Position numbers and translations under genes: made by a program. Under the pieces are notes generated by a model that made no database searches, was not told the DNA's origin, and was given only the letters and a program-made list of their open reading frames with translations. This document shows, one piece after another, positions 1 to 44,160 of a DNA stretch of 44,160 nt (positions within the stretch are counted from its first letter, which is position 1; each line of letters begins with the position of its first letter). The DNA is from a bacterium (GTDB taxonomy: Bacteria > Patescibacteriota > Minisyncoccia > Phycocordibacterales > Phycocordibacteraceae): the NCBI GenBank assembly GCA_021789225.1, contig JAJYJQ010000004.1, positions 1 through 44,160 of the forward strand, written 5' to 3'.

Positions 1-351
1 GACTTGGCCGTCATGCGCGTGCGCTTCCGGCATCTGCGCACCCATCGGTATGAACAGGAAAAGCACGAGCCCCGACCAAAGCACGATCGAGATTGCAAGG
101 ATCCCCATACTCGTCGGCGAACTCCATGGATACGCATGATGCGCAACCAGCCACGCCACGAGCGGCGAAACGAGCAGAAAATCCGCCCACATCCCGCCGT
201 GCTGCATGAATGAGAAGCCACGCTCGACGCTATACACCCGCATCTGCGACTTCGTGAGAAATCCGTCAATCAAGGCGGCCGTGGCCTGCGCCCAGATAAG
301 GAGCCACCCGCCCGCCAACACGACCATGGAAACCGCTGTCCTTGGATTCAC
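1..351 (-). CDS. Hypothetical multi-pass membrane protein, 3' end runs off the window (not in the ORF track)
   Basis: GTG at 351 after AAGGAGGT SD; open frame MNPRTAVSMVVLAGGWLLIWAQ...HGGMWADFLLVSPLVAWLV...LFLFIPMG with hydrophobic segments; TTGACT-N17-CATAAT promoter at ~448-420. Confidence 0.7.
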   Translation of the reverse strand, partial: MNPRTAVSMVVLAGGWLLIWAQATAALIDGFLTKSQMRVYSVERGFSFMQHGGMWADFLLVSPLVAWLVAHHAYPWSSPTSMGILAISIVLWSGLVLFLFIPMGAQMPEAHAHDGQV

Positions 352-419
352 TCCGACACCTCCTTCTTCTCTATTTTTGTGAAAAGCCCTCGCGACCGAG
401 GGCGAACTATACCGCGTTC

Positions 420-448
420 CATTATGCACTTTTCTTTTCAAAAGTCAA
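420..448 (-). promoter_or_regulatory. Sigma70-type promoter for the 1..351 gene
   Basis: Minus strand TTGACT-17 nt-CATAAT. Confidence 0.55.
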
Positions 449-492
449 AGCGGCAGGGTGACTGCCGCTTTTTGTGATGGTTGGGCCAGATG

Positions 493-1863
493 TTACTTCT
501 CGCTGGCCATTTTGAATTGTCGGAGCGCCCGCCGGTTTGCGTCGTCCAGAAGCTTGTCCCCCTCCGGCGAGGGATGCAGCATCGCTTGCGCTACTGCATG
601 GAAGGCGCTTTCGCTCCGTATCGACATCGGGTTATACTCACCTGCTCCCAATGGTTGCGTGAGCTCGGCCTCGGCGCGCAATCCGAAGTGCTCCTGCATC
701 CCACGATTCCATTCGAAATTGTGCGCAAGCGTCCAGAGGAGGACTCCCTCTACCGGCACGCCCTCTCTACTCGCCACATCAATATGTCTCATGGTTTCCA
801 GTATCCACCACGGGCGTCGCAGATCCCGCTCATCAGAGAAACCAAATTCGGTAACCCAAAGCGGCTTGCCCGGATAACGCTGGTGCATGCGCTCGAGCGT
901 CTTGCGGATGCCTTCGGGATACACGTCTCCCCAGTCGAGATATCTACCGTACGTATCCGGGCGTTTGCCGCGCCACAGATCATCCATCCAGCAGTAGTAC
1001 TGCAGCCCGACGAAGTCGGTGTGCGTTCCGTCGCGTTCGAATTTGTCCGCGACAAAATGCTCGATGCCTCGGAAAAACGAGCTCCCGAACCCTTGGTGAT
1101 ACTGCCAGTTGTGGCCGATGCCGACGTGCACACTCCACCCTTTACGGTACGCCATTCCTTTCAGTAGCTCGTACGCAATGTCGTGCGCCGCGACAAGCTT
1201 TTGCAAAACGATCAATGCAATGTCGACCCTCCCTTTCCGATGCGGCGGGAAGATGCCTATGACATTGCCGTGTCCGATGACTGCCATCGGCTCGTTGATG
1301 GTCATAAAGTGGCGCACAAGCCCGTTGGCGATCAGCCGGTCCTGCTCCTTCGCGTCGAGCTGCATGTCTTGCAGCACCGCACGAACCTTGTCGTCGTCCG
1401 CAAGAAATCGCGTGACGTTGTCGACAAGGAAATGGAAGTAACCCCTCGCGCCTCTAAGCTCCCATGCATTCTGCACGATCTCGCCATTCTTGCCGCTGAT
1501 ACCTGTGCTGTCGAACGGCATGGTGTAATGATTGAGCGTCAGAAACGGCTCGATGCCGTGCAGACGCAGTAAGGCCATCTGCTGCACGTACCGTTTCATC
1601 ACGCATTCATCGAACGTGCCTGGTCGCAGCACAAGATCAGGCTCCAGCGAGAACCGGAACATGTTCACGCCAAGCCTTTCCAGGAAAGCTACATAATCCG
1701 GAAAATGTTTCGACAATTGCGGCAAGGTTTCCTTCGCGAGCCTCCGTCTGGACACCCAATAGTTCCAGTCAGACGCGAGCTTGAAAGAACCCTTTTCATC
1801 TCTTGGCAGCGGATCCGATTGGAATGTTGACGTCCCTACTCCGACATACTGTATGCGTTTCAT
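493..1863 (-). CDS. Glycoside hydrolase family 1 (beta-glucosidase/beta-glycosidase-like)
   Basis: GH1 motifs: N-terminal G.GTSTFQ, FRFSLE, TLNHYTMP, acid/base TINEP, nucleophile VTEFG, WTLAHNFEW; AAGGAG SD. Confidence 0.9.
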   Translation of the reverse strand: MKRIQYVGVGTSTFQSDPLPRDEKGSFKLASDWNYWVSRRRLAKETLPQLSKHFPDYVAFLERLGVNMFRFSLEPDLVLRPGTFDECVMKRYVQQMALLRLHGIEPFLTLNHYTMPFDSTGISGKNGEIVQNAWELRGARGYFHFLVDNVTRFLADDDKVRAVLQDMQLDAKEQDRLIANGLVRHFMTINEPMAVIGHGNVIGIFPPHRKGRVDIALIVLQKLVAAHDIAYELLKGMAYRKGWSVHVGIGHNWQYHQGFGSSFFRGIEHFVADKFERDGTHTDFVGLQYYCWMDDLWRGKRPDTYGRYLDWGDVYPEGIRKTLERMHQRYPGKPLWVTEFGFSDERDLRRPWWILETMRHIDVASREGVPVEGVLLWTLAHNFEWNRGMQEHFGLRAEAELTQPLGAGEYNPMSIRSESAFHAVAQAMLHPSPEGDKLLDDANRRALRQFKMASEK

Positions 1864-2028
1864 CGGCGAACTCCTTTTTGAAGGTGCAATTCATAAGTCG
1901 CACTGGTTGCAGCCCTGGTTCAGTCCGGTGAGACAGTACCATTTCTGGGGTGAGATATCGAGGAAGTGCCCTGCGTGAGCAAGGCTACGCGAAACCGTGT
2001 ACTAAGGTGTTAGACACATCAGTACAAA

Positions 2029-2052
2029 GACCTCGGTATCTCTACCGAGGTC
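2029..2052 (-). terminator. Hairpin/intrinsic terminator downstream of the 2249..2653 gene
   Basis: GACCTCGGTA-tctc-TACCGAGGTC, followed by TTT on the minus strand. Confidence 0.5.
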
Positions 2053-2073
2053 AGTTACTTTAAAATTCTCTTA

Positions 2074-2235
2074 GAGCCCGTTAAAAAACCCACCCTGCCT
2101 GCACCGCCGATTTTCGGGCTGCGGCGCACTCGTTTCGTCCTCTATGTGCCACAAGCACATATCGGACTCCAACTCGACGCCTCGCCTCGAAAATCGGCGG
2201 CTCGGCTGGGGTACCGCGGGTTGTTTAACGGGCTC
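2074..2235. mobile_element. 162-bp MITE-like palindromic element (family A)
   Basis: 18-bp terminal inverted repeats GAGCCCGTTAAA(A/C)AACCC (17/18 match), TTA on both flanks, nested inner inverted repeats CCGCCGATTTTCG/CGAAAATCGGCGG and TATGTGC/GCACATA. Confidence 0.75.
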
Positions 2236-2248
2236 TTAGATAGAGCCG

Positions 2249-2653
2249 CTAGGCGGCCTGTTGCCGATAGTGCTCCCGAAGGATATTTGCTTCCTTGATC
2301 TCCATCGACACGAGGCCTTTGACAAAGAAGCCAATACCCATGTCCCAGTATGCTCTGGAGAGCGGAGCGATCCACGTAAGGATGAACTCCGATTTCTGGT
2401 GATGCTGAATCAACCGCTCGAGGGCAGGCATGGCCCGACTGGACTCACCGCTCTCAATCGACGATTTGATTTCGCCCCACCAAAAAATCTTCGGCCTCAG
2501 CTGAGCAAGCCTCAATGAGGCCCACGTTTTCCTGAAACCAAAACCTCTTTGCTGCATCTCCTCATACTTGCTCGCTTTGTTCACGAGCTCTTGGAGCATA
2601 TACCCCACGCTCCAAAGAACATGCTGCCGGATCTTTTCGATATCTTCGGCCAT
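2249..2653 (-). CDS. Hypothetical protein (134 aa)
   Basis: ATG with GGAGG SD; no recognisable motif. Confidence 0.6.
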   Translation of the reverse strand: MAEDIEKIRQHVLWSVGYMLQELVNKASKYEEMQQRGFGFRKTWASLRLAQLRPKIFWWGEIKSSIESGESSRAMPALERLIQHHQKSEFILTWIAPLSRAYWDMGIGFFVKGLVSMEIKEANILREHYRQQAA

Positions 2654-2860
2654 ATTTCCCTCCGTTTTGGTTTTGAAGCAACGTGATTACTGGGCCACCC
2701 GGTTCGCCACAACAGAAAATGGCCGATGTGAGCCGCTTTCTGCTGTGGCGAACACCCTTCTCAAGGTGCTGTATTCTGGCTTAAAGCGTCTCAGATATTT
2801 GCCAAATTGTCAAGAGGAAGACGCGGAGCGGGTTTCGCGCGTGTTATCATCACAGCAACC

Positions 2861-5245
2861 ATGGAAAACACCGACGCCGTCTTGCAGCCGCTCTCGTTTG
2901 CGCAGCAGCTCGCGACCTACCGACGCATGGCGCTTGAAATCACCTACCTTATCGCGCGCAACGTCTTCATTCTCGTCAACATCATCATCTTCTCGGTCGT
3001 CGGCTTGCTCATCTATTTCGGCGACATGCGCGAGGGTCTCTCGCTCGCCGTGATCATCTCCATCAACATGGTGCTCGGCATCATCCAAGATGTGAACGCG
3101 TGGATCGTGCTCGAGCGCTTGCAAGTCCTCACCGCCATGCGCGTCACGCGCGTGCGCGCCGACGGCACGCGCGAAATCGTCTCACCGGAGGCGCTCGCCA
3201 AAGGCGACCGCATCGCACTCTCGCTCGGCGATACGGTGCCCTGCGACAGCACGCTCGCGGAGTCGCGCATGCTCGAGGTGAGCGAGTCAGTCATCACCGG
3301 CGAGTCTGCGTCCTTCCCCCGTGCGGTCGGCGAGCCGCTCCTGGCTGGCAGCGTCATCACGGCCGGCCACGGCATCGCCACCGCAGACACCACCTTCCGC
3401 GAAAGCCGCATCGCCAAGATGACCGCGCGCATCAAGCGCTACACCGTGAACGAAAGCCCTATCCAGCGCACGATCACCACCGTCGTCACCTACACGGGCT
3501 ATCTGCTCATCGCCGCCATCCTTTTCATCATCGCGCATGGTTCGCTCACGGGCGCACCGTGGGTGGACACGGTCAAGACCATCGGCGCGCTCTCGGCGGT
3601 GCTCGTGCCACAAGGGCTCGTGGTGGCAGCGACGCTCCTTTTCGCGTTCGGCGGCATCCACTTCTACCGCCGCCACGTGCTCCTGCGCGAAGCTAATGCC
3701 ACTGAAAAGCTCGCGCGCATCAAAAACCTCTGCGTGGACAAGACCGGCACGCTCACCGAAAACGCACTCACGGTCGAGACACTCATCGTGCCGGAAGGGG
3801 TAGAGCGCGCGCATGCCGAAACTCTCACTCGAGCCTACGTCGCCTCAAGCGATACCTCGGAACTCATGCGCTCCCTCGACGCATTCCTCGGCAAGAACGC
3901 AAACGAGCTTGAGATTCTCGGGGAGCTCCCCTTCTCGTCTTGGCGCCAGTATGGGGGCGCGCTGCTAGGCGACGCTGGTGCACCGGTCGCCGTGCTCGCC
4001 GGCACGCCCGAGGTCTTTACGCCGCACATGAGCGAGATACATCGCGCGTGGCTCATGGAAATCATCACGAAAGAAGCCGGTGCAGGCAAGAGGGTCTTCT
4101 GCCTCGTGCGCGACGAAGCTGCGAGTGCACTGCCGCAGACGCTTGAGGACACCGATGCGCGCCTTACGCCGCTCGCGGTCTTCGTGCTCACCAACCAGCT
4201 GCGAGAAGGCACGCGCGCGACTATCGATTTCTTCCAGGAGCGCGGGGTGCGTATCCGTGTGCTCTCGGGCGACAACACCGAAACCATCCAGGCCGTCACG
4301 CGCGCAGCGGGGATCAACCAACCGGACAAACTCATCACCGGCGCAGAAATGAGCGGCTGGACCCAAGCCGACTATGACGAACGCGCGAAAGACTACACCA
4401 TCTTCGCGCGTATCGTGCCCGAGCAGAAGGAGCACATCATCGACGCCCTAAAGAAAGACGGCTTCACCGCGATGGTCGGCGATGGCGCCAATGACGCGCT
4501 CGCCATCAAGAAAGCCGACGTGGGCGTGGCGATGTTCGATGGCACGCCGGCCACTCGGCAGATCGCCGCGGTCGTCCTCATGAGGAATAGCTTCGCCGAG
4601 CTCCCCGACGGCGTGCGTCTCGCCGACAGTATCATCGAAAATCTCTACCTCTTCGGCGCCGTGTTCATGAACCAGACCGCACTCGGCTTCTTCCTTTACG
4701 TCTTCCTCACTGCGCTCGCTCACCCCTTCCCCTTCTCGCCGCTCAATATCGCCTTCACCAGCTACTTCGCGATCGGCATCCCCAACATGCTCATCGGGTA
4801 CTGGGCGATACGTCCGGCAGGTGAGGTCGGCAAGGCAGGGGCGGAGTCTTTCGTGCGCAAAGTGTTCCCGTATGCGCTCACCTCGGGCGCTGTGGCGGCA
4901 CTGTTCCTCACCGGCATCTTGCTCATACCGACGAACGCTCTGGGTGCCGCGTCCGCAGCGACGCTCAGTGTGCTCGCGTTCGCGGTCTTGGGGTACCTGT
5001 TCTTCGTGATGGCGCCGCTGGCCTACAGCACGGCAAAGCGCCCGACGCGCGGCTGGGAGCTCCTAGGCGTGGGCGTCGGCGAGGTGGCGCTCGCTGCAGT
5101 CGTGCTCGCCATTCCATTCGCACGCACATTCTTTGACCTCACCCTCGTACCGCTCTACACCGTTATCTGGCTCGTGCCGGTCTTCTTCGGCTATGCCCTT
5201 ATCCAATATCTGCTCGCGCGTGGCTTCGCGCGCTATACGCGCTAA
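2861..5245 (+). CDS. P-type ATPase, CtpE-like cation transporter with PQGL in TM4
   Basis: TGES, DKTGTLT, LSGDN, GDGAND motifs and many TM helices; start placed at ATG 2861 after TGtTATCAT. Confidence 0.9.
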   Translation: MENTDAVLQPLSFAQQLATYRRMALEITYLIARNVFILVNIIIFSVVGLLIYFGDMREGLSLAVIISINMVLGIIQDVNAWIVLERLQVLTAMRVTRVRADGTREIVSPEALAKGDRIALSLGDTVPCDSTLAESRMLEVSESVITGESASFPRAVGEPLLAGSVITAGHGIATADTTFRESRIAKMTARIKRYTVNESPIQRTITTVVTYTGYLLIAAILFIIAHGSLTGAPWVDTVKTIGALSAVLVPQGLVVAATLLFAFGGIHFYRRHVLLREANATEKLARIKNLCVDKTGTLTENALTVETLIVPEGVERAHAETLTRAYVASSDTSELMRSLDAFLGKNANELEILGELPFSSWRQYGGALLGDAGAPVAVLAGTPEVFTPHMSEIHRAWLMEIITKEAGAGKRVFCLVRDEAASALPQTLEDTDARLTPLAVFVLTNQLREGTRATIDFFQERGVRIRVLSGDNTETIQAVTRAAGINQPDKLITGAEMSGWTQADYDERAKDYTIFARIVPEQKEHIIDALKKDGFTAMVGDGANDALAIKKADVGVAMFDGTPATRQIAAVVLMRNSFAELPDGVRLADSIIENLYLFGAVFMNQTALGFFLYVFLTALAHPFPFSPLNIAFTSYFAIGIPNMLIGYWAIRPAGEVGKAGAESFVRKVFPYALTSGAVAALFLTGILLIPTNALGAASAATLSVLAFAVLGYLFFVMAPLAYSTAKRPTRGWELLGVGVGEVALAAVVLAIPFARTFFDLTLVPLYTVIWLVPVFFGYALIQYLLARGFARYTR

Positions 5246-5256
5246 TATAGCCGCAT

Positions 5257-5982
5257 ATGAAACTTTCCCTCATCATCCCGACCCTCAACGAAGAGAAATA
5301 CATCGAGCGCACGCTCAAAAACCTCAAACAGATTCACTCCGTCGAGCATGAGATCATCGTTGCAGACACCAACAGCAAGGACCGCACGCGCGAAATTGCC
5401 GAGCGGTATGCCGATACGGTGGTGGTATACGACGGCGCAAAGAAACCAAACGCCTCCATCATCCGCAATCTCGGGGCGAGCGTTGCAAAGGGCGACGTGT
5501 TCCTCTTTCAGGACGCCGATGTACTCCTGACGAACCCAGATCACTTCGTCGCACACGTGTGCGAAGTGCTCGATCAAAATCCGAAGCTCGTCGGCCTCAC
5601 CGCCGCAACGCGTGTAGAGCCCGAGCTTGAGACCCGCGCCGACCGCGTGATGTATTGGATCGTCAACACGACGTTCATTTTTCTGAACAATATCTTCCAT
5701 GTGGGTGGCGGCTCCGGCGAATGCATCGTCGCGCGCCGTGAAGCTTTTGAAAAAATCGGTGGCTTCGATGAAGCGCTCCCCATCGCCGAAGACAACGACC
5801 TCTTCCAGAAGCTCGCACGTATCGGGCGCACCCGCATCCTCATGGAGCTCCTCACCCTTCAGCCGGGCCGGCGCCCACACGCCGTGGGCTGGCCGCGCCT
5901 TCTTTGGCAGTGGCAGGTCAACTGGTTTTCTATGACCTTCCGCCACAAATCCGTCGGTAGCACCTGGGAAGAGGTGCGCTAG
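5257..5982 (+). CDS. Glycosyltransferase family 2
   Basis: LSLIIPTLNEE, IIVAD..SKD.T, RNLGA, FQDAD, GGFDE...ED motifs. Confidence 0.9.
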   Translation: MKLSLIIPTLNEEKYIERTLKNLKQIHSVEHEIIVADTNSKDRTREIAERYADTVVVYDGAKKPNASIIRNLGASVAKGDVFLFQDADVLLTNPDHFVAHVCEVLDQNPKLVGLTAATRVEPELETRADRVMYWIVNTTFIFLNNIFHVGGGSGECIVARREAFEKIGGFDEALPIAEDNDLFQKLARIGRTRILMELLTLQPGRRPHAVGWPRLLWQWQVNWFSMTFRHKSVGSTWEEVR

Positions 5983-5984
5983 GA

Positions 5985-6590
5985 TCACTTCTTGCGTGCT
6001 TCTTTCTGCTCGCGCGAAAAGCCGAGACGTCGTTTCGCTCGCGCGCTAAAGCTGTACACGATAGCGAAGAGGATGACGATGGCCGCGAGCGTCTGCACGC
6101 CTATGAGCGACCTCGAGATGAGGGTGAACGCACTACTGAAATAGTAACCAAGCGTGATGAAAAGCGCGTACTGAAGAAGCGTAATGAGGAGCGCACACGG
6201 AAAATAGCGCCTCGGAGGCAGATTCACGAACCCGGCCGAGACGAGCATCGGCGGTGCGAACCCGTACGCGAGCTTGCTCACCGTCATCGTCGCGAGCGTG
6301 TGGTCGAACCAGAGCCGCCGGAGCCGCTCTATCGAATCCGCTGCCCCGTCATGTTCGGCGAGCATGCGTTTGACGAAGGCGAGATTTTTGCCATAGCGCC
6401 CCAGACCATACAGGATCGCGTCCGGAAAGATATCGCTCGCTACATATAAAAGGTATGCCGGGACCGCCTGGAGGAAACCGGAGGCGACGAGCGTCCCCAC
6501 GATAAAAGATGAAATCGGCCCCTCGATAAACCCGATCGGCACGAGAATCGCATAGCGATACGTGAGCATGAGGCCGGTCACGTGGTCCAT
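5985..6590 (-). CDS. DedA/SNARE-associated family membrane protein
   Basis: IEGP, D.ILYGLGRYG, AG...LP.RRY, LGYYF pattern typical of DedA. Confidence 0.8.
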   Translation of the reverse strand: MDHVTGLMLTYRYAILVPIGFIEGPISSFIVGTLVASGFLQAVPAYLLYVASDIFPDAILYGLGRYGKNLAFVKRMLAEHDGAADSIERLRRLWFDHTLATMTVSKLAYGFAPPMLVSAGFVNLPPRRYFPCALLITLLQYALFITLGYYFSSAFTLISRSLIGVQTLAAIVILFAIVYSFSARAKRRLGFSREQKEARKK

Positions 6591-6725
6591 AGCTTCACGC
6601 TATCCTCCCGTGCGCATGTTTCTCATGAATACGCTTGCACATCACGCGCGGTATGGCACCATGCCTCTAGGCCTGAACCTTACGGATGAAACACTAAAGC
6701 GGCTGCAAGCCAGAAGGAGGGAAAG

Positions 6726-7310
6726 ATGCTGACACAAAGAGAGTTATGGTTGCAGGGTCTGCCCGAATCGACATCAGCAGCAGGAATCGGGGCGCTCAGA
6801 AGCAAGCACCCATGGATTAGCCGCTACGTGCCTGACACGCGGCCGATACTGTGGGCGTTTGAAGAGCGGGCGACTCCCGCCCTGCTCGACTACCGCTCCC
6901 GCGGGACCGGCGCAGATGCTCACCGGGGATTCGGCGAGACGATGTGGCTCGTCAACAAACACGGCAAGCTGGTGATCTTCGACGAGGAGGAGCGCATTCA
7001 GAAACCTCAGGAGGAATACCCGCGCCGGTTCCTCTGGTTTTTCCTGGTGTTCAGGATGCTTGTTCTCGGAACACGGAAGATTCGCGGCATCGTACAAACG
7101 GGAGAATACGTCGAGGCCGTCGTGCGCCGACTCGGCACGAAAGCGGATAGTGTCCGGTACGCGCTCTCGTACGACCCCGCCACCAAGGCAGCCATCGTGT
7201 ACACGGTGCCGAAACGCGTGTTGCGACAATGGCTCAAAGAGGAAACCTCGCGTACAGAGGACACTTTCCTTTCGCATCTCGCCGAGCAGAGGATCTTGGA
7301 AATCGACTGA
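6726..7310 (+). CDS. Hypothetical protein, paralog of 9250..9714
   Basis: AAGGAGG SD and downstream terminator; shares PW...Y.PD/E, GIV..G..V..VV..L..KAD..RY.L, VY.VPK..L..WL.E with the 9250 gene. Confidence 0.7.
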   Translation: MLTQRELWLQGLPESTSAAGIGALRSKHPWISRYVPDTRPILWAFEERATPALLDYRSRGTGADAHRGFGETMWLVNKHGKLVIFDEEERIQKPQEEYPRRFLWFFLVFRMLVLGTRKIRGIVQTGEYVEAVVRRLGTKADSVRYALSYDPATKAAIVYTVPKRVLRQWLKEETSRTEDTFLSHLAEQRILEID

Positions 7311-7325
7311 AGCCGATCGCCCCCG

Positions 7326-7352
7326 AAAGGCCCGCCTCCTGGCGGGCCTTTT
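7326..7352 (+). terminator. Intrinsic terminator
   Basis: AAAGGCCCGCC-tcct-GGCGGGCCTTTT. Confidence 0.7.
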
Positions 7353-7418
7353 CATGCCCAACACTTCATCATCGCAATCTCGGCGCGAAAGCGACAAAAG
7401 ACGCGCGAGGAAACAAAA

Positions 7419-7446
7419 AGGCTCGTAACATTGCTGCTACGAGCCT
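7419..7446 (-). terminator. Intrinsic terminator of the lipoprotein operon
   Basis: AGGCTCGTA(a)CA-ttgc-TG(c)TACGAGCCT followed by a T-run on the minus strand. Confidence 0.6.
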
Positions 7447-7471
7447 CTGATAACAGCGGGTACGGCGCGGA

Positions 7472-8008
7472 CTACTGTCCTTGTACTCGCCTGTCGTCCC
7501 TTGACTGAACACTGATCACCATCGGCTTGGTGGTAAGGTCAAACGGTTTGTCGGAATAGAGATATTGGCCGCTCCACTGGACATACCGTCCATCGGGCGT
7601 GAAGCAGTAGATGTACTCGTCCGACTTGCCGTAGGTGCCGTCTTCGCTGGCTGCGTCCACAACGAACTCGTTGCTGTATTGTCCTTCCATAATTTCCTGG
7701 CCGCGCGTCAGCCGCTTGTTGCTGCTCGTGCATTTGCCGTCAACCGTAAGATATTGGACCGGTTGTCCCATATCATTCAGGAAGACGACATACCCGATGA
7801 TTCCTGGTTTACCGAACAGATGTCGGCGTTTTGCGATGTTATTGATTTCGTACGAGTTTGTCACGGCCCGTTCCGCTTCTGCTGCCGCTTTCTCGCGCAT
7901 CTTGGCAAGTGCGTCAGATGGCTTTGCCGGGGGCGGCGAGTTTTCGCAAGCCGCCAAACCGAGAGCACATACCGCCAGGATACTCAACACGATCCATGCC
8001 TTCTTCAT
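7472..8008 (-). CDS. Putative lipoprotein, paralog of 8012..8536
   Basis: Signal peptide with lipobox LAAC; shares GKPG.I.Y, YLTVDGKCTSS.KR, DGT.G.S..Y.YCFT.DGRY.QWSG.Y..SDKP..LTTKP with its neighbour. Confidence 0.8.
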   Translation of the reverse strand: MKKAWIVLSILAVCALGLAACENSPPPAKPSDALAKMREKAAAEAERAVTNSYEINNIAKRRHLFGKPGIIGYVVFLNDMGQPVQYLTVDGKCTSSNKRLTRGQEIMEGQYSNEFVVDAASEDGTYGKSDEYIYCFTPDGRYVQWSGQYLYSDKPFDLTTKPMVISVQSRDDRRVQGQ

Positions 8009-8011
8009 TTT

Positions 8012-8536
8012 TCATTTCCCCTTTCCGGCTTTGGTGATGACCACCGGCTTTGTAGTGAGCTCAATCGGCTTGTCCGAAAGAAAGTAATTGCCGCTCCACT
8101 GGATATACCGACCATCGGCCGTAAAGCAGTAGAGGTACGGCGCCGAGCTTCCGAACGTACCATCGTCGGACTGCCTCGCAATCGCGACCGATTTGTACTT
8201 CGGATTACCCTTACCGTCCTCGCCATAGGTGATGACTTTTTCTTCCTCGGGTTTTTCAATCCGCTTCTTACTGCTCGTACATTTGCCGTCGACCGTGAGA
8301 TACATGACGACCTGACCCGATCGAGATAGCAGAACTGCATAGCTTATGACGCCAGGTTTGCCGTAGAGTTCTCGGCGGTTCTTGATGTTGGCGATTTCCG
8401 ACGAAGCTGTCGCGCTACGCTGCGCTTCTGCTGCAGCCTGTTCGCGTAGCTTGTCGAGTTGCTGGCCTTGGGCATGGGATATGCCAAAGACCACAAGGAG
8501 CGCACTCGCCAGGACCGCTCCTAACGCCCTTTTCAT
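8012..8536 (-). CDS. Secreted protein, paralog of 7472..8008
   Basis: Signal peptide (SHA-Q cleavage-like); clear similarity to the downstream gene; start overlaps the upstream stop. Confidence 0.8.
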   Translation of the reverse strand: MKRALGAVLASALLVVFGISHAQGQQLDKLREQAAAEAQRSATASSEIANIKNRRELYGKPGVISYAVLLSRSGQVVMYLTVDGKCTSSKKRIEKPEEEKVITYGEDGKGNPKYKSVAIARQSDDGTFGSSAPYLYCFTADGRYIQWSGNYFLSDKPIELTTKPVVITKAGKGK

Positions 8537-9030
8537 TCGCAGACCTTGTAGTCATACGAAGGCGGGAGCGGAATCGCAGCCTGACCGTCAACCAGTCCGG
8601 TGAAGAACTGGTTGGGGTCTTTGAACAGACGACTGTCGATGCGCTGCGAACGGGAGTTGTACTGCCCGACCAGATTGTTGCACACCTGCTTTGCGCCGGT
8701 GAGCTCGGTCATGCGGGCAGCCGCACGTTCGTCCGTATGCGCTTCGGCGTACGCCAAGTTCTCCTTCGCCATCTTGATGTTGGCGATCTGGGCTTGGATG
8801 CCGTTGTTGGCATCACGGAACCAGCGATAGTTCTCCAGCGCCGCATCCGGATCCATGACCTGGTTGACGACCCCGACGGCCGTATCAACCGGCCGGGTAA
8901 TGAGCCAGGAACCGAGACCGAGCAGCCACAGGACCAGCCCGATAACGAACATCGCTACAAGAAACGCGACTCCGTATCGGATGATGCTTCCCGACGCTTC
9001 GCGCGGGGACGGAAATCTACTTTCATTCAT
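8533..9030 (-). CDS. Membrane-anchored helical hypothetical protein
   Basis: GGAGG SD 7 nt before ATG 9030; one N-terminal TM helix then a helical domain (NYRWF...IQAQI...LVGQYNSRS). Confidence 0.7.
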   Translation of the reverse strand: MNESRFPSPREASGSIIRYGVAFLVAMFVIGLVLWLLGLGSWLITRPVDTAVGVVNQVMDPDAALENYRWFRDANNGIQAQIANIKMAKENLAYAEAHTDERAAARMTELTGAKQVCNNLVGQYNSRSQRIDSRLFKDPNQFFTGLVDGQAAIPLPPSYDYKVCE

Positions 9031-9110
9031 GCTCATTCCTCCGTAATTCAGTGTTTTTGTGAAGTTTGGCCTCTTTTTGCCAAACCAAGGTTTCAATGAA
9101 CTCCATGTAC

Positions 9111-9175
9111 ATATTACAGCGTATTTACACTTTGTCAATCTTCAAAATTGACTATTTTCCAGAGTCTGGCACACT
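9111..9175. promoter_or_regulatory. Back-to-back divergent sigma70-like promoters
   Basis: Minus: TTGACA(9138-9133)-16 nt-TAATAT; plus: TTGACT(9148-9153)-16 nt-CACACT preceded by TG. Confidence 0.45.
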
Positions 9176-9249
9176 GTACGCAGATGCTGTTGTTTTCATG
9201 AACGAGCGGGCAAGGGGCCTGCTCGAGAAAAATTGAGGGAGGAGAAACT

Positions 9250-9714
9250 TTGAAGAAGAAACTGTATCTGTACCCCTGGTTGGCGGAATACCTGCCGGAA
9301 GACCGCGAGGTAACCCAGTATTCCATCCGCTCAGAATCAGAGCTGCGGAGCCTGCTGGACCACTATCCCACTGAAACGCAGGAGATCAGACTCCTGGATC
9401 AAGCCGGGCACATCATTACGCGCCAGAGAAAATGGAGTCGGTTGGAGAAAATCTTTCTCAGGCCGCCAACGGAGGAGAAACTGCTCGAGGGTATTGTCCC
9501 CGCTGGACGACCTGTCCGCCGGGTTGTCCACTGTCTTGAACACAAGGCAGACCACATCCGCTACGTGCTCGTGACCGACACGACAACGGCAAAGGTGTAT
9601 GTCGTGCCCAAGGGCATCTTGCTCCGAGTTTGGCTTCAGGAACCTGAACCGGTCACAGTACCCGTCCGGATGAATACCCTGATTCCCTCCCCGGCAACCA
9701 CTCAAGCAAAGTGA
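9250..9714 (+). CDS. Hypothetical protein, paralog of 6726..7310
   Basis: GGAGG SD before TTG; similarity to the 6726 gene. Confidence 0.7.
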   Translation: MKKKLYLYPWLAEYLPEDREVTQYSIRSESELRSLLDHYPTETQEIRLLDQAGHIITRQRKWSRLEKIFLRPPTEEKLLEGIVPAGRPVRRVVHCLEHKADHIRYVLVTDTTTAKVYVVPKGILLRVWLQEPEPVTVPVRMNTLIPSPATTQAK

Positions 9715-9732
9715 TTGCCCCAAGCCCATCGG

Positions 9733-9776
9733 AAAGCTCTCCTGCATGAACACGCGTGTTCATGCAGGAGAGCTTT
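9733..9776. repeat. Perfect 44-bp palindrome (likely terminator)
   Basis: AAAGCTCTCCTGCATGAACACG|CGTGTTCATGCAGGAGAGCTTT with no spacer. Confidence 0.85.
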
Positions 9777-9840
9777 GTATTTTGTGCGGGCAGTGCAAAA
9801 CGCGCGCGGCGGAGCCGCGCGCGTGCGCTACACTACACGC

Positions 9841-11679
9841 ATGTCCTTCCGTCCGCATTCAGAGCGCGCCCAGGAAGCCGCGCCGTTCGCTGCTGGCATC
9901 CGTGCTCTTGCCCACCCGGCGTTTCGCCTGCCGCTTCTCGTGCTCGCGTCCAGTGCGCTCGGCGCTTCGTTCCAGCTGCCGCTCCTCTACCTCGTCGCGA
10001 TAGCCGTCGGCATCGGCGTCATCCTCGTACACTCGTACCACGAAGTGCGCGATGACAATTTCTCGCTCGATTACATCGCCTTCCTCGCGCTTATCGTGAG
10101 CGCGGCGACCGGCGAATACCTCGCGGGCGCGGTCGTCGCGCTCATGTTTACCGGCGGCGAAGCGCTCGAAGCCTACGCGAGTGCACGCGCCTCGCAGTCG
10201 CTCGAAGCGCTCCTCGCGCGCATCCCGAAGCGTGCCCTCGTGAAGATGGAGCGCGGAGCGACCCGCGAGATACCGCTCGCGAGCGTCCCGGAGGGCGCCA
10301 CCATCATCGTGCGTCACGGCGAGCTTGTCCCGCTCGACGGGCAGCTCCTCTCTGCGTCTGCGATCCTGAACACCACCAATCTCACCGGCGAAGCGCTTCC
10401 CGAAACGATCCAGAAGGGCGCGTTCGTCAAAAGCGGCAGCGTAAACGAAGGCGAAGCGATCGAGCTCTCGGTCTCGGGCACGCTCAAGACCTCCACCTAC
10501 CACCGCATCGTCTCGCTCGTCGCCGACGCCAAGCGCGACCAGGCGCCCTTGGTACGCATCGCGGATCGCGCAAACATCCCCTTCACCATCATCACGCTCG
10601 TGCTCGCCACGGGGACGCTCCTCTTCACGCACGATATGTCGCGCGCGCTTGCGGTGCTCGTCATTGCGACGCCCTGCCCGCTCATCATCGCCGCACCGAT
10701 CGCCTTCATCGGCGGCCTTTCGCGCGCGGCACGCGCGAATATCATCGTGAAGCATCCGGCCGCGCTCGAGGCGCTCGCGCGGAGCTCGAAGCTTTTTTTC
10801 GATAAGACCGGCACGCTCACGCTCGGCACGCCACGGCTCGCACGTATCACGCTCTCCGCGCCCGACGCGACAGAAGCAGACGCACTCGCCTATGCCGCCG
10901 CGGTCGAATTCCACTCCATCCATCCGCTCGCGCGCGCTGTCGCCGCAGCTGCTGAAGAACGTCAGGTGCCCGTGCGCGTCGCCGTCAATGTGATCGAACA
11001 CATCGGCAAAGGCATCCACGGCACGGTCGACGGGGTCTCCGTATCGCTCGCGCAAGCTGTACAACCGCACACAGCTGATGACGGCATTGCGCTCGCGCTC
11101 ACGGTGGCGGGCACGCACTACGCCACGCTCTTTTTCGCGGACGAGCTCAAGACCGATGCGCGCGCCCTCCTCGGGATGCTCTCGACGCAAGGGTTCGAGA
11201 CCGCTGTCTTTACCGGCGATACTCGTGCGCGAGCCGAACATGTCTTCGGCAAGCTCCCGCTCACGATCTATGCCGACTGCACGCCAGAAGAAAAATATGC
11301 TCTGGTCGAGCGGGCGCGCCGCGACGGGACGAAAGTCGCGGTCGTGGGCGACGGCTTGAACGATGCGCCCGCGCTCGCGCGCGCTGATGTGGGTATCGTC
11401 TTCTCCGGCACGGAAAACAGCGCCGCGATCGAGGCGGCGAGCATCGTCGTACTCGGTAGCAACCTGCGGCATATCAGCACGCTCCTGCGCATCGCGCGCC
11501 GCTCGCTCGCACTCGCGAAGCAGAGCATCGTCGTGGGAATCGGTCTCTCGGTCTTCGGGATGGTGCTCGCCGCTGCAGGCTTCATCACGCCGATCGCGGG
11601 GGCAGTCATCCAGGAAGTCATCGATGTTGTCGTGATACTGAATGCGCTGCGAAGCGCGGGCAGCGCGCGCGACGCGTAG
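9841..11679 (+). CDS. Heavy-metal P1B-type ATPase (TPCP/QExxD, P1B-5-like)
   Basis: TGEA, ATPCP, DKTGTLT, SIHPLA, TGD, GDGLND, IQEVIDVVVILNALR; start at ATG 9841 six nt after TACACT. Confidence 0.9.
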   Translation: MSFRPHSERAQEAAPFAAGIRALAHPAFRLPLLVLASSALGASFQLPLLYLVAIAVGIGVILVHSYHEVRDDNFSLDYIAFLALIVSAATGEYLAGAVVALMFTGGEALEAYASARASQSLEALLARIPKRALVKMERGATREIPLASVPEGATIIVRHGELVPLDGQLLSASAILNTTNLTGEALPETIQKGAFVKSGSVNEGEAIELSVSGTLKTSTYHRIVSLVADAKRDQAPLVRIADRANIPFTIITLVLATGTLLFTHDMSRALAVLVIATPCPLIIAAPIAFIGGLSRAARANIIVKHPAALEALARSSKLFFDKTGTLTLGTPRLARITLSAPDATEADALAYAAAVEFHSIHPLARAVAAAAEERQVPVRVAVNVIEHIGKGIHGTVDGVSVSLAQAVQPHTADDGIALALTVAGTHYATLFFADELKTDARALLGMLSTQGFETAVFTGDTRARAEHVFGKLPLTIYADCTPEEKYALVERARRDGTKVAVVGDGLNDAPALARADVGIVFSGTENSAAIEAASIVVLGSNLRHISTLLRIARRSLALAKQSIVVGIGLSVFGMVLAAAGFITPIAGAVIQEVIDVVVILNALRSAGSARDA

Positions 11680-11745
11680 CGTCGCGCGCCTCATGTGTGG
11701 AAAAGCGCGGCCGCTTCGCGGCCGCGCTGCTATTGTGTAGACATC

Positions 11746-12111
11746 ATGAACTCATCTCTCCTCGAGTTTCGCGACCACGAAGATCGCCCGTGGGGCTCGT
11801 TTGACCGATTCACGCGCGACGAGCTCTCGACAGTGAAAATCATCCGCGTTGCGCCGAGCAAGCGCCTCTCCCTCCAACGACACTCGCATCGCAACGAGTT
11901 CTGGCACATCATCTCCGGGAGCGGCACTGCCACCATAGACGAACACGAGACCGCCGTCGCCCCTGGGGACGAGTTTGAGGTGCCCGCACGCACGCTCCAC
12001 CGCCTCGCAGCCGGGCCGGAAGGCCTCTCCTTGCTCGAAATCGCCTTCGGCCATTTCGATGAAAACGATATCGAGCGCTTTGAAGACGACTTCGGCCGCA
12101 CCACCCCATGA
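11746..12111 (+). CDS. Cupin, mannose-6-phosphate isomerase type II C-terminal-like
   Basis: RPWGSF, LSLQRHSHRNEFW, HRL, EI..G.FDE.DIERFEDDFGR. Confidence 0.85.
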   Translation: MNSSLLEFRDHEDRPWGSFDRFTRDELSTVKIIRVAPSKRLSLQRHSHRNEFWHIISGSGTATIDEHETAVAPGDEFEVPARTLHRLAAGPEGLSLLEIAFGHFDENDIERFEDDFGRTTP

Positions 12112-13319
12112 TTCTCGTACTCCTCGCCAACGTCGTCGCGCTCTTCTTCTCTGCATTCGTCGCGGGCGTCCTTGTCGGCGTCCTCCTGATCCCGAGCGTA
12201 CGCCGCACGGTTGCAGATGTGCTCTCACACGTGGCGGAGCGCCTACGGAGACGACCGGCACTCCTCCTCGCGCGCCCGACCGGCAAACCGATTCTCACGC
12301 CGCGCGCAAATCTCTGGGAAGACCAGGCGGTGCTGAATCCTGCCGCGCTCGACCTGGGTGGGCGCGTGCACCTCATCTATCGTGCCATCGGACGCGACGG
12401 CGTCTCGCGCTTCGGCTACGCGAGCAGCGCTGACGGATTCACGTTCGACCAGATCCTTCCCTATCCTGTGTTCGCGGTGCGCAATCCAGGCGGCCCGGGC
12501 GCCATACGACGCTACTCGCCCGTGCTCTACCCCTCCGGCGGCTCCTGGGGCGGCGCCGAAGACCCGCGCATGGTCGCCATAAACGGCCGCGTGTACGTGA
12601 CCTTCAACCTGTTCGATAACTGGCAAATGCGTGTCGGTTACATTTCACTAAGCGAAGAAGATTTCCTCGCGCACCGCTTCGAGCGTTGGGAGGGACCGTT
12701 TTATATCTCAGGCGGCAATCAGAACAAAAGCAACTCGCCTCTCTCGAGCAAGAATCGCGATAAGAACTGGACGCTCTTCCCTGAGAAAATCAATGGTGAG
12801 TTCGCGGTCCTCCATACAGTCATCGACGAAGACCCCAACCGTGTCCGCATCGAATACACCGACGCTTTGGAAACACTGCCCGAGAGAGAGTTCGATACCA
12901 TCGATCCGCAGAAAGTCCCTGATCAGCCGATCGCCTGGCACATCCACGTGCGGAGCGCCGGCCCGCCGCCGCTCAAGACACCCTATGGCTGGCTCGTGTT
13001 CTATCACGCTTCCTCACAAGATGAACCGCACATCGGCTACAAGCTCGGCGCAATGTTGCTCGATCTCGAGGATCCCACGAAAATCCTCCACCGTGCACCG
13101 CACCCGATTCTCGAACCGGATATGCCGTATGAAAATACCCATAAAGCTGTCGTCTATGCGTGCGGCGCATTGGTACGGGATGACCTCTTGTTTGTCTATT
13201 ATGGCGGTGGCGACCATATCGTTAGTGTCGCTACCGCACCCCTTGAAGAGTTTCTCCAAGCGCTCATGCGCGACGAAGCCCCCTCGCTCGCGACCGAGCC
13301 GCTTACCCGAGCCGCATAG
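12108..13319 (+). CDS. GH130 beta-mannoside phosphorylase/hydrolase-like, with N-terminal membrane anchor
   Basis: VLNPAA, YRA, GAEDPR, DKNW.LFPEKING, GPPPLKT..GWL, VVYACG, YYGGGD; ATGA overlap with the cupin gene. Confidence 0.85.
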   Translation: MILVLLANVVALFFSAFVAGVLVGVLLIPSVRRTVADVLSHVAERLRRRPALLLARPTGKPILTPRANLWEDQAVLNPAALDLGGRVHLIYRAIGRDGVSRFGYASSADGFTFDQILPYPVFAVRNPGGPGAIRRYSPVLYPSGGSWGGAEDPRMVAINGRVYVTFNLFDNWQMRVGYISLSEEDFLAHRFERWEGPFYISGGNQNKSNSPLSSKNRDKNWTLFPEKINGEFAVLHTVIDEDPNRVRIEYTDALETLPEREFDTIDPQKVPDQPIAWHIHVRSAGPPPLKTPYGWLVFYHASSQDEPHIGYKLGAMLLDLEDPTKILHRAPHPILEPDMPYENTHKAVVYACGALVRDDLLFVYYGGGDHIVSVATAPLEEFLQALMRDEAPSLATEPLTRAA

Positions 13320-13325
13320 CCTCGT

Positions 13326-15293
13326 ATGTTTACCGTCCGCCGCGAACCCGCCAACCCTATACTCTCCCCGCGCCGCGAGCACCCCTGGGAGGCAGTCGCC
13401 ACATTCAATCCTTCCGCCGTCCGTACGGAAGACGGCACGCGCATCTTTTATCGTGCCATGGGCAATCCGAACGCGCTCACGACGCCACACGCGAGCCTCT
13501 CGACCATCGGCACCGCGTTTGCCGAAGACAGCGTGCATTTCCATTCGCGCCGCCAGGTCATCATACCGACCGAGCCATGGGAGCAGTACGGCTGCGAAGA
13601 TCCGCGCGCGACCTTTTTCGAGGGCAAGTGGTACGTCTTCTACACCGCGCTCGGCGGCTATCCTTTCGGGCCGGACAATATAAAGGTGGCGGTCGCGGTC
13701 GGCGAGAACCCGGAGCATCTCGACGAGCACCATCTCGTCACCCCTTTCAATGCCAAAGCCGCGACGCTCTTCCCCGAGCGCATCGATGGCGACGTCGTCT
13801 TGATGCTCACCGCCCACACCGACTGGACGGCCGAATATCCGCGCCCTACTATCGGCATCGCACGAGCGAAGCGCATCGAGGAGTTCTGGGACAGTGCCTT
13901 TTGGGAACGCTGGCATGCCGAGCTTCCGCAGCACGCGCTCGCCGAGCTCAGGCGCGCTGACGACGACCACATGGAGGTCGGTGCGACCCCGCTCAAGACC
14001 GAGCAGGGCTGGCTCCTCATCTATTCCTACATCCAGCACTACTACGACGAACACCACCGCACGTTTGGCATCGAAGCAGCGCTCCTCGACCTGCAAAACC
14101 CGCAACGGCTCATCTCGCGCACGTACCCCTTCCTCGTCCCCGAAGAGGTGTATGAGCAGTACGGGCTTGTCCCCCACATCGTTTTTCCTTCCGGCGCGAC
14201 CGTCCACGACGACACGCTCGAGGTGTGGTACGGCGCTGCCGACACGGTTTGTGCTAAAAGTTCCATCCGCCTCCCCGATCTTCTGCGCGCGCTCGACCCA
14301 GCGCGCCCCGCACGCACCCTCACGCGCGCCGAAGAGAATCCGATCCTCGAGCCGCGCGGAAACGGCTTTGAGGAAGCGGCCGTTTTCAATCCTGCCGCGC
14401 TCGACCTCGACGGTTCCGTACACATTTTTTATCGCGCCATGGGCAGCGATAACACCTCGGTCATCGGCTACGCACGCTCCGAGGACGGCATTCATGTCAC
14501 CGAGCGCCTCACCGAGCCTGTGTATGTACCGCGCGCTGAGTTTGAGCAGAAGAAAGGCGACTCGCACGGCAACTCCGGCTGCGAAGACCCGCGCCTCGCG
14601 GTAATCGGCGATCGCCTCTACATGACCTACACCGCCTACGACGGCGTGCGTCCGCCGCGCGGTGCAGTCACCTCGATCTCGCTCGACGACTTCCGCGCGC
14701 GCAGCTTCGACCGCTGGGACCTGCCGGTGCTCATTACGCCAGACAACGTGGATGACAAGGACGTCGGCTTGCTTCCCGAGCGTATCGGCGAAAATTTCCT
14801 GCTCTACCACCGCATCGCAAACCGCATCTGCGCAGACCTCCTTCCCGACCTCGCACAAGGCAAACGCGTCTCGCGCTGCATCGAGATCATGGGGCCGCGC
14901 GAGGGCATGTGGGATTCTGCGAAGGTCGGCATCGCCGCACCACCACTCAAGGTCGAAGATGGTTGGCTTTTGATTTACCATGGTGTCTCACATCGCGGAC
15001 GTTATCGCCTGGGCGCGGCACTCCTCGACACAGACGGCATAACGCTCCTCGCGCGCACCGCCGACCCCATCTTCGAGCCAGTCGAACCCTACGAACAAAG
15101 CGGCACGATTAACAATGTCGTTTTTGCCTGCGGCGCCGTCGCACGCGGCGATACGCTCTTTGTGTACTATGGCGGCGGCGACCGTGTCGTCGGCGTCGCG
15201 ACTGGGAGCGTGAGCCACATCCTGCGCGCGCTGCGCGCAGATGAGCGTCGCCCATATGCCATCCCAACATACTCTCCCCATGTCACTACCTGA
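13326..15293 (+). CDS. Tandem two-domain GH130 protein
   Basis: Two repeats of NPIL.P...FNP.A...YRAMG...GCEDPR...GWLLIY...VF..GA...YG..D. Confidence 0.85.
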   Translation: MFTVRREPANPILSPRREHPWEAVATFNPSAVRTEDGTRIFYRAMGNPNALTTPHASLSTIGTAFAEDSVHFHSRRQVIIPTEPWEQYGCEDPRATFFEGKWYVFYTALGGYPFGPDNIKVAVAVGENPEHLDEHHLVTPFNAKAATLFPERIDGDVVLMLTAHTDWTAEYPRPTIGIARAKRIEEFWDSAFWERWHAELPQHALAELRRADDDHMEVGATPLKTEQGWLLIYSYIQHYYDEHHRTFGIEAALLDLQNPQRLISRTYPFLVPEEVYEQYGLVPHIVFPSGATVHDDTLEVWYGAADTVCAKSSIRLPDLLRALDPARPARTLTRAEENPILEPRGNGFEEAAVFNPAALDLDGSVHIFYRAMGSDNTSVIGYARSEDGIHVTERLTEPVYVPRAEFEQKKGDSHGNSGCEDPRLAVIGDRLYMTYTAYDGVRPPRGAVTSISLDDFRARSFDRWDLPVLITPDNVDDKDVGLLPERIGENFLLYHRIANRICADLLPDLAQGKRVSRCIEIMGPREGMWDSAKVGIAAPPLKVEDGWLLIYHGVSHRGRYRLGAALLDTDGITLLARTADPIFEPVEPYEQSGTINNVVFACGAVARGDTLFVYYGGGDRVVGVATGSVSHILRALRADERRPYAIPTYSPHVTT

Positions 15294-18200
15294 CTGCATA
15301 GTCTTCGACCTCGACAGCACGCTTGCCAAAAGCAAGCAGCCGATCGAGCCTGCGATGGCGGCAGCGCTCACCCGACTCCTCGCACGCATCAAGATCGCCG
15401 TCATTTCGGGCGGGAAGCTTGAGCAGCTTACGAAGCAAGTCGCTGACCGGCTGCCTCCGCACGCCGCGCGCGGAAATCTTTTCCTGCTCCCCACCTCCGG
15501 TGCCGCGCTCTACGCATATCGCACCGGCACCTGGACGCGCATATACCAAGAGGCGCTCTCACCCGACGAAGCAGCGAGCATACGTGCCGCGCTTCTTTCC
15601 GCAAACGAAGAGACCCACACGGTCGATTTCGGCACACCCGCACACGGCGAGCGCATCGAGTTCCGCGGCTCGCAGGTTTCATTCTCTGCGCTCGGGCAAG
15701 AGGCACCGCTTGCAGAAAAGCTTGCATGGGACCCGACGCGCGCGAAGCGCGAAGCGCTTCGCGCGGCACTCGAAGCGCGCCTGCCCGGATTCGAGGTGCG
15801 CATCGGCGGCACCACGACCATCGACATCACCAAGAAAGGTATCGACAAGGCGTATGGCGTCCGCCGGCTCTCCGAGCACCTGCACGTGCCCATCGACCGC
15901 ATGGAATATGTGGGCGACCAGCTTTACGAGGGAGGCAACGATGCGGTCGTCACGGCGACCGGCATCCCTACGCACGCTGTCACCGACCCCACGGACACGC
16001 TTCAGTACCTCACGCCTCTCCTCGCGCGCGCACCAGTAGCGCCGTCGCAGGGCCAGACCGGCCTCACGACAGCCGAGGCGCGACTCATCCGCGAGAAGGT
16101 CGGCGCGAACGTGCTCGAAGAAGCGCGTCCGGGCGTGTTCGGGAAATTCGTCTCGTGGACACTCACGCCGATTTCGCTGATGCTCGTGGCCGCGGCAGCG
16201 CTTTCGTTTGCTGCCGGCAAGATTCCCGATGGCTGGTTGACTCTTTTCCTCTTCGCAGCGAATTTCGGCATCCGCCTCTGGCACGAAGGCAAAGCCGATC
16301 ACGCCATCGCGAAGCTCCAGGAGAACCTCGCCGTCTCCTGCCGCGTGGAGCGCGATGGAGATTGGCAGAAGCTCCCTGCGACCGAACTCGTCCCGGGCGA
16401 CCTCGTCATGCTGTCGGTCGGTGCCATCGTGCCGGCGGACGCGACCGTACTCACCCAGACCAATCTCTCACTCAATGAGTCGATGCTTACCGGGGAGTCG
16501 CTTCCGCGCGAGCGCAGTGTCGGCGAGACGCTCTACTCCGGCTCATTCGTCGCGACCGGCAACGCGCTCGCCCTCATAACTGCCACCGGTACGCGCACCT
16601 ACTTCGGCAAGACGCTCGCTTCCGTCGAGCACGCCAAGAAACGCAGCGCGCTCGAAACGGACATCCTCTCGATCTCGCGCTTCCTTTCCATCTTCTCGCT
16701 GGTCGCCATCGCTATCCTCTCTGTCGTTCTGTTGCAGAATGCGAGCACCAAACTCATCGAGATCGCGACCCTCGACCTTTCGCTCCTCATCGCCGGCATC
16801 CCGGTCACGCTCCCGACAGTCATGAGCCTCATCATCAGCGTCGGCGTCCTCGAACTCGCCAAGCAGCGAGCCGCTGTGCGTCGCCTCTCCTCGCTCGAAG
16901 ACCTCGCCAATGTCGACCTCCTCCTTACCGATAAGACCGGTACGCTCACGGAAAACCGCATCACGGTCGATCGCGTGCTCGTGCTCGAGGGACAAGACGA
17001 ACGAGACGTCCTCGAGCTCGCCGTTTCTGCCACCGACCCCGCCGAAGGAAACGCGCTTGAGGACGCCGTCATCACGAGCGCACGTGCCGCGCTCGCCGCT
17101 CGCTTGCCACAGTCCTCCTTCACGCCAGGCGATTCGGAGCGCAAGCGGAGCACAGCCATCGTGACGCGCGCGGGCGTGCCATGGGTCGTCACGCTCGGGG
17201 CCCCGAGCACCGTGCGCGCGCTGTGCGATTTCCGCTCCGTCGACCTGGCGAAACGCTTTGACGAAGCGGTAGCGGAAGCAGCGGCGCGCGGCGACCGCGC
17301 GCTCGCGGTCGCCGCGCGCGAGGGCGCGCACGAAGCAGGCCTCAGGCCGATCGGTCTTCTTTTCCTCGCAGACACGCTCCGTGCCGACGCGAAGGAAACT
17401 ATCGCCGCCATGCGCGACCAAGGCATCACCGTCAAGATGCTCACCGGGGACGATGCCGCGATCGCTCGCCAAGTCTCGCATACGCTCGGGCTCGAAGGCG
17501 ACATCGCATCACGCACCGTCTTCGACTCATCACAAGCCCTCGACGCAGCATTCGAACAGGCTGCCGGATTCGCCAACGTACTCCCGGAAGACAAATACCT
17601 TGCCGTCGAACAAGCGAAAAAATCGCATGTCGTCGCCGTGACAGGCGATGGCGTGAACGACGTCCCGCCCGTCAAAGCGGCCGATGTCGGCATCGCCGTG
17701 AAGAACGCGGTGGACGCGCTGCGCTCGACCGCCGATATCGTCCTCCTCACGAACGGCATCGCGGTCGTGCAAGACGCCATCATCGAGGCGCGGAAAGTCT
17801 TCTCGCGCGTCTATCACTACTCGGTCTACCGTATTTCCGAGAGCTCGCGCCTCATCCTCACGATCGGCATCATCGGCGTCGTGGCGGGTGACTATCCGCT
17901 CACGCCCATACAGATCATCCTCCTCGCGCTCTTGAACGACATCCCCATCGTCTCACTCGCCTTTGATCGCGTCCACGCGCCACGTGTACCCGCCACCATC
18001 GACGTGAAGCGCCGCTTCCTCCTGGGCACGGTCTACGGCTTCACCGGCGTCTTAAACAGCGTGCTCATGCTCTGGCTCGCGCTCTCCGTCCTTCACCTGC
18101 CGTGGCCACAGATCCAGACGCTCTTCTTCTTGAAGCTCGTCGTCTCCGGCCACCTGCTCATCTATATCGCACACACCGACCACCGCTGGTTCCGCTTCCT

Positions 18201-18435
18201 CCCGAGCTGGCAGGTCATCACCGCTGTCACCGCGACACAGCTCCTGGCGACCGCCTGGGCGCTCTCCGGCCTCTTTACTGCCGCCATCCCGTTCTGGGTC
18301 GCGGCGTTCGTGTGGGTATGGGCCTTCTTCTGGATGCAGACTGCCGAGCTCGGCAAGATGCTCGTTGCCCGCGCCGCCAAGCCGAAACAAGCCTCCATGG
18401 AGCTCGCAGTTGCCGCGCTCGCGCGCGAGGCGTAG
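15280..18435 (+). CDS. Fusion of HAD-IIB phosphomannomutase-like domain and P3A-type H+-ATPase
   Basis: N-terminal FDLDSTL, ISGG, IEFRG, IGGTTTIDIT.KGIDK, GD..YEGGND; C-terminal GLT..EA, TGES, IPV.LP, DKTGTLT, MLTGD, GDGVND, YRI (TM5), LLND (TM6); single frame; upstream ATGs at 15241 and 15256 are possible. Confidence 0.85.
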   Translation: MSLPDCIVFDLDSTLAKSKQPIEPAMAAALTRLLARIKIAVISGGKLEQLTKQVADRLPPHAARGNLFLLPTSGAALYAYRTGTWTRIYQEALSPDEAASIRAALLSANEETHTVDFGTPAHGERIEFRGSQVSFSALGQEAPLAEKLAWDPTRAKREALRAALEARLPGFEVRIGGTTTIDITKKGIDKAYGVRRLSEHLHVPIDRMEYVGDQLYEGGNDAVVTATGIPTHAVTDPTDTLQYLTPLLARAPVAPSQGQTGLTTAEARLIREKVGANVLEEARPGVFGKFVSWTLTPISLMLVAAAALSFAAGKIPDGWLTLFLFAANFGIRLWHEGKADHAIAKLQENLAVSCRVERDGDWQKLPATELVPGDLVMLSVGAIVPADATVLTQTNLSLNESMLTGESLPRERSVGETLYSGSFVATGNALALITATGTRTYFGKTLASVEHAKKRSALETDILSISRFLSIFSLVAIAILSVVLLQNASTKLIEIATLDLSLLIAGIPVTLPTVMSLIISVGVLELAKQRAAVRRLSSLEDLANVDLLLTDKTGTLTENRITVDRVLVLEGQDERDVLELAVSATDPAEGNALEDAVITSARAALAARLPQSSFTPGDSERKRSTAIVTRAGVPWVVTLGAPSTVRALCDFRSVDLAKRFDEAVAEAAARGDRALAVAAREGAHEAGLRPIGLLFLADTLRADAKETIAAMRDQGITVKMLTGDDAAIARQVSHTLGLEGDIASRTVFDSSQALDAAFEQAAGFANVLPEDKYLAVEQAKKSHVVAVTGDGVNDVPPVKAADVGIAVKNAVDALRSTADIVLLTNGIAVVQDAIIEARKVFSRVYHYSVYRISESSRLILTIGIIGVVAGDYPLTPIQIILLALLNDIPIVSLAFDRVHAPRVPATIDVKRRFLLGTVYGFTGVLNSVLMLWLALSVLHLPWPQIQTLFFLKLVVSGHLLIYIAHTDHRWFRFLPSWQVITAVTATQLLATAWALSGLFTAAIPFWVAAFVWVWAFFWMQTAELGKMLVARAAKPKQASMELAVAALAREA

Positions 18436-18444
18436 TTATACACA
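18436..18444 (+). promoter_or_regulatory. Single DnaA-box-like 9-mer
   Basis: TTATACACA matches TTATNCACA; similar single boxes at 24675-24683 and 36831-36839. Confidence 0.3.
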
Positions 18445-18595
18445 CCCGCAACATTGCATCCTTGTGCTGTTTATGTCATACTCACGATAACTCGCAGTGT
18501 CTCTTGAGCTTTGCGGCCCTCGTGCCCCAGAAGCGTTCGGTACCCGGCGAGGGTTATCAAGTTCACAGCCATTTTCAAGCAATGCTTTCACAATG

Positions 18596-18698
18596 GTGCG
18601 CTTCTGAATTTCGAGCGAGAAACGAGTCGGAACGCGAAGTGTATCCGAGATACATTGAGCGTGAGACGAGGTTTCGCAGCCGAAATTCAGAAGCGCAC
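18596..18698. repeat. 103-bp palindromic element (family A) upstream of the RRM gene
   Basis: Perfect 18-bp inverted repeat GTGCGCTTCTGAATTTCG/CGAAATTCAGAAGCGCAC enclosing the TGTATC-cga-GATACA hairpin. Confidence 0.8.
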
Positions 18699-18736
18699 GT
18701 GGAATGATTGATTGAGAAGGGCGTTACTACGCATCC

Positions 18737-19072
18737 ATGCAAGAAAACAAGAAGAAGCTCTTTGTCGGCGGTATCCCGTGGGCCTCGACAGAAGAGGACG
18801 TCCGCAAGGCGTTCGAGGAGGCTGGCACCGTCGTTTCGGTGAGCCTTCCGATCGACCGCATGTACAACCGCCCGCGCGGTTTCGGTTTCGTCGAAATGGC
18901 GACCGAGGCAGAAGCGCAGGCAGCAGTCGAGCGCTGGGACGGAAAGGATTTCGGCGGTCGCACCCTTAAGGTGGACTTCGCTCGCCCGGAGAGCGAGCGC
19001 CCGCCTCGCGAGAATCGCGGTGGTGGTCGCGGCGGCTTCGGCGGCGATCGTGGCGGCTACGGCAGCTACTAA
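18737..19072 (+). CDS. RRM RNA-binding protein with Gly-rich tail
   Basis: RNP2 LFVGGI, RNP1 RGFGFVEM, RGG-rich C-terminus. Confidence 0.95.
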   Translation: MQENKKKLFVGGIPWASTEEDVRKAFEEAGTVVSVSLPIDRMYNRPRGFGFVEMATEAEAQAAVERWDGKDFGGRTLKVDFARPESERPPRENRGGGRGGFGGDRGGYGSY

Positions 19073-19075
19073 TCT

Positions 19076-19121
19076 CCCCAAAAGAAAAAGACCCTCACCC
19101 GAGGGTCTTTTTCTTTTGGGG
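19076..19121. terminator. Bidirectional terminator between convergent genes
   Basis: CCCCAAAAGAAAAAGACCCTC-accc-GAGGGTCTTTTTCTTTTGGGG, 21-bp stem. Confidence 0.85.
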
Positions 19122-19125
19122 ATGG

Positions 19126-19584
19126 TTACGCAAGGTGCGGATGGTGAAGCGGCTGCTCCCTATCGTGTTCCGGCGTCTGCGCCTGTGCACCACCGAGGCG
19201 CTGCTCAAGACGCACGAGGAGCGAGCCGATTGACGCAAGCGCCAGGATGAGGATGACGAACCACGCATAGGATGTCGCGAAGTACGCGAGCACGATGACG
19301 AGCGCCGCCCAGAGAGTCGCTGTGCGTCGGCTCTGAGCCATCATGCCGAGCGTTGAGCGGAGCGAATACGGCTCGGCGTTCTGAGTCCATGCCCGCGCAC
19401 GAGCAGACACGCTGTCGCGCATGCACAGCCGCGCTAGCTGATGTGTCGCGAAGGCCATGAGCACGAAGTCACCGAGCGGCACCCACGTCGCGAGCGCGTG
19501 TGCATCAGCGAGAAGCGTGATGCCCGCGAGCAAGGCGGACACGTACAGAAGGCCGAAGAAAAATCCCCAAAAATGAAAACGCAT
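19126..19584 (-). CDS. DUF1360-like membrane protein
   Basis: D..L..FAT..L.RL...D.V....R pattern then TM helices; start at ATG 19584 after TACACT. Confidence 0.55.
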   Translation of the reverse strand: MRFHFWGFFFGLLYVSALLAGITLLADAHALATWVPLGDFVLMAFATHQLARLCMRDSVSARARAWTQNAEPYSLRSTLGMMAQSRRTATLWAALVIVLAYFATSYAWFVILILALASIGSLLVRLEQRLGGAQAQTPEHDREQPLHHPHLA

Positions 19585-19629
19585 ATAGCGGTAGTGTACG
19601 GCGCCGCCGGGAAATGGCAAGATACGCGC

Positions 19630-20385
19630 ATGAATCTTCCCGAAGGAGTGTCCGCACAAGATGCAGCCTGGCTTTTGCGCGACAAATACGAGGGCGTGGA
19701 GAGCGAGGTGTATGAACAAGACCTGCAGCGGCTCGCCGCAGGCGAGCCGCTGCCCTACGTCATCGGCTGGGTTCCCTTCCTCGGCCTCGCCATCTCGCTC
19801 GCTTCGCACCCCCTCATCCCGCGTGCCGAAACCGAGTGGTGGGTGGAGCGACTAATCGAGGAGCTTCGCGCGCGCTATGGCGACAAGCCCTTCACCTTTC
19901 TCGACCTATGCGCCGGCTCAGGCGCCATCGGCTGTGCCATCCTCGCCGCACTCCCGAACGCCCGCGTCTCCTTCGGCGAACTCGACCCTGCGCACGCCCC
20001 CACCATCCGCGCCAATGTGGGACGTGCAACGTCCCACATTAAGCGGGCAGACATTCGCATTGGCGATCTGTTTGAGCCTTTTGCCGGCGAGCGATTCGAC
20101 TGCATCGCGGCGAACCCTCCCTACATTCCTGAAGCTCGCATGCTCCCGCGCGAAGTCGCTGCATATGAGCCGCGCGAAGCGCTGTACGCCGGCGCCGATG
20201 GCCTCGCCGTCATGCGCCGCATCGCCGAAGGACTACCCTCACATCTCGCGCGGGCCGGCTGCGCATGGATAGAGGTAGACGCGATCCACGCATCCGCAGC
20301 GCAGGAGCTTTTCGCGCGGGCCGGTTTCGCAGCCGACATACGCACCGACCAGTATGGACGGCCGCGCCTCATCGTGGCAAACTAG
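19630..20385 (+). CDS. prmC: Release factor glutamine methyltransferase (HemK/PrmC)
   Basis: GEPLPYVIG, LIPRAETE, LDLCAGSGAIG, NPPY, EP..AL..G.DGL, DQYG..R. Confidence 0.92.
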   Translation: MNLPEGVSAQDAAWLLRDKYEGVESEVYEQDLQRLAAGEPLPYVIGWVPFLGLAISLASHPLIPRAETEWWVERLIEELRARYGDKPFTFLDLCAGSGAIGCAILAALPNARVSFGELDPAHAPTIRANVGRATSHIKRADIRIGDLFEPFAGERFDCIAANPPYIPEARMLPREVAAYEPREALYAGADGLAVMRRIAEGLPSHLARAGCAWIEVDAIHASAAQELFARAGFAADIRTDQYGRPRLIVAN

Positions 20386-20389
20386 CGAC

Positions 20390-20647
20390 ATGCAAGGAAC
20401 GCCGATCGGAATCACCCCCTCGCTCGCCCCCATCGCCGGCTCCCTCTCGGGCATCCACCTCGGCAGCATCGTGAGCTGGTTTTTCTTCGGCCTCGTGTTT
20501 CTCATCTGGGCACTTTCTACCCTTGCGGCCATCTATCACTGGCTGCGGTATAGCTATCGCTCATTCATGACCCTTCCCATGCTCATTTTGCACGCCTTCG
20601 TATCGTACTCGCTGCTGATGTACACGTGGAGCAGCATGGCAGGATAA
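20390..20647 (+). CDS. Small membrane protein (85 aa)
   Basis: Tightly packed between prmC and the next gene; two hydrophobic helices, YHW.RY motif. Confidence 0.65.
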   Translation: MQGTPIGITPSLAPIAGSLSGIHLGSIVSWFFFGLVFLIWALSTLAAIYHWLRYSYRSFMTLPMLILHAFVSYSLLMYTWSSMAG

Positions 20648-20651
20648 CCCT

Positions 20652-21209
20652 ATGGAAGAATTTTCACTTGAGTCAGGAGAACGTGTGGTGCGAATCGTGC
20701 GCCGGCACTGGATTGCGCTTCTTAGCTCTCTCATCCCGGTCGCCATACTCGCGATCGCGCCGCTCCTCGTCATGCCACTCCTCCAGGCCGCATCTTCCCT
20801 GAGCCCGGCGCTCGCGCCGCTCGCTACGAACAGCGCGATGCTCTCGTTCTTTTCGTGGTCGCACTTCACGCTCGGCCTGTGGTGGCTTTTTCTCTGGATC
20901 GGCGCGTTCAACGCGATCACGCGCTACTTCCTCAACGTCTGGATTCTCACGACCAAGCGCATTGTCGAGATACGCCAGCCGCGCTATTTCAACCGCAAAG
21001 TATCCAGCTTCTTCCTGAACCGCATCCAGGATGTTACTTCGAACGTGAGCGGCATATTCGGCACCGTATTCGGTTTCGGTTCCATCCACGTCGAGACCGC
21101 CGGCGAAACCGAGGCGTTCGAGATGCATAACATTTACGACCCGACCGGATTCCGCGACATCATCCTGCACGAGATGACCGTGACGACTGCGCCGCGCGAA
21201 GCCCAGTAG
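20652..21209 (+). CDS. Membrane protein with bacterial PH domain
   Basis: RRHW, two TM helices, ILTTKRIV...F.R......RIQDV...G....FGFG.I.VETAG. Confidence 0.8.
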   Translation: MEEFSLESGERVVRIVRRHWIALLSSLIPVAILAIAPLLVMPLLQAASSLSPALAPLATNSAMLSFFSWSHFTLGLWWLFLWIGAFNAITRYFLNVWILTTKRIVEIRQPRYFNRKVSSFFLNRIQDVTSNVSGIFGTVFGFGSIHVETAGETEAFEMHNIYDPTGFRDIILHEMTVTTAPREAQ

Positions 21210-21215
21210 GCGCAG

Positions 21216-21249
21216 AAAAGCGCGGCGGCCTTCGGCCGCCGCGCTTTTT
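21216..21249 (+). terminator. GC-rich hairpin terminator directly upstream of the hisS -10 box
   Basis: AAAAGCGCGGCGGCC-ttc-GGCCGCCGCGCTTTTT. Confidence 0.7.
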
Positions 21250-21265
21250 CTGTTATAGTTGCCTT

Positions 21266-22534
21266 ATGAACGATTCAGAAAAGCTTTCGACCGAGCCCTA
21301 TAAGGGCACGCGCGATTTCTACCCTGCCGACTGGGCAAAGCTCCAGGCGATGTTCGACCGCATCCGGCAGACGCTCGCCTCCTGGGGCTACGAAGAATAC
21401 AACGCCTCGCCGCTCGAACGCGCCGAGCTCTACGAAAGCAAGACCTCGGAAGAGATTGTCAACGAACAGACCTACACCTTTACCGACCGTGGCGACCGCC
21501 GCGTCACCCTGCGCCCTGAGATGACGCCGACCCTAGCACGCATGGTCGCTGCCAAGCGACGCGAGCTCCCCTTCCCGGTGCGCTGGTTTTCCATCGGCAA
21601 CCGCTTCCGCTACGAGCGGCCGCAGCGTGGGCGCCTGCGCGAGTTTTATCAGACCGATGTCGACCTCCTCGGCGCCGCAGGCCCAGAAGCAGATATCGAG
21701 ATCATCACGCTCGTCGCGACGATACTGAGCGCATTCGACGCAAAAGAAAGCGACTTCACCATCCGCGTCAATTCGCGCACACTCCTCAACGCCGCCTGCG
21801 CTGCCGCCGGACTTTCCGGCGAGCAAGTACGCGCCTACACACACCTCCTCGACCGCAAAGCAAAGATGCCCGCTGAGGAATTTGCCGCGGCAGTGCGCGA
21901 AATCACCGAGCGCGACCCGCTCGCGCTCATCGAGCAAGGCGGCGATCCGGGAGTCGAGCACGAGAAGCGCGCTCTCTTCGACACCATCGAGGCGCTCAAC
22001 ACGCGCGGCGTGACAAACGCCCGCTTCGACCCCACCATCACGCGCGGATTCGATTACTACACTGGCATCGTCTTCGAAGTGTACGACACGAACCCGGCAA
22101 ATACGCGCGCGCTTTTTGGCGGTGGTCGCTACGACCAGCTCGTCGCACTCTTTGGCGGCGACCCCATCCCTGCGGTGGGCTTTGGCATGGGCGATGTCAC
22201 ACTTGCTGACTTCCTCGAGACACATCAGCTCACCCTCCCCACCAATACAAAACCGCAGCTCTACATCGGCACGCCTGCTGCAAGCGACATTCCCGGCGCA
22301 CAAGCGTTTGCCCAGTGGCTCCGCGCCCAGGGCGCGCGCGTGTTTGTAAACCTCACCGAGAAATCGCTTGGCGACCAGGTGAAAGATGCCGTGCGCCGTG
22401 GCATCCCGCTTTTCATCGCCTATGGCCAAAACGAAGTGCGCCAGGACCTCGTGCGCCTGAAAGTGCTCGCCACCGGCGAGGAAATCGGCATGGCCGCGAG
22501 CGATGTGCCGCCATACATTCGCGCAGAGAGGTAG
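21266..22534 (+). CDS. hisS: Histidine--tRNA ligase
   Basis: KGTRDFYP, LRPEMTP, FRYERPQRGRLREFYQ, RGFDYYTG, GGGRYD, AVGFGMG. Confidence 0.97.
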   Translation: MNDSEKLSTEPYKGTRDFYPADWAKLQAMFDRIRQTLASWGYEEYNASPLERAELYESKTSEEIVNEQTYTFTDRGDRRVTLRPEMTPTLARMVAAKRRELPFPVRWFSIGNRFRYERPQRGRLREFYQTDVDLLGAAGPEADIEIITLVATILSAFDAKESDFTIRVNSRTLLNAACAAAGLSGEQVRAYTHLLDRKAKMPAEEFAAAVREITERDPLALIEQGGDPGVEHEKRALFDTIEALNTRGVTNARFDPTITRGFDYYTGIVFEVYDTNPANTRALFGGGRYDQLVALFGGDPIPAVGFGMGDVTLADFLETHQLTLPTNTKPQLYIGTPAASDIPGAQAFAQWLRAQGARVFVNLTEKSLGDQVKDAVRRGIPLFIAYGQNEVRQDLVRLKVLATGEEIGMAASDVPPYIRAER

Positions 22535-22535
22535 T

Positions 22536-23117
22536 ATGCGGGCCATCACCTTCGATATCGAGACGAAAAACACGTCCGCGGTGCGCGGCCGTGTGGACCC
22601 CGCCGAGATGGAGCTCACCGTCGTCGCCATCCACGACTCCGAGACCGACGAGTATTCTTCCTATTTTAAAGAAGAGCTCCCGAGGCTCTGGCCCATCATC
22701 GAGCGGGCTGATGTGCTCATCGGCTTCAACTCCGACACCTTCGACATCCCCATCCTGAACCGCTACTACCCTGGCGACCTCTCGAAGATCCGCTCGCTCG
22801 ATCTCCTGGTCGAAGTGCAGAAAGCGCTCGGGCGACGCATCCGCCTCCAGCTCCTCGCCGAAGCGACACTCGGCCGCGGCAAGGCCGGCAGTGGCCTCAA
22901 GGCCGTCGACTGGTGGGCTGAGGGCAAGTACGAAGAGGTGCGCAAGTACTGCATCGAAGACGTGCGCATCACGCGCGACCTCTACGACTACGCGCTCAAA
23001 AACGGCAAGCTCAAATACAAAGACCTCAAAGACATCCGCGACATCAAGCTCGACACGAGTAACTGGAATGTAAAAATCGGCGAGGCGCCGGCCATGACGC
23101 ACACGCTGGGGCTGTAA
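22536..23117 (+). CDS. RNase H-like (DEDD/YprB-type) nuclease domain protein
   Basis: FDIET, GFN...FDIP.L, DLL, L..LA..TLG, YC..DV..T..LY. Confidence 0.8.
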   Translation: MRAITFDIETKNTSAVRGRVDPAEMELTVVAIHDSETDEYSSYFKEELPRLWPIIERADVLIGFNSDTFDIPILNRYYPGDLSKIRSLDLLVEVQKALGRRIRLQLLAEATLGRGKAGSGLKAVDWWAEGKYEEVRKYCIEDVRITRDLYDYALKNGKLKYKDLKDIRDIKLDTSNWNVKIGEAPAMTHTLGL

Positions 23118-23125
23118 CTCCGAGA

Positions 23126-23210
23126 GCCGTCGCCGGCATGTCGAGAAAAAGTGAGTAAGACTCGGCCTAGCGGCCCGGAGCGCTCACTTTTTTCGACATG
23201 CCGGTGCGGC
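23126..23210 (+). repeat. Palindromic element (family B) downstream of the nuclease gene
   Basis: CCGGCATGTCGA...AAAAAGTGAG / CTCACTTTTT...TCGACATGCCGG; reverse-complement homolog at 36964-37036. Confidence 0.8.
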
Positions 23211-23252
23211 GACTAAACAGACCGGACGCGGTCCACGTGCTATCATCCTCCT

Positions 23253-23936
23253 ATGAAGACGAGCACGGTCATCCCCATCGCGATCCTGATCGGCGGCGCC
23301 ATCGTCGCGGCTGCCGTCTACTTTACAACCTCAGCGCGCCTCTCACCCGGAAAATACGGCAAAGATAATCCCGCCGCCATGCGCCCAGTCAGCTCGGAAG
23401 ACCACATCCTCGGCAACCCTGGCGCGCCAGTGAAGGTGGTCGAGTATTCCGACTTCGATTGCGAGTATTGCAGCGAGTTCCAGCAGACGATGCATCGCGC
23501 GCTCGACTCGTACGGCCCCGCTGGAAACGTGGCGTGGATCTTCCGCGAGTTCCCGCTCACCGAGCTGCACCCCGACGCGTTTAAGACAGCCGTCGCTGCC
23601 GAGTGCGTCGCGAAGACCGCCGGCGAGGATGCGTTCTGGAAATTCACCGACCTGCTCTACGCGCACCAGCCGGTCGCGCCCTCCTCATTCGGCGAATACG
23701 CGCGCCAGGCAGGCGCCGACCCGAGCGCTGTCGCCTCCTGCATCGTCGACGGCTCCATGGACGCACGCGTCACTGCCGACCGAGAGAACGCGCTCGAGAT
23801 GAACGCACCCGGCACGCCCTACGCCATCATCGTCGCCGACGGCGCCGCGCCAGTCGTCATAAGCAGCTCCTACCCCTACAACTACATCAAACAGCAAATC
23901 GACACCGCCCTCTCCATCGCCGGCAAGCGCCCTTGA
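23253..23936 (+). CDS. DsbA/thioredoxin-fold protein with N-terminal membrane anchor
   Basis: DH..GNP.A.V.VVEYSDFDCEYC, FPL..LHP, GTP. Confidence 0.88.
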   Translation: MKTSTVIPIAILIGGAIVAAAVYFTTSARLSPGKYGKDNPAAMRPVSSEDHILGNPGAPVKVVEYSDFDCEYCSEFQQTMHRALDSYGPAGNVAWIFREFPLTELHPDAFKTAVAAECVAKTAGEDAFWKFTDLLYAHQPVAPSSFGEYARQAGADPSAVASCIVDGSMDARVTADRENALEMNAPGTPYAIIVADGAAPVVISSSYPYNYIKQQIDTALSIAGKRP

Positions 23937-24053
23937 CAAATTATGTGCATCATGTAAATATAAGAACAGCTAAAAAGTTCTTTGACTACCTACTTGTTGG
24001 TGGCCAAGGATTTCCCTTGTAATCAAGCCTGAAAGGGCGAAAAGGAGGATTCC
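23933..24053 (+). promoter_or_regulatory. Promoter and leader, homologous to 25370..25552
   Basis: TTGACAAAT...TCATGTA...AAGTTCTTTGA-CTACCTAC...AATCAA-hairpin-AAGGAGG. Confidence 0.6.
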
Positions 24054-24464
24054 ATGAAGAAACTGTACGTCGAGGTAATCGGATCCCGATACGCTTTCGG
24101 CCTGACTGAGATGCAGAAAAGCATTTCTCAACACATGGAGGAGAAAGGATATCGATTGGTTGCTACTCTTGAGGAAACGGACCTTGGCCTGTTCGTGCTA
24201 CCCATGCGGTCCCAATCGCATTCTTTTGAATGGCTTCGGCACATTGAAGGCGAGAAGTGCTTGATCGGAATCTACGGCAGCCCCCTCGAGATTGAAGACA
24301 CGTTTGGATACGATTCATACAAAAAAGGTAGGCGGGCAGCAGCCTGTTTTGGCGGTCCCCAGGTGTTGGTAGAGGACATTATAATCTACACGGGCGACTG
24401 GTTTGAGAGAGCTGTCGCAAAATGTGCTCACCAAATCTTCAAGAACTTGAATCCACACGTGTAG
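24054..24464 (+). CDS. Hypothetical protein (136 aa, lower GC)
   Basis: AAGGAGG SD, own promoter, downstream hairpin and T-run. Confidence 0.7.
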   Translation: MKKLYVEVIGSRYAFGLTEMQKSISQHMEEKGYRLVATLEETDLGLFVLPMRSQSHSFEWLRHIEGEKCLIGIYGSPLEIEDTFGYDSYKKGRRAAACFGGPQVLVEDIIIYTGDWFERAVAKCAHQIFKNLNPHV

Positions 24465-24540
24465 GCAGTCCGGTTTAACCCAATCCCCCGCGTCTGGATG
24501 GCGTGGGGTTGTTTGTTTTTGCGCGTCGGCATCTTCGGCT

Positions 24541-24587
24541 TCGCCGAGCGCTGCGCCTTGCTCCGCCTCCCCCACCGGCACAAGCAC
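24541..24587 (-). pseudogene. Relic copy of the 3' end of the UvrD-nuclease gene
   Basis: 24559-24587 matches 25862-25890 at 28/29 nt (41/47 over the extended region); translates VLVPVGEAEQGAAL vs VLVPVGEAEQEAAL. Confidence 0.75.
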
Positions 24588-24779
24588 CTTCGGAAATATG
24601 TCTGATCATCTCGGCGACATGAAATCCGCGTGAAAAGGTTTTTGTACGAAAATGGCGTTTATGCTACAGTGTATTTATCCACAGTCACGGAGAATGTGTT
24701 CTTTGTCATCGTTATAATAGAGGGAGGTTGCGAATTCTTGTGGGGCTGAAAAGCAGAAATTCGGCTCTACTGCAGGTCG

Positions 24780-25274
24780 CTAGTAGACTGGCTTGCCAGC
24801 ATCCAATGCGACACGATGGGAGGTGGTGCCGTCTCCCCAGCTCCACAAGAGCACGCAACCTTTCCCACTCGCGAGATACCGTTCGCGCTTCTCAAAGACA
24901 GTGACGATTTCCACCTCCTTCTCGGAAACGATTTCAACGATGCAAATATACTCCTGCTCCTTGAGTGGACCGACCAAACAAAATCCGCCGCGCTTGCTTC
25001 CCGGCTTGTTGCGATACACCTGCGCCGGTCTTTTTACGAGGGCATGAAGCGTATCCAAAATGAGCTGGTACTCCGCAGCAGTTCTCTGCTCGTATACGTG
25101 CTTGAGTGCACGCGTGGTGATATACGCCGACCCAGCTCCAGATAGACCCAACACTTTCGAGACAGCGCGCGTGAGCGTACATACCTTGTCCCGACCGGTA
25201 CCGACAATTTCTCCTTTGTAGGTCCCCTGAATATACGCTTCGTGCATTTCGTGAAGCACTCTTCGTTGCGGCAT
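24780..25274 (-). CDS. Hypothetical protein, possible BECR/RelE-fold ribonuclease-like
   Basis: Start at ATG 25274 seven nt after TATAAT; LKHVYEQR helix, P..VY.N, and final strand EIVTVF resemble PBECR proteins (pattern only). Confidence 0.6.
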   Translation of the reverse strand: MPQRRVLHEMHEAYIQGTYKGEIVGTGRDKVCTLTRAVSKVLGLSGAGSAYITTRALKHVYEQRTAAEYQLILDTLHALVKRPAQVYRNKPGSKRGGFCLVGPLKEQEYICIVEIVSEKEVEIVTVFEKRERYLASGKGCVLLWSWGDGTTSHRVALDAGKPVY

Positions 25275-25317
25275 GATTCTCATTATACCGCTATGCTCAT
25301 GGCGGGTTTCACCTTAA

Positions 25318-25352
25318 AAGTCGCGTGCGGCGCTTCGCGCCGCACGCGACTT
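25318..25352. repeat. GC-rich 16-bp hairpin
   Basis: AAGTCGCGTGCGGCGC-ttc-GCGCCGCACGCGACTT. Confidence 0.75.
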
Positions 25353-25369
25353 CCTACCCCGCCTAATGC

Positions 25370-25552
25370 TTGACAAATATCAGACCTCATGTATCATATT
25401 GGGCAGGATAGAAGTTCTTTGAGACTACCTACCTGCGAACTGTGGTCATAGCCAAAAGCGGCTTATTTCTAGGCCTTTCTTGGCTATGACCACGGGGAGT
25501 CGTGGCTTCATCTAGGAAATCAAAAGCCCGTTACGGGTGAAGGAGGTGTCTC
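25370..25552 (+). promoter_or_regulatory. Promoter and structured leader, homologous to 23933..24053
   Basis: TTGACA-16 nt-TATCAT, AAGTTCTTTGAgaCTACCTAC, 14-bp stem 25442-25493, AATCAA-hairpin-AAGGAGG. Confidence 0.6.
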
Positions 25553-25678
25553 ATGGACGGGTCTTCGCTTGCTATTGTGTCAGGAGTGCTCGGTGGCATC
25601 TTCGGGTCTGCGTGCCTGAGACTACTCCGGGCGATTGGCCGTCGCCCCAACAAGCAAACACCCAAGAGCACGAAGTAG
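25553..25678 (+). CDS. 41-aa single-TM small protein (not in the ORF track)
   Basis: AAGGAGGT SD; MDGSSLAIVSGVLGGIFGSACLRLLRAIGRRPNKQTPKSTK; followed by terminator hairpins. Confidence 0.6.
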   Translation: MDGSSLAIVSGVLGGIFGSACLRLLRAIGRRPNKQTPKSTK

Positions 25679-25707
25679 CGGTTTTTTCCTTCGAGGAAGG
25701 AAAAACG

Positions 25708-25734
25708 AGGTCTCGCATCGCTGCGAGACCTTTT
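25708..25734. terminator. Terminator between the small gene and the UvrD gene
   Basis: AGGTCTCGCA-tcgc-TGCGAGACCTTTT. Confidence 0.65.
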
Positions 25735-25749
25735 CATTTATGCAGGAGA

Positions 25750-28700
25750 CTATTGCTCCAGCAACGCGAGGAGGGCGTCGTAGGCAGAGGGGGCGCCGCG
25801 GCGCCAGGTGAGGGAGCGCAGCTCGCGGACGACCGTGTCTACATCGGCGAGCGCGGCCTCCTGCTCCGCCTCCCCCACCGGCACGAGCACTTGTTTTATA
25901 CCTGCATCCGAAATGCCCAGCAGCTCGGCACCGGCGACGGGCTCTTTGTTTGCCGCAAGCATCGCGGCGTAGAGCGCGAGCTGGCGTGCGTAGCCTTCGT
26001 TTTTTGCCGAGACGCTGCTGCCTGTTTTGAAATCTGCCACCACGAGCGCACCGCCGTTTTTAAACACCACGTCGATCTTGCCGCCAAACGTCACCGGCGC
26101 GCCCTCCACCACGCGCGTCAGCGAGAATGCTTTTTCAATGTGCTCAGGCGCGCCCAACGCTGAGAGCTCTGGCAGCGCTGCGGCAAACGCTGCGCGCGCA
26201 TCGCGCTTGAGTTTCTCGAAGGTCGCGTCGCGCGGGAGGAGTGAGCGGTCAAAGGAGCGCGCGAGCGTAGCGAGCGCGTCTTCTTCGCTTGCGCCCGAGA
26301 GCGCTGCGGCGAGTGCGGCGTGCAGCGCGTTGCCGTAGACCAAGGGCGCCGTGGGCGGCTCCTGGATCCTGAGCACGCGCCGCGCGAAAAATGTCGCTGG
26401 CGACTCCAAGTATTCGTTTACGGCCGAAGGCGAAAGCCCTTCCGTTTCGAGATAGCGCTCGATGAGCGCGCGAACTTTCTCCGGCGCGGAAACGGTCGTA
26501 TGCAAAAGCGGCAGCGCCTCGCTCTCGACCGGCGTTTCGGGCAAGCCAGCTGGCAGCAGGCTCGTCGGCAGCCGGTCGCGCCCCTCGGCGCTCGCGCGAG
26601 CATAGGAAAGATACGCATGATCCTTAGCACGCGTGAGCGCCACATAGAAAAGCCGGCGCGCATCATCAAGCGACTGTTTGTTTTCAAACGGCGAAGGCAG
26701 CAGCGCGGCGCGACCGCCCTTCTCCCACGCGTTTTCCGTGCAGTCAGGAATGAGCACGTACCGAAACTCCATGCCTTTGGCTTTGTGCGCCGTGATGACC
26801 GTCACAAACCCTTCCCGCTCTGTGACAGACACTTTCACCGGCGAGAGGCCGTGTTCACGCGCTCGCGAGAGCGCCGCAAACGCTTCGGCAAATGTCGCCC
26901 CCTCGGTGAGACGCGCCGCAGATTCCAAATGCTCCATGAGCTTGCGCACGAGTGCGATATCGTCCACGTGCTCGGCATGCGAGAGGAAGTAGTCGCGTGC
27001 GCCACTCTCGGCAAAGACATAGGAGAAAGTCGCGATGGGTGTTTCGCTACGCGCTTTCTGCACGCACGTCGTGATGACGCGCGCGGTCTCGGGGTATGCG
27101 CGTGCGAGTGCACTCGTGAGGTCGCGGTCGCTCGTGGTGCGCAAAAATACCAAGAGCTCCGCAATGTTGGACACCGGATGTCCAACATGCCACCAGGGGG
27201 CGAGGAGAGCTTCGCGGAGGCTGCCGAGCGCGGTCGGGTCAGCCACGTACTGCATGAGCGCCATAAGAGCACGCATGAGTGGCCGGCCTGTGAGCGAGAG
27301 GTCGCCCGCACGCAAGACAGGCAGACCGCGCGCAATGAGCACGTCGGCAAAAAGATCGGCTGTGTCGTTCGTGCGCGCGATGACCGCGATCTCGTGCGGC
27401 GCGGCACCCTCCGCGATGAGCTGCTCGATGAGCACCGCTGCTTTCGCGCGCTCGTCGAGCGGGTCGAGTGCCTCGATACGCGAGACTCGCTCGCGCACGC
27501 CGTCTTCCCCATTTCCGCGATGTGCCGCAAGCGGCGCGTGGTCGCCCGTCAAGGGGCCTCTCCCAAAAATAACCCCCAAATCGCCCTCACCCAAAGCGTG
27601 GCGGCTGCGAGGCGCTGTTTCCGGCTGCGAGTCCGAACGGCTCGCACTCGACGTATCTCGATACGCCTCATGCTGCGCCGCGGGCTCTCGCTCGGAAACA
27701 GCGCCTCTCGCTTCGCCATTATTTTTGGGAGAGACCCCCGCCACCACTTCATGTGCTGCGTCGAGAATGTGCTGGTACGAACGGAACGAGGACGTGAGTG
27801 CAATCACGGTCGCGCGCGGGAAAAGCTCCGTGAACGCTTTGAATGCCCCGAGGTCAGCGCCTTGGAAGCGGTAGATCGCCTGCTTTTCATCACCCACCAC
27901 AAAAAGATTCGGATGGTCGTCATATGCGAAAAGTTCAAGCAGACGGTGCTGGAGCGCGTTTGCGTCTTGATGCTCATCCGCGAGGATGTACTGATAGCGC
28001 TCCTGCAGGTCGCTCCTCAGCCCCTCATCCGCCGCGATGCGTGCGATAACACTCGCGAGCATGTCGGAAAAATCCGAGAGGTGGCGCTCATCTTTGAGTG
28101 CCTCGTAGCGCTCGAATACGCGCACTGCCTCCTCCACCTTATCGAAACGCGCGAGCTTCTCCTGCCCCGCTTTTGTGAGCTCGCCCGCGTGTTCGCCGCG
28201 CTTGTAGCGGAGTGATTCGTCAGCCCCGAGCGCTTCGGCGGCTTCTTTCCCCCACGCGCGATACGCATCTAGTGACATCGCCTCGCGTGTGAGCGTGTCG
28301 TACAGGGAGCGCAAGTCGCGCAGATAGGTGTAGGGTGCTTTGGCGGGTCGGAGCGTATCGAGCTCGGCAGTGTCTATTGCTTCGCGCAGGAGGAGCGTCT
28401 GCTCCACATCGCCCATGAGCCGCCGGTCGGCTTCAGCAGCAAACGCATCCGGATACTCCGCGCGCACGAGCTCTGCAAAGCCGTGAAAAGTGGTAATGGT
28501 CACCTTGCGCGCCGTCTCCTCGCCGATGAGCAGCGCAAGCCGCCGCCGCATCGTGCGCGCAGCCGAGTCGGTGAATGTGAGCGCGAGGACCGCGTCGGGC
28601 TTCGCCTGGGTAACGCGCAAGATGTTTGCGATGCGAAGCGTCAGGATGTGGGTCTTCCCCGTGCCCGGGCCCGCGAGCACCATCACCGGCCCCTCCACCG

Positions 28701-28758
28701 TATCCACCGCCTGCCGCTGCTCCTTCGTGAGCCGCGCGTATGCCGAATCAAAATCCAT
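25750..28758 (-). CDS. UvrD/PcrA-family helicase with C-terminal PD-(D/E)XK nuclease, carrying a 62-aa palindromic insertion
   Basis: AGPGTGKT, TFHGF, DEHQD, VGDEKQAIYRFQGA, FRS, TAHKAKGMEF, RRLFYVALTRA; nuclease GKID...DFKTG...QLALY. Confidence 0.92.
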   Translation of the reverse strand: MDFDSAYARLTKEQRQAVDTVEGPVMVLAGPGTGKTHILTLRIANILRVTQAKPDAVLALTFTDSAARTMRRRLALLIGEETARKVTITTFHGFAELVRAEYPDAFAAEADRRLMGDVEQTLLLREAIDTAELDTLRPAKAPYTYLRDLRSLYDTLTREAMSLDAYRAWGKEAAEALGADESLRYKRGEHAGELTKAGQEKLARFDKVEEAVRVFERYEALKDERHLSDFSDMLASVIARIAADEGLRSDLQERYQYILADEHQDANALQHRLLELFAYDDHPNLFVVGDEKQAIYRFQGADLGAFKAFTELFPRATVIALTSSFRSYQHILDAAHEVVAGVSPKNNGEARGAVSEREPAAQHEAYRDTSSASRSDSQPETAPRSRHALGEGDLGVIFGRGPLTGDHAPLAAHRGNGEDGVRERVSRIEALDPLDERAKAAVLIEQLIAEGAAPHEIAVIARTNDTADLFADVLIARGLPVLRAGDLSLTGRPLMRALMALMQYVADPTALGSLREALLAPWWHVGHPVSNIAELLVFLRTTSDRDLTSALARAYPETARVITTCVQKARSETPIATFSYVFAESGARDYFLSHAEHVDDIALVRKLMEHLESAARLTEGATFAEAFAALSRAREHGLSPVKVSVTEREGFVTVITAHKAKGMEFRYVLIPDCTENAWEKGGRAALLPSPFENKQSLDDARRLFYVALTRAKDHAYLSYARASAEGRDRLPTSLLPAGLPETPVESEALPLLHTTVSAPEKVRALIERYLETEGLSPSAVNEYLESPATFFARRVLRIQEPPTAPLVYGNALHAALAAALSGASEEDALATLARSFDRSLLPRDATFEKLKRDARAAFAAALPELSALGAPEHIEKAFSLTRVVEGAPVTFGGKIDVVFKNGGALVVADFKTGSSVSAKNEGYARQLALYAAMLAANKEPVAGAELLGISDAGIKQVLVPVGEAEQEAALADVDTVVRELRSLTWRRGAPSAYDALLALLEQ
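27553..27738. mobile_element. 186-bp palindromic element (family A) inserted in-frame in the UvrD gene
   Basis: 20-bp terminal inverted repeats GGGG(C/T)CTCTCCCAAAAATAA (19/20), inner GAGGCGCTGTTTCCG/CGGAAACAGCGCCTC; exactly 62 codons with no stop. Confidence 0.85.
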
Positions 28759-28882
28759 ACCGACATTATACGCGATGCCTGTAATCCACCGAAAAATCCT
28801 TGATTTACCTACTCGTACGGCGTATCATGCAGGGAGTTTAGGGAATAGGTTCACCATCAATCAAACCTGGGGAGGAGAAAAG

Positions 28883-29596
28883 GTGGAAGAAGAATTTCCG
28901 TTGTTCTTTTGCGTTACCGGTTTACGCGGCACACGCCGCACGAGTGTCTTCAACGAACTCAAATCTCAGCTGCCGGGATTATATCCGGGGTTGAAATATG
29001 CGTTCTTTGAAGACCCCTTTGAGAAATTGGTTCACCCATTGCTCTGGCAGCGAGACAAAGACCCTGTCTCGCGGCTTTTCTCTGCGTGGGCGCTCATGAA
29101 TGAGCGCACCTGCGAGATCACTCGCGCCATAAACGCAGCAACGCCGCCCGACGTCATCGTCATTGATGGATTCGGCGCGAATGCCGTGCTTTACGCGACC
29201 GCGCGCGTTCCGAGCCGCTGCAAGTTCAAAGATGCCGAGCTCGACCGTCTGGATGACCAGGCGCTGACGATGCATCACAGTATCGTGGAAGCGCGCGTGC
29301 GCGGACAAGGCGTCAAACCGCCCGAGTACATCATCACCTGCGCCGATGAGCCCGTGGTCACGGCGTATCTGAAAGAAACGCTGCCTGATCTGGCCTCACA
29401 GCTGTCCGATCCCGAGTGGAATGCATTCATCCAGCACGAAAAACATATGCTGGATCGGTATTTTGCGCCGGGAAGTGGCCAGACATGCATCGGCAAGCTT
29501 GATGCGGCGATGTCGCTTCAGGCGATGGTTGATGAAGCAATGCTACTCATTCACACGCGTATCGCCGTGACGTTCGGCGAAGAAATCGCCGCTTAG
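28883..29596 (+). CDS. Divergent thymidylate-kinase-like (P-loop NMP kinase fold) hypothetical protein
   Basis: GGAGG SD before GTG 28883; FFCVTGLRGTRRTS, LF.AWA, VIVIDG, LDA..S...M layout resembles Tmk but the P-loop is degenerate. Confidence 0.55.
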   Translation: MEEEFPLFFCVTGLRGTRRTSVFNELKSQLPGLYPGLKYAFFEDPFEKLVHPLLWQRDKDPVSRLFSAWALMNERTCEITRAINAATPPDVIVIDGFGANAVLYATARVPSRCKFKDAELDRLDDQALTMHHSIVEARVRGQGVKPPEYIITCADEPVVTAYLKETLPDLASQLSDPEWNAFIQHEKHMLDRYFAPGSGQTCIGKLDAAMSLQAMVDEAMLLIHTRIAVTFGEEIAA

Positions 29597-29615
29597 CGGC
29601 ATCAATCCGAACCGG

Positions 29616-29645
29616 AAAGGCCGACTGCTTTTGCAGTCGGCCTTT
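29616..29645. terminator. Bidirectional terminator
   Basis: AAAGGCCGACTGC-tttt-GCAGTCGGCCTTT between convergent genes. Confidence 0.8.
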
Positions 29646-29664
29646 ATTCTTTTCTTGTCTTGAG

Positions 29665-31137
29665 CTACAAATCCGTTCCCGAGTAGGAGAGATTGAGGCT
29701 TTTGTTGCAGAGCGGGAAATCGGGGACGATGTTGCCGGGGCCGAGCTCGCCGAAGAGCGGCCAGTTCGTGAAGGACGGGTCGGTAATGACGAGACGATCG
29801 ATGCGGCCGTTCGCGTCGAGCGCGAGCCAGTCGAGGACCATGCCGCGCCACGATTCATTCCACCCATACGCGCTTCCCTTCCCACTGCCGAGCACGGCGA
29901 GGGTGTCGCCTTCGGGCAGCGTGTCGAGCACGGCGCGGATGAGGCGGATAGACTCTGCGCTCTCGCGGGCACGCACGCGGAAGCGTGCGGCGACATCGCC
30001 TGCCTTTTCCGTGACGAGCTCTGGCGCGTGCTCTGCGTACCCTGCGTACGGGAGGTCGAGACGTGCGTCGGCCGCGATGTTGGAGGCGCGGGCCGCGAGG
30101 CCGCGCGCGCCGTAGGCACGCGCGGCTGCTTCAGAGAGCACGCCTGTGGTCTCGAAGCGCTCCATGAGACCGTCATTGGTGAACGCGATGTCGAGGATCG
30201 TCTGCAGCTCACGCTCGATGCGCGCGAGCACCGTGCGGATCGTATCGCTGGCCTCGTCGCCGATGTCGTGCGCGCCGCCCAGCACGACCGCGCCGCGCAA
30301 GAAACGGTGCCCGACGAGCGACTCGTGCATGCGCCGCAGCTCTTCCACGAGCCGGAAGCCCTGCGCCGCCATGAAGGAGAAGCCGGTGCCGTTGCCGGCG
30401 ATGTTCCCCATATCGAAAATATGCGCCGTGAGCCGCTCGAGCTCGTTCCAAAGAACGCGCAGCGCCTTCGTGCGCGCACTCACGGCCGTGCCGGTCGCGC
30501 GCTCGACCGCTTCCGCAAACGCGAGCGTGTGCCCCACCACCATGTCGCCCGAGATACGCTCGACAAACGGGAACGCATCTTTCGGCGTCTTTCCCTCGAC
30601 GAGCTTCTCGACGCCTTTATGTTTGAAGAACAGCTTCCCTTCGAGCGAGAGGATGCGCTCGCCGCGCACATTGAAGCGGAAGTGCCCCGGCTCGATGATG
30701 CCAGCGTGGATCGGCCCGACCGGAATCTCGTAGATGCCCTTCCCTTCGACGGCGTGCATCGGATACGGTTCGTTCGCCACCGGGAGCTTCGTGTTCCAAG
30801 TGAAATCTTTGCGGAGCGGATGCGTATCAGCCGGAATATTCTCATGGTGCACGAGGCGGCGCAGGTCCGGGTGCCCGACCGGCTCGATGCCGAACTGGTC
30901 ACGGATAAGCCGCTCAAACCAGTGCGCAGCCATGACAAGCCGCGTCACCGAAGGATACGACGGATCGTTCTCGGGAAGCTCGGACTCCAGCGTGAGGAAG
31001 CCGTCCGCCGCCTGCAAGGCCGCGCGCACGACGAAGCCGCGCTTCGCGGTGCGTTCATCCGTCGCATAGAGCAGAGCGAGCGGCGCGTCGTCTTTCACGA
31101 GTGTCTGTACCTGCTTGGCAAATGCCTCACGCGGCAC
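29665..31137 (-). CDS. hyfG: Ehr/hydrogenase-4 large-subunit-like protein (NuoC+NuoD-like) without NiFe ligands
   Basis: WFER...D.FGI...GHPD.RRL, PLRKDF, VGPIHAGIIEPGHFRF, ERISGD (for RxCGxC), C-terminal DFPLCNKSLNLSYSG.DL; start uncertain. Confidence 0.88.
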   Translation of the reverse strand: MPREAFAKQVQTLVKDDAPLALLYATDERTAKRGFVVRAALQAADGFLTLESELPENDPSYPSVTRLVMAAHWFERLIRDQFGIEPVGHPDLRRLVHHENIPADTHPLRKDFTWNTKLPVANEPYPMHAVEGKGIYEIPVGPIHAGIIEPGHFRFNVRGERILSLEGKLFFKHKGVEKLVEGKTPKDAFPFVERISGDMVVGHTLAFAEAVERATGTAVSARTKALRVLWNELERLTAHIFDMGNIAGNGTGFSFMAAQGFRLVEELRRMHESLVGHRFLRGAVVLGGAHDIGDEASDTIRTVLARIERELQTILDIAFTNDGLMERFETTGVLSEAAARAYGARGLAARASNIAADARLDLPYAGYAEHAPELVTEKAGDVAARFRVRARESAESIRLIRAVLDTLPEGDTLAVLGSGKGSAYGWNESWRGMVLDWLALDANGRIDRLVITDPSFTNWPLFGELGPGNIVPDFPLCNKSLNLSYSGTDL

Positions 31138-31211
31138 GGAGGCGCCATCGACTCGGAGAGTGCGAGGCCGTGATCACGACTGAGTTGAGCGATAGTCTTC
31201 GACATAGCAGG

Positions 31212-32690
31212 TTATGAGAATAGCGCAGCCACACGTTCCACCAGCGGCAGTGCGGCACCGGAAATAATAAGCCCGAAGAAGCCGACGAGGAGCACCAGAT
31301 GCAAGACCATAGCCGCGTGCGAGATATTCCACGCCTCCCCACGCACGACCGGGTGTTCGGGCTGCTCGGCGCTCTCTGACCCGAAGAGGAACGGAACGAT
31401 GAGGCGGATGAAGCCGGCGAGAATCACGACGAACGCGAGCAGCGCGACGGCGATGACGAACGGGTGCGTACCGATACCCGCCGCGATGGTGAGGTACTCG
31501 CTCACGAAAAGCGGCGAGGGCGGCACCGCAAGCAGCATCAGAATGCCCGCGAAGAAGAGCGCGCCGGTAAACGGCAAGACGCGGCGGACATCGGCGACGC
31601 GCGCGAACTTGGTGCTATGGAAGCGCACAAGGATATTCCCTGCGCCCAGGAAGAGCATCGACTTGGCGAGCGCGTGGCCGATGAGCTCGACGACCGCCGC
31701 GACTGCACCCACAGGGCCGAGACCGAACGCGAGCACCATGAAGCCCATATGCTCCATGCTCGAGTACGCAAGGAGGCGCTTGTAGTCGGTCTGCGTGAGG
31801 ATGAACGCAGCCGCAACCACGAGCGTCAGCGTGCCAAACGCGAGAAGGAGCCCGTCGGTAAACCCGCTGCTGCCAAGCGCCGCGTCCGTGAGCACCTTGT
31901 AGCGCAAGACGGCGAAGAGCGCGGCGTTCAAGAGCACGCCCGAGAGCAGTGCGGAAATCGGAGCCGGAGCGCTCGAGTGCGCATCCGGCAGCCATGTGTG
32001 CATCGGCGCGAGGCCGACCTTGGTGCCGAAGCCCACGAGCGCGAACACGAACGCGAACCGCATCATAGACGGCGAGAAAGCGGCAGCCCCGAGCGAGAGC
32101 GTGCTCCAGCGCAAACCGGTGAGCGCGGAGATGACCCCCGACTGCGATGCAGCCGCTGACGCGAGCAGGAGCCCGATGAAGCCGAGTGCGATGCCGGTCG
32201 AACAGAGGATCAGGTATTTCCAGGCCGCTTCGAGCGAGGAAGAGCGCGCGTAGAACGCGACGAGGAAGGTTGTCGCGAGCGTCGTCGCTTCGAGGGCGAC
32301 CCACATGAGGCCGAGGTTGTCCGAGACGACCGTCACCAGCATCGCGAGCACGAAGAGCGCGAGCAAGACGTAGTAGCGGCGCACGAGCGGCTTCGCGACC
32401 ACGCCTGCGCGCACTTCTTCCAGAAGAAACGGGCGACTCGCCAAGGTCGCCGTCCACTGCACCGTGCCGATGAGTACCACCAGGAGCGCCGCAAACGAGT
32501 CCACGTACCAAACACTACCCCACGCGACCGGTCCAGCACCGAGGAGCACGGGCACGCCCACGAGAAGACTGAGCGCGAATACGACTGTGCTTGCGATCGA
32601 CGCGGCACGCGTGGTGTGCTCAGGGCGCGTGAATGAAAACGGCACGAGCGCCGCAAGGAAGCTGACGAAAATAAGAGCGTTAATCATCAT
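31212..32690 (-). CDS. hyfF: Antiporter-like membrane subunit (HyfF/NuoM-N/MrpD family)
   Basis: WVALEATTL, EAAWKY, GFGTKVGLAPMHTWLPDAHS, KRLLAYSS.EHMG, H.LAKS. Confidence 0.9.
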   Translation of the reverse strand: MMINALIFVSFLAALVPFSFTRPEHTTRAASIASTVVFALSLLVGVPVLLGAGPVAWGSVWYVDSFAALLVVLIGTVQWTATLASRPFLLEEVRAGVVAKPLVRRYYVLLALFVLAMLVTVVSDNLGLMWVALEATTLATTFLVAFYARSSSLEAAWKYLILCSTGIALGFIGLLLASAAASQSGVISALTGLRWSTLSLGAAAFSPSMMRFAFVFALVGFGTKVGLAPMHTWLPDAHSSAPAPISALLSGVLLNAALFAVLRYKVLTDAALGSSGFTDGLLLAFGTLTLVVAAAFILTQTDYKRLLAYSSMEHMGFMVLAFGLGPVGAVAAVVELIGHALAKSMLFLGAGNILVRFHSTKFARVADVRRVLPFTGALFFAGILMLLAVPPSPLFVSEYLTIAAGIGTHPFVIAVALLAFVVILAGFIRLIVPFLFGSESAEQPEHPVVRGEAWNISHAAMVLHLVLLVGFFGLIISGAALPLVERVAALFS

Positions 32691-33331
32691 AAATCGTTAA
32701 GGGCTTGCAGATAATCAGTTGTCGCAGACGCATGCGTCTCCTGCACACGTCGAATGAGCGCCGTCGCGAGCACGAGGAGCGCGAGCAGGTCGAAGAGCAC
32801 GCCAATTTCGACGAAGAGCGGCATCTGCTCGGCCACCGTGAGCCCCAGGAAGAAGACCCCGTTCTCGAGCATCAGGAAGCCGACGCTCTGGCCGAAGAGA
32901 CTCTTATGAGAGACGAGGAGCTCGAAGCCGATGAGCACGAGCGAGAACGAGACCGCCACCGGGAAAAGCTGATGATCGACCACGAGAACGCGCGCGAGCG
33001 CGACGGCCGCACCGATCGCCGCCATAGCAATGAACGTGAGCGTCGCCGGGCGGACATAGAGCGCAAGCCGCTCCGCTGCCCCGCTCTTCTTCGCTATGGA
33101 AAGAAGCATGGAGGGCATCACGGCGACTTTCAGCACGCACACGAGCGCGGCGATGAGCACCAGGTGTGCCTCGCCGAACTGCCACGCCGACCACAGCAGG
33201 TATGCGACGAGCGCGCACGCCTGAACGCGGAAAAGCTGCACGAGCGTGCGCAGCCGGGTGCGGCTCGGAAGCAGGAACGCCGACGCAAGAATGAGCGCCG
33301 CGATGAGTGAAAGTGGTCCGATCGTAGTCAT
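32687..33331 (-). CDS. hyfE: Membrane subunit HyfE-like
   Basis: Hydrophobic; K....P..L, Q.VGFLMLENG, P..VEIGVLFD. Confidence 0.85.
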   Translation of the reverse strand: MTTIGPLSLIAALILASAFLLPSRTRLRTLVQLFRVQACALVAYLLWSAWQFGEAHLVLIAALVCVLKVAVMPSMLLSIAKKSGAAERLALYVRPATLTFIAMAAIGAAVALARVLVVDHQLFPVAVSFSLVLIGFELLVSHKSLFGQSVGFLMLENGVFFLGLTVAEQMPLFVEIGVLFDLLALLVLATALIRRVQETHASATTDYLQALNDL

Positions 33332-33335
33332 AGGA

Positions 33336-34289
33336 TTAAAGGATATGCGCAAGCACGATCACCGCGCCGGCAAACGCGATAAAGAACGTGAGGGTGAAGT
33401 ACTCCTGCATGCGGTAGAAGCGCATCTTCACGACCAGCGATTCGATGAGGCCGACGAGGAGCGCGAAGAGCGCGAGCTTCACGGCAAGCAAGACGAGGCC
33501 GACGAGGAGCGCGAGCGCGCCAGCCGCCGGTGTAGCCAAACCAAACGGCAAGAGCAAATTCATGAAGAGCGCGCCGAAGAGCGCGAGGCGCAGCGCGCTC
33601 GCGTATTCGAGCATCGCCAGATACGGCCCGGAGTACTCGAGAATCATCGCCTCGTGCACCATCGTGAGCTCGAGGTGCGTCGCCGGGTTGTCGACCGGGT
33701 AGCGCGCGTTTTCCGCGAGCGTGACGAGGAGGAGCGCCAGCAAGGTCGGCGCGACCACAAGCGTCCCGGCATGCCAGGGCGTGCGTGCGAAGAACGCGAG
33801 GATGCCGTCGAGGCTCGCACTTCCCGCAAAGAACGCGAGCGTCGCAAGCACCAGGAAAAACGCCGGCTCAGCGAGCGCTGCGAGCGTCATTTCCCTATTC
33901 GAACCCATGTTGCCGAACGTGCTGCCGGTGTCCATGCCGCCGAATACGAGGAAAACGGAGCCGAGCGCCGCGATTGCGACAAAGAGGAAGATGTTTGAGA
34001 TGCTCGGGCCCCACGCGCCAAAACCGATGCTCGGCGTGACGAGCGCGAGCGCGAGCGTCGTCCCCAGCACCGCAAACGGCACGAAGCGGTACACCCAGGA
34101 GCTGTGCTCGGGAATCGTCATCTCTTTGCGCATGAGTGTCGCGAACGTCCAGTACGGCTGACAGACGGGCGCGCCACGGCGGTTTTGCAGGAGCGCCTTC
34201 ACCCGCCGGATCATGCCCGTGACAAGCGGTGCAAGCGCGAGGAGGGCGAGACCCTGGAAGAACACGAAGAGGAGTGAAGCGATGCTCAT
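33336..34289 (-). CDS. hyfC: Membrane subunit HyfC/HycD/NuoH-like
   Basis: RRVKA.LQNRRG.P..QPY, FG.MGS.RE, ENARYPVDNP.THLELTMVHEAMILEYSG; ATGA overlap with hyfB. Confidence 0.9.
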   Translation of the reverse strand: MSIASLLFVFFQGLALLALAPLVTGMIRRVKALLQNRRGAPVCQPYWTFATLMRKEMTIPEHSSWVYRFVPFAVLGTTLALALVTPSIGFGAWGPSISNIFLFVAIAALGSVFLVFGGMDTGSTFGNMGSNREMTLAALAEPAFFLVLATLAFFAGSASLDGILAFFARTPWHAGTLVVAPTLLALLLVTLAENARYPVDNPATHLELTMVHEAMILEYSGPYLAMLEYASALRLALFGALFMNLLLPFGLATPAAGALALLVGLVLLAVKLALFALLVGLIESLVVKMRFYRMQEYFTLTFFIAFAGAVIVLAHIL

Positions 34290-36238
34290 ACAGCGGCGAT
34301 GACGAGGACAATGATAAGCGCGATGAACATGAAAAGAAGGTATGCCTGCACGACGCCGTTTTGCATGCGGCGCATCGCGCGCGCCGTGCGCAAGACGAGC
34401 GCCGCAATCGGACGGTACGCGTAGCGTTCCCAGAAGGAATCCACGCTCCAGAGGATCCGGCGCTTCGCGATCCACGGATTCGTGGCGACGACCGGCTCAG
34501 CGGTCACCTCCTTTTCGGCAAGAACGATCGCGCGGAAGAAGAAGCGGACCGGCGCAGCGAAACCGGTAGCGGTCTGCTCCATGCGCGGCGTAAGCGGCGT
34601 ACCGCAGTCCCAGGTGCCGGTCACGCGCGCGCCGCGCTCTGACGCGAAGGCGCGCGCGGCGAGAAAGGCCAAGAGCAGCGCGCCGCCGAGGAGAACGAGG
34701 ACGAGCCATGCGTTCATCGCCGCACCCGAGGCGAGCACAGTGCTCGCGAAGAGCGCGTGCGCCGAAAGCGGAGCCTGGGCCGAAAGGAGCGGCAAGACGA
34801 AAAGCCCGGTGCCCAGGAGTGCGAGCGCCCCGAGCGCCGGCGGCACAACGAGCAGGAGCGAGGGTCGCTCCCCTGCCACCGCATGCGCCGCGTGCTCCGA
34901 GCGGGCGCGCCCGAGGAACACCGTGCTGAAGAGCTTCACGAAGGCAAAGGCCGCAAGCCCGCCGACGAGCCCGATGATGCCAAGCACGAGCGCCGCTGCG
35001 ATCGAGGCCGGCAAGGGCGCCGAAAGGCCGAGCACAAGCGCCTGCAGGTACGCCCACTCACCGAAGAACGTGCCGAAAGGCGGCAGCGCTGCGGCTGCGA
35101 GCGAGAGTGCGAGCACCACGCCCGAGAAGACCGGCCACGCAGCCGCGAGCCCGCCGAGCGCGTCGAGGTCGCGGGTGTGCGTCTTCGCGACGATCGTCCC
35201 GGCCGAGAGGAACAAAGAAAGCTTCATCAGTGCGTGATTCAGCGTATGCAAAATGACGAACGTCACCATGCCGGCCGCCATCGCGGATACGAGCGGCGAC
35301 TGCGGCAGCGCGCCAAGCATCACCACTGCACCGACGCCCGAGAAGATAAGACCGAGGTTCTCGATACTGCTCCAAGCCAGAAGGCGCTTCAGATCGTCCT
35401 CGACCGCCGCATGGAGCGCGCCGAAGAACGCCGACAGGAGCCCGAGCGCGATGACGAGCGCCGAAAGCGCGAGCGGAATTCCCGGAAAAAGCGAGACCGA
35501 GAGTATGAAGCCGAAGAGCGCGACCTTGAGCATCACGCCCGAGAGGAGCGCCGAGGCATGGCTGGGCGCCTGCGAGTGCGCTTTCGGGAGCCACTGATGC
35601 AGCGGCACGAGACCCGCTTTCGAACCGAAGCCCGCCAAGAGGAGCACGAACGCGACACCGCGCGCCACACCCGAGAGCTGCGCTGCTGAAGCGGCAACCT
35701 CCTGCCAAGTGGCGAACGGTGCGCCGCCCGCAAGCAAGAGCATGCCGCTGGCGATTGCTGCGAAGCCGAGCTGCGTCATGACGAGGTATTCGACACCTGC
35801 GCGGAAGGCATCCGGCGTGCGCTCCGAAATCACGAGGAAGTACCCCGAGATCGACATAAGCTCCCAGGCGATGAGAAACGCAAGTACGGAAGGAGAAAGC
35901 ACCACCGCCTCCATGCCGATAAGGAATAGCGCGAACGCACTCGCGTGCCAGGCCGAGGCGTACGACTCGCGATAGAGCGGGATGTAGGCGATGGCGTAGA
36001 GCGACGCGAGGAAGGTGCCTATCCCGATGATGCCGAAGAAGAACGCCTGGATCGGTGCGAGCGCGCCTGCAAACGGCCCGACGAAAGAGCCGATGGCCGC
36101 CGCAAGCGCCGAAAGGCCGCCGAGCGCGTAGGCGCCATACGTGATGCGGATACTCTCATCGCTCGATGCGGATACAAACGACGACAGCGCTCCAGCGAGC
36201 GGCAATGCGAACGACACGATGACGAGTCCGGTGAGCAT
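34286..36238 (-). CDS. hyfB: Antiporter-like membrane subunit HyfB/HycC/NuoL-like
   Basis: WELMS, GFGSKAGLVPLH.WLP.AH, KRLLAWSSIEN, NH...K..LF, LPPF..F.GEW, WDCG. Confidence 0.9.
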   Translation of the reverse strand: MLTGLVIVSFALPLAGALSSFVSASSDESIRITYGAYALGGLSALAAAIGSFVGPFAGALAPIQAFFFGIIGIGTFLASLYAIAYIPLYRESYASAWHASAFALFLIGMEAVVLSPSVLAFLIAWELMSISGYFLVISERTPDAFRAGVEYLVMTQLGFAAIASGMLLLAGGAPFATWQEVAASAAQLSGVARGVAFVLLLAGFGSKAGLVPLHQWLPKAHSQAPSHASALLSGVMLKVALFGFILSVSLFPGIPLALSALVIALGLLSAFFGALHAAVEDDLKRLLAWSSIENLGLIFSGVGAVVMLGALPQSPLVSAMAAGMVTFVILHTLNHALMKLSLFLSAGTIVAKTHTRDLDALGGLAAAWPVFSGVVLALSLAAAALPPFGTFFGEWAYLQALVLGLSAPLPASIAAALVLGIIGLVGGLAAFAFVKLFSTVFLGRARSEHAAHAVAGERPSLLLVVPPALGALALLGTGLFVLPLLSAQAPLSAHALFASTVLASGAAMNAWLVLVLLGGALLLAFLAARAFASERGARVTGTWDCGTPLTPRMEQTATGFAAPVRFFFRAIVLAEKEVTAEPVVATNPWIAKRRILWSVDSFWERYAYRPIAALVLRTARAMRRMQNGVVQAYLLFMFIALIIVLVIAAV

Positions 36239-36253
36239 AAGAGGTATGAGAGC

Positions 36254-36778
36254 TTACGAATGTCTGGCGGCGAGAATGGCCGAGCGCAGGCCCACGAGAA
36301 TATCGCGCGGCGAGGGCGGATCGCCCGGGATGACAAAGTCCACAGGAATGACCGCATCTACCGGGCCGACGACCGCGTACGAATCTTTCCAGATACCGCC
36401 GGTCGCAGCGCCGTCGCCAACCGCAACGACGATCTTAGGCGCCGGGGTTTGGTCGTAGGCAGTCTTGAGCGCGTGCGCCATGTTGCGCGTGACCGGGCCA
36501 GAGACCGTCAGGATGTCTGCGTGCCGCGGGGACGCCACGAAGGAGATGCCGAAGCGGTCCGCATCATAAAAGGCGTTCCCGAGCGCGGTGAGCTCGTACT
36601 CTTCCCCGTTGGTTGAGCCGGCATCAACGTGGCGAATGTGGAGCGCGCGTCCGCCGTAGAGCTCTTTGATCGCAGCGCGAAGCGACTCACCGACGTGCTC
36701 GGTCTCCTCTTCCGGGGAAAGTAAAATCGGATCGGGGTGCGATCCGGTCGAGATCATCTTTGCAAACGCAGCTAGCAT
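36254..36778 (-). CDS. hyfI: Small subunit HyfI/HycG/NuoB-like, with no cysteines
   Basis: RHVDAGSTNGEEYE, YD.DRFG..FVASPRHAD.L.V.GPVT.NM, P.PK.VVAVGDGA..GG, IPGDPP.P. Confidence 0.88.
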   Translation of the reverse strand: MLAAFAKMISTGSHPDPILLSPEEETEHVGESLRAAIKELYGGRALHIRHVDAGSTNGEEYELTALGNAFYDADRFGISFVASPRHADILTVSGPVTRNMAHALKTAYDQTPAPKIVVAVGDGAATGGIWKDSYAVVGPVDAVIPVDFVIPGDPPSPRDILVGLRSAILAARHS

Positions 36779-36861
36779 AACAGAAATGTGACATTCGCTA
36801 TACTACGCCTCCCCCGAAAAAAATCCAGGGTGTGCATAACCCACGAGCCAGACAGCCGAGA

Positions 36862-37159
36862 GGCAGCGGGAGGGCATGCTTAGCGAACCAGTTGCGCAGG
36901 CGTCCTTGCATGGTGGTTTGGCATTTCTGGGCTTGCGAGCCGAAGCACGCCGCGTCCGCTCCGCCGGCACATCGAAAAAAGTGACCGCTTCGGGCCGCTA
37001 GACCGAGTCTTAGTCACTTTTTATCGATGGTGCCGGCTCTGCGCCCGCTACGGTAGAGACACGATTGGGCTCGCGATGCCAAACCAAGGACGCTGAAGCA
37101 GAGGGAGCGAGCGGCTGGGCGAGCGAGCGCTGGTTCGCGAAGCATGCCCTCCCGCTGCC
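36862..37159. repeat. 298-bp nested palindrome downstream of rpoD containing a family B core
   Basis: 30-bp outer inverted repeat (29/30), inner GCGTCCTTG/CAAGGACGC and TGGTTTGGCAT/ATGCCAAACCA; core 36964-37036 is homologous to 23133-23204. Confidence 0.85.
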
Positions 37160-37167
37160 GGCGCCAC

Positions 37168-38448
37168 TTAATACGACTTGAGGTGGCGGGATTTTTCGTG
37201 GAGGCGGATCTTTTCGAGCGCTTTGGCTTCGATCTGGCGGATACGCTCGCGCGTGACGCCGAACTCCTTCCCCACTTCTTCGAGCGTGTGGTAAATGCCG
37301 TCGGCAAGGCCGTGGCGCAGCTCGAGAATTTTACGCTCCTTGGGCGAGAGGTCGCCGAGAATGTCGCGCACCTGCATCGCGAGGATGCGCTCCGAAGACT
37401 CCTGCACCGGCGAAGGCACTTTGTCATCGGCAATGAAATCGCCGAGCGTCGAGCGCTCGTCGTCGCCGTCGCCCACCGGGTTTTCGAGCGAGAGCGTGTC
37501 CTGGTTGATCTTCTCGATCTGGTAGATCTTTTCTGGCTCGACACCCATCTCCACGGCCACTTCTTCGGGCTGCGGGTCGCGACCGAGCATCTGCGCGAGG
37601 CGGCGCGAGACCTGCTTGTATTTAGCGATGGTCTCTACCATGTGCACCGGGATACGGATCGTGCGCGACTGGTCGGCGAGCGCGCGCGTGATCGCCTGGC
37701 GAATCCACCAGGTCGCATAGGTCGAAAACTTGTAGCCCTTCTTCCAGTCGAACTTGTCGACCGCCTTGAAGAGACCGAGGTTGCCTTCCTGGATGAGGTC
37801 GAGAAGCGTGAGGTCGGGCGAACGACCGACGTATTTCTTTGCAATGGAGACGACGAGGCGCAGGTTTGAGCGCGCGAGGATGTTGCGTGCTTCTTCATCA
37901 CCCGCCTCGATGCGCTTGGCGAGCTCGCGCTCTTCGGATGCGGTCAGGAGCGGATACTGGCCGATCTCGCGGAGGTAGATCTGGATGGAGTCGTACGAGC
38001 CTGAGTCCCGGCCTTTGATGTTGCGCGTCGCGAGATACTGGTCGGCGCTATCTTCGAGCATGCCGCCTTCGAGGATATCGATGCCCGCCGTCGCGAGGCG
38101 CTCGTACAGGTCTTCGAGAAATGCGACGTCGTTCTCCACGTGCGGGAACTCTTTCAGGATCTCGCTATAGGTGATGTAGCCGCGCTCGCGCCCCTTCGTG
38201 ATGAGCGTTTCGGCTTTCGCATTGCGTGCACCCTGCGCGCGCGGCGGTCGTGCCGTCACCTTCTTTGCAACCGCCTTCTTCACCGGCTTGGCCGATGTTT
38301 TCTTCACCGGCTTCTTCGGCGCGACTTTCTTCGCGACAACCTTTTTCACCGCTTTCTTGGGCGCACGGCTTGAAACCGGCTTCTTCACGCTCGCGCGCTT
38401 CGCCTTCGTGGTGACCACCTTCTTCTTGCTGGGTTTCGATGTCGCCAT
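37168..38448 (-). CDS. rpoD: Primary sigma factor (sigma70/SigA)
   Basis: [60 protein letters not shown]; Lys/Ala-rich N-terminus. Confidence 0.97.
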
Positions 38449-38479
38449 AGGGTAAGAAAAATTTAATAAATGGACTCGC

Positions 38480-40171
38480 TTACGCGCATGCCGCGATACG
38501 CTTCACGAGCGCCGCGCAACGCTCTTGAGCGCTCGTCTCGGCCACCTCATCGCGTGCTGCCTGCGCGAGACGCAAGGCCCCGAGTGCTGCCGCGTATTGC
38601 TCGTCGAGCCACGCGCGCTCGAAGGCACGGATAAGATCATCTGCAGCCTGCTCCTTCGGCGTTTCTCCGAACTCGATGCCCGCCTCAAATACGGCCTGTT
38701 CAGAGGGTTCGGGCAGCGGTGCCTCACCTACTATCCGAGCGTACTCGCTTTGGATACGCTCTGCAAGCGTGCTCTCGGGATAACTCGCGACAGCCGCCGC
38801 GAGCGCTTCGGCCCGTACTGCTGAAACCGGACGCGCCGGGGCGGCTTCCGCTGCGCGCGACGAGGTGCTCGGTGCGGGCTCATACGCGCGCGGCGGCGCA
38901 GCCGCCGCGCGCGTAAGCGATTCGCGCACCGCCTCCGGAGTCGTCGCGATCGAGCGCGCCACGACGCCCACGAAGTGCTCACGCTCGAGCGGGCTTTTCA
39001 CGGCGGCAATGAGCGGGAGCACCGTCGCCTCGACTGCCTGCACGAGCCGATGCATGTCCGACTCCTTCGCTGCAAGGACTGCAAGGAAGAACTCGACGAC
39101 CGTGGCGGCCTGGGCGACCCGGTTCGCGAACTCCTTCGCGTCGGTCGAGATGAGGTCGGCTGGGTCCTGCCCCTCCGGGAGCGCGACCGCCTTCACACGC
39201 ATCCCCGCGCCAAGCGCAAGGATTGCCGAGCGCGCAGTCGCTGTAAGGCCAGCACGGTCGCCATCCAAGACGAGCATGAGGTTGTCCGTGTAGCGCTTTA
39301 TGAGCGCGAGGTGCTGCTCCGTGAGCGCGGTGCCCGAGAGCGCGATCGCGTTCGTGAAGCCGGCTTGGTGGCAGTGGAGCACGTCCATCTGCCCTTCCAC
39401 CAGGAGCGCGAATCCGCGCGTGCGGATCGCCTCCTTCGCCCGATCCATCCCGAAGATGATCTGCGACTTCCTGAAGAGCTCGGTCTCGGGCGAGTTCAGG
39501 TACTTAGCCTGCTCATCGGCCGAGAGCGCCCGCCCGGTGAAGGCGACCGTACGCCCGGCTGCATCGCGGATCGGGAACATGAGCCGGTTGCGGAAGCGGT
39601 CGTAGAACGTGCCCGGCTTCCCGTCTGCCTCTTTGATGAGGCCGGCCGCGACGAGCTCCTCGGTCGAGAATCCCGCTGCCGTGAGCACCTCGAGAAGTCC
39701 GCGCCAGCCTTCCGGCGCATATCCGAGCCCCCACGCACGGATGGTTTCGTCGGAGAGGCCGCGTTTCTTCGCATAGGCGTAGGCGCTTCCCTCCGGAGAT
39801 AGTGTTGTGGCAAAGAACTGCTCCGCGCGCGCGAGCGCCTCTCGGAGGCGATCGGCGCGCGAATGGTCAGCGCGCGCGCCGACCTCGTAGCGCAACTCGA
39901 CACCTGCCTTCTCCGCGAGGATCTTGAGAGCACCCTTGAAGTCCACGCCCTCCATCTTTTCAACGAACGTGAACAAGTCGCCACCCTGGCCGGATGAGAA
40001 GCAGTGATAGGTGCCGCGCTCCGGCGAGACGAAAAAGGACGGCGTCTTCTCCTTGGTGAAGGGAGACAGTCCTTTCCAGTGCTTGCCGGCGCGGGTCAAC
40101 TTCACATACGGCTGCACCACGTCAAGGATCGAGAGTTTTTCTTTGATCTCCTGAACCGTGTCGCGGCTCAT
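38480..40171 (-). CDS. dnaG: DNA primase
   Basis: [40 protein letters not shown]; start at ATG 40171. Confidence 0.96.
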
Positions 40172-40182
40172 CGTGAAGACGG

Positions 40183-43884
<3,702 letters not shown>

Positions 43885-43895
43885 AGTCTAAGGGA

Positions 43896-44160
<265 letters not shown>

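Follow-up and report, generated by a model that had tools for sequence, protein, structure and literature searches.

The stretch of DNA analysed here (44,160 nt, hereafter the window) carries three long palindromes—E1, E2, and E3—in the 3' region of one gene, the 5' leader of a second, and the coding region of a third, which raises the question of what they are and whether they belong together. Patescibacteria have tiny genomes and very few transposases. We find that all three belong to one gene-less mobile element of these ultra-small bacteria, here termed Family A, which is a family new in itself though of a type already known. Probably, the family consists of lineage-restricted non-autonomous transposons (MITEs) of IS5 type.

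Location and extent of the three elements

Inverted repeats were located at all three places where the original prediction had put a palindrome; the extents needed revision for E1 and E2. E1 (2072–2238, minus strand) runs to flanking TA dinucleotides at 2072 and 2238 and lies between the stop of an ORF at 2249–2653 (minus strand) and a terminator-like hairpin at 2029–2052. Its inverted repeats are I7 (2069–2091/2218–2240) and I10 (2104–2126/2178–2200), and its 5' end on the minus strand, TA-AGAGCCCG, resembles the ends that characterise the main subfamily described below (TAGARCC). E2 lies in the 5' leader of a gene for an RRM-domain RNA-binding protein (18737–19072, plus strand). The inserted piece is longer than first stated, spanning 161 nt (18565–18725, plus strand) around inverted repeat I2 (18596–18623/18671–18698), and its outer arms have decayed. 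E3 (27553–27738, minus strand; 186 nt) is translated in frame within a helicase–nuclease of 1002 aa (25750–28758, minus strand) that combines a UvrD/AddA-type helicase with a PD-(D/E)XK nuclease domain, and makes up approximately residues 341–402 of this protein. Its inverted repeats are I12 (27553–27572/27719–27738) and I6 (27609–27635/27681–27707), and its tips read GGGG..CCCC in place of TA..TA.

Full elements of the family measure approximately 160–195 nt, within the limit of about 300 bp that applies to MITEs, pair end to end as a single hairpin, and have no coding capacity of their own, the sole long frame being that of the host gene in E3. A natural short form of 73 nt lacks the core described below. 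The elements sit at gene ends, and several copies adjoin terminator hairpins.

A core fold conserved on one strand

Common to all three window elements is a core of approximately 97 nt, matched by a covariance model at 2104–2200 in E1 (minus strand; E 8.5e-21), 18600–18694 in E2 (plus strand; E 1.4e-18), and 27610–27706 in E3 (minus strand; E 2.5e-19). The core comprises an apical hairpin of 7–8 bp followed by helices of 3–6 bp with tandem G·A/A·G loops between them; beyond these helices lies a 5'-AGCGAG/3'-CGYAGCC loop, of which many copies possess a second, outer layer. Both motifs quoted in the original prediction—apical hairpins closed by GA/GA and arms of the form TTTC(C)GAG(G)CGAG...CGCAGCC(C/G)GAAA—can be read directly from the sequence. 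The same core occurs within arms of quite different types, which represent subfamilies; in the C22/C28 subfamily, C–G pairs replace the apical GA/GA. Other element classes with the same ends likewise have an apical hairpin closed by GA/GA, and one of their strands folds much better than the other (−59 versus −36 to −39).

The strand that had been named as the structured one is the better-folding strand in each window element: −106.3 on the minus strand versus −94.9 on the plus strand for E1, −61.0 (plus) versus −50.5 (minus) for E2, and −116.7 (minus) versus −98.4 (plus) for E3. Stability favoured the model strand in 37 of 38 distinct cores when RNA parameters were used, and in all 38 when DNA parameters were used. 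When 30 copies were aligned, 94.0% of cells were paired, compared with 61.7% in shuffles and 36–46% in slid controls. Double-sided changes were present in 36 of 37 pairs; these levels of pairing and change were matched by 0 of 500 shuffles. The GA loop columns were conserved in 27–30 of the 30 copies. On the model strand, G-U/U-G combinations numbered 60 and A-C/C-A combinations 16. These values bear out the earlier claim that a strand-specific fold is conserved rather than sequence. Selection acts on the core as a fold formed by one particular strand by itself, and the core provides about as clean a signature of such selection as 30 copies can yield.

Two described folds were compared and rejected. 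A kink-turn consists of a 3-nt bulge followed by tandem G·A/A·G pairs, placed between a regular and an irregular helix; the loops of Family A are of 2×2 and 3×2 GA type, and one strand of the AGCGAG/CGYAGCC loop contains 5 nt where 2 are expected. Integron attC sites carry outer R''/R' boxes (RYYYAAC ... GTTRRRY) around a strand-specific fold; the ends found here are TAGARCC...GGYTCTA, with no R''/R' boxes in the required order.

Distribution of Family A

For the covariance-model check outlined in the original prediction, a model was built from five copies and the 782-kb source genome was searched. Six copies were recovered, with the three of the window at E 1e-18 to 1e-20, well outside chance expectation, model E-values of 1e-18 to 1e-22 overall, and the best non-member at E 0.07; a seventh, diverged copy on C28 was spotted by eye. 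Of 61 related genomes, 12 held further matches, whereas the model detected nothing in 150 genomes from elsewhere in the phylum. Family A is lineage-restricted, belonging to one order of Paceibacteria-type Patescibacteria.

Across the window, nothing matched Rfam at gathering score, and Rfam searches with two single elements returned chance-level matches only (E 1.3–9.7). No described Rfam family fits, a comparison that the original prediction had proposed. No description of Family A was found in the literature covered, with subscription journals and supplements outside that coverage, and the accessible part of a MITE review (PMC10969869) contains no mention of Patescibacteria or candidate phyla. 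The end pattern had no match in viral contigs. A Bdellovibrionales MAG contains nine matches of a 21-mer, located in a modular repeat that lacks the Family A core; these may reflect chance or relation.

Variable presence and orientation

Mobility, as originally suggested, is upheld by three copies that are missing from the matching sites of relatives. The closest orthologues of the host helicase lack residues 341–403 and have one residue instead, so that E3 amounts to a net 62 codons; the element is absent from the orthologues in genomes G011 (82% identical) and G012 (76%). E2 is absent from G012 as well, and from two contigs, one of run X2 and one of run X3, in which TC takes its place at a joint of 18564 to 18726. 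The flank of these E2-less contigs has 23 differences in 3143 nt (99.3% identical), and any repeat at the empty site is limited to the 2-nt AC that flanks the element (AC..AC). The third case is the copy on C34, also absent from G012. For E1, the flanks gave no usable orthologous spacer in five relatives.

The common orientation relative to transcription stood for the window and fell as a property of the family. Each window element is sense to its host or neighbouring gene, and in the source genome as a whole all four classifiable copies are sense; among 25 copies in relatives, the 12 that could be classed comprised 4 sense and 8 antisense. RNA run X6 contributed two pieces of approximately 40 nt that lie elsewhere and are uninformative on expression.

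Element ends shared with an IS5-family insertion sequence

In the main subfamily, the outermost 23–24 nt on each side are the two distinguishable ends of an 845–874-bp IS5-family insertion sequence (IS), with the 5' arms of the element matching end A of the IS and the 3' arms matching end B (consensus TAGARCC...GGYTCTA). A transposase flanked by the same ends, for which the original prediction had proposed to look, exists as an IS5-family DDE element, though in other Patescibacteria. The outer stems are not of arbitrary form: those of the main subfamily are the termini of a transposon. The IS consists of two frameshifted ORFs, DUF4096 and DDE_Tnp_1, which match PF13340 (8e-28), PF01609 (4e-15), and NF033580 (transpos_IS5_3; 4e-29 and 6e-33); we presume that it resembles the IS427 group of ISfinder. 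In one Ca. Adlerbacteria MAG the element end occurs 12 times, with 11 copies identical over 250 nt and one variant, and the four full copies of the 852-bp IS compared in this MAG are all identical. Copies of the IS are flanked C-TA..TA-G.

A scan with the end pattern gave 52 genome loci. In metagenomes, a related IS was present at 4 of 59 loci (protein identity 53–82%), with the partner end 845–874 bp away in three of these and the fourth running off its contig; the core was present at 9 of the 59. TA stands on both sides of 13 of the 21 elements with paired arms, and no direct repeat longer than this was present. Being palindromic, this TA may equally belong to the inverted repeat itself; no pair of filled and empty sites was found for a copy with intact ends. 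From copy to copy the arms covary right out to their tips, and the interior of the element is not derived from the IS. The window copies match the IS ends only in part, E1 keeping TA-AGAGCCCG and the ends of E2 and E3 being decayed.

The partner IS and the core passenger were never found in the same genome. In the set of 61 relatives, PF01609 was detected in 0 of the 12 genomes that bear the core, with two further core-bearing genomes (G587 and G588) lying outside this set, and no core was found in the IS-bearing genome G585. A second arm type, TAGGCAGTGTTCACA, gave 20 one-mismatch matches in 401 genomes of the order, approximately as many as a reversed-pattern control, and no IS. Several other partners were considered and rejected. 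Further IS4/IS5-type elements (in G006, G009, G050, and G056) have dissimilar ends; an IS630/Tc1-type partner, suggested by the TA flanks, is represented by PF13358 in 0 of 5 element-rich genomes; TnpB gave nothing over cut-off in five genomes; and a reverse transcriptase, considered as a requirement, occurs in three of five genomes but not in G000 or G029.

Nature and significance of the family

Because the arms of the main subfamily are the ends of an IS5-family IS, we propose that Family A is a MITE family, and consider this reading probable. Copies would have been moved in trans by an IS5-type DDE transposase when one was present, with TA duplication, and those of the window would be older copies whose ends have partly or wholly decayed. 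Whether as RNA or as ssDNA exposed in replication or transposition, the folded strand may help the element to propagate or persist, for example as a site for a host or transposase-associated protein. Given a MITE origin, constraint at the RNA level and at the ssDNA level are roughly equally plausible, and the core is not likely to serve neighbouring genes. Several observations speak against the MITE reading. Partner and passenger did not occur together, although many MITE families have no resident partner, so that this lowers the claim of present activity and not that of origin. The arms of a single subfamily could be matched to an IS. E2, with decayed ends yet variable between strains that are 99.3% alike, fits poorly with end-dependent transposition, and this variation may instead represent hairpin-mediated precise deletion or a mobility that reads the fold. 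Under a transposase-binding model, the covarying arm tips are accounted for only via descent from variant masters.

Other readings give the fold a larger part. The core could be a functional RNA—an element-borne sRNA or a protein-bound cis-acting mRNA hairpin—captured between transposon ends, with the RNA as the target of selection and DNA mobility as a mere vehicle. Invariant purines beside covarying helices, with a wobble excess on one strand, are the usual signature of structured RNA. The core has all of these, its invariant purines being unpaired and its helices covarying freely, and the sharing of this core by arms of different types, the GA/GA hairpins and one-strand folds of the other classes with the same ends, and the uniformly sense copies of the source genome agree with such a role. 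However, the excess of antisense copies in relatives, the equal strand asymmetry with DNA parameters, the substitution of C–G pairs for the apical GA/GA in the C22/C28 subfamily, the lack of a sigma-70-like promoter in the two elements scanned, and the absence of an Rfam match make this reading unlikely. Similarly unlikely is a reading in which the GA/GA rod stands on its own as a single-strand module that a protein recognises, in the form of either RNA or ssDNA. It would have been picked up repeatedly between the ends of different IS5-type ISs and could persist or even move after these ends decay. E2 hints at such persistence or movement with decayed ends. If this were true, the fold and not the inverted repeats would be the selected unit, and the elements would be structure-defined passengers instead of deletion-derived MITEs.

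Movement of a REPIN-like single-strand hairpin by a RAYT/IS200-like HUH tyrosine transposase, which would recognise the fold, with the transposon-like arms being secondary, would account for the strand-specific constraint, for the polymorphism of E2 despite its decayed ends, and for the observation of no target duplication longer than 2 nt. Y1_Tnp proteins (two matches) are moreover the sole transposase-like genes found in the source genome, are multi-copy in 40 of 61 relatives, and include a gene (C28:1776–2471) approximately 300 nt from a Family A copy. What flanks that RAYT-like gene, however, is a different 21-nt hairpin of its own, which also occurs dispersed through the genome, and the end hairpin of a classic IS200-type gene on C21 is different again. 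Y1_Tnp does not track the element either (10 of 12 core-bearing versus 30 of 49 other genomes), neighbouring copies in G045 show no orientation bias, and the arms match a DDE IS in detail, which together render this mechanism very improbable. As for unrelated palindromes that are merely alike, whether terminators or chance inverted repeats, the gene-end positions and adjoining terminator hairpins would suit them; the model E-values of 1e-18 to 1e-22, the 0 of 500 shuffles, the shared loop sequences, and the variable presence between relatives have already refuted this idea, which we regard as virtually without probability.

For all their small genomes and few transposases, Patescibacteria carry hairpin repeats that enter gene ends and, in frame, even essential-type genes. 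With a concrete IS partner and a folded core in hand, the general and little-studied question of why bacterial MITEs keep a folded core, and whether the constraint is one of DNA or RNA, becomes testable. For annotation of these genomes, Family A accounts for unexpected insertions within conserved proteins and for the long palindromes of leaders and 3' regions.

Comparison with known systems

According to the MITE review, Rickettsia palindromic elements (RPE) are palindromes of approximately 150 bp that can lie in frame within conserved protein genes and be read through (PMC10969869). E3 shares this behaviour, and this alone; unlike RPE, Family A resides in other bacteria, has another sequence, includes one verified in-frame case, and has an identified IS partner. 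Correia elements (CREE/NEMIS) of Neisseria are associated with a TA duplication. The same review describes them as hairpin MITEs at gene ends, with a transcript that can act at the RNA level, and as carriers of promoters and an IHF site (PMC10969869). Family A resembles them as a hairpin MITE with inverted-repeat arms, TA flanks, and gene-end positions, but has no sequence relation to them and no promoter-like site in the two elements scanned. To our knowledge, Correia elements have not been described as having a GA/GA rod core.

The ERIC/IRU repeats of enterobacteria are imperfect palindromes whose conservation is ascribed to the fold of the transcript, and Family A is likewise an imperfect palindrome with fold-linked conservation; when 5,426 E. 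coli genomes were searched by blastn with the E2 core, nothing matched, leaving a link to ERIC unsupported. REP/REPIN-RAYT systems are similar in having hairpin repeats with strand-specific features, and a RAYT-like gene of the source genome matches NF047646 at E 3.6e-9, below cut-off. Family A differs from REP/REPIN in that the RAYT-like gene is flanked by another hairpin, in its much greater length, and in its arms, which are DDE transposon ends.

IS5-family MITEs are the system that Family A resembles in being short and gene-less, in having both IS ends and TA flanks, in occurring as several copies per genome with variable presence, and in the lack of a transposase in the core-bearing genomes searched. 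Unlike deletion-derived IS5 MITEs, Family A has covarying arms and an interior that is a conserved strand-specific fold, common to subfamilies with other arms.

Family A elements share a core fold conserved on one strand

Three Family A palindromes lie in the window: E1 (2072–2238, − strand), E2 (18565–18725, + strand), in the 5′ leader of an RRM-protein gene, and E3 (27553–27738, − strand). Each forms one long hairpin where the original prediction had placed it, and folding of both strands showed the strand named there to be more stable by 10–18 kcal/mol in all three. The folded interior, or core (~97 nt), is capped by an apical hairpin of 7–8 bp, below which follow a GA/GA loop, a 4-bp helix, a (G/C)GA/GA loop and a 3–5-bp helix; an additional small loop and a 4–6-bp helix; an asymmetric lower loop with 5′-AGCGAG opposite 3′-CGYAGCC; and a basal UUUC(C)G/CGRAAA helix. 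In the subfamily on contigs C22 and C28, two C-G pairs replace the apical GA/GA, which fits GA pairs within one continuous stack.

Copies were sought by a pattern scan and then with R1, a covariance model built from five copies. In the source genome (782 kb, 98.5% complete), R1 found six copies (E values 3e-22 to 6e-8; next match, 0.07); its filters overlook diverged copies, such as a seventh spotted by eye at about 2780–2965 of C28. R1 matches occurred in 12 of 61 relatives, at 1–8 per genome, counts that are not independent because the relatives are kin; in a phylum-wide sample of 151 genomes searched with stricter filters, only the source genome gave matches. No Rfam family matched Family A, and no such element was described for Patescibacteria in the literature searched.

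Standard pairs filled 94.0% of pair cells across 30 copies aligned to R1, versus 61.7% after shuffling, although this alignment was fitted to R1 itself and is biased towards the model pairing. Within it, pairing dropped to 36–46% when the partner was slid by 1–3 columns, both-side changes occurred at 36 of 37 pairs, and none of 500 shuffles attained any of the measures; independently, RNAalifold on the five seed copies found 23 of 37 pairs compensated. Almost no variation is seen at the unpaired purines: the four apical GA/GA positions are kept in 28, 27, 29 and 30 of the 30 copies, the lower GA in 27 and 27, the GA of the AGCGAG loop in 30 and 29, and the G and A of the CGYAGCC loop in 29 and 29. 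Stem cells contain 60 G-U/U-G versus 16 A-C/C-A combinations. Of 38 distinct cores, 37 fold more stably on the strand matched by R1 under RNA parameters (a mean difference of −9.0 kcal/mol), and all 38 do so under DNA parameters (mean −3.6). The conserved purines, G-U excess and strand stability therefore point to selection for the fold on a single strand, which is compatible with action at the RNA or the ssDNA level; the data favour neither. The covarying pairs, invariant GA and G-U excess bear out the earlier proposal that strand-specific structure is kept over sequence.

Orientation relative to genes

In the source genome, four copies (E1, E2, E3 and the one on C4) have sense orientation relative to both flanking genes or to the host gene, and the C34, C22 and C28 copies occupy divergent or convergent spacers. 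Among 25 copies in relatives, where genes were called from ORFs and Pfam matches, 12 could be classed: four sense (L004, L008, L019, L026) and eight antisense (L006, L007, L012, L017, L018, L023, L027, L032). Counting only those with Pfam support for both neighbours left two sense and four antisense; the other 13 copies lie in convergent or divergent spacers or beside neighbours lacking support. The shared orientation originally claimed thus holds for the three window copies but not as a family trait. Since orientation is mixed, the fold does not appear to be a requirement of neighbouring mRNAs. Copies with decayed ends were more often sense, a post hoc grouping on which no conclusion was rested.

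Filled and empty sites

Comparison of orthologous sites shows that Family A is mobile DNA. E3 lies inside a gene for a UvrD/AddA-type helicase with a nuclease domain (25750–28758, − strand) and is translated through in frame; the orthologues of relatives G011 (82% identical overall) and G012 (76%) lack residues 341–403 and have one residue instead, against which E3 adds a net 62 codons. E2 is missing from G012 and from two contigs, one in each of two soil sequencing runs (X2 and X3) of a single study, in which 18564 is joined to 18726 with TC between and the flank shows 23 differences over 3143 positions. The same soil contigs contain E3 (records 14 and 20; 183 differences over 2241 nt). The C34 copy, upstream of efp, is missing from G012. 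Direct repeats flanking the E2, E3 and C34 copies did not exceed 2 nt.

Other variable or palindromic segments were observed in the window. Immediately ahead of E2, the 75-nt segment 18489–18563 upstream of the RRM-protein gene, though non-coding, shares 82% identity with G012 and is possibly a regulatory leader. A 135-nt spacer (23118–23252) with an inverted repeat (23133–23149/23188–23204), replaced in the X2/X3 contigs by 32 other letters, may be another small hairpin insertion. A 1.4-kb strain-specific islet (23932–25368), absent from these contigs, holds two small ORFs without Pfam matches (24054–24464, +; 24780–25283, −). Neither a perfect 44-nt palindrome at the beginning of a P-type ATPase ORF (9733–9776) nor a 30-nt inverted repeat with 97% complementary arms 238 nt apart (36862–37159) belongs to Family A.

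The arms match ends of an IS5-family insertion sequence

Most copies in relatives span 170–195 nt with flanks, start with TAGARCCNGTCTCRAAAATAATGG and close with its inverted counterpart; in other subfamilies the same core is combined with different arms. This 21-mer end pattern was located at 52 loci in a scan of the genomes of 185,579 species, 15 of them with the core. A MAG of Ca. Adlerbacteria has the 21-mer as the terminus of a multi-copy 852-bp element, of which 11 of twelve listed ends are identical over 250 nt (one is a variant) and four copies compared at full length are all identical. Its two overlapping ORFs match DUF4096 (8e-28) and DDE_Tnp_1 (4e-15) and jointly span positions 5–104 and 119–258 of NCBIfam transpos_IS5_3; the IS5-like DDE element with shared ends that the original prediction suggested seeking was thus found in this MAG. 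The 5′ arms of the hairpin elements match one end of the insertion sequence (...AATAATG) and the 3′ arms the opposite end (...AATACCG / ...AATAACC). Copies of the 852-bp element have C-TA..TA-G flanks, and among 21 distinct elements with paired arms, 13 are bordered by TA at each end without any longer repeat. From these sequence matches, we assign the outer arms of the main type as transposon ends.

A metagenome scan for the end pattern yielded 59 loci. Four carry related insertion sequences (protein identity 53–82%), three with the partner end 845–874 bp away and a fourth (L164) that leaves its contig; about 30 are elements of 143–224 nt, and nine contain the Family A core. A 140–171-nt class has the same arms around a shorter, different interior, in which the apical hairpin is again closed by GA/GA and the fold is much better on one strand.

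Related forms were seen elsewhere. On contigs labelled Desulfobacteraceae (L108) and delta proteobacterium (L117), elements of 140 and 171 nt share these ends and the TA flanks but enclose a different core, which has GA/GA under the apical hairpin and a far more stable fold on one strand. Relative G016 twice carries short forms of 67–73 nt (C9:7761–7833 and C27:17279–17345; L070, L072) with transposon-end arms, no inner hairpin and a junction between short GCCU repeats, representing either deletion derivatives or empty carriers. In a Bdellovibrionales MAG (OZ253553.1; 2.9 Mb, a predator), the 21-mer begins a modular repeat of 65–350 nt found in nine places (loci L089, L094, L102, L103, L114, L115, L121, L133), with neither a Family A core nor an adjoining transposase.

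Origin of Family A and comparison with known systems

Several observations fit a simple MITE (non-autonomous transposon) model imperfectly. PF01609 occurs in four of 61 relatives and in none of the 12 bearing the core; the insertion sequences of those four were rejected as partners because their ends differ, and the genome carrying the 852-bp insertion sequence has no Family A core. Although its arms depart far from the consensus, E2 is the one whose presence varies between near-identical strains: either the other strain has lost it by a precise deletion spanning the hairpin, or it moved independently of its ends. Arm positions covary from genome to genome (CCTGTCTC, CCAGTCTC and CCCATCTC, all with the matching partner), and in E3 GG..CC even takes the place of the terminal TA..TA.

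An origin from HUH enzymes was considered, as 40 of 61 relatives encode Y1_Tnp proteins, frequently in multiple copies. The source genome encodes a classic 143-aa Y1_Tnp protein at a contig end and a 231-aa RAYT-like one (C28:1776–2471; NF047646, E 3.6e-9, under the cut-off). The RAYT-like gene is bordered on both sides by its own REP-like hairpin of 21 nt (GTTGGACACCGGATGTCCAAC and variants), and six further places, the helicase gene included, also carry this hairpin. Its sites in the genome are window 27160–27190, inside the helicase gene; C27:3638 and 3660; and C28:1190, 1746, 2495 and 8082. Gene and hairpin are a separate small system and do not specifically support an HUH origin for Family A. 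The helicase copy of this hairpin lies within a short stretch that varies in length among three orthologues. In G001, G006, G023 and G036, RAYT-like Y1_Tnp genes (210–290 aa) number 7–10 in 0.5–0.7 Mb, a striking load for genomes this small. As to further transposase-type genes, DDE_3 was absent from all five genomes searched, TnpB gave no match above cut-off in five, and RVT_1 occurred in three of five, the source genome not among them.

The best-supported reading makes Family A a group of MITEs belonging to an IS5-type insertion sequence and carrying a folded passenger that is unusually well defined; the core fold would matter either while the element is ssDNA or as an RNA made by some route. 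IS5-derived MITEs are the closest general comparison. ERIC, a hairpin MITE that acts when transcribed, offers another. In PMC10969869, Correia elements likewise appear as hairpin MITEs acting when transcribed, and RPEs, with their habit of in-frame insertion, are on that point the closest comparison for E3.

Follow-up and report, generated by a model that had tools for sequence, protein, structure and literature searches.

Does one polypeptide of a tiny-genome bacterium unite a sugar-phosphate mutase with a proton pump and, if it does, how did the union arise and do its two halves act on one another? The frame that raises this question lies in a window of 44,160 nucleotides (the whole stretch of DNA analysed) from Candidatus Kaiserbacteria (Patescibacteria/CPR), from a bacterium of soil and mine water; the Kaiserbacteria hosts of these loci are uncultured. 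The initial annotation had described one uninterrupted ORF at 15280..18435, and the frame was indeed found to be open from 15241 to 18435 on the + strand. It encodes 1064 residues from the ATG at 15241, or 1051 if translation starts at the ATG at 15280 (residue 14 of the longer frame). The latter is the likely start codon, as relatives begin at the equivalent 'MPDC', and it gives a 14-nt overlap with the end of the upstream GH130 gene (TGA 15291–15293). Residue numbers below are those of the 1064-residue frame, and the features are:

15280..18435, + strand, fused ORF: mutase module, linker and P3A pump (1051 aa)
15280..16029, + strand, predicted HAD-IIB alpha-phosphohexomutase module of PMM/alpha-PGM type (residues 14–263)
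16030..16059, + strand, linker APVAPSQGQT (residues 264–273)
16060..18435, + strand, predicted P3A-type (plasma-membrane H+) P-type ATPase (residues 274–1064)

The linker, about 9–10 residues long, falls after the point at which the mutase genes of relatives stop and before the conserved 'GL(S/T)' of the N-terminal helix of the pump, and the junction-spanning peptide of the predicted fused product reads ...LLARAPVAPSQGQTGL.... Direct reading of the sequence showed no in-frame ATG, GTG or TTG between residue 254 and a GTG at residue 291, so that a separate start of the pump is implausible. In the structure model both modules were confidently predicted, with a low-confidence linker between them (model residues 250–258, pLDDT <50). 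A motif scan located each of the motifs cited earlier as well as the linker itself, and the single chain carries, as had been proposed, two aspartyl-phosphate HAD-type sites, at D23 and D564.

The N-terminal module contains the motifs DLDSTL (23–28), IEFRG (139–143), IGGTTTIDI (188–196) and GDQLYEGGND (225–234). It was matched by the Pfam families Hydrolase_3 (PF08282, residues 20–227, 60.8 bits against a cut-off of 20.9) and PMM (PF03332, residues 40–261, 44.1 bits against 22.4) and by the NCBIfam HAD-IIB model TIGR01484 (71.1 bits against 41.8). The closest solved structure was 4BND, the alpha-phosphoglucomutase of L. lactis (E 1.5e-39, residues 6–249 of 255), with PMM1/PMM2 (E 1e-14 to 1e-9) and parasite PMMs also among the solved relatives. 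The earlier view of this part as a protein of the eukaryotic-PMM or HAD-IIB kind is therefore borne out by PF03332, TIGR01484 and 4BND. Residues D23/D25/T27, S56, K203 and D226...D234 align with their counterparts in 4BND, and all lie in columns invariant over 19 orthologues; we take DxDxT to be HAD motif I, with D23 as nucleophile, and the Ser, Lys and acidic residues to be motifs II, III and IV, the cap lying between motifs II and III as in solved mutases. The fused ORF retained all of the invariant mutase columns (47/47), and the block-mean pLDDT of the module was 80–93. A cytoplasmic HAD-IIB alpha-phosphohexomutase is thus predicted, as is any preference between mannose and glucose phosphate; HAD-type PMMs are described as bifunctional PMM/PGM enzymes in the accessible part of PMC8808168.

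The C-terminal module was matched by Cation_ATPase_N (270–322), E1-E2_ATPase (364–542) and Hydrolase (559–815), and scored 622.6 bits with the P3A proton pump model TIGR01647 over residues 274–1007 (model positions 1–753 of 755), only 7 bits above the cut-off of 615.5. The catalytic motifs TGES (417), DKTGT (564–568, with D564), TGD (735) and GDGVND (802) are present, together with the transmembrane motifs VYRI (862–865) and LLND (897–900). A HMMER alignment to yeast Pma1 (7VH5, E 4.9e-104) placed VYRI against the VYRI of Pma1 and LLND against its FAD, stretches which we take to be the sites of R695 (TM5 Arg) and D730 (the proton-binding TM6 Asp). TIGR01647 and this alignment uphold the initial annotation of a full plasma-membrane-type pump with the TM5 Arg (YRI) and the TM6 Asp (LLND). 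Likewise, ten long helices were modelled, and 181 of 182 invariant columns were retained. The module is probably a P3A proton-exporting ATPase, with proton transport predicted from its sequence family. Since P-type ATPases have their N-terminus in the cytoplasm, an enzyme placed there poses no topological conflict. Conserved-column losses in the fused ORF (none in the mutase, one in the pump) lay within a leave-one-out range of 0–4 changes, and both halves look functional.

Directly upstream lie three further genes:

11695..12111, + strand, cupin-type mannose-6-phosphate isomerase (PMI), first gene of the operon (PF01050, 76.3 bits)
12108..13319, + strand, GH130a, of the mannoside phosphorylase/hydrolase family, with a hydrophobic N-terminus (PF04041, 108 bits)
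13326..15293, + strand, GH130b, 655 aa with two tandem GH130 domains (PF04041, 288.9 bits in two stretches)

In the window the PMI, the two GH130 genes and the mutase overlap or abut. The start of the PMI is uncertain, with a GC-rich hairpin (11704–11728) inside the 5' end of its ORF, and an orthologue occupies the equivalent position in G012, G235, G213 and G055; that hairpin and another at 9733–9776 were the only notable ones in 9000–19500. For GH130a the closest NCBIfam model was beta-1,2-mannobiose phosphorylase, and GH130b scored 384.6 bits with NF052550 (cut-off 450); since every NCBIfam score of the two proteins is below its cut-off, their specificities are predicted ones. GH130b orthologues, 60–77% identical, stand directly 5' of the mutase gene in those loci of relatives that gave a full-length GH130b match. 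Scans of 9000–19500 returned one promoter-like site (shuffle mean 1.7) and 11 terminator-like sites, not above shuffles (7.8 ± 2.8). As outlined in the accessible part of PMC4264767, an anaerobe pathway leads from GH130 to alpha-Man1P, by PMM to Man6P and by PMI to Fru6P. The operon directly upstream would otherwise have no Man-1-P to Man-6-P step, which points to an ordinary role for the mutase.

Relatives in Candidatus Kaiserbacteria have the same genes in synteny, yet separate, in the order [PMI]-GH130-GH130-mutase-(small membrane protein)-ATPase. A gene for the small membrane protein stands between a same-strand mutase and pump in eight species (G012, G235, G213, G055, G056, G054, G081 and G004), and in three (G070, G086 and G079) mutase and pump are tight but separate without it, with junctions of TAA + 12 nt + GTG in the same frame (G070/G086) and TGA + 20 nt + ATG (G079). 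In G012 the mutase ends ...LLKHA* and the pump begins MTPSDAPHLPEPAGLSS; in the genome of the window, G000, the corresponding stretch reads ...LLARA-PVAPSQGQT-GLTT. The fusion is recent, as its close relatives have two separate genes. The initial annotation had allowed for two genes in relatives or for an assembly error; the former was found and the latter was not. In at least 12 species of the genus the pump gene is conserved as the downstream neighbour of this operon, which makes it plausible that the genes for sugar catabolism and for proton pumping are expressed together.

The small membrane protein (~140 aa) has no Pfam family (best match E 0.25), and a search of G000 for its gene found none. 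No longer, fused forms of it were seen among 8000 candidates, which is weak evidence, and a complex prediction for the G235 protein with its ATPase scored 0.00 and was taken neither way. A role as a strict pump subunit was rejected, given seven genomes in which no P3A pump follows the mutase and the small protein over the next 4.5 kb, and three with the pump and neither neighbour. In the pump tree, which may differ from the species tree, the sister group of G000 (95/98 from 15 rows, 86/88 from 24) is a clade that mostly retains the small gene, and the tight trio falls in the other clade; grouping G000 with the trio was rejected by the AU test (p 2.9e-75). On this phylogeny the loss of the small gene in G070/G086/G079 is independent of that in G000.

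How widespread is the fusion? Only G000, of 259 family genomes, gave an uninterrupted match across the junction. None of the best 150 of 29,035 matches among 1.84 billion representatives matched both halves, none of 14 long or N-extended pump matches had a HAD-IIB N-terminus, and among 5.8 billion clusters the fused architecture made up one of 12 matches, a single 98%-identical cluster. A recurrent PMM and P-type ATPase architecture across independent lineages was thus not seen in these searches, and the architecture, which had been called non-standard, is confined to one species-level lineage. Among the papers listed, literature searches found no report of a P-type ATPase–phosphomannomutase fusion and no relevant paper on a bacterial P3A H+-ATPase in the Candidate Phyla Radiation. 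Both modules are of well-known kinds; the novelty is their covalent union.

We consider it probable that this is a young in-frame fusion of neighbouring genes in one Kaiserbacteria lineage, born of a deletion, with modules that work independently. The ancestral order would have been [PMI]-GH130a-GH130b-mutase-small membrane protein-ATPase, with the pump normally the last gene. In the G000 lineage one deletion, a route suggested by the gene order, may have taken out the stretch from the mutase stop codon through the gene of the small membrane protein to the start codon of the pump, leaving a full-length mutase joined through ~9 residues to the cytoplasmic N-terminus of the pump. Equally possible is a stepwise loss that began with the small gene, the state seen in G070/G086/G079, and went on to the stop codon. 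The two GH130 enzymes would make alpha-mannose-1-phosphate, the mutase module would turn it into mannose-6-phosphate and the isomerase of the operon would convert this to fructose-6-phosphate. The fusion would tether the mutase to the membrane and fix a 1:1 co-expression, each module presumably working on its own. Nevertheless, the A-domain rotates during catalysis, and a 28-kDa module tethered beside it by 9 residues could impair or modulate the pump.

Could the frame instead reflect an assembly or sequencing error, or a recent stop loss that inactivated one partner? A GC-rich run, GCGCGCGC (16024–16031), lies just 5' of a +1-frame TAG (16037–16039), so that a 1-nt error in it would bring back the mutase stop, and close relatives do have two genes. 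However, in contigs from a different study the junction is the same and without indel: X2 (4310 nt) covers 15289–18431 with 23 mismatches, none at the junction, and two mutually compensating indels at 16514/16521, and X3 (434 nt) bridges 15831–16264, whereas no X4 fragment bridges 16012–16125. P0002, a second full-length fusion (1049 aa, 98% identical), has the same substitutions as X2; independent support for the junction comes from assembled contigs of two, perhaps three, closely related strains. Two metatranscriptome runs of the source study contained next to none of the queried sequence, a result that bears neither way on expression. Since a contig from another study carries the junction without stop or indel, the fused frame is not an assembly artefact, and a separate pump would in any case have no start codon. 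Decay of one partner is opposed by the strain differences (12 synonymous against 5 non-synonymous codons plus the compensated frameshift), which are mostly synonymous in each half, by the intact conserved columns, and by the fused ORF being the sole PF03332 match, and hence the only PMM-type mutase, in its genome. Error or decay is therefore very improbable and largely refuted. It is also quite unlikely that the N-terminal module is a Cof-like HAD-IIB sugar-phosphate phosphatase at the membrane, serving, for example, mannose release or a compatible solute. HAD-IIB includes many phosphatases, and Hydrolase_3 outscores PMM in Pfam, but the best full-length solved relatives are mutases and none of the 17 solved-structure matches is a phosphatase. 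Moreover, two features that we take to be typical of PMMs, GD-x4-GGND and the arginine of IEFRG, are kept in 19/19 orthologues, PF03332 matched, of 14 control genomes, only Lactococcus lactis, a carrier of the HAD-type alpha-PGM, and the 98.5%-complete G000 genome has no PF02878 mutase that could supply the step missing from the operon.

The initial annotation had further suggested that the flux of sugar phosphates may regulate the generation of proton-motive force or be physically coupled to it; for such a link to the pump we find no support so far. Such coupling would have a sugar (bis)phosphate close the mutase cap, the linker then altering A-domain movement so that proton export is tuned to supply, by analogy with other P-type ATPases that have autoinhibitory or sensor domains at either terminus: P1B pumps sense metal through binding domains at the N-terminus, and the P3A pumps of plants and fungi are regulated via their termini. 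The ~9-residue linker joins the Cation_ATPase_N helix directly, the pump adjoins the sugar operon in many species, and a tight or fused mutase–pump arrangement arose at least twice. However, a clean loss of the small gene itself juxtaposes mutase and pump, so recurrence is no evidence of selection; the fusion is confined to one species, a separate gene stands between mutase and pump in eight others, and no residue pattern was seen in the invariant columns that sets the fused form apart. We regard this coupling as unlikely. Rather improbable, too, is the idea that the Kaiserbacteria mutase, the ~140-aa membrane protein as an adaptor and the P3A pump form one membrane module linking mannoside phosphorolysis to proton export, in which, where the adaptor was lost, translational coupling (G070/G086/G079) or covalent fusion (G000) maintains the link; were it true, the fusion would be a natural 'Rosetta stone' for a metabolon that, in a minimal fermentative cell, unites a proton pump with an enzyme of glycolytic entry.

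Read as a young fusion of independent modules, the locus offers a dated, stepwise example of gene fusion through loss of an intervening gene, with stages seen among relatives: small gene present, tight with an in-frame stop, and fused. The P3A pump appears tolerant of a 28-kDa N-terminal enzyme on a 9-residue tether. The wider context may outweigh the fusion itself: in a large CPR genus, a mannoside-phosphorolysis operon also includes a proton pump and a membrane protein that is conserved but unnamed, a hint that these minimal fermenters turn on proton export along with a specific sugar pathway.

Compared with Pma1 (7VH5) and Arabidopsis AHA2 (5KSD), the pump has TGES, DKTGT, GDGVND, the TM5 Arg and the TM6 Asp in common, as well as a ten-helix model, but has neither the N-terminal extension of the fungal pumps nor the C-terminal R domain of those of plants; its N-terminus carries a 250-aa enzyme in their place. 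A further difference is an Arg aligned with the Pma1 residue that we take to be H701. P1B heavy-metal ATPases likewise tolerate a soluble cytoplasmic N-terminal domain; theirs, however, are of ancient origin, occur widely and bind the ion that is transported, whereas the fused mutase is a metabolic enzyme unrelated to that ion and found in one species only. The kin of the pump further include a prokaryotic P3A clade, as described in the accessible part of PMC9708826.

The mutase shares full-length similarity, motifs and a size of ~250 aa with L. lactis alpha-PGM (4BND) and PMM1/PMM2, but these known relatives are soluble, stand-alone enzymes, and here the mutase is joined to a membrane pump as its N-terminal domain. 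As in GH130 mannoside phosphorolysis, a PMI, two GH130 proteins and a PMM-type mutase are all present. The clusters described in the accessible part of PMC4264767 have a classical phosphohexomutase and ABC transporters; those of the relatives include, in contrast, an uncharacterised small membrane protein, and the cluster here has a HAD-type mutase and ends with a proton pump.

The mutase-like module and the proton pump lie in a single open reading frame on the forward strand (15241-18435, 1064 aa). Translation probably starts at the ATG at 15280, which gives a 14-nt overlap with the end of the upstream gene and corresponds to where relatives and the protein cluster P0002 begin ('MPDC...'). 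Residues are numbered in the 1064-aa frame unless the 1051-aa model, from ATG 15280, is named.

Domains predicted in the fused ORF
Residues 20-227, Hydrolase_3 (Pfam)
Residues 40-261, eukaryotic-PMM family (Pfam, 44.1 bits, cut-off 22.4)
Residues 270-322, Cation_ATPase_N (Pfam)
Residues 364-542, E1-E2_ATPase (Pfam)
Residues 559-815, P-domain Hydrolase (Pfam)
Residues 274-1007, TIGR01647, plasma-membrane proton-efflux P-type ATPase equivalog (NCBIfam, 622.6 bits, cut-off 615.5)
TIGR01484, HAD-IIB (NCBIfam, 71.1 bits, cut-off 41.8)

The mutase-pump fusion proposed in the initial annotation was confirmed, all the motifs it quoted being found in place and the domain profiles agreeing. The pump part aligned to yeast Pma1 (7VH5) with an E-value of 4.9e-104, VYRI and LLND falling on what we take to be R695 and D730 of Pma1, and a motif scan together with this alignment found all catalytic and proton-site residues present. 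Since there is no in-frame start codon between residue 254 and the GTG at residue 291, the pump alone could not plausibly be made from this frame.

The same annotation had called for a check of the junction for a stop or start, and contigs from two sequencing runs, X2 and X3, showed neither indel nor stop there. The X2 contig (4310 nt, from a study other than that of the possible source run) spans 15289-18431 with 23 mismatches, none at the junction, and two compensating indels at 16514/16521, while a 434-nt contig from X3 bridges the junction (15831-16264). Furthermore, P0002 (1049 aa, 98% identical, from a 6098-nt contig) has the architecture of the fused ORF and carries the substitutions of the X2 contig (R49C, E178A, A179P, V316L, SV to ER and A1045T). 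This support comes from assembled contigs, not single reads, and minority variants are possible; however, with the fusion present in the X2 contig from a different study, the X3 contig and P0002, a single frame produced by assembly or sequencing error, or by an inactivating stop loss, is largely refuted and most improbable. The X2 and X3 strains have one inserted and one deleted nucleotide 6-7 nt apart (16514-16521); together these change SV to ER and keep the frame, which reads as a compensated frameshift in the A-domain region of the pump.

The closest solved full-length relative of the N-terminal module is the HAD-type alpha-phosphoglucomutase of Lactococcus lactis (4BND, E-value 1.5e-39), followed by PMM1, PMM2 and parasite PMMs, with no phosphatase among the 17 solved-structure matches. 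One account describes HAD-type PMMs as enzymes that typically act both as PMM and as PGM, with glucose-1,6-bisphosphate as activator (PMC8808168). Upstream of the mutase are three predicted genes, which together with it overlap or abut.

Predicted genes upstream of the mutase
11695-12111, cupin-type mannose-6-phosphate isomerase (PMI)
12108-13319, GH130a
13326-15293, GH130b, double-domain, directly upstream of the mutase

For both GH130s the nearest family is beta-1,2-mannobiose phosphorylase, with a score under the cut-off. GH130 phosphorylases are described as releasing alpha-mannose-1-phosphate, from which PMM and PMI produce fructose-6-phosphate (PMC4264767). Since the GH130 product needs PMM and then PMI, all encoded in the operon, the predicted mutase would supply the middle step otherwise lacking from the PMI-GH130-GH130 operon to which it belongs. 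The classical phosphohexomutase PF02878 was absent from G000, the genome carrying the window, compared with 14 of 14 control genomes that have it, and the fused ORF is the sole PF03332 match in G000.

GH130b is a tandem double-GH130 of 655 aa. The N-terminus of GH130a has a hydrophobic stretch (MILVLLANVVALFFSAFVAGVLVGVLLIP), unusual for a cytoplasmic phosphorylase and suggestive of a membrane anchor or signal. A GC-rich 11-bp hairpin with a T-containing tail (11704-11728, forward strand) lies at the beginning of the PMI ORF; it may terminate the preceding gene and mark the actual 5' limit of the sugar operon. Three P-type ATPase genes occur within 16 kb (2807-5245, 9715-11679 and 15280-18435): one passed the general P-type model with no NCBIfam subfamily above cut-off (best TIGR01525, 204 bits against 346), another is a P1B heavy-metal pump (TIGR01525, 418 bits) and the third is the P3A fusion. 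A hairpin with a 20-bp stem and 9 G-C pairs (9733-9776, forward strand) lies shortly after the start of the P1B ORF. On the reverse strand, 29665-36778 encodes a fused NuoC/NuoD-like protein (Complex1_30kDa and 49kDa, weak NiFe-hydrogenase match), a NuoB-like protein and two Mrp/NuoL-type antiporter subunits; the cluster resembles a group-4 membrane-bound hydrogenase or Mrp-type complex, which one would not expect in a 0.78-Mb CPR genome, and the region has strong AT skew (0.28-0.38).

The G000 genome (782 kb) is 98.5% complete, and the record titles of its relatives read Candidatus Kaiserbacteria, Parcubacteria or Paceibacterota. In close relatives, where two genes were to be looked for, mutase and pump are indeed separate: pump orthologues of the same genus (49-73% identical) begin at query residue about 265-272 and have no mutase domain. 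Eleven species other than G000 have the mutase gene ahead of the pump and on its strand, with GH130b directly before the mutase in 10 (the exception is G004) and PMI first in the cluster in four; G235 also shares the window's downstream RRM-protein and methyltransferase genes. Eight of these species (G012, G235, G213, G055, G056, G054, G081 and G004) have a conserved small gene between mutase and pump, whose predicted product is a membrane protein some 140 aa long. In three of the eight, the interval from mutase to small gene holds extra genes, resembling by sequence appearance a SIS-domain phosphoglucose/phosphomannose isomerase and a ROK sugar kinase; these are co-directional in G213 (L026) and G055 (L027) and inverted in G012 (L013, 4685-6602).

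Small membrane protein genes in relatives (the window has none)
L025, 5523-5942 (G235)
L022, 5736-6152 (G056)
L013, 4265-4684 (G012)
Others in further relatives

The small protein ('MNHNLRELAK...HYGWGIKLPVR...SFHF', 33 invariant columns in 12 sequences) belongs to a family of at least 179 clusters, all unnamed, for which no Pfam family was found; nearly all clusters with a named source are from Paceibacterota or Patescibacteria. A 12-member profile had no match in G000 and matched 53 of the 259 family genomes, with full-length forms in 40 and half-length forms in 13. Twelve of the half-length forms are open frames of 70-84 aa; the one in G138 measures 101 and contains one stop. The small gene occurs between mutase and pump or beside just one of them: in 17 genomes that could be checked the pump comes right after it, and in seven it comes after the mutase while the next 4.5 kb contain no P3A pump. 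Three genomes have a pump that lacks both neighbours.

The remaining three species (G070, G086 and G079) have no small gene and almost no spacer. G070 (L019) and G086 (L020) have a TAA, 12 nt and a GTG pump start in the mutase frame, so that one stop codon is all that parts the two frames, a nearly fused arrangement; G079 has a TGA, 20 nt and an ATG. In relatives the mutase ends in '...LLKHA' plus stop (G012) and the pump starts with 'MTPSDAPHLPEPAGLSS...', and comparison with the window junction ('...LLARA-PVAPSQGQT-GLTT...') indicates that the mutase is complete but for its stop and runs on into a pump without its initial few residues. The fusion is real and appears confined to one species, with intermediate arrangements in relatives.

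A search for the small gene gave nothing anywhere in G000, G070, G086 or G079 and recovered it in the positive control, G056. The pump tree places G000 as sister to a clade (support 95/98 with 15 rows, 86/88 with 24 rows) where five of seven sampled members (G235, G012, G053, G213 and G055) carry the small gene immediately before the pump; the trio with almost no spacer falls in the other major clade, among small-gene carriers. An AU test rejected the grouping of this trio with G000 (p-AU 2.9e-75), a group named after the first tree was seen. Since G000 and the trio stand apart, the small gene was lost at least twice. Each loss brought the mutase next to the pump, and in G000 the same loss, or a later small change, also took the mutase stop and pump start. 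We conjecture that a small slip closed the last gap, in line with a TAG in the +1 frame (16037-16039) right behind the GCGCGCGC run.

Neither half of the fused protein seems to be decaying. Of the columns that do not vary among the other orthologues, the mutase half (18 others) retains 47 of 47 and the pump half (17 others) 181 of 182 (the change is I334T), with 0-4 changes when each other row was left out in turn. Between two strains there are, in small numbers, 4 synonymous and 3 non-synonymous codon changes in the mutase part, and 8 and 2 plus the compensated frameshift in the pump part; the pump tree gives G000 a branch of unremarkable length (0.16, median 0.16). The AlphaFold2 model (36-row alignment, 1051 aa; mean pLDDT 81.3) has block means of 80-93 in the mutase and mostly 75-92 in the pump, where ten long helices are predicted, and falls below 50 at residues 250-258 (1051-aa model). 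G000 also encodes F/V-type ATPase catalytic subunits.

The reading we favour, and consider probable, is that of two independently working modules in a fixed 1:1 ratio, derived from an already co-transcribed operon: a cytoplasmic mutase, which would now be membrane-tethered, and a proton pump. The fusion points to co-expression, not necessarily to contact between mutase and pump. That sugar-phosphate flux regulates the pump, as the initial annotation suggested, was not borne out and is unlikely. The boldest reading, in which the small protein bridges mutase and pump and the fusion replaces it, is very doubtful. The cluster of sugar operon, small protein and proton pump in Kaiserbacteria is somewhat more interesting than the fusion itself.

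The joining of a mutase to a P-type ATPase appears to be a new domain architecture, confined to one species. A junction query (residues 121-480) against all 1.84 billion representatives (E <= 0.001) gave 29,035 matches, none of the best 150 covering both halves. No HAD-IIB N-terminus occurred in 14 long or N-extended pump matches scanned, among which other extensions were an AAA-kinase-like N-terminus, a HlyD C-terminus and a LysM C-terminus (one each). Against the 259 family genomes, a 180-aa junction query gave an uninterrupted 1-180 match only in G000 among the matches listed; G070 and G086 matched over 1-180 with one TAA inside. When residues 1-330 were searched against 5.8 billion protein clusters (lengths 585-1862), pump domains occurred only in P0002 among 12 matches. 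The other 11 (P0003-P0013) join the same module to FAD-linked oxidase domains (nine; PF01565 and PF02913, 807-859 aa, at the mutase C-terminus), to GH130 at its C-terminus (P0012) or to a class I aldolase at its N-terminus (P0011). Moreover, seven genomes of the genus (G003, G173, G183, G234, G043, G112 and G237) have long open frames of 805-902 aa at the mutase. These and the nine oxidase-fused clusters suggest that C-terminal additions are tolerated, and the mutase module appears to be an enzyme prone to fusion at its C-terminus in CPR.

Follow-up and report, generated by a model that had tools for sequence, protein, structure and literature searches.

The helicase gene and its palindrome

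How does a bacterial helicase gene come to carry a 186-nt palindrome that lengthens its product by 62 amino acids while leaving the reading frame open? The question is raised by positions 27553 to 27738 of the window, by which we mean the whole 44,160-nt stretch of DNA analyzed here. The host gene (positions 25750 to 28758, minus strand) is intact from start to stop and encodes a 1002-aa protein that, on its domain content, is an SF1A UvrD/PcrA-type helicase with a C-terminal PD-(D/E)XK nuclease domain. Pfam domains in this protein are UvrD-helicase (PF00580, 5.6e-57), UvrD_C (PF13361, 2.2e-23), and PDDEXK_1 (PF12705, 3.8e-24), and its matches comprise PcrA, UvrD, Rep, a mycobacterial UvrD/REP helicase (6ppu_B), and AddA chains. 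A preliminary description had assigned the host to the CPR bacteria, and the relatives found here are indeed Patescibacteria, Paceibacteria or Kaiserbacteria.

The element (minus strand) encodes helicase residues 341 to 402 in frame and matches covariance model R1 with 177.8 bits (E 1.6e-40). It forms a near-perfect hairpin, whose 20-nt terminal inverted repeats at positions 27553 to 27572 (left) and 27719 to 27738 (right) are complementary at 19/20 positions (95%). The outer 12 nt of the left repeat diverge from the family consensus AGAACCnGTCTCAAAAATAA, and the right arm compensates for these changes. Further inside, a long stem-loop with an apical hairpin (27609 to 27707; arms 27609-27635 and 27681-27707) represents the core common to other family copies, whereas a variable spacer (27573 to 27599) is located on one side only, so that the element is asymmetric and can be oriented. 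On the plus strand of the window, ATTATTTTT lies directly 3′ of the inner stem. A terminator scan of positions 27300 to 28000 returned 0 sites, with simple rules that do not reach long bulged stems. The window contains two occurrences of the terminal-repeat pattern, whereas 100 shuffles give an expectation of 0.00. Folded as RNA, the 186 nt of the helicase sense strand reach -114.5 kcal/mol (shuffle mean, -72.6; z = -9.99), a stability attained by none of 200 shuffles; this sense strand is the more stable hairpin strand ("S") of the element. The insert sits on codon boundaries of the 1002-aa open reading frame and encodes the stop-free peptide GVSPKNNGEARG...GVIFGRGP. Both coordinates and anatomy are as initially described. 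This frame is also free of stops in the 174- and 186-nt family members, whose encoded peptide resembles that of the insert.

Absence of the insert from orthologous helicases

Three overlapping sets of orthologs were compared with the window. The 62 amino acids are absent from all 19 orthologs of related genomes and from 160/160 loci of metagenome and genome collections, among which full-coverage matches span 582 to 621 nt versus 780; in the third set, 102/102 aligned orthologs have only 0 to 15 residues over the insert columns. The expectation that orthologs would lack the segment holds for every one examined outside the element's own lineage. The site is filled in this genome (G000) and in the lineage of P0002, a separately deposited MAG protein that is also 1002 aa long, and empty in the two closest genomes (G011 and G012) and in all other orthologs. 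The helicase site therefore displays a presence/absence polymorphism at an orthologous position, which is a trait of prokaryotic MITEs. The empty site reads GCG GAG ACG or GCT AAT ACG in the two closest genomes, and the filled site of the window reads GCG, 186 nt, and TTG ACG. The TTG codon right after the insert (Leu403; positions 27550 to 27552, minus strand) corresponds to the one codon that varies (GAG/AAT) at the empty site.

Insertion had been proposed to occur after UvrD/PcrA motif IV, and the PcrA alignment does break there: it ends at query residue 340 (PcrA 301) and restarts at 427 (PcrA 323). The site corresponds to the loop that follows the motif-IV helix, which accommodates 0 to 15 residues in orthologs. 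An AlphaFold2 model of the helicase (mean pLDDT, 86.2) places residues 346 to 404 as coil with pLDDT <50 between a helix (329-340) and a strand (425-430). The model predicts the 62-residue insert to be a disordered loop. Of the earlier proposal that the repeat is creating new protein sequence, the in-frame addition of 62 aa stands, and the model gives the added segment no structure beyond that predicted disorder. All columns invariant over 103 aligned sequences are kept in the insert-bearing helicase.

A low-copy family of hairpin repeats

On covariance searches, the element is a member of a low-copy family of MITE-like hairpins. A genome scan for the terminal repeat had been suggested; even with ≤4 mismatches allowed, the exact 20-nt repeat has no match elsewhere in the 782-kb genome, and the covariance model instead identified 7 family copies. 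The original view of a mobile-looking palindromic repeat inserted in frame is supported. The inner ∼135 nt of the element have a second genomic copy at 85% identity. Two of the other family copies lie in the window, both intergenic: a diverged one at positions 2073 to 2236 (plus strand; 68 bits, E 9e-14) and the most diverged one at positions 18578 to 18728 (minus strand; 57.1 bits, E 4e-11). The family was found in 11 of 61 related genomes, representing 5 of the 25 genera of the order, and genome G016 has the most copies, at 10 places. Copies are 151 to 188 nt long and have no transposase gene inside. Seventeen copies from 9 genomes align over common terminal repeats; 15 of them have the consensus ends AGAACCnGTCTCAAAAATAA and TTATTTTTGAGACnGGTTCT, and the remaining two, both from G000, have ends that are divergent yet self-complementary. 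Genome G081 holds two identical copies with different flanks, and G114 two copies that are two positions apart, also with different flanks. Size, shared terminal inverted repeats, and near-identical copies at multiple loci are all MITE traits.

The usual family end is TA followed by GAACCnGTCTCAAAAATAA, and 11 of 16 copies have TA, a dinucleotide that is its own complement, on both flanks. The helicase copy lacks TA flanks and its outer terminal repeats are off the consensus, and transposition as its mode of entry is thus something that we infer. It is also the only intragenic copy of the 22 checked. The other 21 look intergenic, indicating that the family does not habitually colonize open reading frames as Rickettsia palindromic elements (RPEs) do. 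Copy lengths show no bias to multiples of 3, copy orientation relative to neighboring genes is mixed, and a profile of the encoded peptide searched against 5.8 billion clusters retrieved only the window's own cluster and no other protein.

Search for a mobilizing enzyme

A longer element bounded by the family ends would show as a pair of ends more than 200 nt apart, and a search of 222 genomes returned no such pair. Models of IS630 and IS30 gave no consistent match in 5 carrier genomes, with the reservation that MAGs often miss IS copies; an IS630 partner was discarded, with no match above the model cutoff in these five genomes. A solo family end (G000, contig C9, 8053-8074) lies near an IS30-family transposase (NF033563, E 1.4e-50). 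This candidate was also rejected, because the ends of the insertion sequence, as judged against its copy on contig C14, are ∼95 nt from the solo end and carry different inverted repeats, and no IS30-family transposase lies within 2 kb of the solo ends seen in four other genomes. Of the 11 genomes with the element, 9 have Y1_Tnp genes, as do 28 of the 50 without it, which is no clear association. The sole adjacency is a Y1_Tnp gene 308 nt from the family copy on contig C28 of G000, and G016 has no Y1_Tnp match, this genome being only 87% complete. Collectively, these searches (222 genomes for ends, 5 carriers for models) yielded no parent insertion sequence and no partner transposase with matching ends.

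Origin of the insert and conservation of the hairpin

We consider it probable that a copy of this non-autonomous hairpin repeat transposed in frame into a loop of the helicase and that the insert is translated and tolerated. One MITE-like copy would have entered the length-variable surface loop after the motif-IV helix in domain 2A. A member of this length class would add 186 nt, i.e., an element of 184 nt plus a presumably duplicated TA, and the stop-free frame of entry would have left the gene open. Transcription and translation would then simply run through the insert and give the enzyme a disordered loop of 62 residues, which it probably tolerates with its activity retained. The insertion would be younger than the divergence from the two closest reference genomes and older than that from the P0002 lineage, with the helicase apparently under purifying selection afterwards and the element keeping an almost perfect hairpin like all members of the family. 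Against this account, a hairpin of -114 kcal/mol in the mRNA might hinder expression.

The pattern of nucleotide changes makes the hairpin itself a candidate for function. Across the family alignment, both partners have changed in 35 of 60 stem pairs (17.3 in shuffles), and 95.2% of the cells pair (81.9% in shuffles); 0/500 shuffles reach either value, and slid controls stay at ≤46% paired. Between the helicase copy and the one nearest to it, 13 pairs differ, 10 of these in both partners. Mismatches are strand-asymmetric: in the plus orientation of the window there are 27 A.C versus 4 G.U, and on the helicase sense strand these A.C mismatches read as G.U wobbles. The corresponding strand folds more stably in 17/17 aligned copies and in 7/7 copies of the genome itself. 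Together with invariant unpaired motifs in a family that spans 5/25 genera, and with an insert whose protein sequence is unchanged in P0002, these features would suit a module under selection on one strand, as a structured RNA or as single-stranded DNA. It might act in cis in the helicase mRNA, for example as an RNase III/decay site or a translation brake, with the 62 aa as a by-product. Against such a role, the mixed orientation to neighboring genes provides no consistent transcript context, copy number and distribution (11/61 genomes) are patchy, near-identical copies at different loci look like mobility, and no Rfam family matches the element. Moreover, arm-to-arm correction during hairpin-mediated transposition would likewise give compensatory patterns without any cis function. 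We therefore regard a functional hairpin as unlikely. The same low expectation applies to its bolder form, in which order-wide CPR hairpin modules selected on one strand (RNA/ssDNA) would make up perhaps a first REPIN-like system, moved by the Y1/HUH transposase homologues abundant in these genomes, and a selected 60-pair hairpin would tune expression of the recombination-repair enzyme.

Persistence in a second lineage

Contigs from two runs of another study (X2 and X3) cover positions 27251 to 28050 with 89 differences and 0 gaps. Third codon positions account for 28 of the 40 listed differences, which affect 35 codons, 25 of them synonymously. P0002 is identical to the helicase at 961/1001 residues (96%) with no gap; the insert is conserved at 62/62 residues, whereas 40 of the 939 aligned residues outside it differ. 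X2, X3, and P0002 belong to one lineage and thus provide a single independent confirmation. A disordered loop that drifts freely would be expected to change faster than the remaining protein, and the unchanged insert is therefore under some constraint, through the hairpin, the peptide, or both.

An insert of 62 aa in the motor core (domain 2A), beside motif IV, could impair function, and the gene would in that case be a young pseudogene that merely looks intact. This is very improbable, as all 1002 codons are open and every invariant column is kept, the two insert-bearing lineages have diverged by ∼11% in nucleotides versus 4% in protein with no indel and mainly third-position changes, and indels are naturally frequent at this site, which holds 0 to 15 residues in orthologs. 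On these substitution patterns, the helicase appears to have been under purifying selection since the insertion.

Slightly less credible still is removal of the insert after transcription or translation, as an intron, as an intein, or by ribosomal bypassing, so that the mature helicase would lack it. In principle, ribosomes might stall at so extremely stable a hairpin, or processing enzymes might be drawn to it. However, no Rfam family, introns included, matches anything overlapping 27553-27738 at E values up to 10, which speaks against the removal at the RNA level raised in the preliminary description. Self-splicing introns are far larger than 186 nt. Inteins have Cys or Ser at residue 1, a His-Asn end, and Cys, Ser, or Thr as the next residue; the insert starts with Gly and ends with Gly-Pro followed by Leu, and so misses these residues. 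Bypassing would call for matching take-off and landing codons or direct repeats, of which the flanks have none, and an open frame of 62 codons that is identical in the second lineage is needed for translation, not for removal. Finally, misassembly of a repeat into the gene can practically be dismissed: the element is a repeat, and the mapping of other copies raises read depth across its inner part, but both junctions are spanned with 0 differences by an 8337-nt contig that a second assembler built from the probable source run (not independent evidence) and with 0 gaps by contigs of 4744 and 2441 nt from the two runs of another study, and the separately deposited P0002 has the same length and insert.

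Significance and comparison with known systems

CPR bacteria have tiny, streamlined genomes, and to our knowledge little has been written about their small mobile repeats. Our search of the full-text literature found no paper on MITEs in Patescibacteria, and an in-frame MITE insertion is apparently described here for the first time in CPR bacteria. Such events are known in other bacteria, and the case thus adds a clear new instance without establishing a new principle. It shows an order-wide repeat family that can add protein sequence to a core repair enzyme, and an insertion that apparently persists under purifying selection. The strand-asymmetric, compensated hairpin offers a handle on how such elements are recognized or copied. 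For genome annotation, the family accounts for odd long hairpins at gene ends and for one odd helicase loop.

RPEs are palindromic repeats located in frame in genes, and the available passages of PMC10969869 give 44 integrations in Rickettsia conorii genes. Like the RPEs portrayed there, the helicase element is a palindrome of ∼100 to 190 nt in frame in a housekeeping gene, with a peptide at a fold-compatible site and no known transposase (PMC10969869). The analogy drawn in the preliminary description fits the helicase copy but not the family, which, unlike RPEs with their habitual insertion into open reading frames, has 1/22 copies intragenic, a peptide shared with no other protein, and no length bias modulo 3. 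The host is also a CPR bacterium and not Rickettsia.

Bacterial TA-flanked MITEs such as Correia and Nezha are linked to transposases of the IS630/Tc1-mariner type. The family resembles them in being small, in its terminal inverted repeats and whole-length hairpin, and in the TA that borders most copies on either side, as well as in copies that are mostly intergenic, abut gene ends, and are little diverged within a genome. It differs from Correia and Nezha in that no IS630-family transposase exceeded the cutoff in 5 element-bearing genomes and that 222 genomes yielded nothing longer with matching ends, in its very low copy number (1 to ∼10), and in a TA duplication that is only presumed. REP/REPIN sequences are hairpin repeats with compensatory evolution, arranged as REP doublets of 20-40 nt and mobilized by RAYT (Y1/HUH) proteins. 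Shared with them are the hairpin with compensatory changes, a strand asymmetry that fits recognition of single-stranded DNA, and genomes in which Y1_Tnp genes are common, one of them next to the C28 copy. Unlike REP/REPIN, the family members are 150 to 190 nt long with true terminal inverted repeats and no 20-40-nt doublet, and they lack both a clear Y1_Tnp association (9/11 versus 28/50) and any such gene in the copy-richest, 87% complete genome.

In-frame intragenic fusions of ERIC, BOX, QMITE1, and Anabaena MITEs are called "not unusual" in the available text of PMC10969869. As far as that text portrays them, these repeats are the closest behavioral match, i.e., the occasional in-frame fusion of a mainly intergenic repeat. 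Their hosts are different and their sequences unrelated, and what the helicase copy adds is probable persistence under purifying selection in two lineages.

A palindromic repeat lies in frame in a helicase gene

The element at window positions 27553-27738 comprises 186 nt, of which the outer 20 nt form inverted repeats (19/20 matching positions) enclosing a further long inverted repeat. Two occurrences of its end pattern are present in the window, versus 0.00 expected by chance. Minus-strand RNA of the element is predicted to fold into an almost unbroken hairpin (−114.5 kcal/mol; z = −9.99), a stability that none of 200 shuffles attained. The host ORF (25750-28758, minus strand) encodes a 1,002-aa protein with UvrD-helicase, UvrD_C, and PD-(D/E)XK nuclease domains, in which the element specifies residues 341 to 402; both limits fall on codon boundaries and the frame is stop-free. 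The preliminary description of an in-frame 186-bp element with 20-bp terminal repeats was thus right in its coordinates, repeats, codon boundaries, and open frame, and the presence of a palindromic mobile repeat in frame in this helicase gene is confirmed.

The 62-aa segment was expected to be missing from orthologs, and so it proved. The helicases of the closest genomes, G011 and G012, are 73 to 87% identical to the window protein, with a match that is interrupted at residue 340 and is back at residue 404, one codon on. Their empty sites read GCG GAG ACG and GCT AAT ACG, whereas the window has GCG, the 186 nt, and TTG ACG. The segment is missing from all 19 other sequences of a 20-ortholog alignment. 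Matches at 80 metagenome and 80 reference-genome loci covering the region span 582 to 621 nt instead of 780 nt, and hence none of these 160 loci carries the insert. In a 103-sequence alignment, the insert columns hold 0 to 15 residues in the 102 other sequences, which identifies the site as a naturally length-variable loop. As judged from these sequence comparisons, the 62 residues are an insertion into the helicase.

Sequence-level comparison with solved structures placed the insert directly after the motif-IV helix, with PcrA aligned up to its residue 301 and again from residue 323. The AlphaFold2 model of the helicase (mean pLDDT, 86.2; pTM, 0.71) is confidently folded outside the insert region, whereas residues 346 to 404 are modeled as coil (pLDDT, 26 to 32), between a helix (329 to 340) and a strand (425 to 430).

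The insertion is carried by a second lineage

An intein is excluded by the end residues of the insert, and an intron is excluded by Rfam; the earlier suggestion of removal at the RNA level is unsupported. The insertion is also not an assembly artifact. An 8,337-nt contig built by another assembler from the probable source run shows no differences across the region, although it provides no independent check on the source. Two contigs (4,744 and 2,441 nt) from two runs of a different study, X2 and X3, cover positions 27251-28050 with 89 differences and no gaps. Furthermore, a different MAG contributes a second 1,002-aa protein, P0002, to the 90% database cluster of the window helicase; P0002 aligns to that helicase without gaps (961/1,001 identical residues). 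These other-study contigs and P0002 rule out an artifact. P0002 shows all ten amino acid replacements that can be deduced from the X2 and X3 contigs; we therefore count protein and contigs as one lineage and one independent confirmation.

Presence of the insert in both lineages places the insertion before their split (∼11% DNA difference in this region). Among the differences listed between the X2/X3 contigs and the window, 28/40 fall at third codon positions and 25/35 affected codons are synonymous. From these patterns, the helicase gene has been under purifying selection since the insertion. P0002 differs at 40 of 939 aligned residues outside the insert, and the insert itself is unchanged at the protein level (62/62), a side issue that deserves a look.

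The element belongs to a probably mobile, intergenic repeat family

In the 782-kb genome of the window (G000), the exact terminal repeat occurs nowhere else; for the inner 135 nt, contig C34 has a second copy with 85% identity, which separates two divergently oriented genes. BLAST searches of 222 genomes of the genus revealed unambiguous copies in eight genomes besides G000, one weaker copy in G193, a ninth genome, and no more than a 52-nt partial match in G178. Aligned copies share the ends (TA)GAACCnGTCTCAAAAATAA ... TTATTTTTGAGACnGGTTC(TA), a one-sided variable spacer, and a long inner hairpin. Two identical copies in G081 and two copies only 2 positions apart in G114 have different flanks, which looks like recent mobility. 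With a covariance model derived from 17 copies, the family was located at 7 sites in G000, including two diverged intergenic copies in the window missed by BLAST (2073-2236, plus strand, 68 bits; 18578-18728, minus strand, 57 bits), and in 11/61 related genomes, among them representatives of 4 other genera. G011 and G012, with the empty helicase site, yielded no copy at an E value of ≤1e-4. The model also detected a 71-nt mini element with both terminal repeats and a short stem between them (G016 C9:7762-7832, equivalent to L059:763-833; 56.6 bits).

Apart from the helicase copy, genomic setting was checked for 16 copies from related genomes and 6 from G000, the C34 copy belonging to both sets. 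Codon-usage scores and Pfam scans indicated that other copies adjoin real genes that do not cross the element; for example, a pseudouridine synthase gene ends 2 nt short of one copy, and NusB starts 14 nt past another. Frames spanning other copies had no Pfam match. Two neighboring G000 ORFs start 38 and 72 nt within an element, at non-ATG codons whose prediction as starts is uncertain. A profile of the encoded peptide, of limited sensitivity, retrieved only the window's own cluster among proteins of 110 to 2,000 aa. Copies range from 151 to 188 nt, with all residues modulo 3 represented, and only 1/22 checked is intragenic; the family is thus an intergenic repeat that struck a gene once. Behavior like that of Rickettsia palindromic elements (RPEs), as first proposed, therefore holds for the palindromic, mobile, in-frame nature of this copy but was overstated as a habit, and counts of setting and length did not favor it.

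Many copies abut a stop codon. At six loci (L022, L025, L027, L028, L048, and L060), the element end overlaps or directly adjoins the stop codon of the neighboring gene, with TAG made up of the terminal TA plus G. These genomes are GC rich, and the pattern suggests that stop codons supply the TA at which elements insert.

The hairpin is compensated and strand asymmetric

In the 17-copy alignment, whose related copies are not independent of each other, 95.2% of cells form pairs versus 81.9% in shuffles, and 35/60 pairs have changed on both sides versus 17.3; none of 500 shuffles attained either value, and slid controls were at most 46% paired. Compared with its closest copy, the helicase copy shows 13 differing pairs (both sides in 10); compared with the consensus of the 15 others, it shows 18 (both sides in 16). 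In the window plus orientation, mismatches comprise 27 A.C versus 4 G.U. The opposite strand, which is the sense strand in the helicase, turns A.C mismatches into wobble pairs and gives the more stable fold in 17/17 aligned and 7/7 own-genome copies; family orientation relative to neighboring genes is mixed. We read this pattern as probable constraint on one strand in its single-stranded state, whether as RNA or as a DNA copying intermediate. Arm-to-arm correction could mimic such selection on the hairpin. This strand-asymmetric compensation also deserves a look.

Candidate mobilizing enzymes

No pair of family ends more than ∼190 nt apart was found in 222 genomes. Y1/HUH transposase homologues occur in 37/61 genomes (9/11 carriers and 28/50 noncarriers), with no clear association with the family. 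These homologues have 220 to 260 aa and are frequently multicopy in related genomes; in G000, a 231-aa Y1_Tnp homologue (C28:1776-2471, minus strand) begins 308 nt away from the family copy at C28:2779-2966. IS630 and IS30 models had no consistent match in five carrier genomes. In G000, a solo family end is found 95 nt away from an IS30-family element, which was rejected as a partner since its inverted repeats are not those of the family. This ∼1.1-kb insertion sequence (NF033563; E = 1.4e-50) has at least two copies, 87% identical (C9:8170-9244; C14:6311-7385, with an apparent frameshift near the 3′ end), and further matches at the ends of C18 and C33; contig breaks in G000 coincide with its 5′ end. 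At C9:8053-8113, the solo family end is followed after 12 nt by sequence similar to the left inverted repeat of the IS30 family; the two lie just outside the insertion sequence and could represent a composite remnant or, alternatively, insertion targeted to ends.

In-frame insertion and known systems

TA flanks both ends of 11/16 family copies. If TA is the target duplication, elements of 184 and 172 nt would add 186 and 174 nt, each divisible by three. The helicase frame is stop-free in five other aligned copies of 174 to 186 nt (L045, L046, L024, L027, and L050), three of which encode a similar peptide, RTGLKNNGLAR...VIFETGS. Across the family, 19/102 frames are open, as are 4/6 in the helicase copy. 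Together with the length-variable loop, the duplication arithmetic and open frames would make an open, in-frame insertion a modest coincidence filtered by selection. For the helicase copy, which has no TA flanks and diverged outer repeats, we only infer entry by TA-duplicating transposition.

Full-text literature searches on MITEs returned nothing relevant for Patescibacteria or the candidate phyla radiation. For other bacteria, a 2024 review (PMC10969869) calls it "not unusual" for intragenic MITEs to be fused in frame to host ORFs; it names BOX, ERIC, QMITE1, and Anabaena MITEs and treats RPEs as the extreme case. Unlike RPEs, the family described here is intergenic in all checked copies but the one in the helicase. 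The helicase insertion works in the manner of BOX, ERIC, QMITE1, and the Anabaena MITEs, and it is a further instance of an already known sort of in-frame repeat insertion.

What the first reader, a model, noticed from the sequence alone, without database searches (positions are those of the whole stretch)
29665..36778. Apparently cofactor-free complex-I/hydrogenase-4-like (Ehr) complex: no NiFe site, no Fe-S cysteines, no ferredoxin subunit
Seen: an intact six-gene operon (hyfI-B-C-E-F-G-like). The NuoB/HyfI-like small subunit keeps its conserved surroundings but all four [4Fe-4S] ligands are replaced: CNGC to TNGE, GDCA to GDGA, PGCPP to PGDPP. The protein has no Cys at all, and three of the four changes need multiple nucleotide substitutions, so they are not read errors. 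The large subunit has RISGD and NLSYSG in place of RxCGxC and DPCxxC, and no NuoI/HyfH gene is present. Known: Ehr complexes lack NiFe ligands but normally keep the small-subunit cluster. Inference: this complex has no visible redox wire yet keeps two antiporter-like subunits with their conserved Glu/Lys residues. It could be a redox-independent ion antiporter or pump, or use the T/E/D residues to bind another metal or ligand.
Basis: partly seen in the sequence, partly recalled or inferred. Interest (0 to 1): 0.88.

Follow-up and report, generated by a model that had tools for sequence, protein, structure and literature searches.

The report
Complex-I-like membrane complex without redox cofactors
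A tiny Patescibacteria genome carries an intact, well-conserved six-gene relative of complex I and membrane hydrogenases that has lost every visible site for nickel-iron or iron-sulfur cofactors, so it most likely moves ions across the membrane without any electron transfer.

Summary
On the minus strand of 29665-36778 lies a tightly packed six-gene Ehr-type operon (NuoB-like, HyfB-like, NuoH-like, HyfE-like, HyfF-like, NuoCD/HycE-like). The small subunit has no cysteine. Its four [4Fe-4S] ligand positions read T56, E59, G123 and D153, and the large subunit has no NiFe cysteines. The 98.5%-complete 782-kb genome gave no second NuoB gene, no ferredoxin-type match, no SufBD, no NifU and no UbiA.

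It is not decay. E59 and D153 are invariant in 120 of 120 closest homologues. The two peripheral subunits are the most conserved in the operon (dN/dS about 0.1-0.3, with dS saturated). The membrane-subunit Glu/Lys/His residues are kept.

CPR Ehr complexes lacking NiFe ligands are published (Jaffe 2020), and lacking a HyfH/NuoI gene is usual for Ehr. Cluster-less small subunits also occur in Syntrophus, Methanosarcinales and others (20 of 80 related loci). The operon is a patchy accessory trait, found in 4 of 120 congeners.

Best reading: a redox-independent ion translocator. The function is inferred, not shown.

The parts
36254..36778 (-). NuoB/HyfI/EhrS-like small subunit, 174 aa, no cysteine; former [4Fe-4S] ligand positions read T56, E59, G123, D153
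   Evidence: Pfam PF01058 at 7.6e-25. Alignments to 6cfw_J and 7z0s_G. Codons. E59 and D153 in 120/120 homologues.
34286..36238 (-). HyfB/HycC/NuoL-like antiporter-like subunit, 650 aa; keeps E126, K207, H214, H221, K238, H331, H335, K339, E394
   Evidence: PF00361 and NF005086. Alignment to HycC 7z0s_C. Residues at least 90% conserved in both cluster-less and Cys4 Ehr groups.
33336..34289 (-). HyfC/NuoH-like subunit; probable ATG start at 34289 overlaps the upstream stop codon (ATGA); many conserved membrane carboxylates (E132, E140, E192, D199, E206, E212, E217, E227, E282, numbered from that start)
   Evidence: PF00146 at 4.8e-33. Junction sequence. Conservation.
32687..33352 (-). HyfE-like small membrane subunit (NuoK/J-like), 221 aa; conserved K75, E163, N164
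   Evidence: NCBIfam NF008556 at 3.2e-13, below its cut-off; no Pfam hit. Conservation.
31212..32690 (-). HyfF/NuoM/N-like antiporter-like subunit, 492 aa; keeps E134, K224, H231, E313, H339, K343; its start overlaps the upstream stop (ATGA)
   Evidence: PF00361 and NF005044. Alignment to MbhH 6cfw_H. Conservation.
29665..31137 (-). HyfG/HycE/NuoCD-like large subunit, 490 aa; the NiFe cysteines are replaced (S196, M199, S484, G487); it carries the Ehr-wide motifs PxHAGIIEPGHFRF, R-I-S-G-D and NKSxNxSYSGxD
   Evidence: Pfam PF00329, PF00346 and PF00374 N-terminus. Alignment to HycE 7z0s_E. Column counts over 76 Ehr large subunits.
29616..29645 (.). 13-bp hairpin flanked by A and T runs, between the end of the operon and a convergent gene; probable bidirectional terminator
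   Evidence: Terminator scan.
36779..36975 (-). Upstream untranslated/promoter region of the operon, downstream of the rpoD terminator hairpin (36976-37022); no promoter was established
   Evidence: Sequence read. Hairpin I3. The sigma-70 scan found no minus-strand promoter here.

Best explanation
This is an intact member of the Ehr (energy-converting-hydrogenase-related) branch of the complex I / group-4 hydrogenase superfamily, maintained by selection, and it has lost every recognisable redox cofactor site. There are no NiFe ligands, no [4Fe-4S] ligands in the NuoB-like subunit, and no ferredoxin-like subunit.

Shown: the membrane arm (two antiporter-like subunits, a NuoH-like subunit and a HyfE-like subunit) keeps the buried Glu/Lys/His residues that carry ions in complex I, MBH and Mrp.

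Inferred: the complex translocates H+ and/or another cation without electron transfer. It would be driven by an existing ion gradient (Mrp-like exchange, using the proton-motive force that the cell's F-type ATPase and P-type ATPases can set up). The cofactor-less peripheral arm would serve as a conserved cap, gate or regulator of the NuoH-side channel.

It is an accessory module gained or lost as an ~8-kb block between uvrD and rpoD.
For: Architecture and cofactor-site losses.

No trans-supplied parts in a 98.5%-complete genome:
- a single PF01058 gene;
- no Fer4_7 match and no real ferredoxin motif;
- no SufBD, no NifU_N, no UbiA;
- PF00361 occurs only in this operon.

Purifying selection:
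- 43 invariant and 86 at-least-90%-identical columns out of 174 in 120 homologues, with E59 and D153 in 120/120;
- NG86 dN/dS of 0.12-0.22 for the small subunit and 0.11-0.30 for the large subunit, against 0.17-0.59 for the membrane subunits; amino-acid identity 67-74% against 43-63%.

Ion-path residues are at least 90% conserved in both cluster-less (up to 23 rows) and Cys4 (up to 60 rows) Ehr sets, and almost no positions outside the ligand columns are specific to the cluster-less set.

The cluster is dispensable elsewhere too:
- 20 of 80 related loci, including Syntrophus aciditrophicus and a complete Methanosarcina genome;
- 24 of 151 rows (the query plus 150 representatives of 50%-identity clusters) have at most 1 Cys at the four columns;
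- 9 of 10 strong Patescibacteria matches are cluster-less.

Physiological setting:
- an F-ATPase is present;
- the pmf-using transporters MFS, Nramp and SecDF are present;
- no CPA-type Na+/H+ exchanger was found, either by PF00999 or among the 35 other ORFs with at least 6 predicted membrane segments.

The ESM Atlas holds a confident model of the small subunit (pLDDT 0.84), with TM 0.86 to a PF01058 cluster.
Against: No experiment or expression data bears on it.

No Mrp-type Na+ module (MrpB/E/F/G-like genes) is present. It is therefore unclear where a second ion species would pass, and an all-proton device cannot be an exchanger.

The peripheral subunits are the most conserved parts of the operon, and the former NiFe pocket carries Ehr-wide invariant polar residues (H144, E149, H152, R154, S196, D198, N478, K479, S480, S484, Y485, D489). 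That is more than a passive cap would seem to need, and it favours a ligand-binding or catalytic site.

dS is saturated (0.8-2.1), so the dN/dS values are rough.

The trait is rare among congeners (4 of 120), so it is not needed for basic ion homeostasis in this genus.

Six of the multi-TM ORFs had no Pfam family, so an unrecognised antiporter could exist.
Confidence: 0.45

Rival explanations
1. A pump or gate driven by chemistry or a ligand. The former NiFe/quinone pocket of the large subunit, and the acidic residues that replaced the cluster ligands, would form a new non-redox active or ligand-binding site. Examples would be binding a small molecule or cation, or a protonation switch. Occupancy of that site would drive or gate ion translocation through the conserved NuoH-side channel.
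For: The peripheral subunits are the most constrained.

The pocket motifs PxHAGIIEPGHFRF, R-x-S-G-D and NKSxNxSYSGxD are near-invariant across 76 Ehr large subunits, whether or not the small subunit keeps its Cys.

Two carboxylates are always found among the four ex-ligand positions: E59 + D153 in this clade, and D at positions 1 and 3 in the D-x-D-x clades.

A lead from a preprint, passages read: a six-gene 'group 4f' cluster in Methylocystis, whose quoted motif ends in '...AARVS', was induced log2FC +4.2-4.5 at pH 5, with no H2 detected.
Against: No candidate substrate, partner gene or cofactor-synthesis gene is linked to the operon.

The acidic replacements sit at different positions in different clades, so they could simply fill the cluster cavity or form salt bridges.

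Conservation of the pocket may reflect coupling loops inherited from hydrogenases rather than a new activity.
Confidence: 0.25
2. Still a redox enzyme. A metal or cluster would be bound by non-cysteine ligands (E59, D153, T56, His residues), or electrons would be handed directly to the large subunit by a soluble carrier.
For: E59 and D153 are invariant. Asp and Glu can ligate Fe-S clusters or mononuclear metals in other proteins (general knowledge, not tested here). The genome has an Nramp-type metal importer.
Against: Position 1 varies among T, N, S and I, and position 3 is Gly or Ala.

The genome gave no ferredoxin-type match, no SufBD or NifU, and no quinone prenyltransferase.

No donor or acceptor module is encoded next to the operon.

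To my knowledge (recalled), no Fe-S cluster without a single Cys ligand has been described.
Confidence: 0.1
3. A decaying relic: an acquired Ehr operon that is losing function, with cofactor loss as the first step of pseudogenisation.
For: The distribution is patchy: 4 of 120 congeners and 0 of 16 genomes from other families of the same order. One paper asserts that Geobacter Ehr is non-functional (passage read).
Against: All six frames are intact, with coupled start/stop overlaps.

The same substitutions are fixed in 120 of 120 homologues spanning many CPR lineages.

dN/dS is well below 1, and the cofactor-less subunits are the best conserved.

The ion-path residues are intact.
Confidence: 0.03

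Closest known systems
[quoted passage not shown] 2020 (PMC7304191)
   Same: The same six-gene makeup and order (small, HyfB-like, NuoH-like, HyfE-like, HyfF-like, large), as in 20 of 20 cluster-less loci, give or take position of the small subunit.

The large subunit lacks both CxxC NiFe motifs and carries the Ehr-wide S-G-D / SYSG signature.

A ferredoxin-like subunit is usually absent (74 of 80 loci).

CPR sequences lacking the metal-binding cysteines are described in Jaffe 2020 (passages read).
   Different: Most related Ehr loci keep the four small-subunit cysteines (60 of 80); this one has none.

The passages I could read in Jaffe 2020 discuss only the large subunit for Ehr. I therefore cannot exclude that small-subunit cysteine loss is reported there.
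Group 4 membrane-bound [NiFe]-hydrogenases (E. coli Hyf/Hyc FHL, 7z0s; P. furiosus MBH, 6cfw)
   Same: These are the best solved-structure matches for the small subunit (MbhJ 1.2e-31, HycG 8.8e-28), the large subunit (HycE 5e-65) and the membrane subunits (HycC 2.6e-45, MbhH 5.9e-32).
   Different: No NiFe ligands, no proximal [4Fe-4S] ligands, no HycF/HyfH/MbhN ferredoxin subunit, and no MBH-type Na+ module.
Mrp multisubunit cation/H+ antiporter
   Same: Two PF00361 antiporter-like subunits with conserved TM5 Glu, TM7/TM8 Lys and TM12 Glu, plus a NuoK-like subunit. The HyfB-like subunit matches MrpA (7qru_A, 3.4e-27). No redox cofactor.
   Different: It has NuoH-, NuoB- and NuoCD-like subunits that Mrp lacks. 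It lacks MrpB/E/F/G-like genes.
Respiratory complex I (NuoB/NuoD/NuoH/NuoL-N core)
   Same: Homologous core subunits and the same arrangement of buried charged residues.
   Different: No N2 cluster ligands, no NuoI, no NuoEFG, no NuoA/J as separate genes, and no quinone prenyltransferase found in the genome.

Membership tests
Ehr complex | Gene cluster encoding two antiporter-like subunits, a NuoH-like subunit, a HyfE-like subunit, a large (NuoD/HycE-like) subunit and a small (NuoB-like) subunit | tested here: met
   The same order occurs in related loci.
Ehr complex | Large subunit lacks the N- and C-terminal CxxC NiFe-binding motifs | tested here: met
   S196/M199 and S484/G487 stand in place of the four Cys.
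Ehr complex | Large subunit groups with other Ehr large subunits | tested here: met
   In the ML tree of 74 rows (quick LG+G4), the query lies in a starred 4-row clade inside a starred 29-row clade. Every row scored is Ehr-type except L079. No bona fide hydrogenase outgroup set was included.
Ehr complex (typical form) | Small subunit keeps four Cys for one [4Fe-4S] cluster | tested here: not met
   TEGD at the four columns and 0 Cys in the protein. 60 of 80 related loci keep CCCC.
Group 4 [NiFe]-hydrogenase | RxCGxCxxxH and DPCxxCxxH/R motifs in the large subunit | tested here: not met
Group 4 [NiFe]-hydrogenase | Proximal [4Fe-4S] in the small subunit and a 2x[4Fe-4S] ferredoxin-like subunit | tested here: not met
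Group 4 [NiFe]-hydrogenase | Hyp maturation genes in the genome | not tested
   No search was made for HypA-F.
Respiratory complex I | N2 cluster in NuoB, NuoI with two clusters, and a quinone substrate | tested here: not met
   No UbiA-family prenyltransferase was found.
Mrp antiporter | MrpA- and MrpD-type PF00361 subunits with conserved Glu/Lys | tested here: met
Mrp antiporter | MrpB, MrpE, MrpF and MrpG small subunits; no NuoB/D/H homologues | tested here: not met
   The six genes are all assigned to Hyf/Nuo-type families. PF00361 occurs nowhere else in the genome.
Mrp antiporter | Cation/H+ exchange activity | not testable with these tools
   Needs expression in an antiporter-deficient host or proteoliposomes.

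The most novel reading that the evidence does not exclude
Ehr complexes as a class are not redox enzymes at all. The cluster-less forms in CPR bacteria, Syntrophus and Methanosarcinales share every conserved ion-path and pocket residue with the cluster-bearing forms. That would show the lone [4Fe-4S] cluster to be dispensable. The invariant S-G-D / NKS...SYSGxD / HAGIIEPGHFRF pocket would then be a new, non-redox active or sensing site that drives or gates a complex-I-type ion-translocation machine, possibly in pH or acid stress.
Probability: 0.2. Interest if true: 0.85.

Novelty: new variant of a known kind. Interest (0 to 1): 0.58.

Why it matters
Complex I, membrane hydrogenases and Mrp share one ion-translocating machine, and how chemistry at the peripheral arm is coupled to that machine is still debated.

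Here is a natural version that is under selection. It keeps the NuoB/NuoD/NuoH junction and the full membrane arm but has no electron-transfer cofactor. That separates what the junction does mechanically from what redox chemistry does.

It also gives the long-unassigned Ehr family a sharper question: its single Fe-S cluster can be lost in several lineages without any other conserved change.

For CPR biology, it is one of the few candidate membrane-energetics modules in genomes of about 0.8 Mb.

Tried and rejected
A second, Cys-bearing small subunit elsewhere in the genome: rejected. Only one PF01058 match was found.

Pseudogenisation: rejected on conservation.

Read error: rejected. The same residues occur in 120 homologues, and three of the changes need several base substitutions.

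Link to the ATP synthase. All 5 Ehr-positive genomes of the genus have PF00006, but so do 93 of 120 congeners, so this is not informative.

A seventh component. The convergent 273-aa gene at 28775-29596 has no Pfam, NCBIfam or PDB match. A homologue lies next to Ehr only in two congeners (G452, G008) and in none of the 80 other loci. I did not count it as a part.

Expression. The run search listed only the probable source DNA run (mine drainage metagenome) and two RNA runs of the same study that hold next to none of the words. No RNA holder was listed.

Literature on loss of the small-subunit cluster in Ehr. Searches (swamped by 'electronic health records') found only statements about the NiFe ligands of the large subunit (passages read). 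Marreiros et al. 2013 is not held. Coppi 2005 was not looked up and is cited only through other papers. Supplements are closed. I therefore cannot claim the feature is unpublished.

Single versus multiple origin of the cluster-less state. The large-subunit tree needs at least 3 changes, but its starred branches force only 1, so this is unresolved. No AU test was run.

The c-subunit ion specificity (FAEALG, with no Ser/Thr after the Glu) was judged H+-type from recalled motifs only.

Rows dropped:
- one search kept 145 of 151 rows (those with more than 30 gaps were removed);
- one search kept 74 rows (large subunits under 380 aa were removed);
- one search used only tblastn hits covering at least 60% of the query;
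- the ORFs used run stop-to-stop, so they include some upstream codons.

Not used: structure prediction, complex prediction, fold search, RNA tools. They give no coordinates, so they could not show what fills the cluster site.


Full report
**What is there.** The minus strand of 29665-36778 carries six tightly packed ORFs. Pfam and NCBIfam assign them as follows:
- a NuoB/Oxidored_q6 small subunit (174 aa);
- a HyfB-like antiporter-like subunit (650 aa);
- a NuoH-like subunit;
- a HyfE-like subunit (221 aa; NCBIfam only, below its cut-off);
- a HyfF-like antiporter-like subunit (492 aa);
- a fused NuoC/NuoD-HycE-like large subunit (490 aa).

Start and stop codons overlap or nearly touch at four junctions. 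The ATGA overlaps are at B/C and E/F. The NuoH-like gene most likely starts at 34289.

A hairpin with flanking A and T runs at 29616-29645 closes the operon. The upstream rpoD gene ends in its own hairpin at 36976-37022. The operon is therefore probably its own transcription unit, although no promoter was identified.

Neighbours are housekeeping genes: rpoC, dnaG and rpoD upstream, and a UvrD/PD-(D/E)XK helicase-nuclease downstream.

**The cofactor sites.** The small subunit has no cysteine. In HMMER alignments to MbhJ (6cfw_J) and HycG (7z0s_G), the four [4Fe-4S] ligands correspond to T56, E59, G123 and D153, inside otherwise well-conserved motifs. The codons are ACC, GAA, GGC and GAT.

Aligned to HycE (7z0s_E), the large subunit reads RISGDM for RvCGiC and NLSYSG for DPCYSC.

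The genome is 782 kb in 51 contigs and 98.5% complete. Homologues carry Patescibacteria, Kaiserbacteria or Minisyncoccota names. Searches of this genome gave:
- a single PF01058 match;
- no Fer4_7 match;
- only three chance-looking CxxCxxCxxxC matches among 6973 six-frame ORFs;
- no SufBD and no NifU_N;
- one class-V aminotransferase;
- one radical-SAM match over the cut-off plus one weaker;
- no UbiA;
- PF00361 only in this operon.

**Not decay.** Among the 120 best database homologues (62-100% identity), E59 and D153 are present in 120 of 120. G123 is present in 117 (Ala in 3). T56 is present in 105 (N 8, S 6, I 1). In all, 43 of 174 columns are invariant and 86 are at least 90% identical.

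Pairwise Nei-Gojobori estimates between the window and operons from three congeners have saturated dS (0.8-2.1), so they are only rough. They give the following dN/dS ranges:

| Subunit(s) | dN/dS | Amino-acid identity |
|---|---|---|
| Small | 0.12-0.22 | 67-72% |
| Large | 0.11-0.30 | 67-74% |
| Four membrane subunits | 0.17-0.59 | 43-63% |

The two cofactor-less peripheral subunits are thus the most constrained.

Across 80 related loci, the small subunit is the best-conserved subunit in both groups. Mean pairwise identity is 0.52 in the cluster-less group and 0.56 in the Cys4 group.

Buried charged residues of the membrane arm are at least 90% conserved in both groups (alignments):
- HyfB-like: E126, K207, K238, H331, H335, K339, E394;
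- HyfF-like: E134, K224, H231, E313, H339, K343;
- NuoH-like: nine carboxylates;
- HyfE-like: K75, E163.

**How it sits among relatives.** An exhaustive HMMER search of 1.84 billion representatives gave 5731 hits. The whole CPR clade collapses into one 50%-identity cluster. Of 151 aligned rows (the query plus the 150 best representatives):
- 94 have four Cys at the ligand columns, and 9 of those carry a fused ferredoxin motif;
- 20 have three Cys;
- 24 have at most one Cys.

A scan of species-representative genomes returned 80 loci:
- 60 have CCCC and 20 do not.
- 78 of the 79 loci that contain a large subunit lack at least three NiFe cysteines, so they are Ehr-type. The exception is L079.
- Only 6 of 80 have a ferredoxin motif on the operon strand, and in three of those it is fused to the small subunit.

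The absence of a HyfH/NuoI gene is therefore an Ehr trait and not special to this genome.

The cluster-less loci include:
- CPR lineages: Moranbacteria, Magasanikbacteria, Levybacteria, Kaiserbacteria, Parcubacteria;
- MAGs labelled Bdellovibrionales and Thermoleophilia;
- Syntrophus aciditrophicus (DADD);
- Methanosarcina, including a complete genome (DTDN);
- Moduliflexus (DPDN).

All show the same gene set.

On a large-subunit tree (74 rows, quick LG+G4), all cluster-less rows fall in one starred 29-row clade together with 9 Cys4 rows. A 41-row proteobacterial clade is entirely Cys4. At least three changes of state are needed, but the starred branches force only one.

Apart from the ligand columns, almost no position distinguishes cluster-less complexes from Cys4 complexes. 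The former NiFe pocket carries Ehr-wide near-invariant motifs in 76 sequences: PxHAGIIEPGHFRF, R-x-S-G-D and NKSxNxSYSGxD.

**Distribution and history.**
- The operon occurs in 4 of 120 other genomes of the same genus.
- It was found in 0 of 16 sampled genomes of other families of the order.
- In a 400-genome sample of the phylum, 10 genomes have strong matches. Nine of the ten are cluster-less.

Ehr-less congeners have uvrD directly next to rpoD. G000 and G452 have the operon plus an unknown 273-aa gene inserted between uvrD and rpoD. This patchiness agrees with Jaffe et al. 2020. That paper reported a monophyletic CPR clade of Ehr large subunits lacking the metal-binding cysteines and a patchy, transfer-shaped distribution (passages read). 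Its 'small subunit' passages concern group 3b enzymes only.

**Mechanism.**

*Shown.* There are no recognisable cofactor sites, and nothing was found that could supply them in trans. The ion-path residues are intact and selection is strong.

*Inferred.* The complex translocates ions without redox chemistry. The cell has an F-type ATPase. Its c subunit looks H+-type by motifs I recall. It also has three P-type ATPases in this same window and the pmf-using carriers MFS, Nramp and SecDF. No CPA-type exchanger was found by PF00999 or among the 35 other ORFs with at least six predicted membrane segments, six of which had no family. A gradient-driven, Mrp-like role is therefore the most economical reading (0.45).

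*Main rival (0.25).* The highly conserved pocket and the two fixed carboxylates form a new non-redox ligand, cation or proton site that drives or gates transport. Its appeal is that the peripheral arm is more conserved than a passive cap needs to be.

One lead bears on this. A 2026 preprint reports that a six-gene 'group 4f' cluster of Methylocystis was induced about 18-23-fold at pH 5 without detectable H2. The motif it quotes ends in '...AARVS', which resembles the Ser-for-Cys signature seen here (passages read; the resemblance is my inference). The only DNA run holding this window is labelled mine drainage.

*Minor rivals.* A residual non-Cys metal site with redox function (0.1) and decay (0.03) are less likely.

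**Novelty.** Ehr complexes, and their CPR clade, are known. I could not find any statement that a whole sub-group of them is entirely cofactor-free because the small subunit has also lost its cluster, while remaining under strong constraint. This comes from the text I could read. The founding Ehr papers and all supplements were out of reach, so I rate it a new variant of a known kind, with moderate-to-good interest.

Noticed in passing
window 36862-36891 and 37130-37159: A 30-nt inverted repeat (97% complementary, 238 nt apart) brackets the rpoD terminator hairpin, in the spacer between rpoD and the Ehr operon. This is exactly at one edge of the ~8-kb block that Ehr-less congeners lack. It could be a structured RNA or a scar of insertion.
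   Followed up: partly
window 28775-29596 (+): A 273-aa ORF convergent with the operon has no Pfam, NCBIfam or PDB match. Homologues lie next to the Ehr operon in two congeners (L114 = G452, L103 = G008), but not in the 80 other Ehr loci or elsewhere in this genome.
   Followed up: partly
L079 (Melainabacteria MAG), small subunit at about 9875-10435: The large subunit keeps all four NiFe cysteines, but the small subunit reads CEGN at the [4Fe-4S] ligand columns. That is the reverse of the usual Ehr pattern. The row sits on a long branch.
   Followed up: no
window 2807-5245, 9715-11679, 15241-18435 (+): Three P-type (E1-E2) ATPases lie in one 16-kb stretch. The largest (1064 aa) carries an N-terminal HAD/phosphomannomutase-like domain fused ahead of the Cation_ATPase_N domain.
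   Followed up: no
window 12108-13319 and 13326-15293 (+): Two adjacent GH130 (mannoside phosphorylase-type) genes lie between the P-type ATPases. The second (655 aa) has a ~350-aa N-terminal part with no Pfam match.
   Followed up: no
window 37168-38448 (-): The RpoD sigma factor begins with a ~70-residue Lys/Ala/Pro/Val-rich, histone-H1-like tail, ahead of region 1.1.
   Followed up: no
whole genome G000: No SufBD or NifU_N scaffold was found, yet there is at least one radical-SAM enzyme (C35:2984-3400) and one class-V aminotransferase (C12:2078-3172). How this cell builds its few Fe-S clusters is unclear.
   Followed up: partly
small-subunit homologues P0001-P0120, column of query residue 125: 63 of 120 clade members have a lone Cys two residues after the former third ligand (GDGAC). 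The query has Ala there.
   Followed up: no
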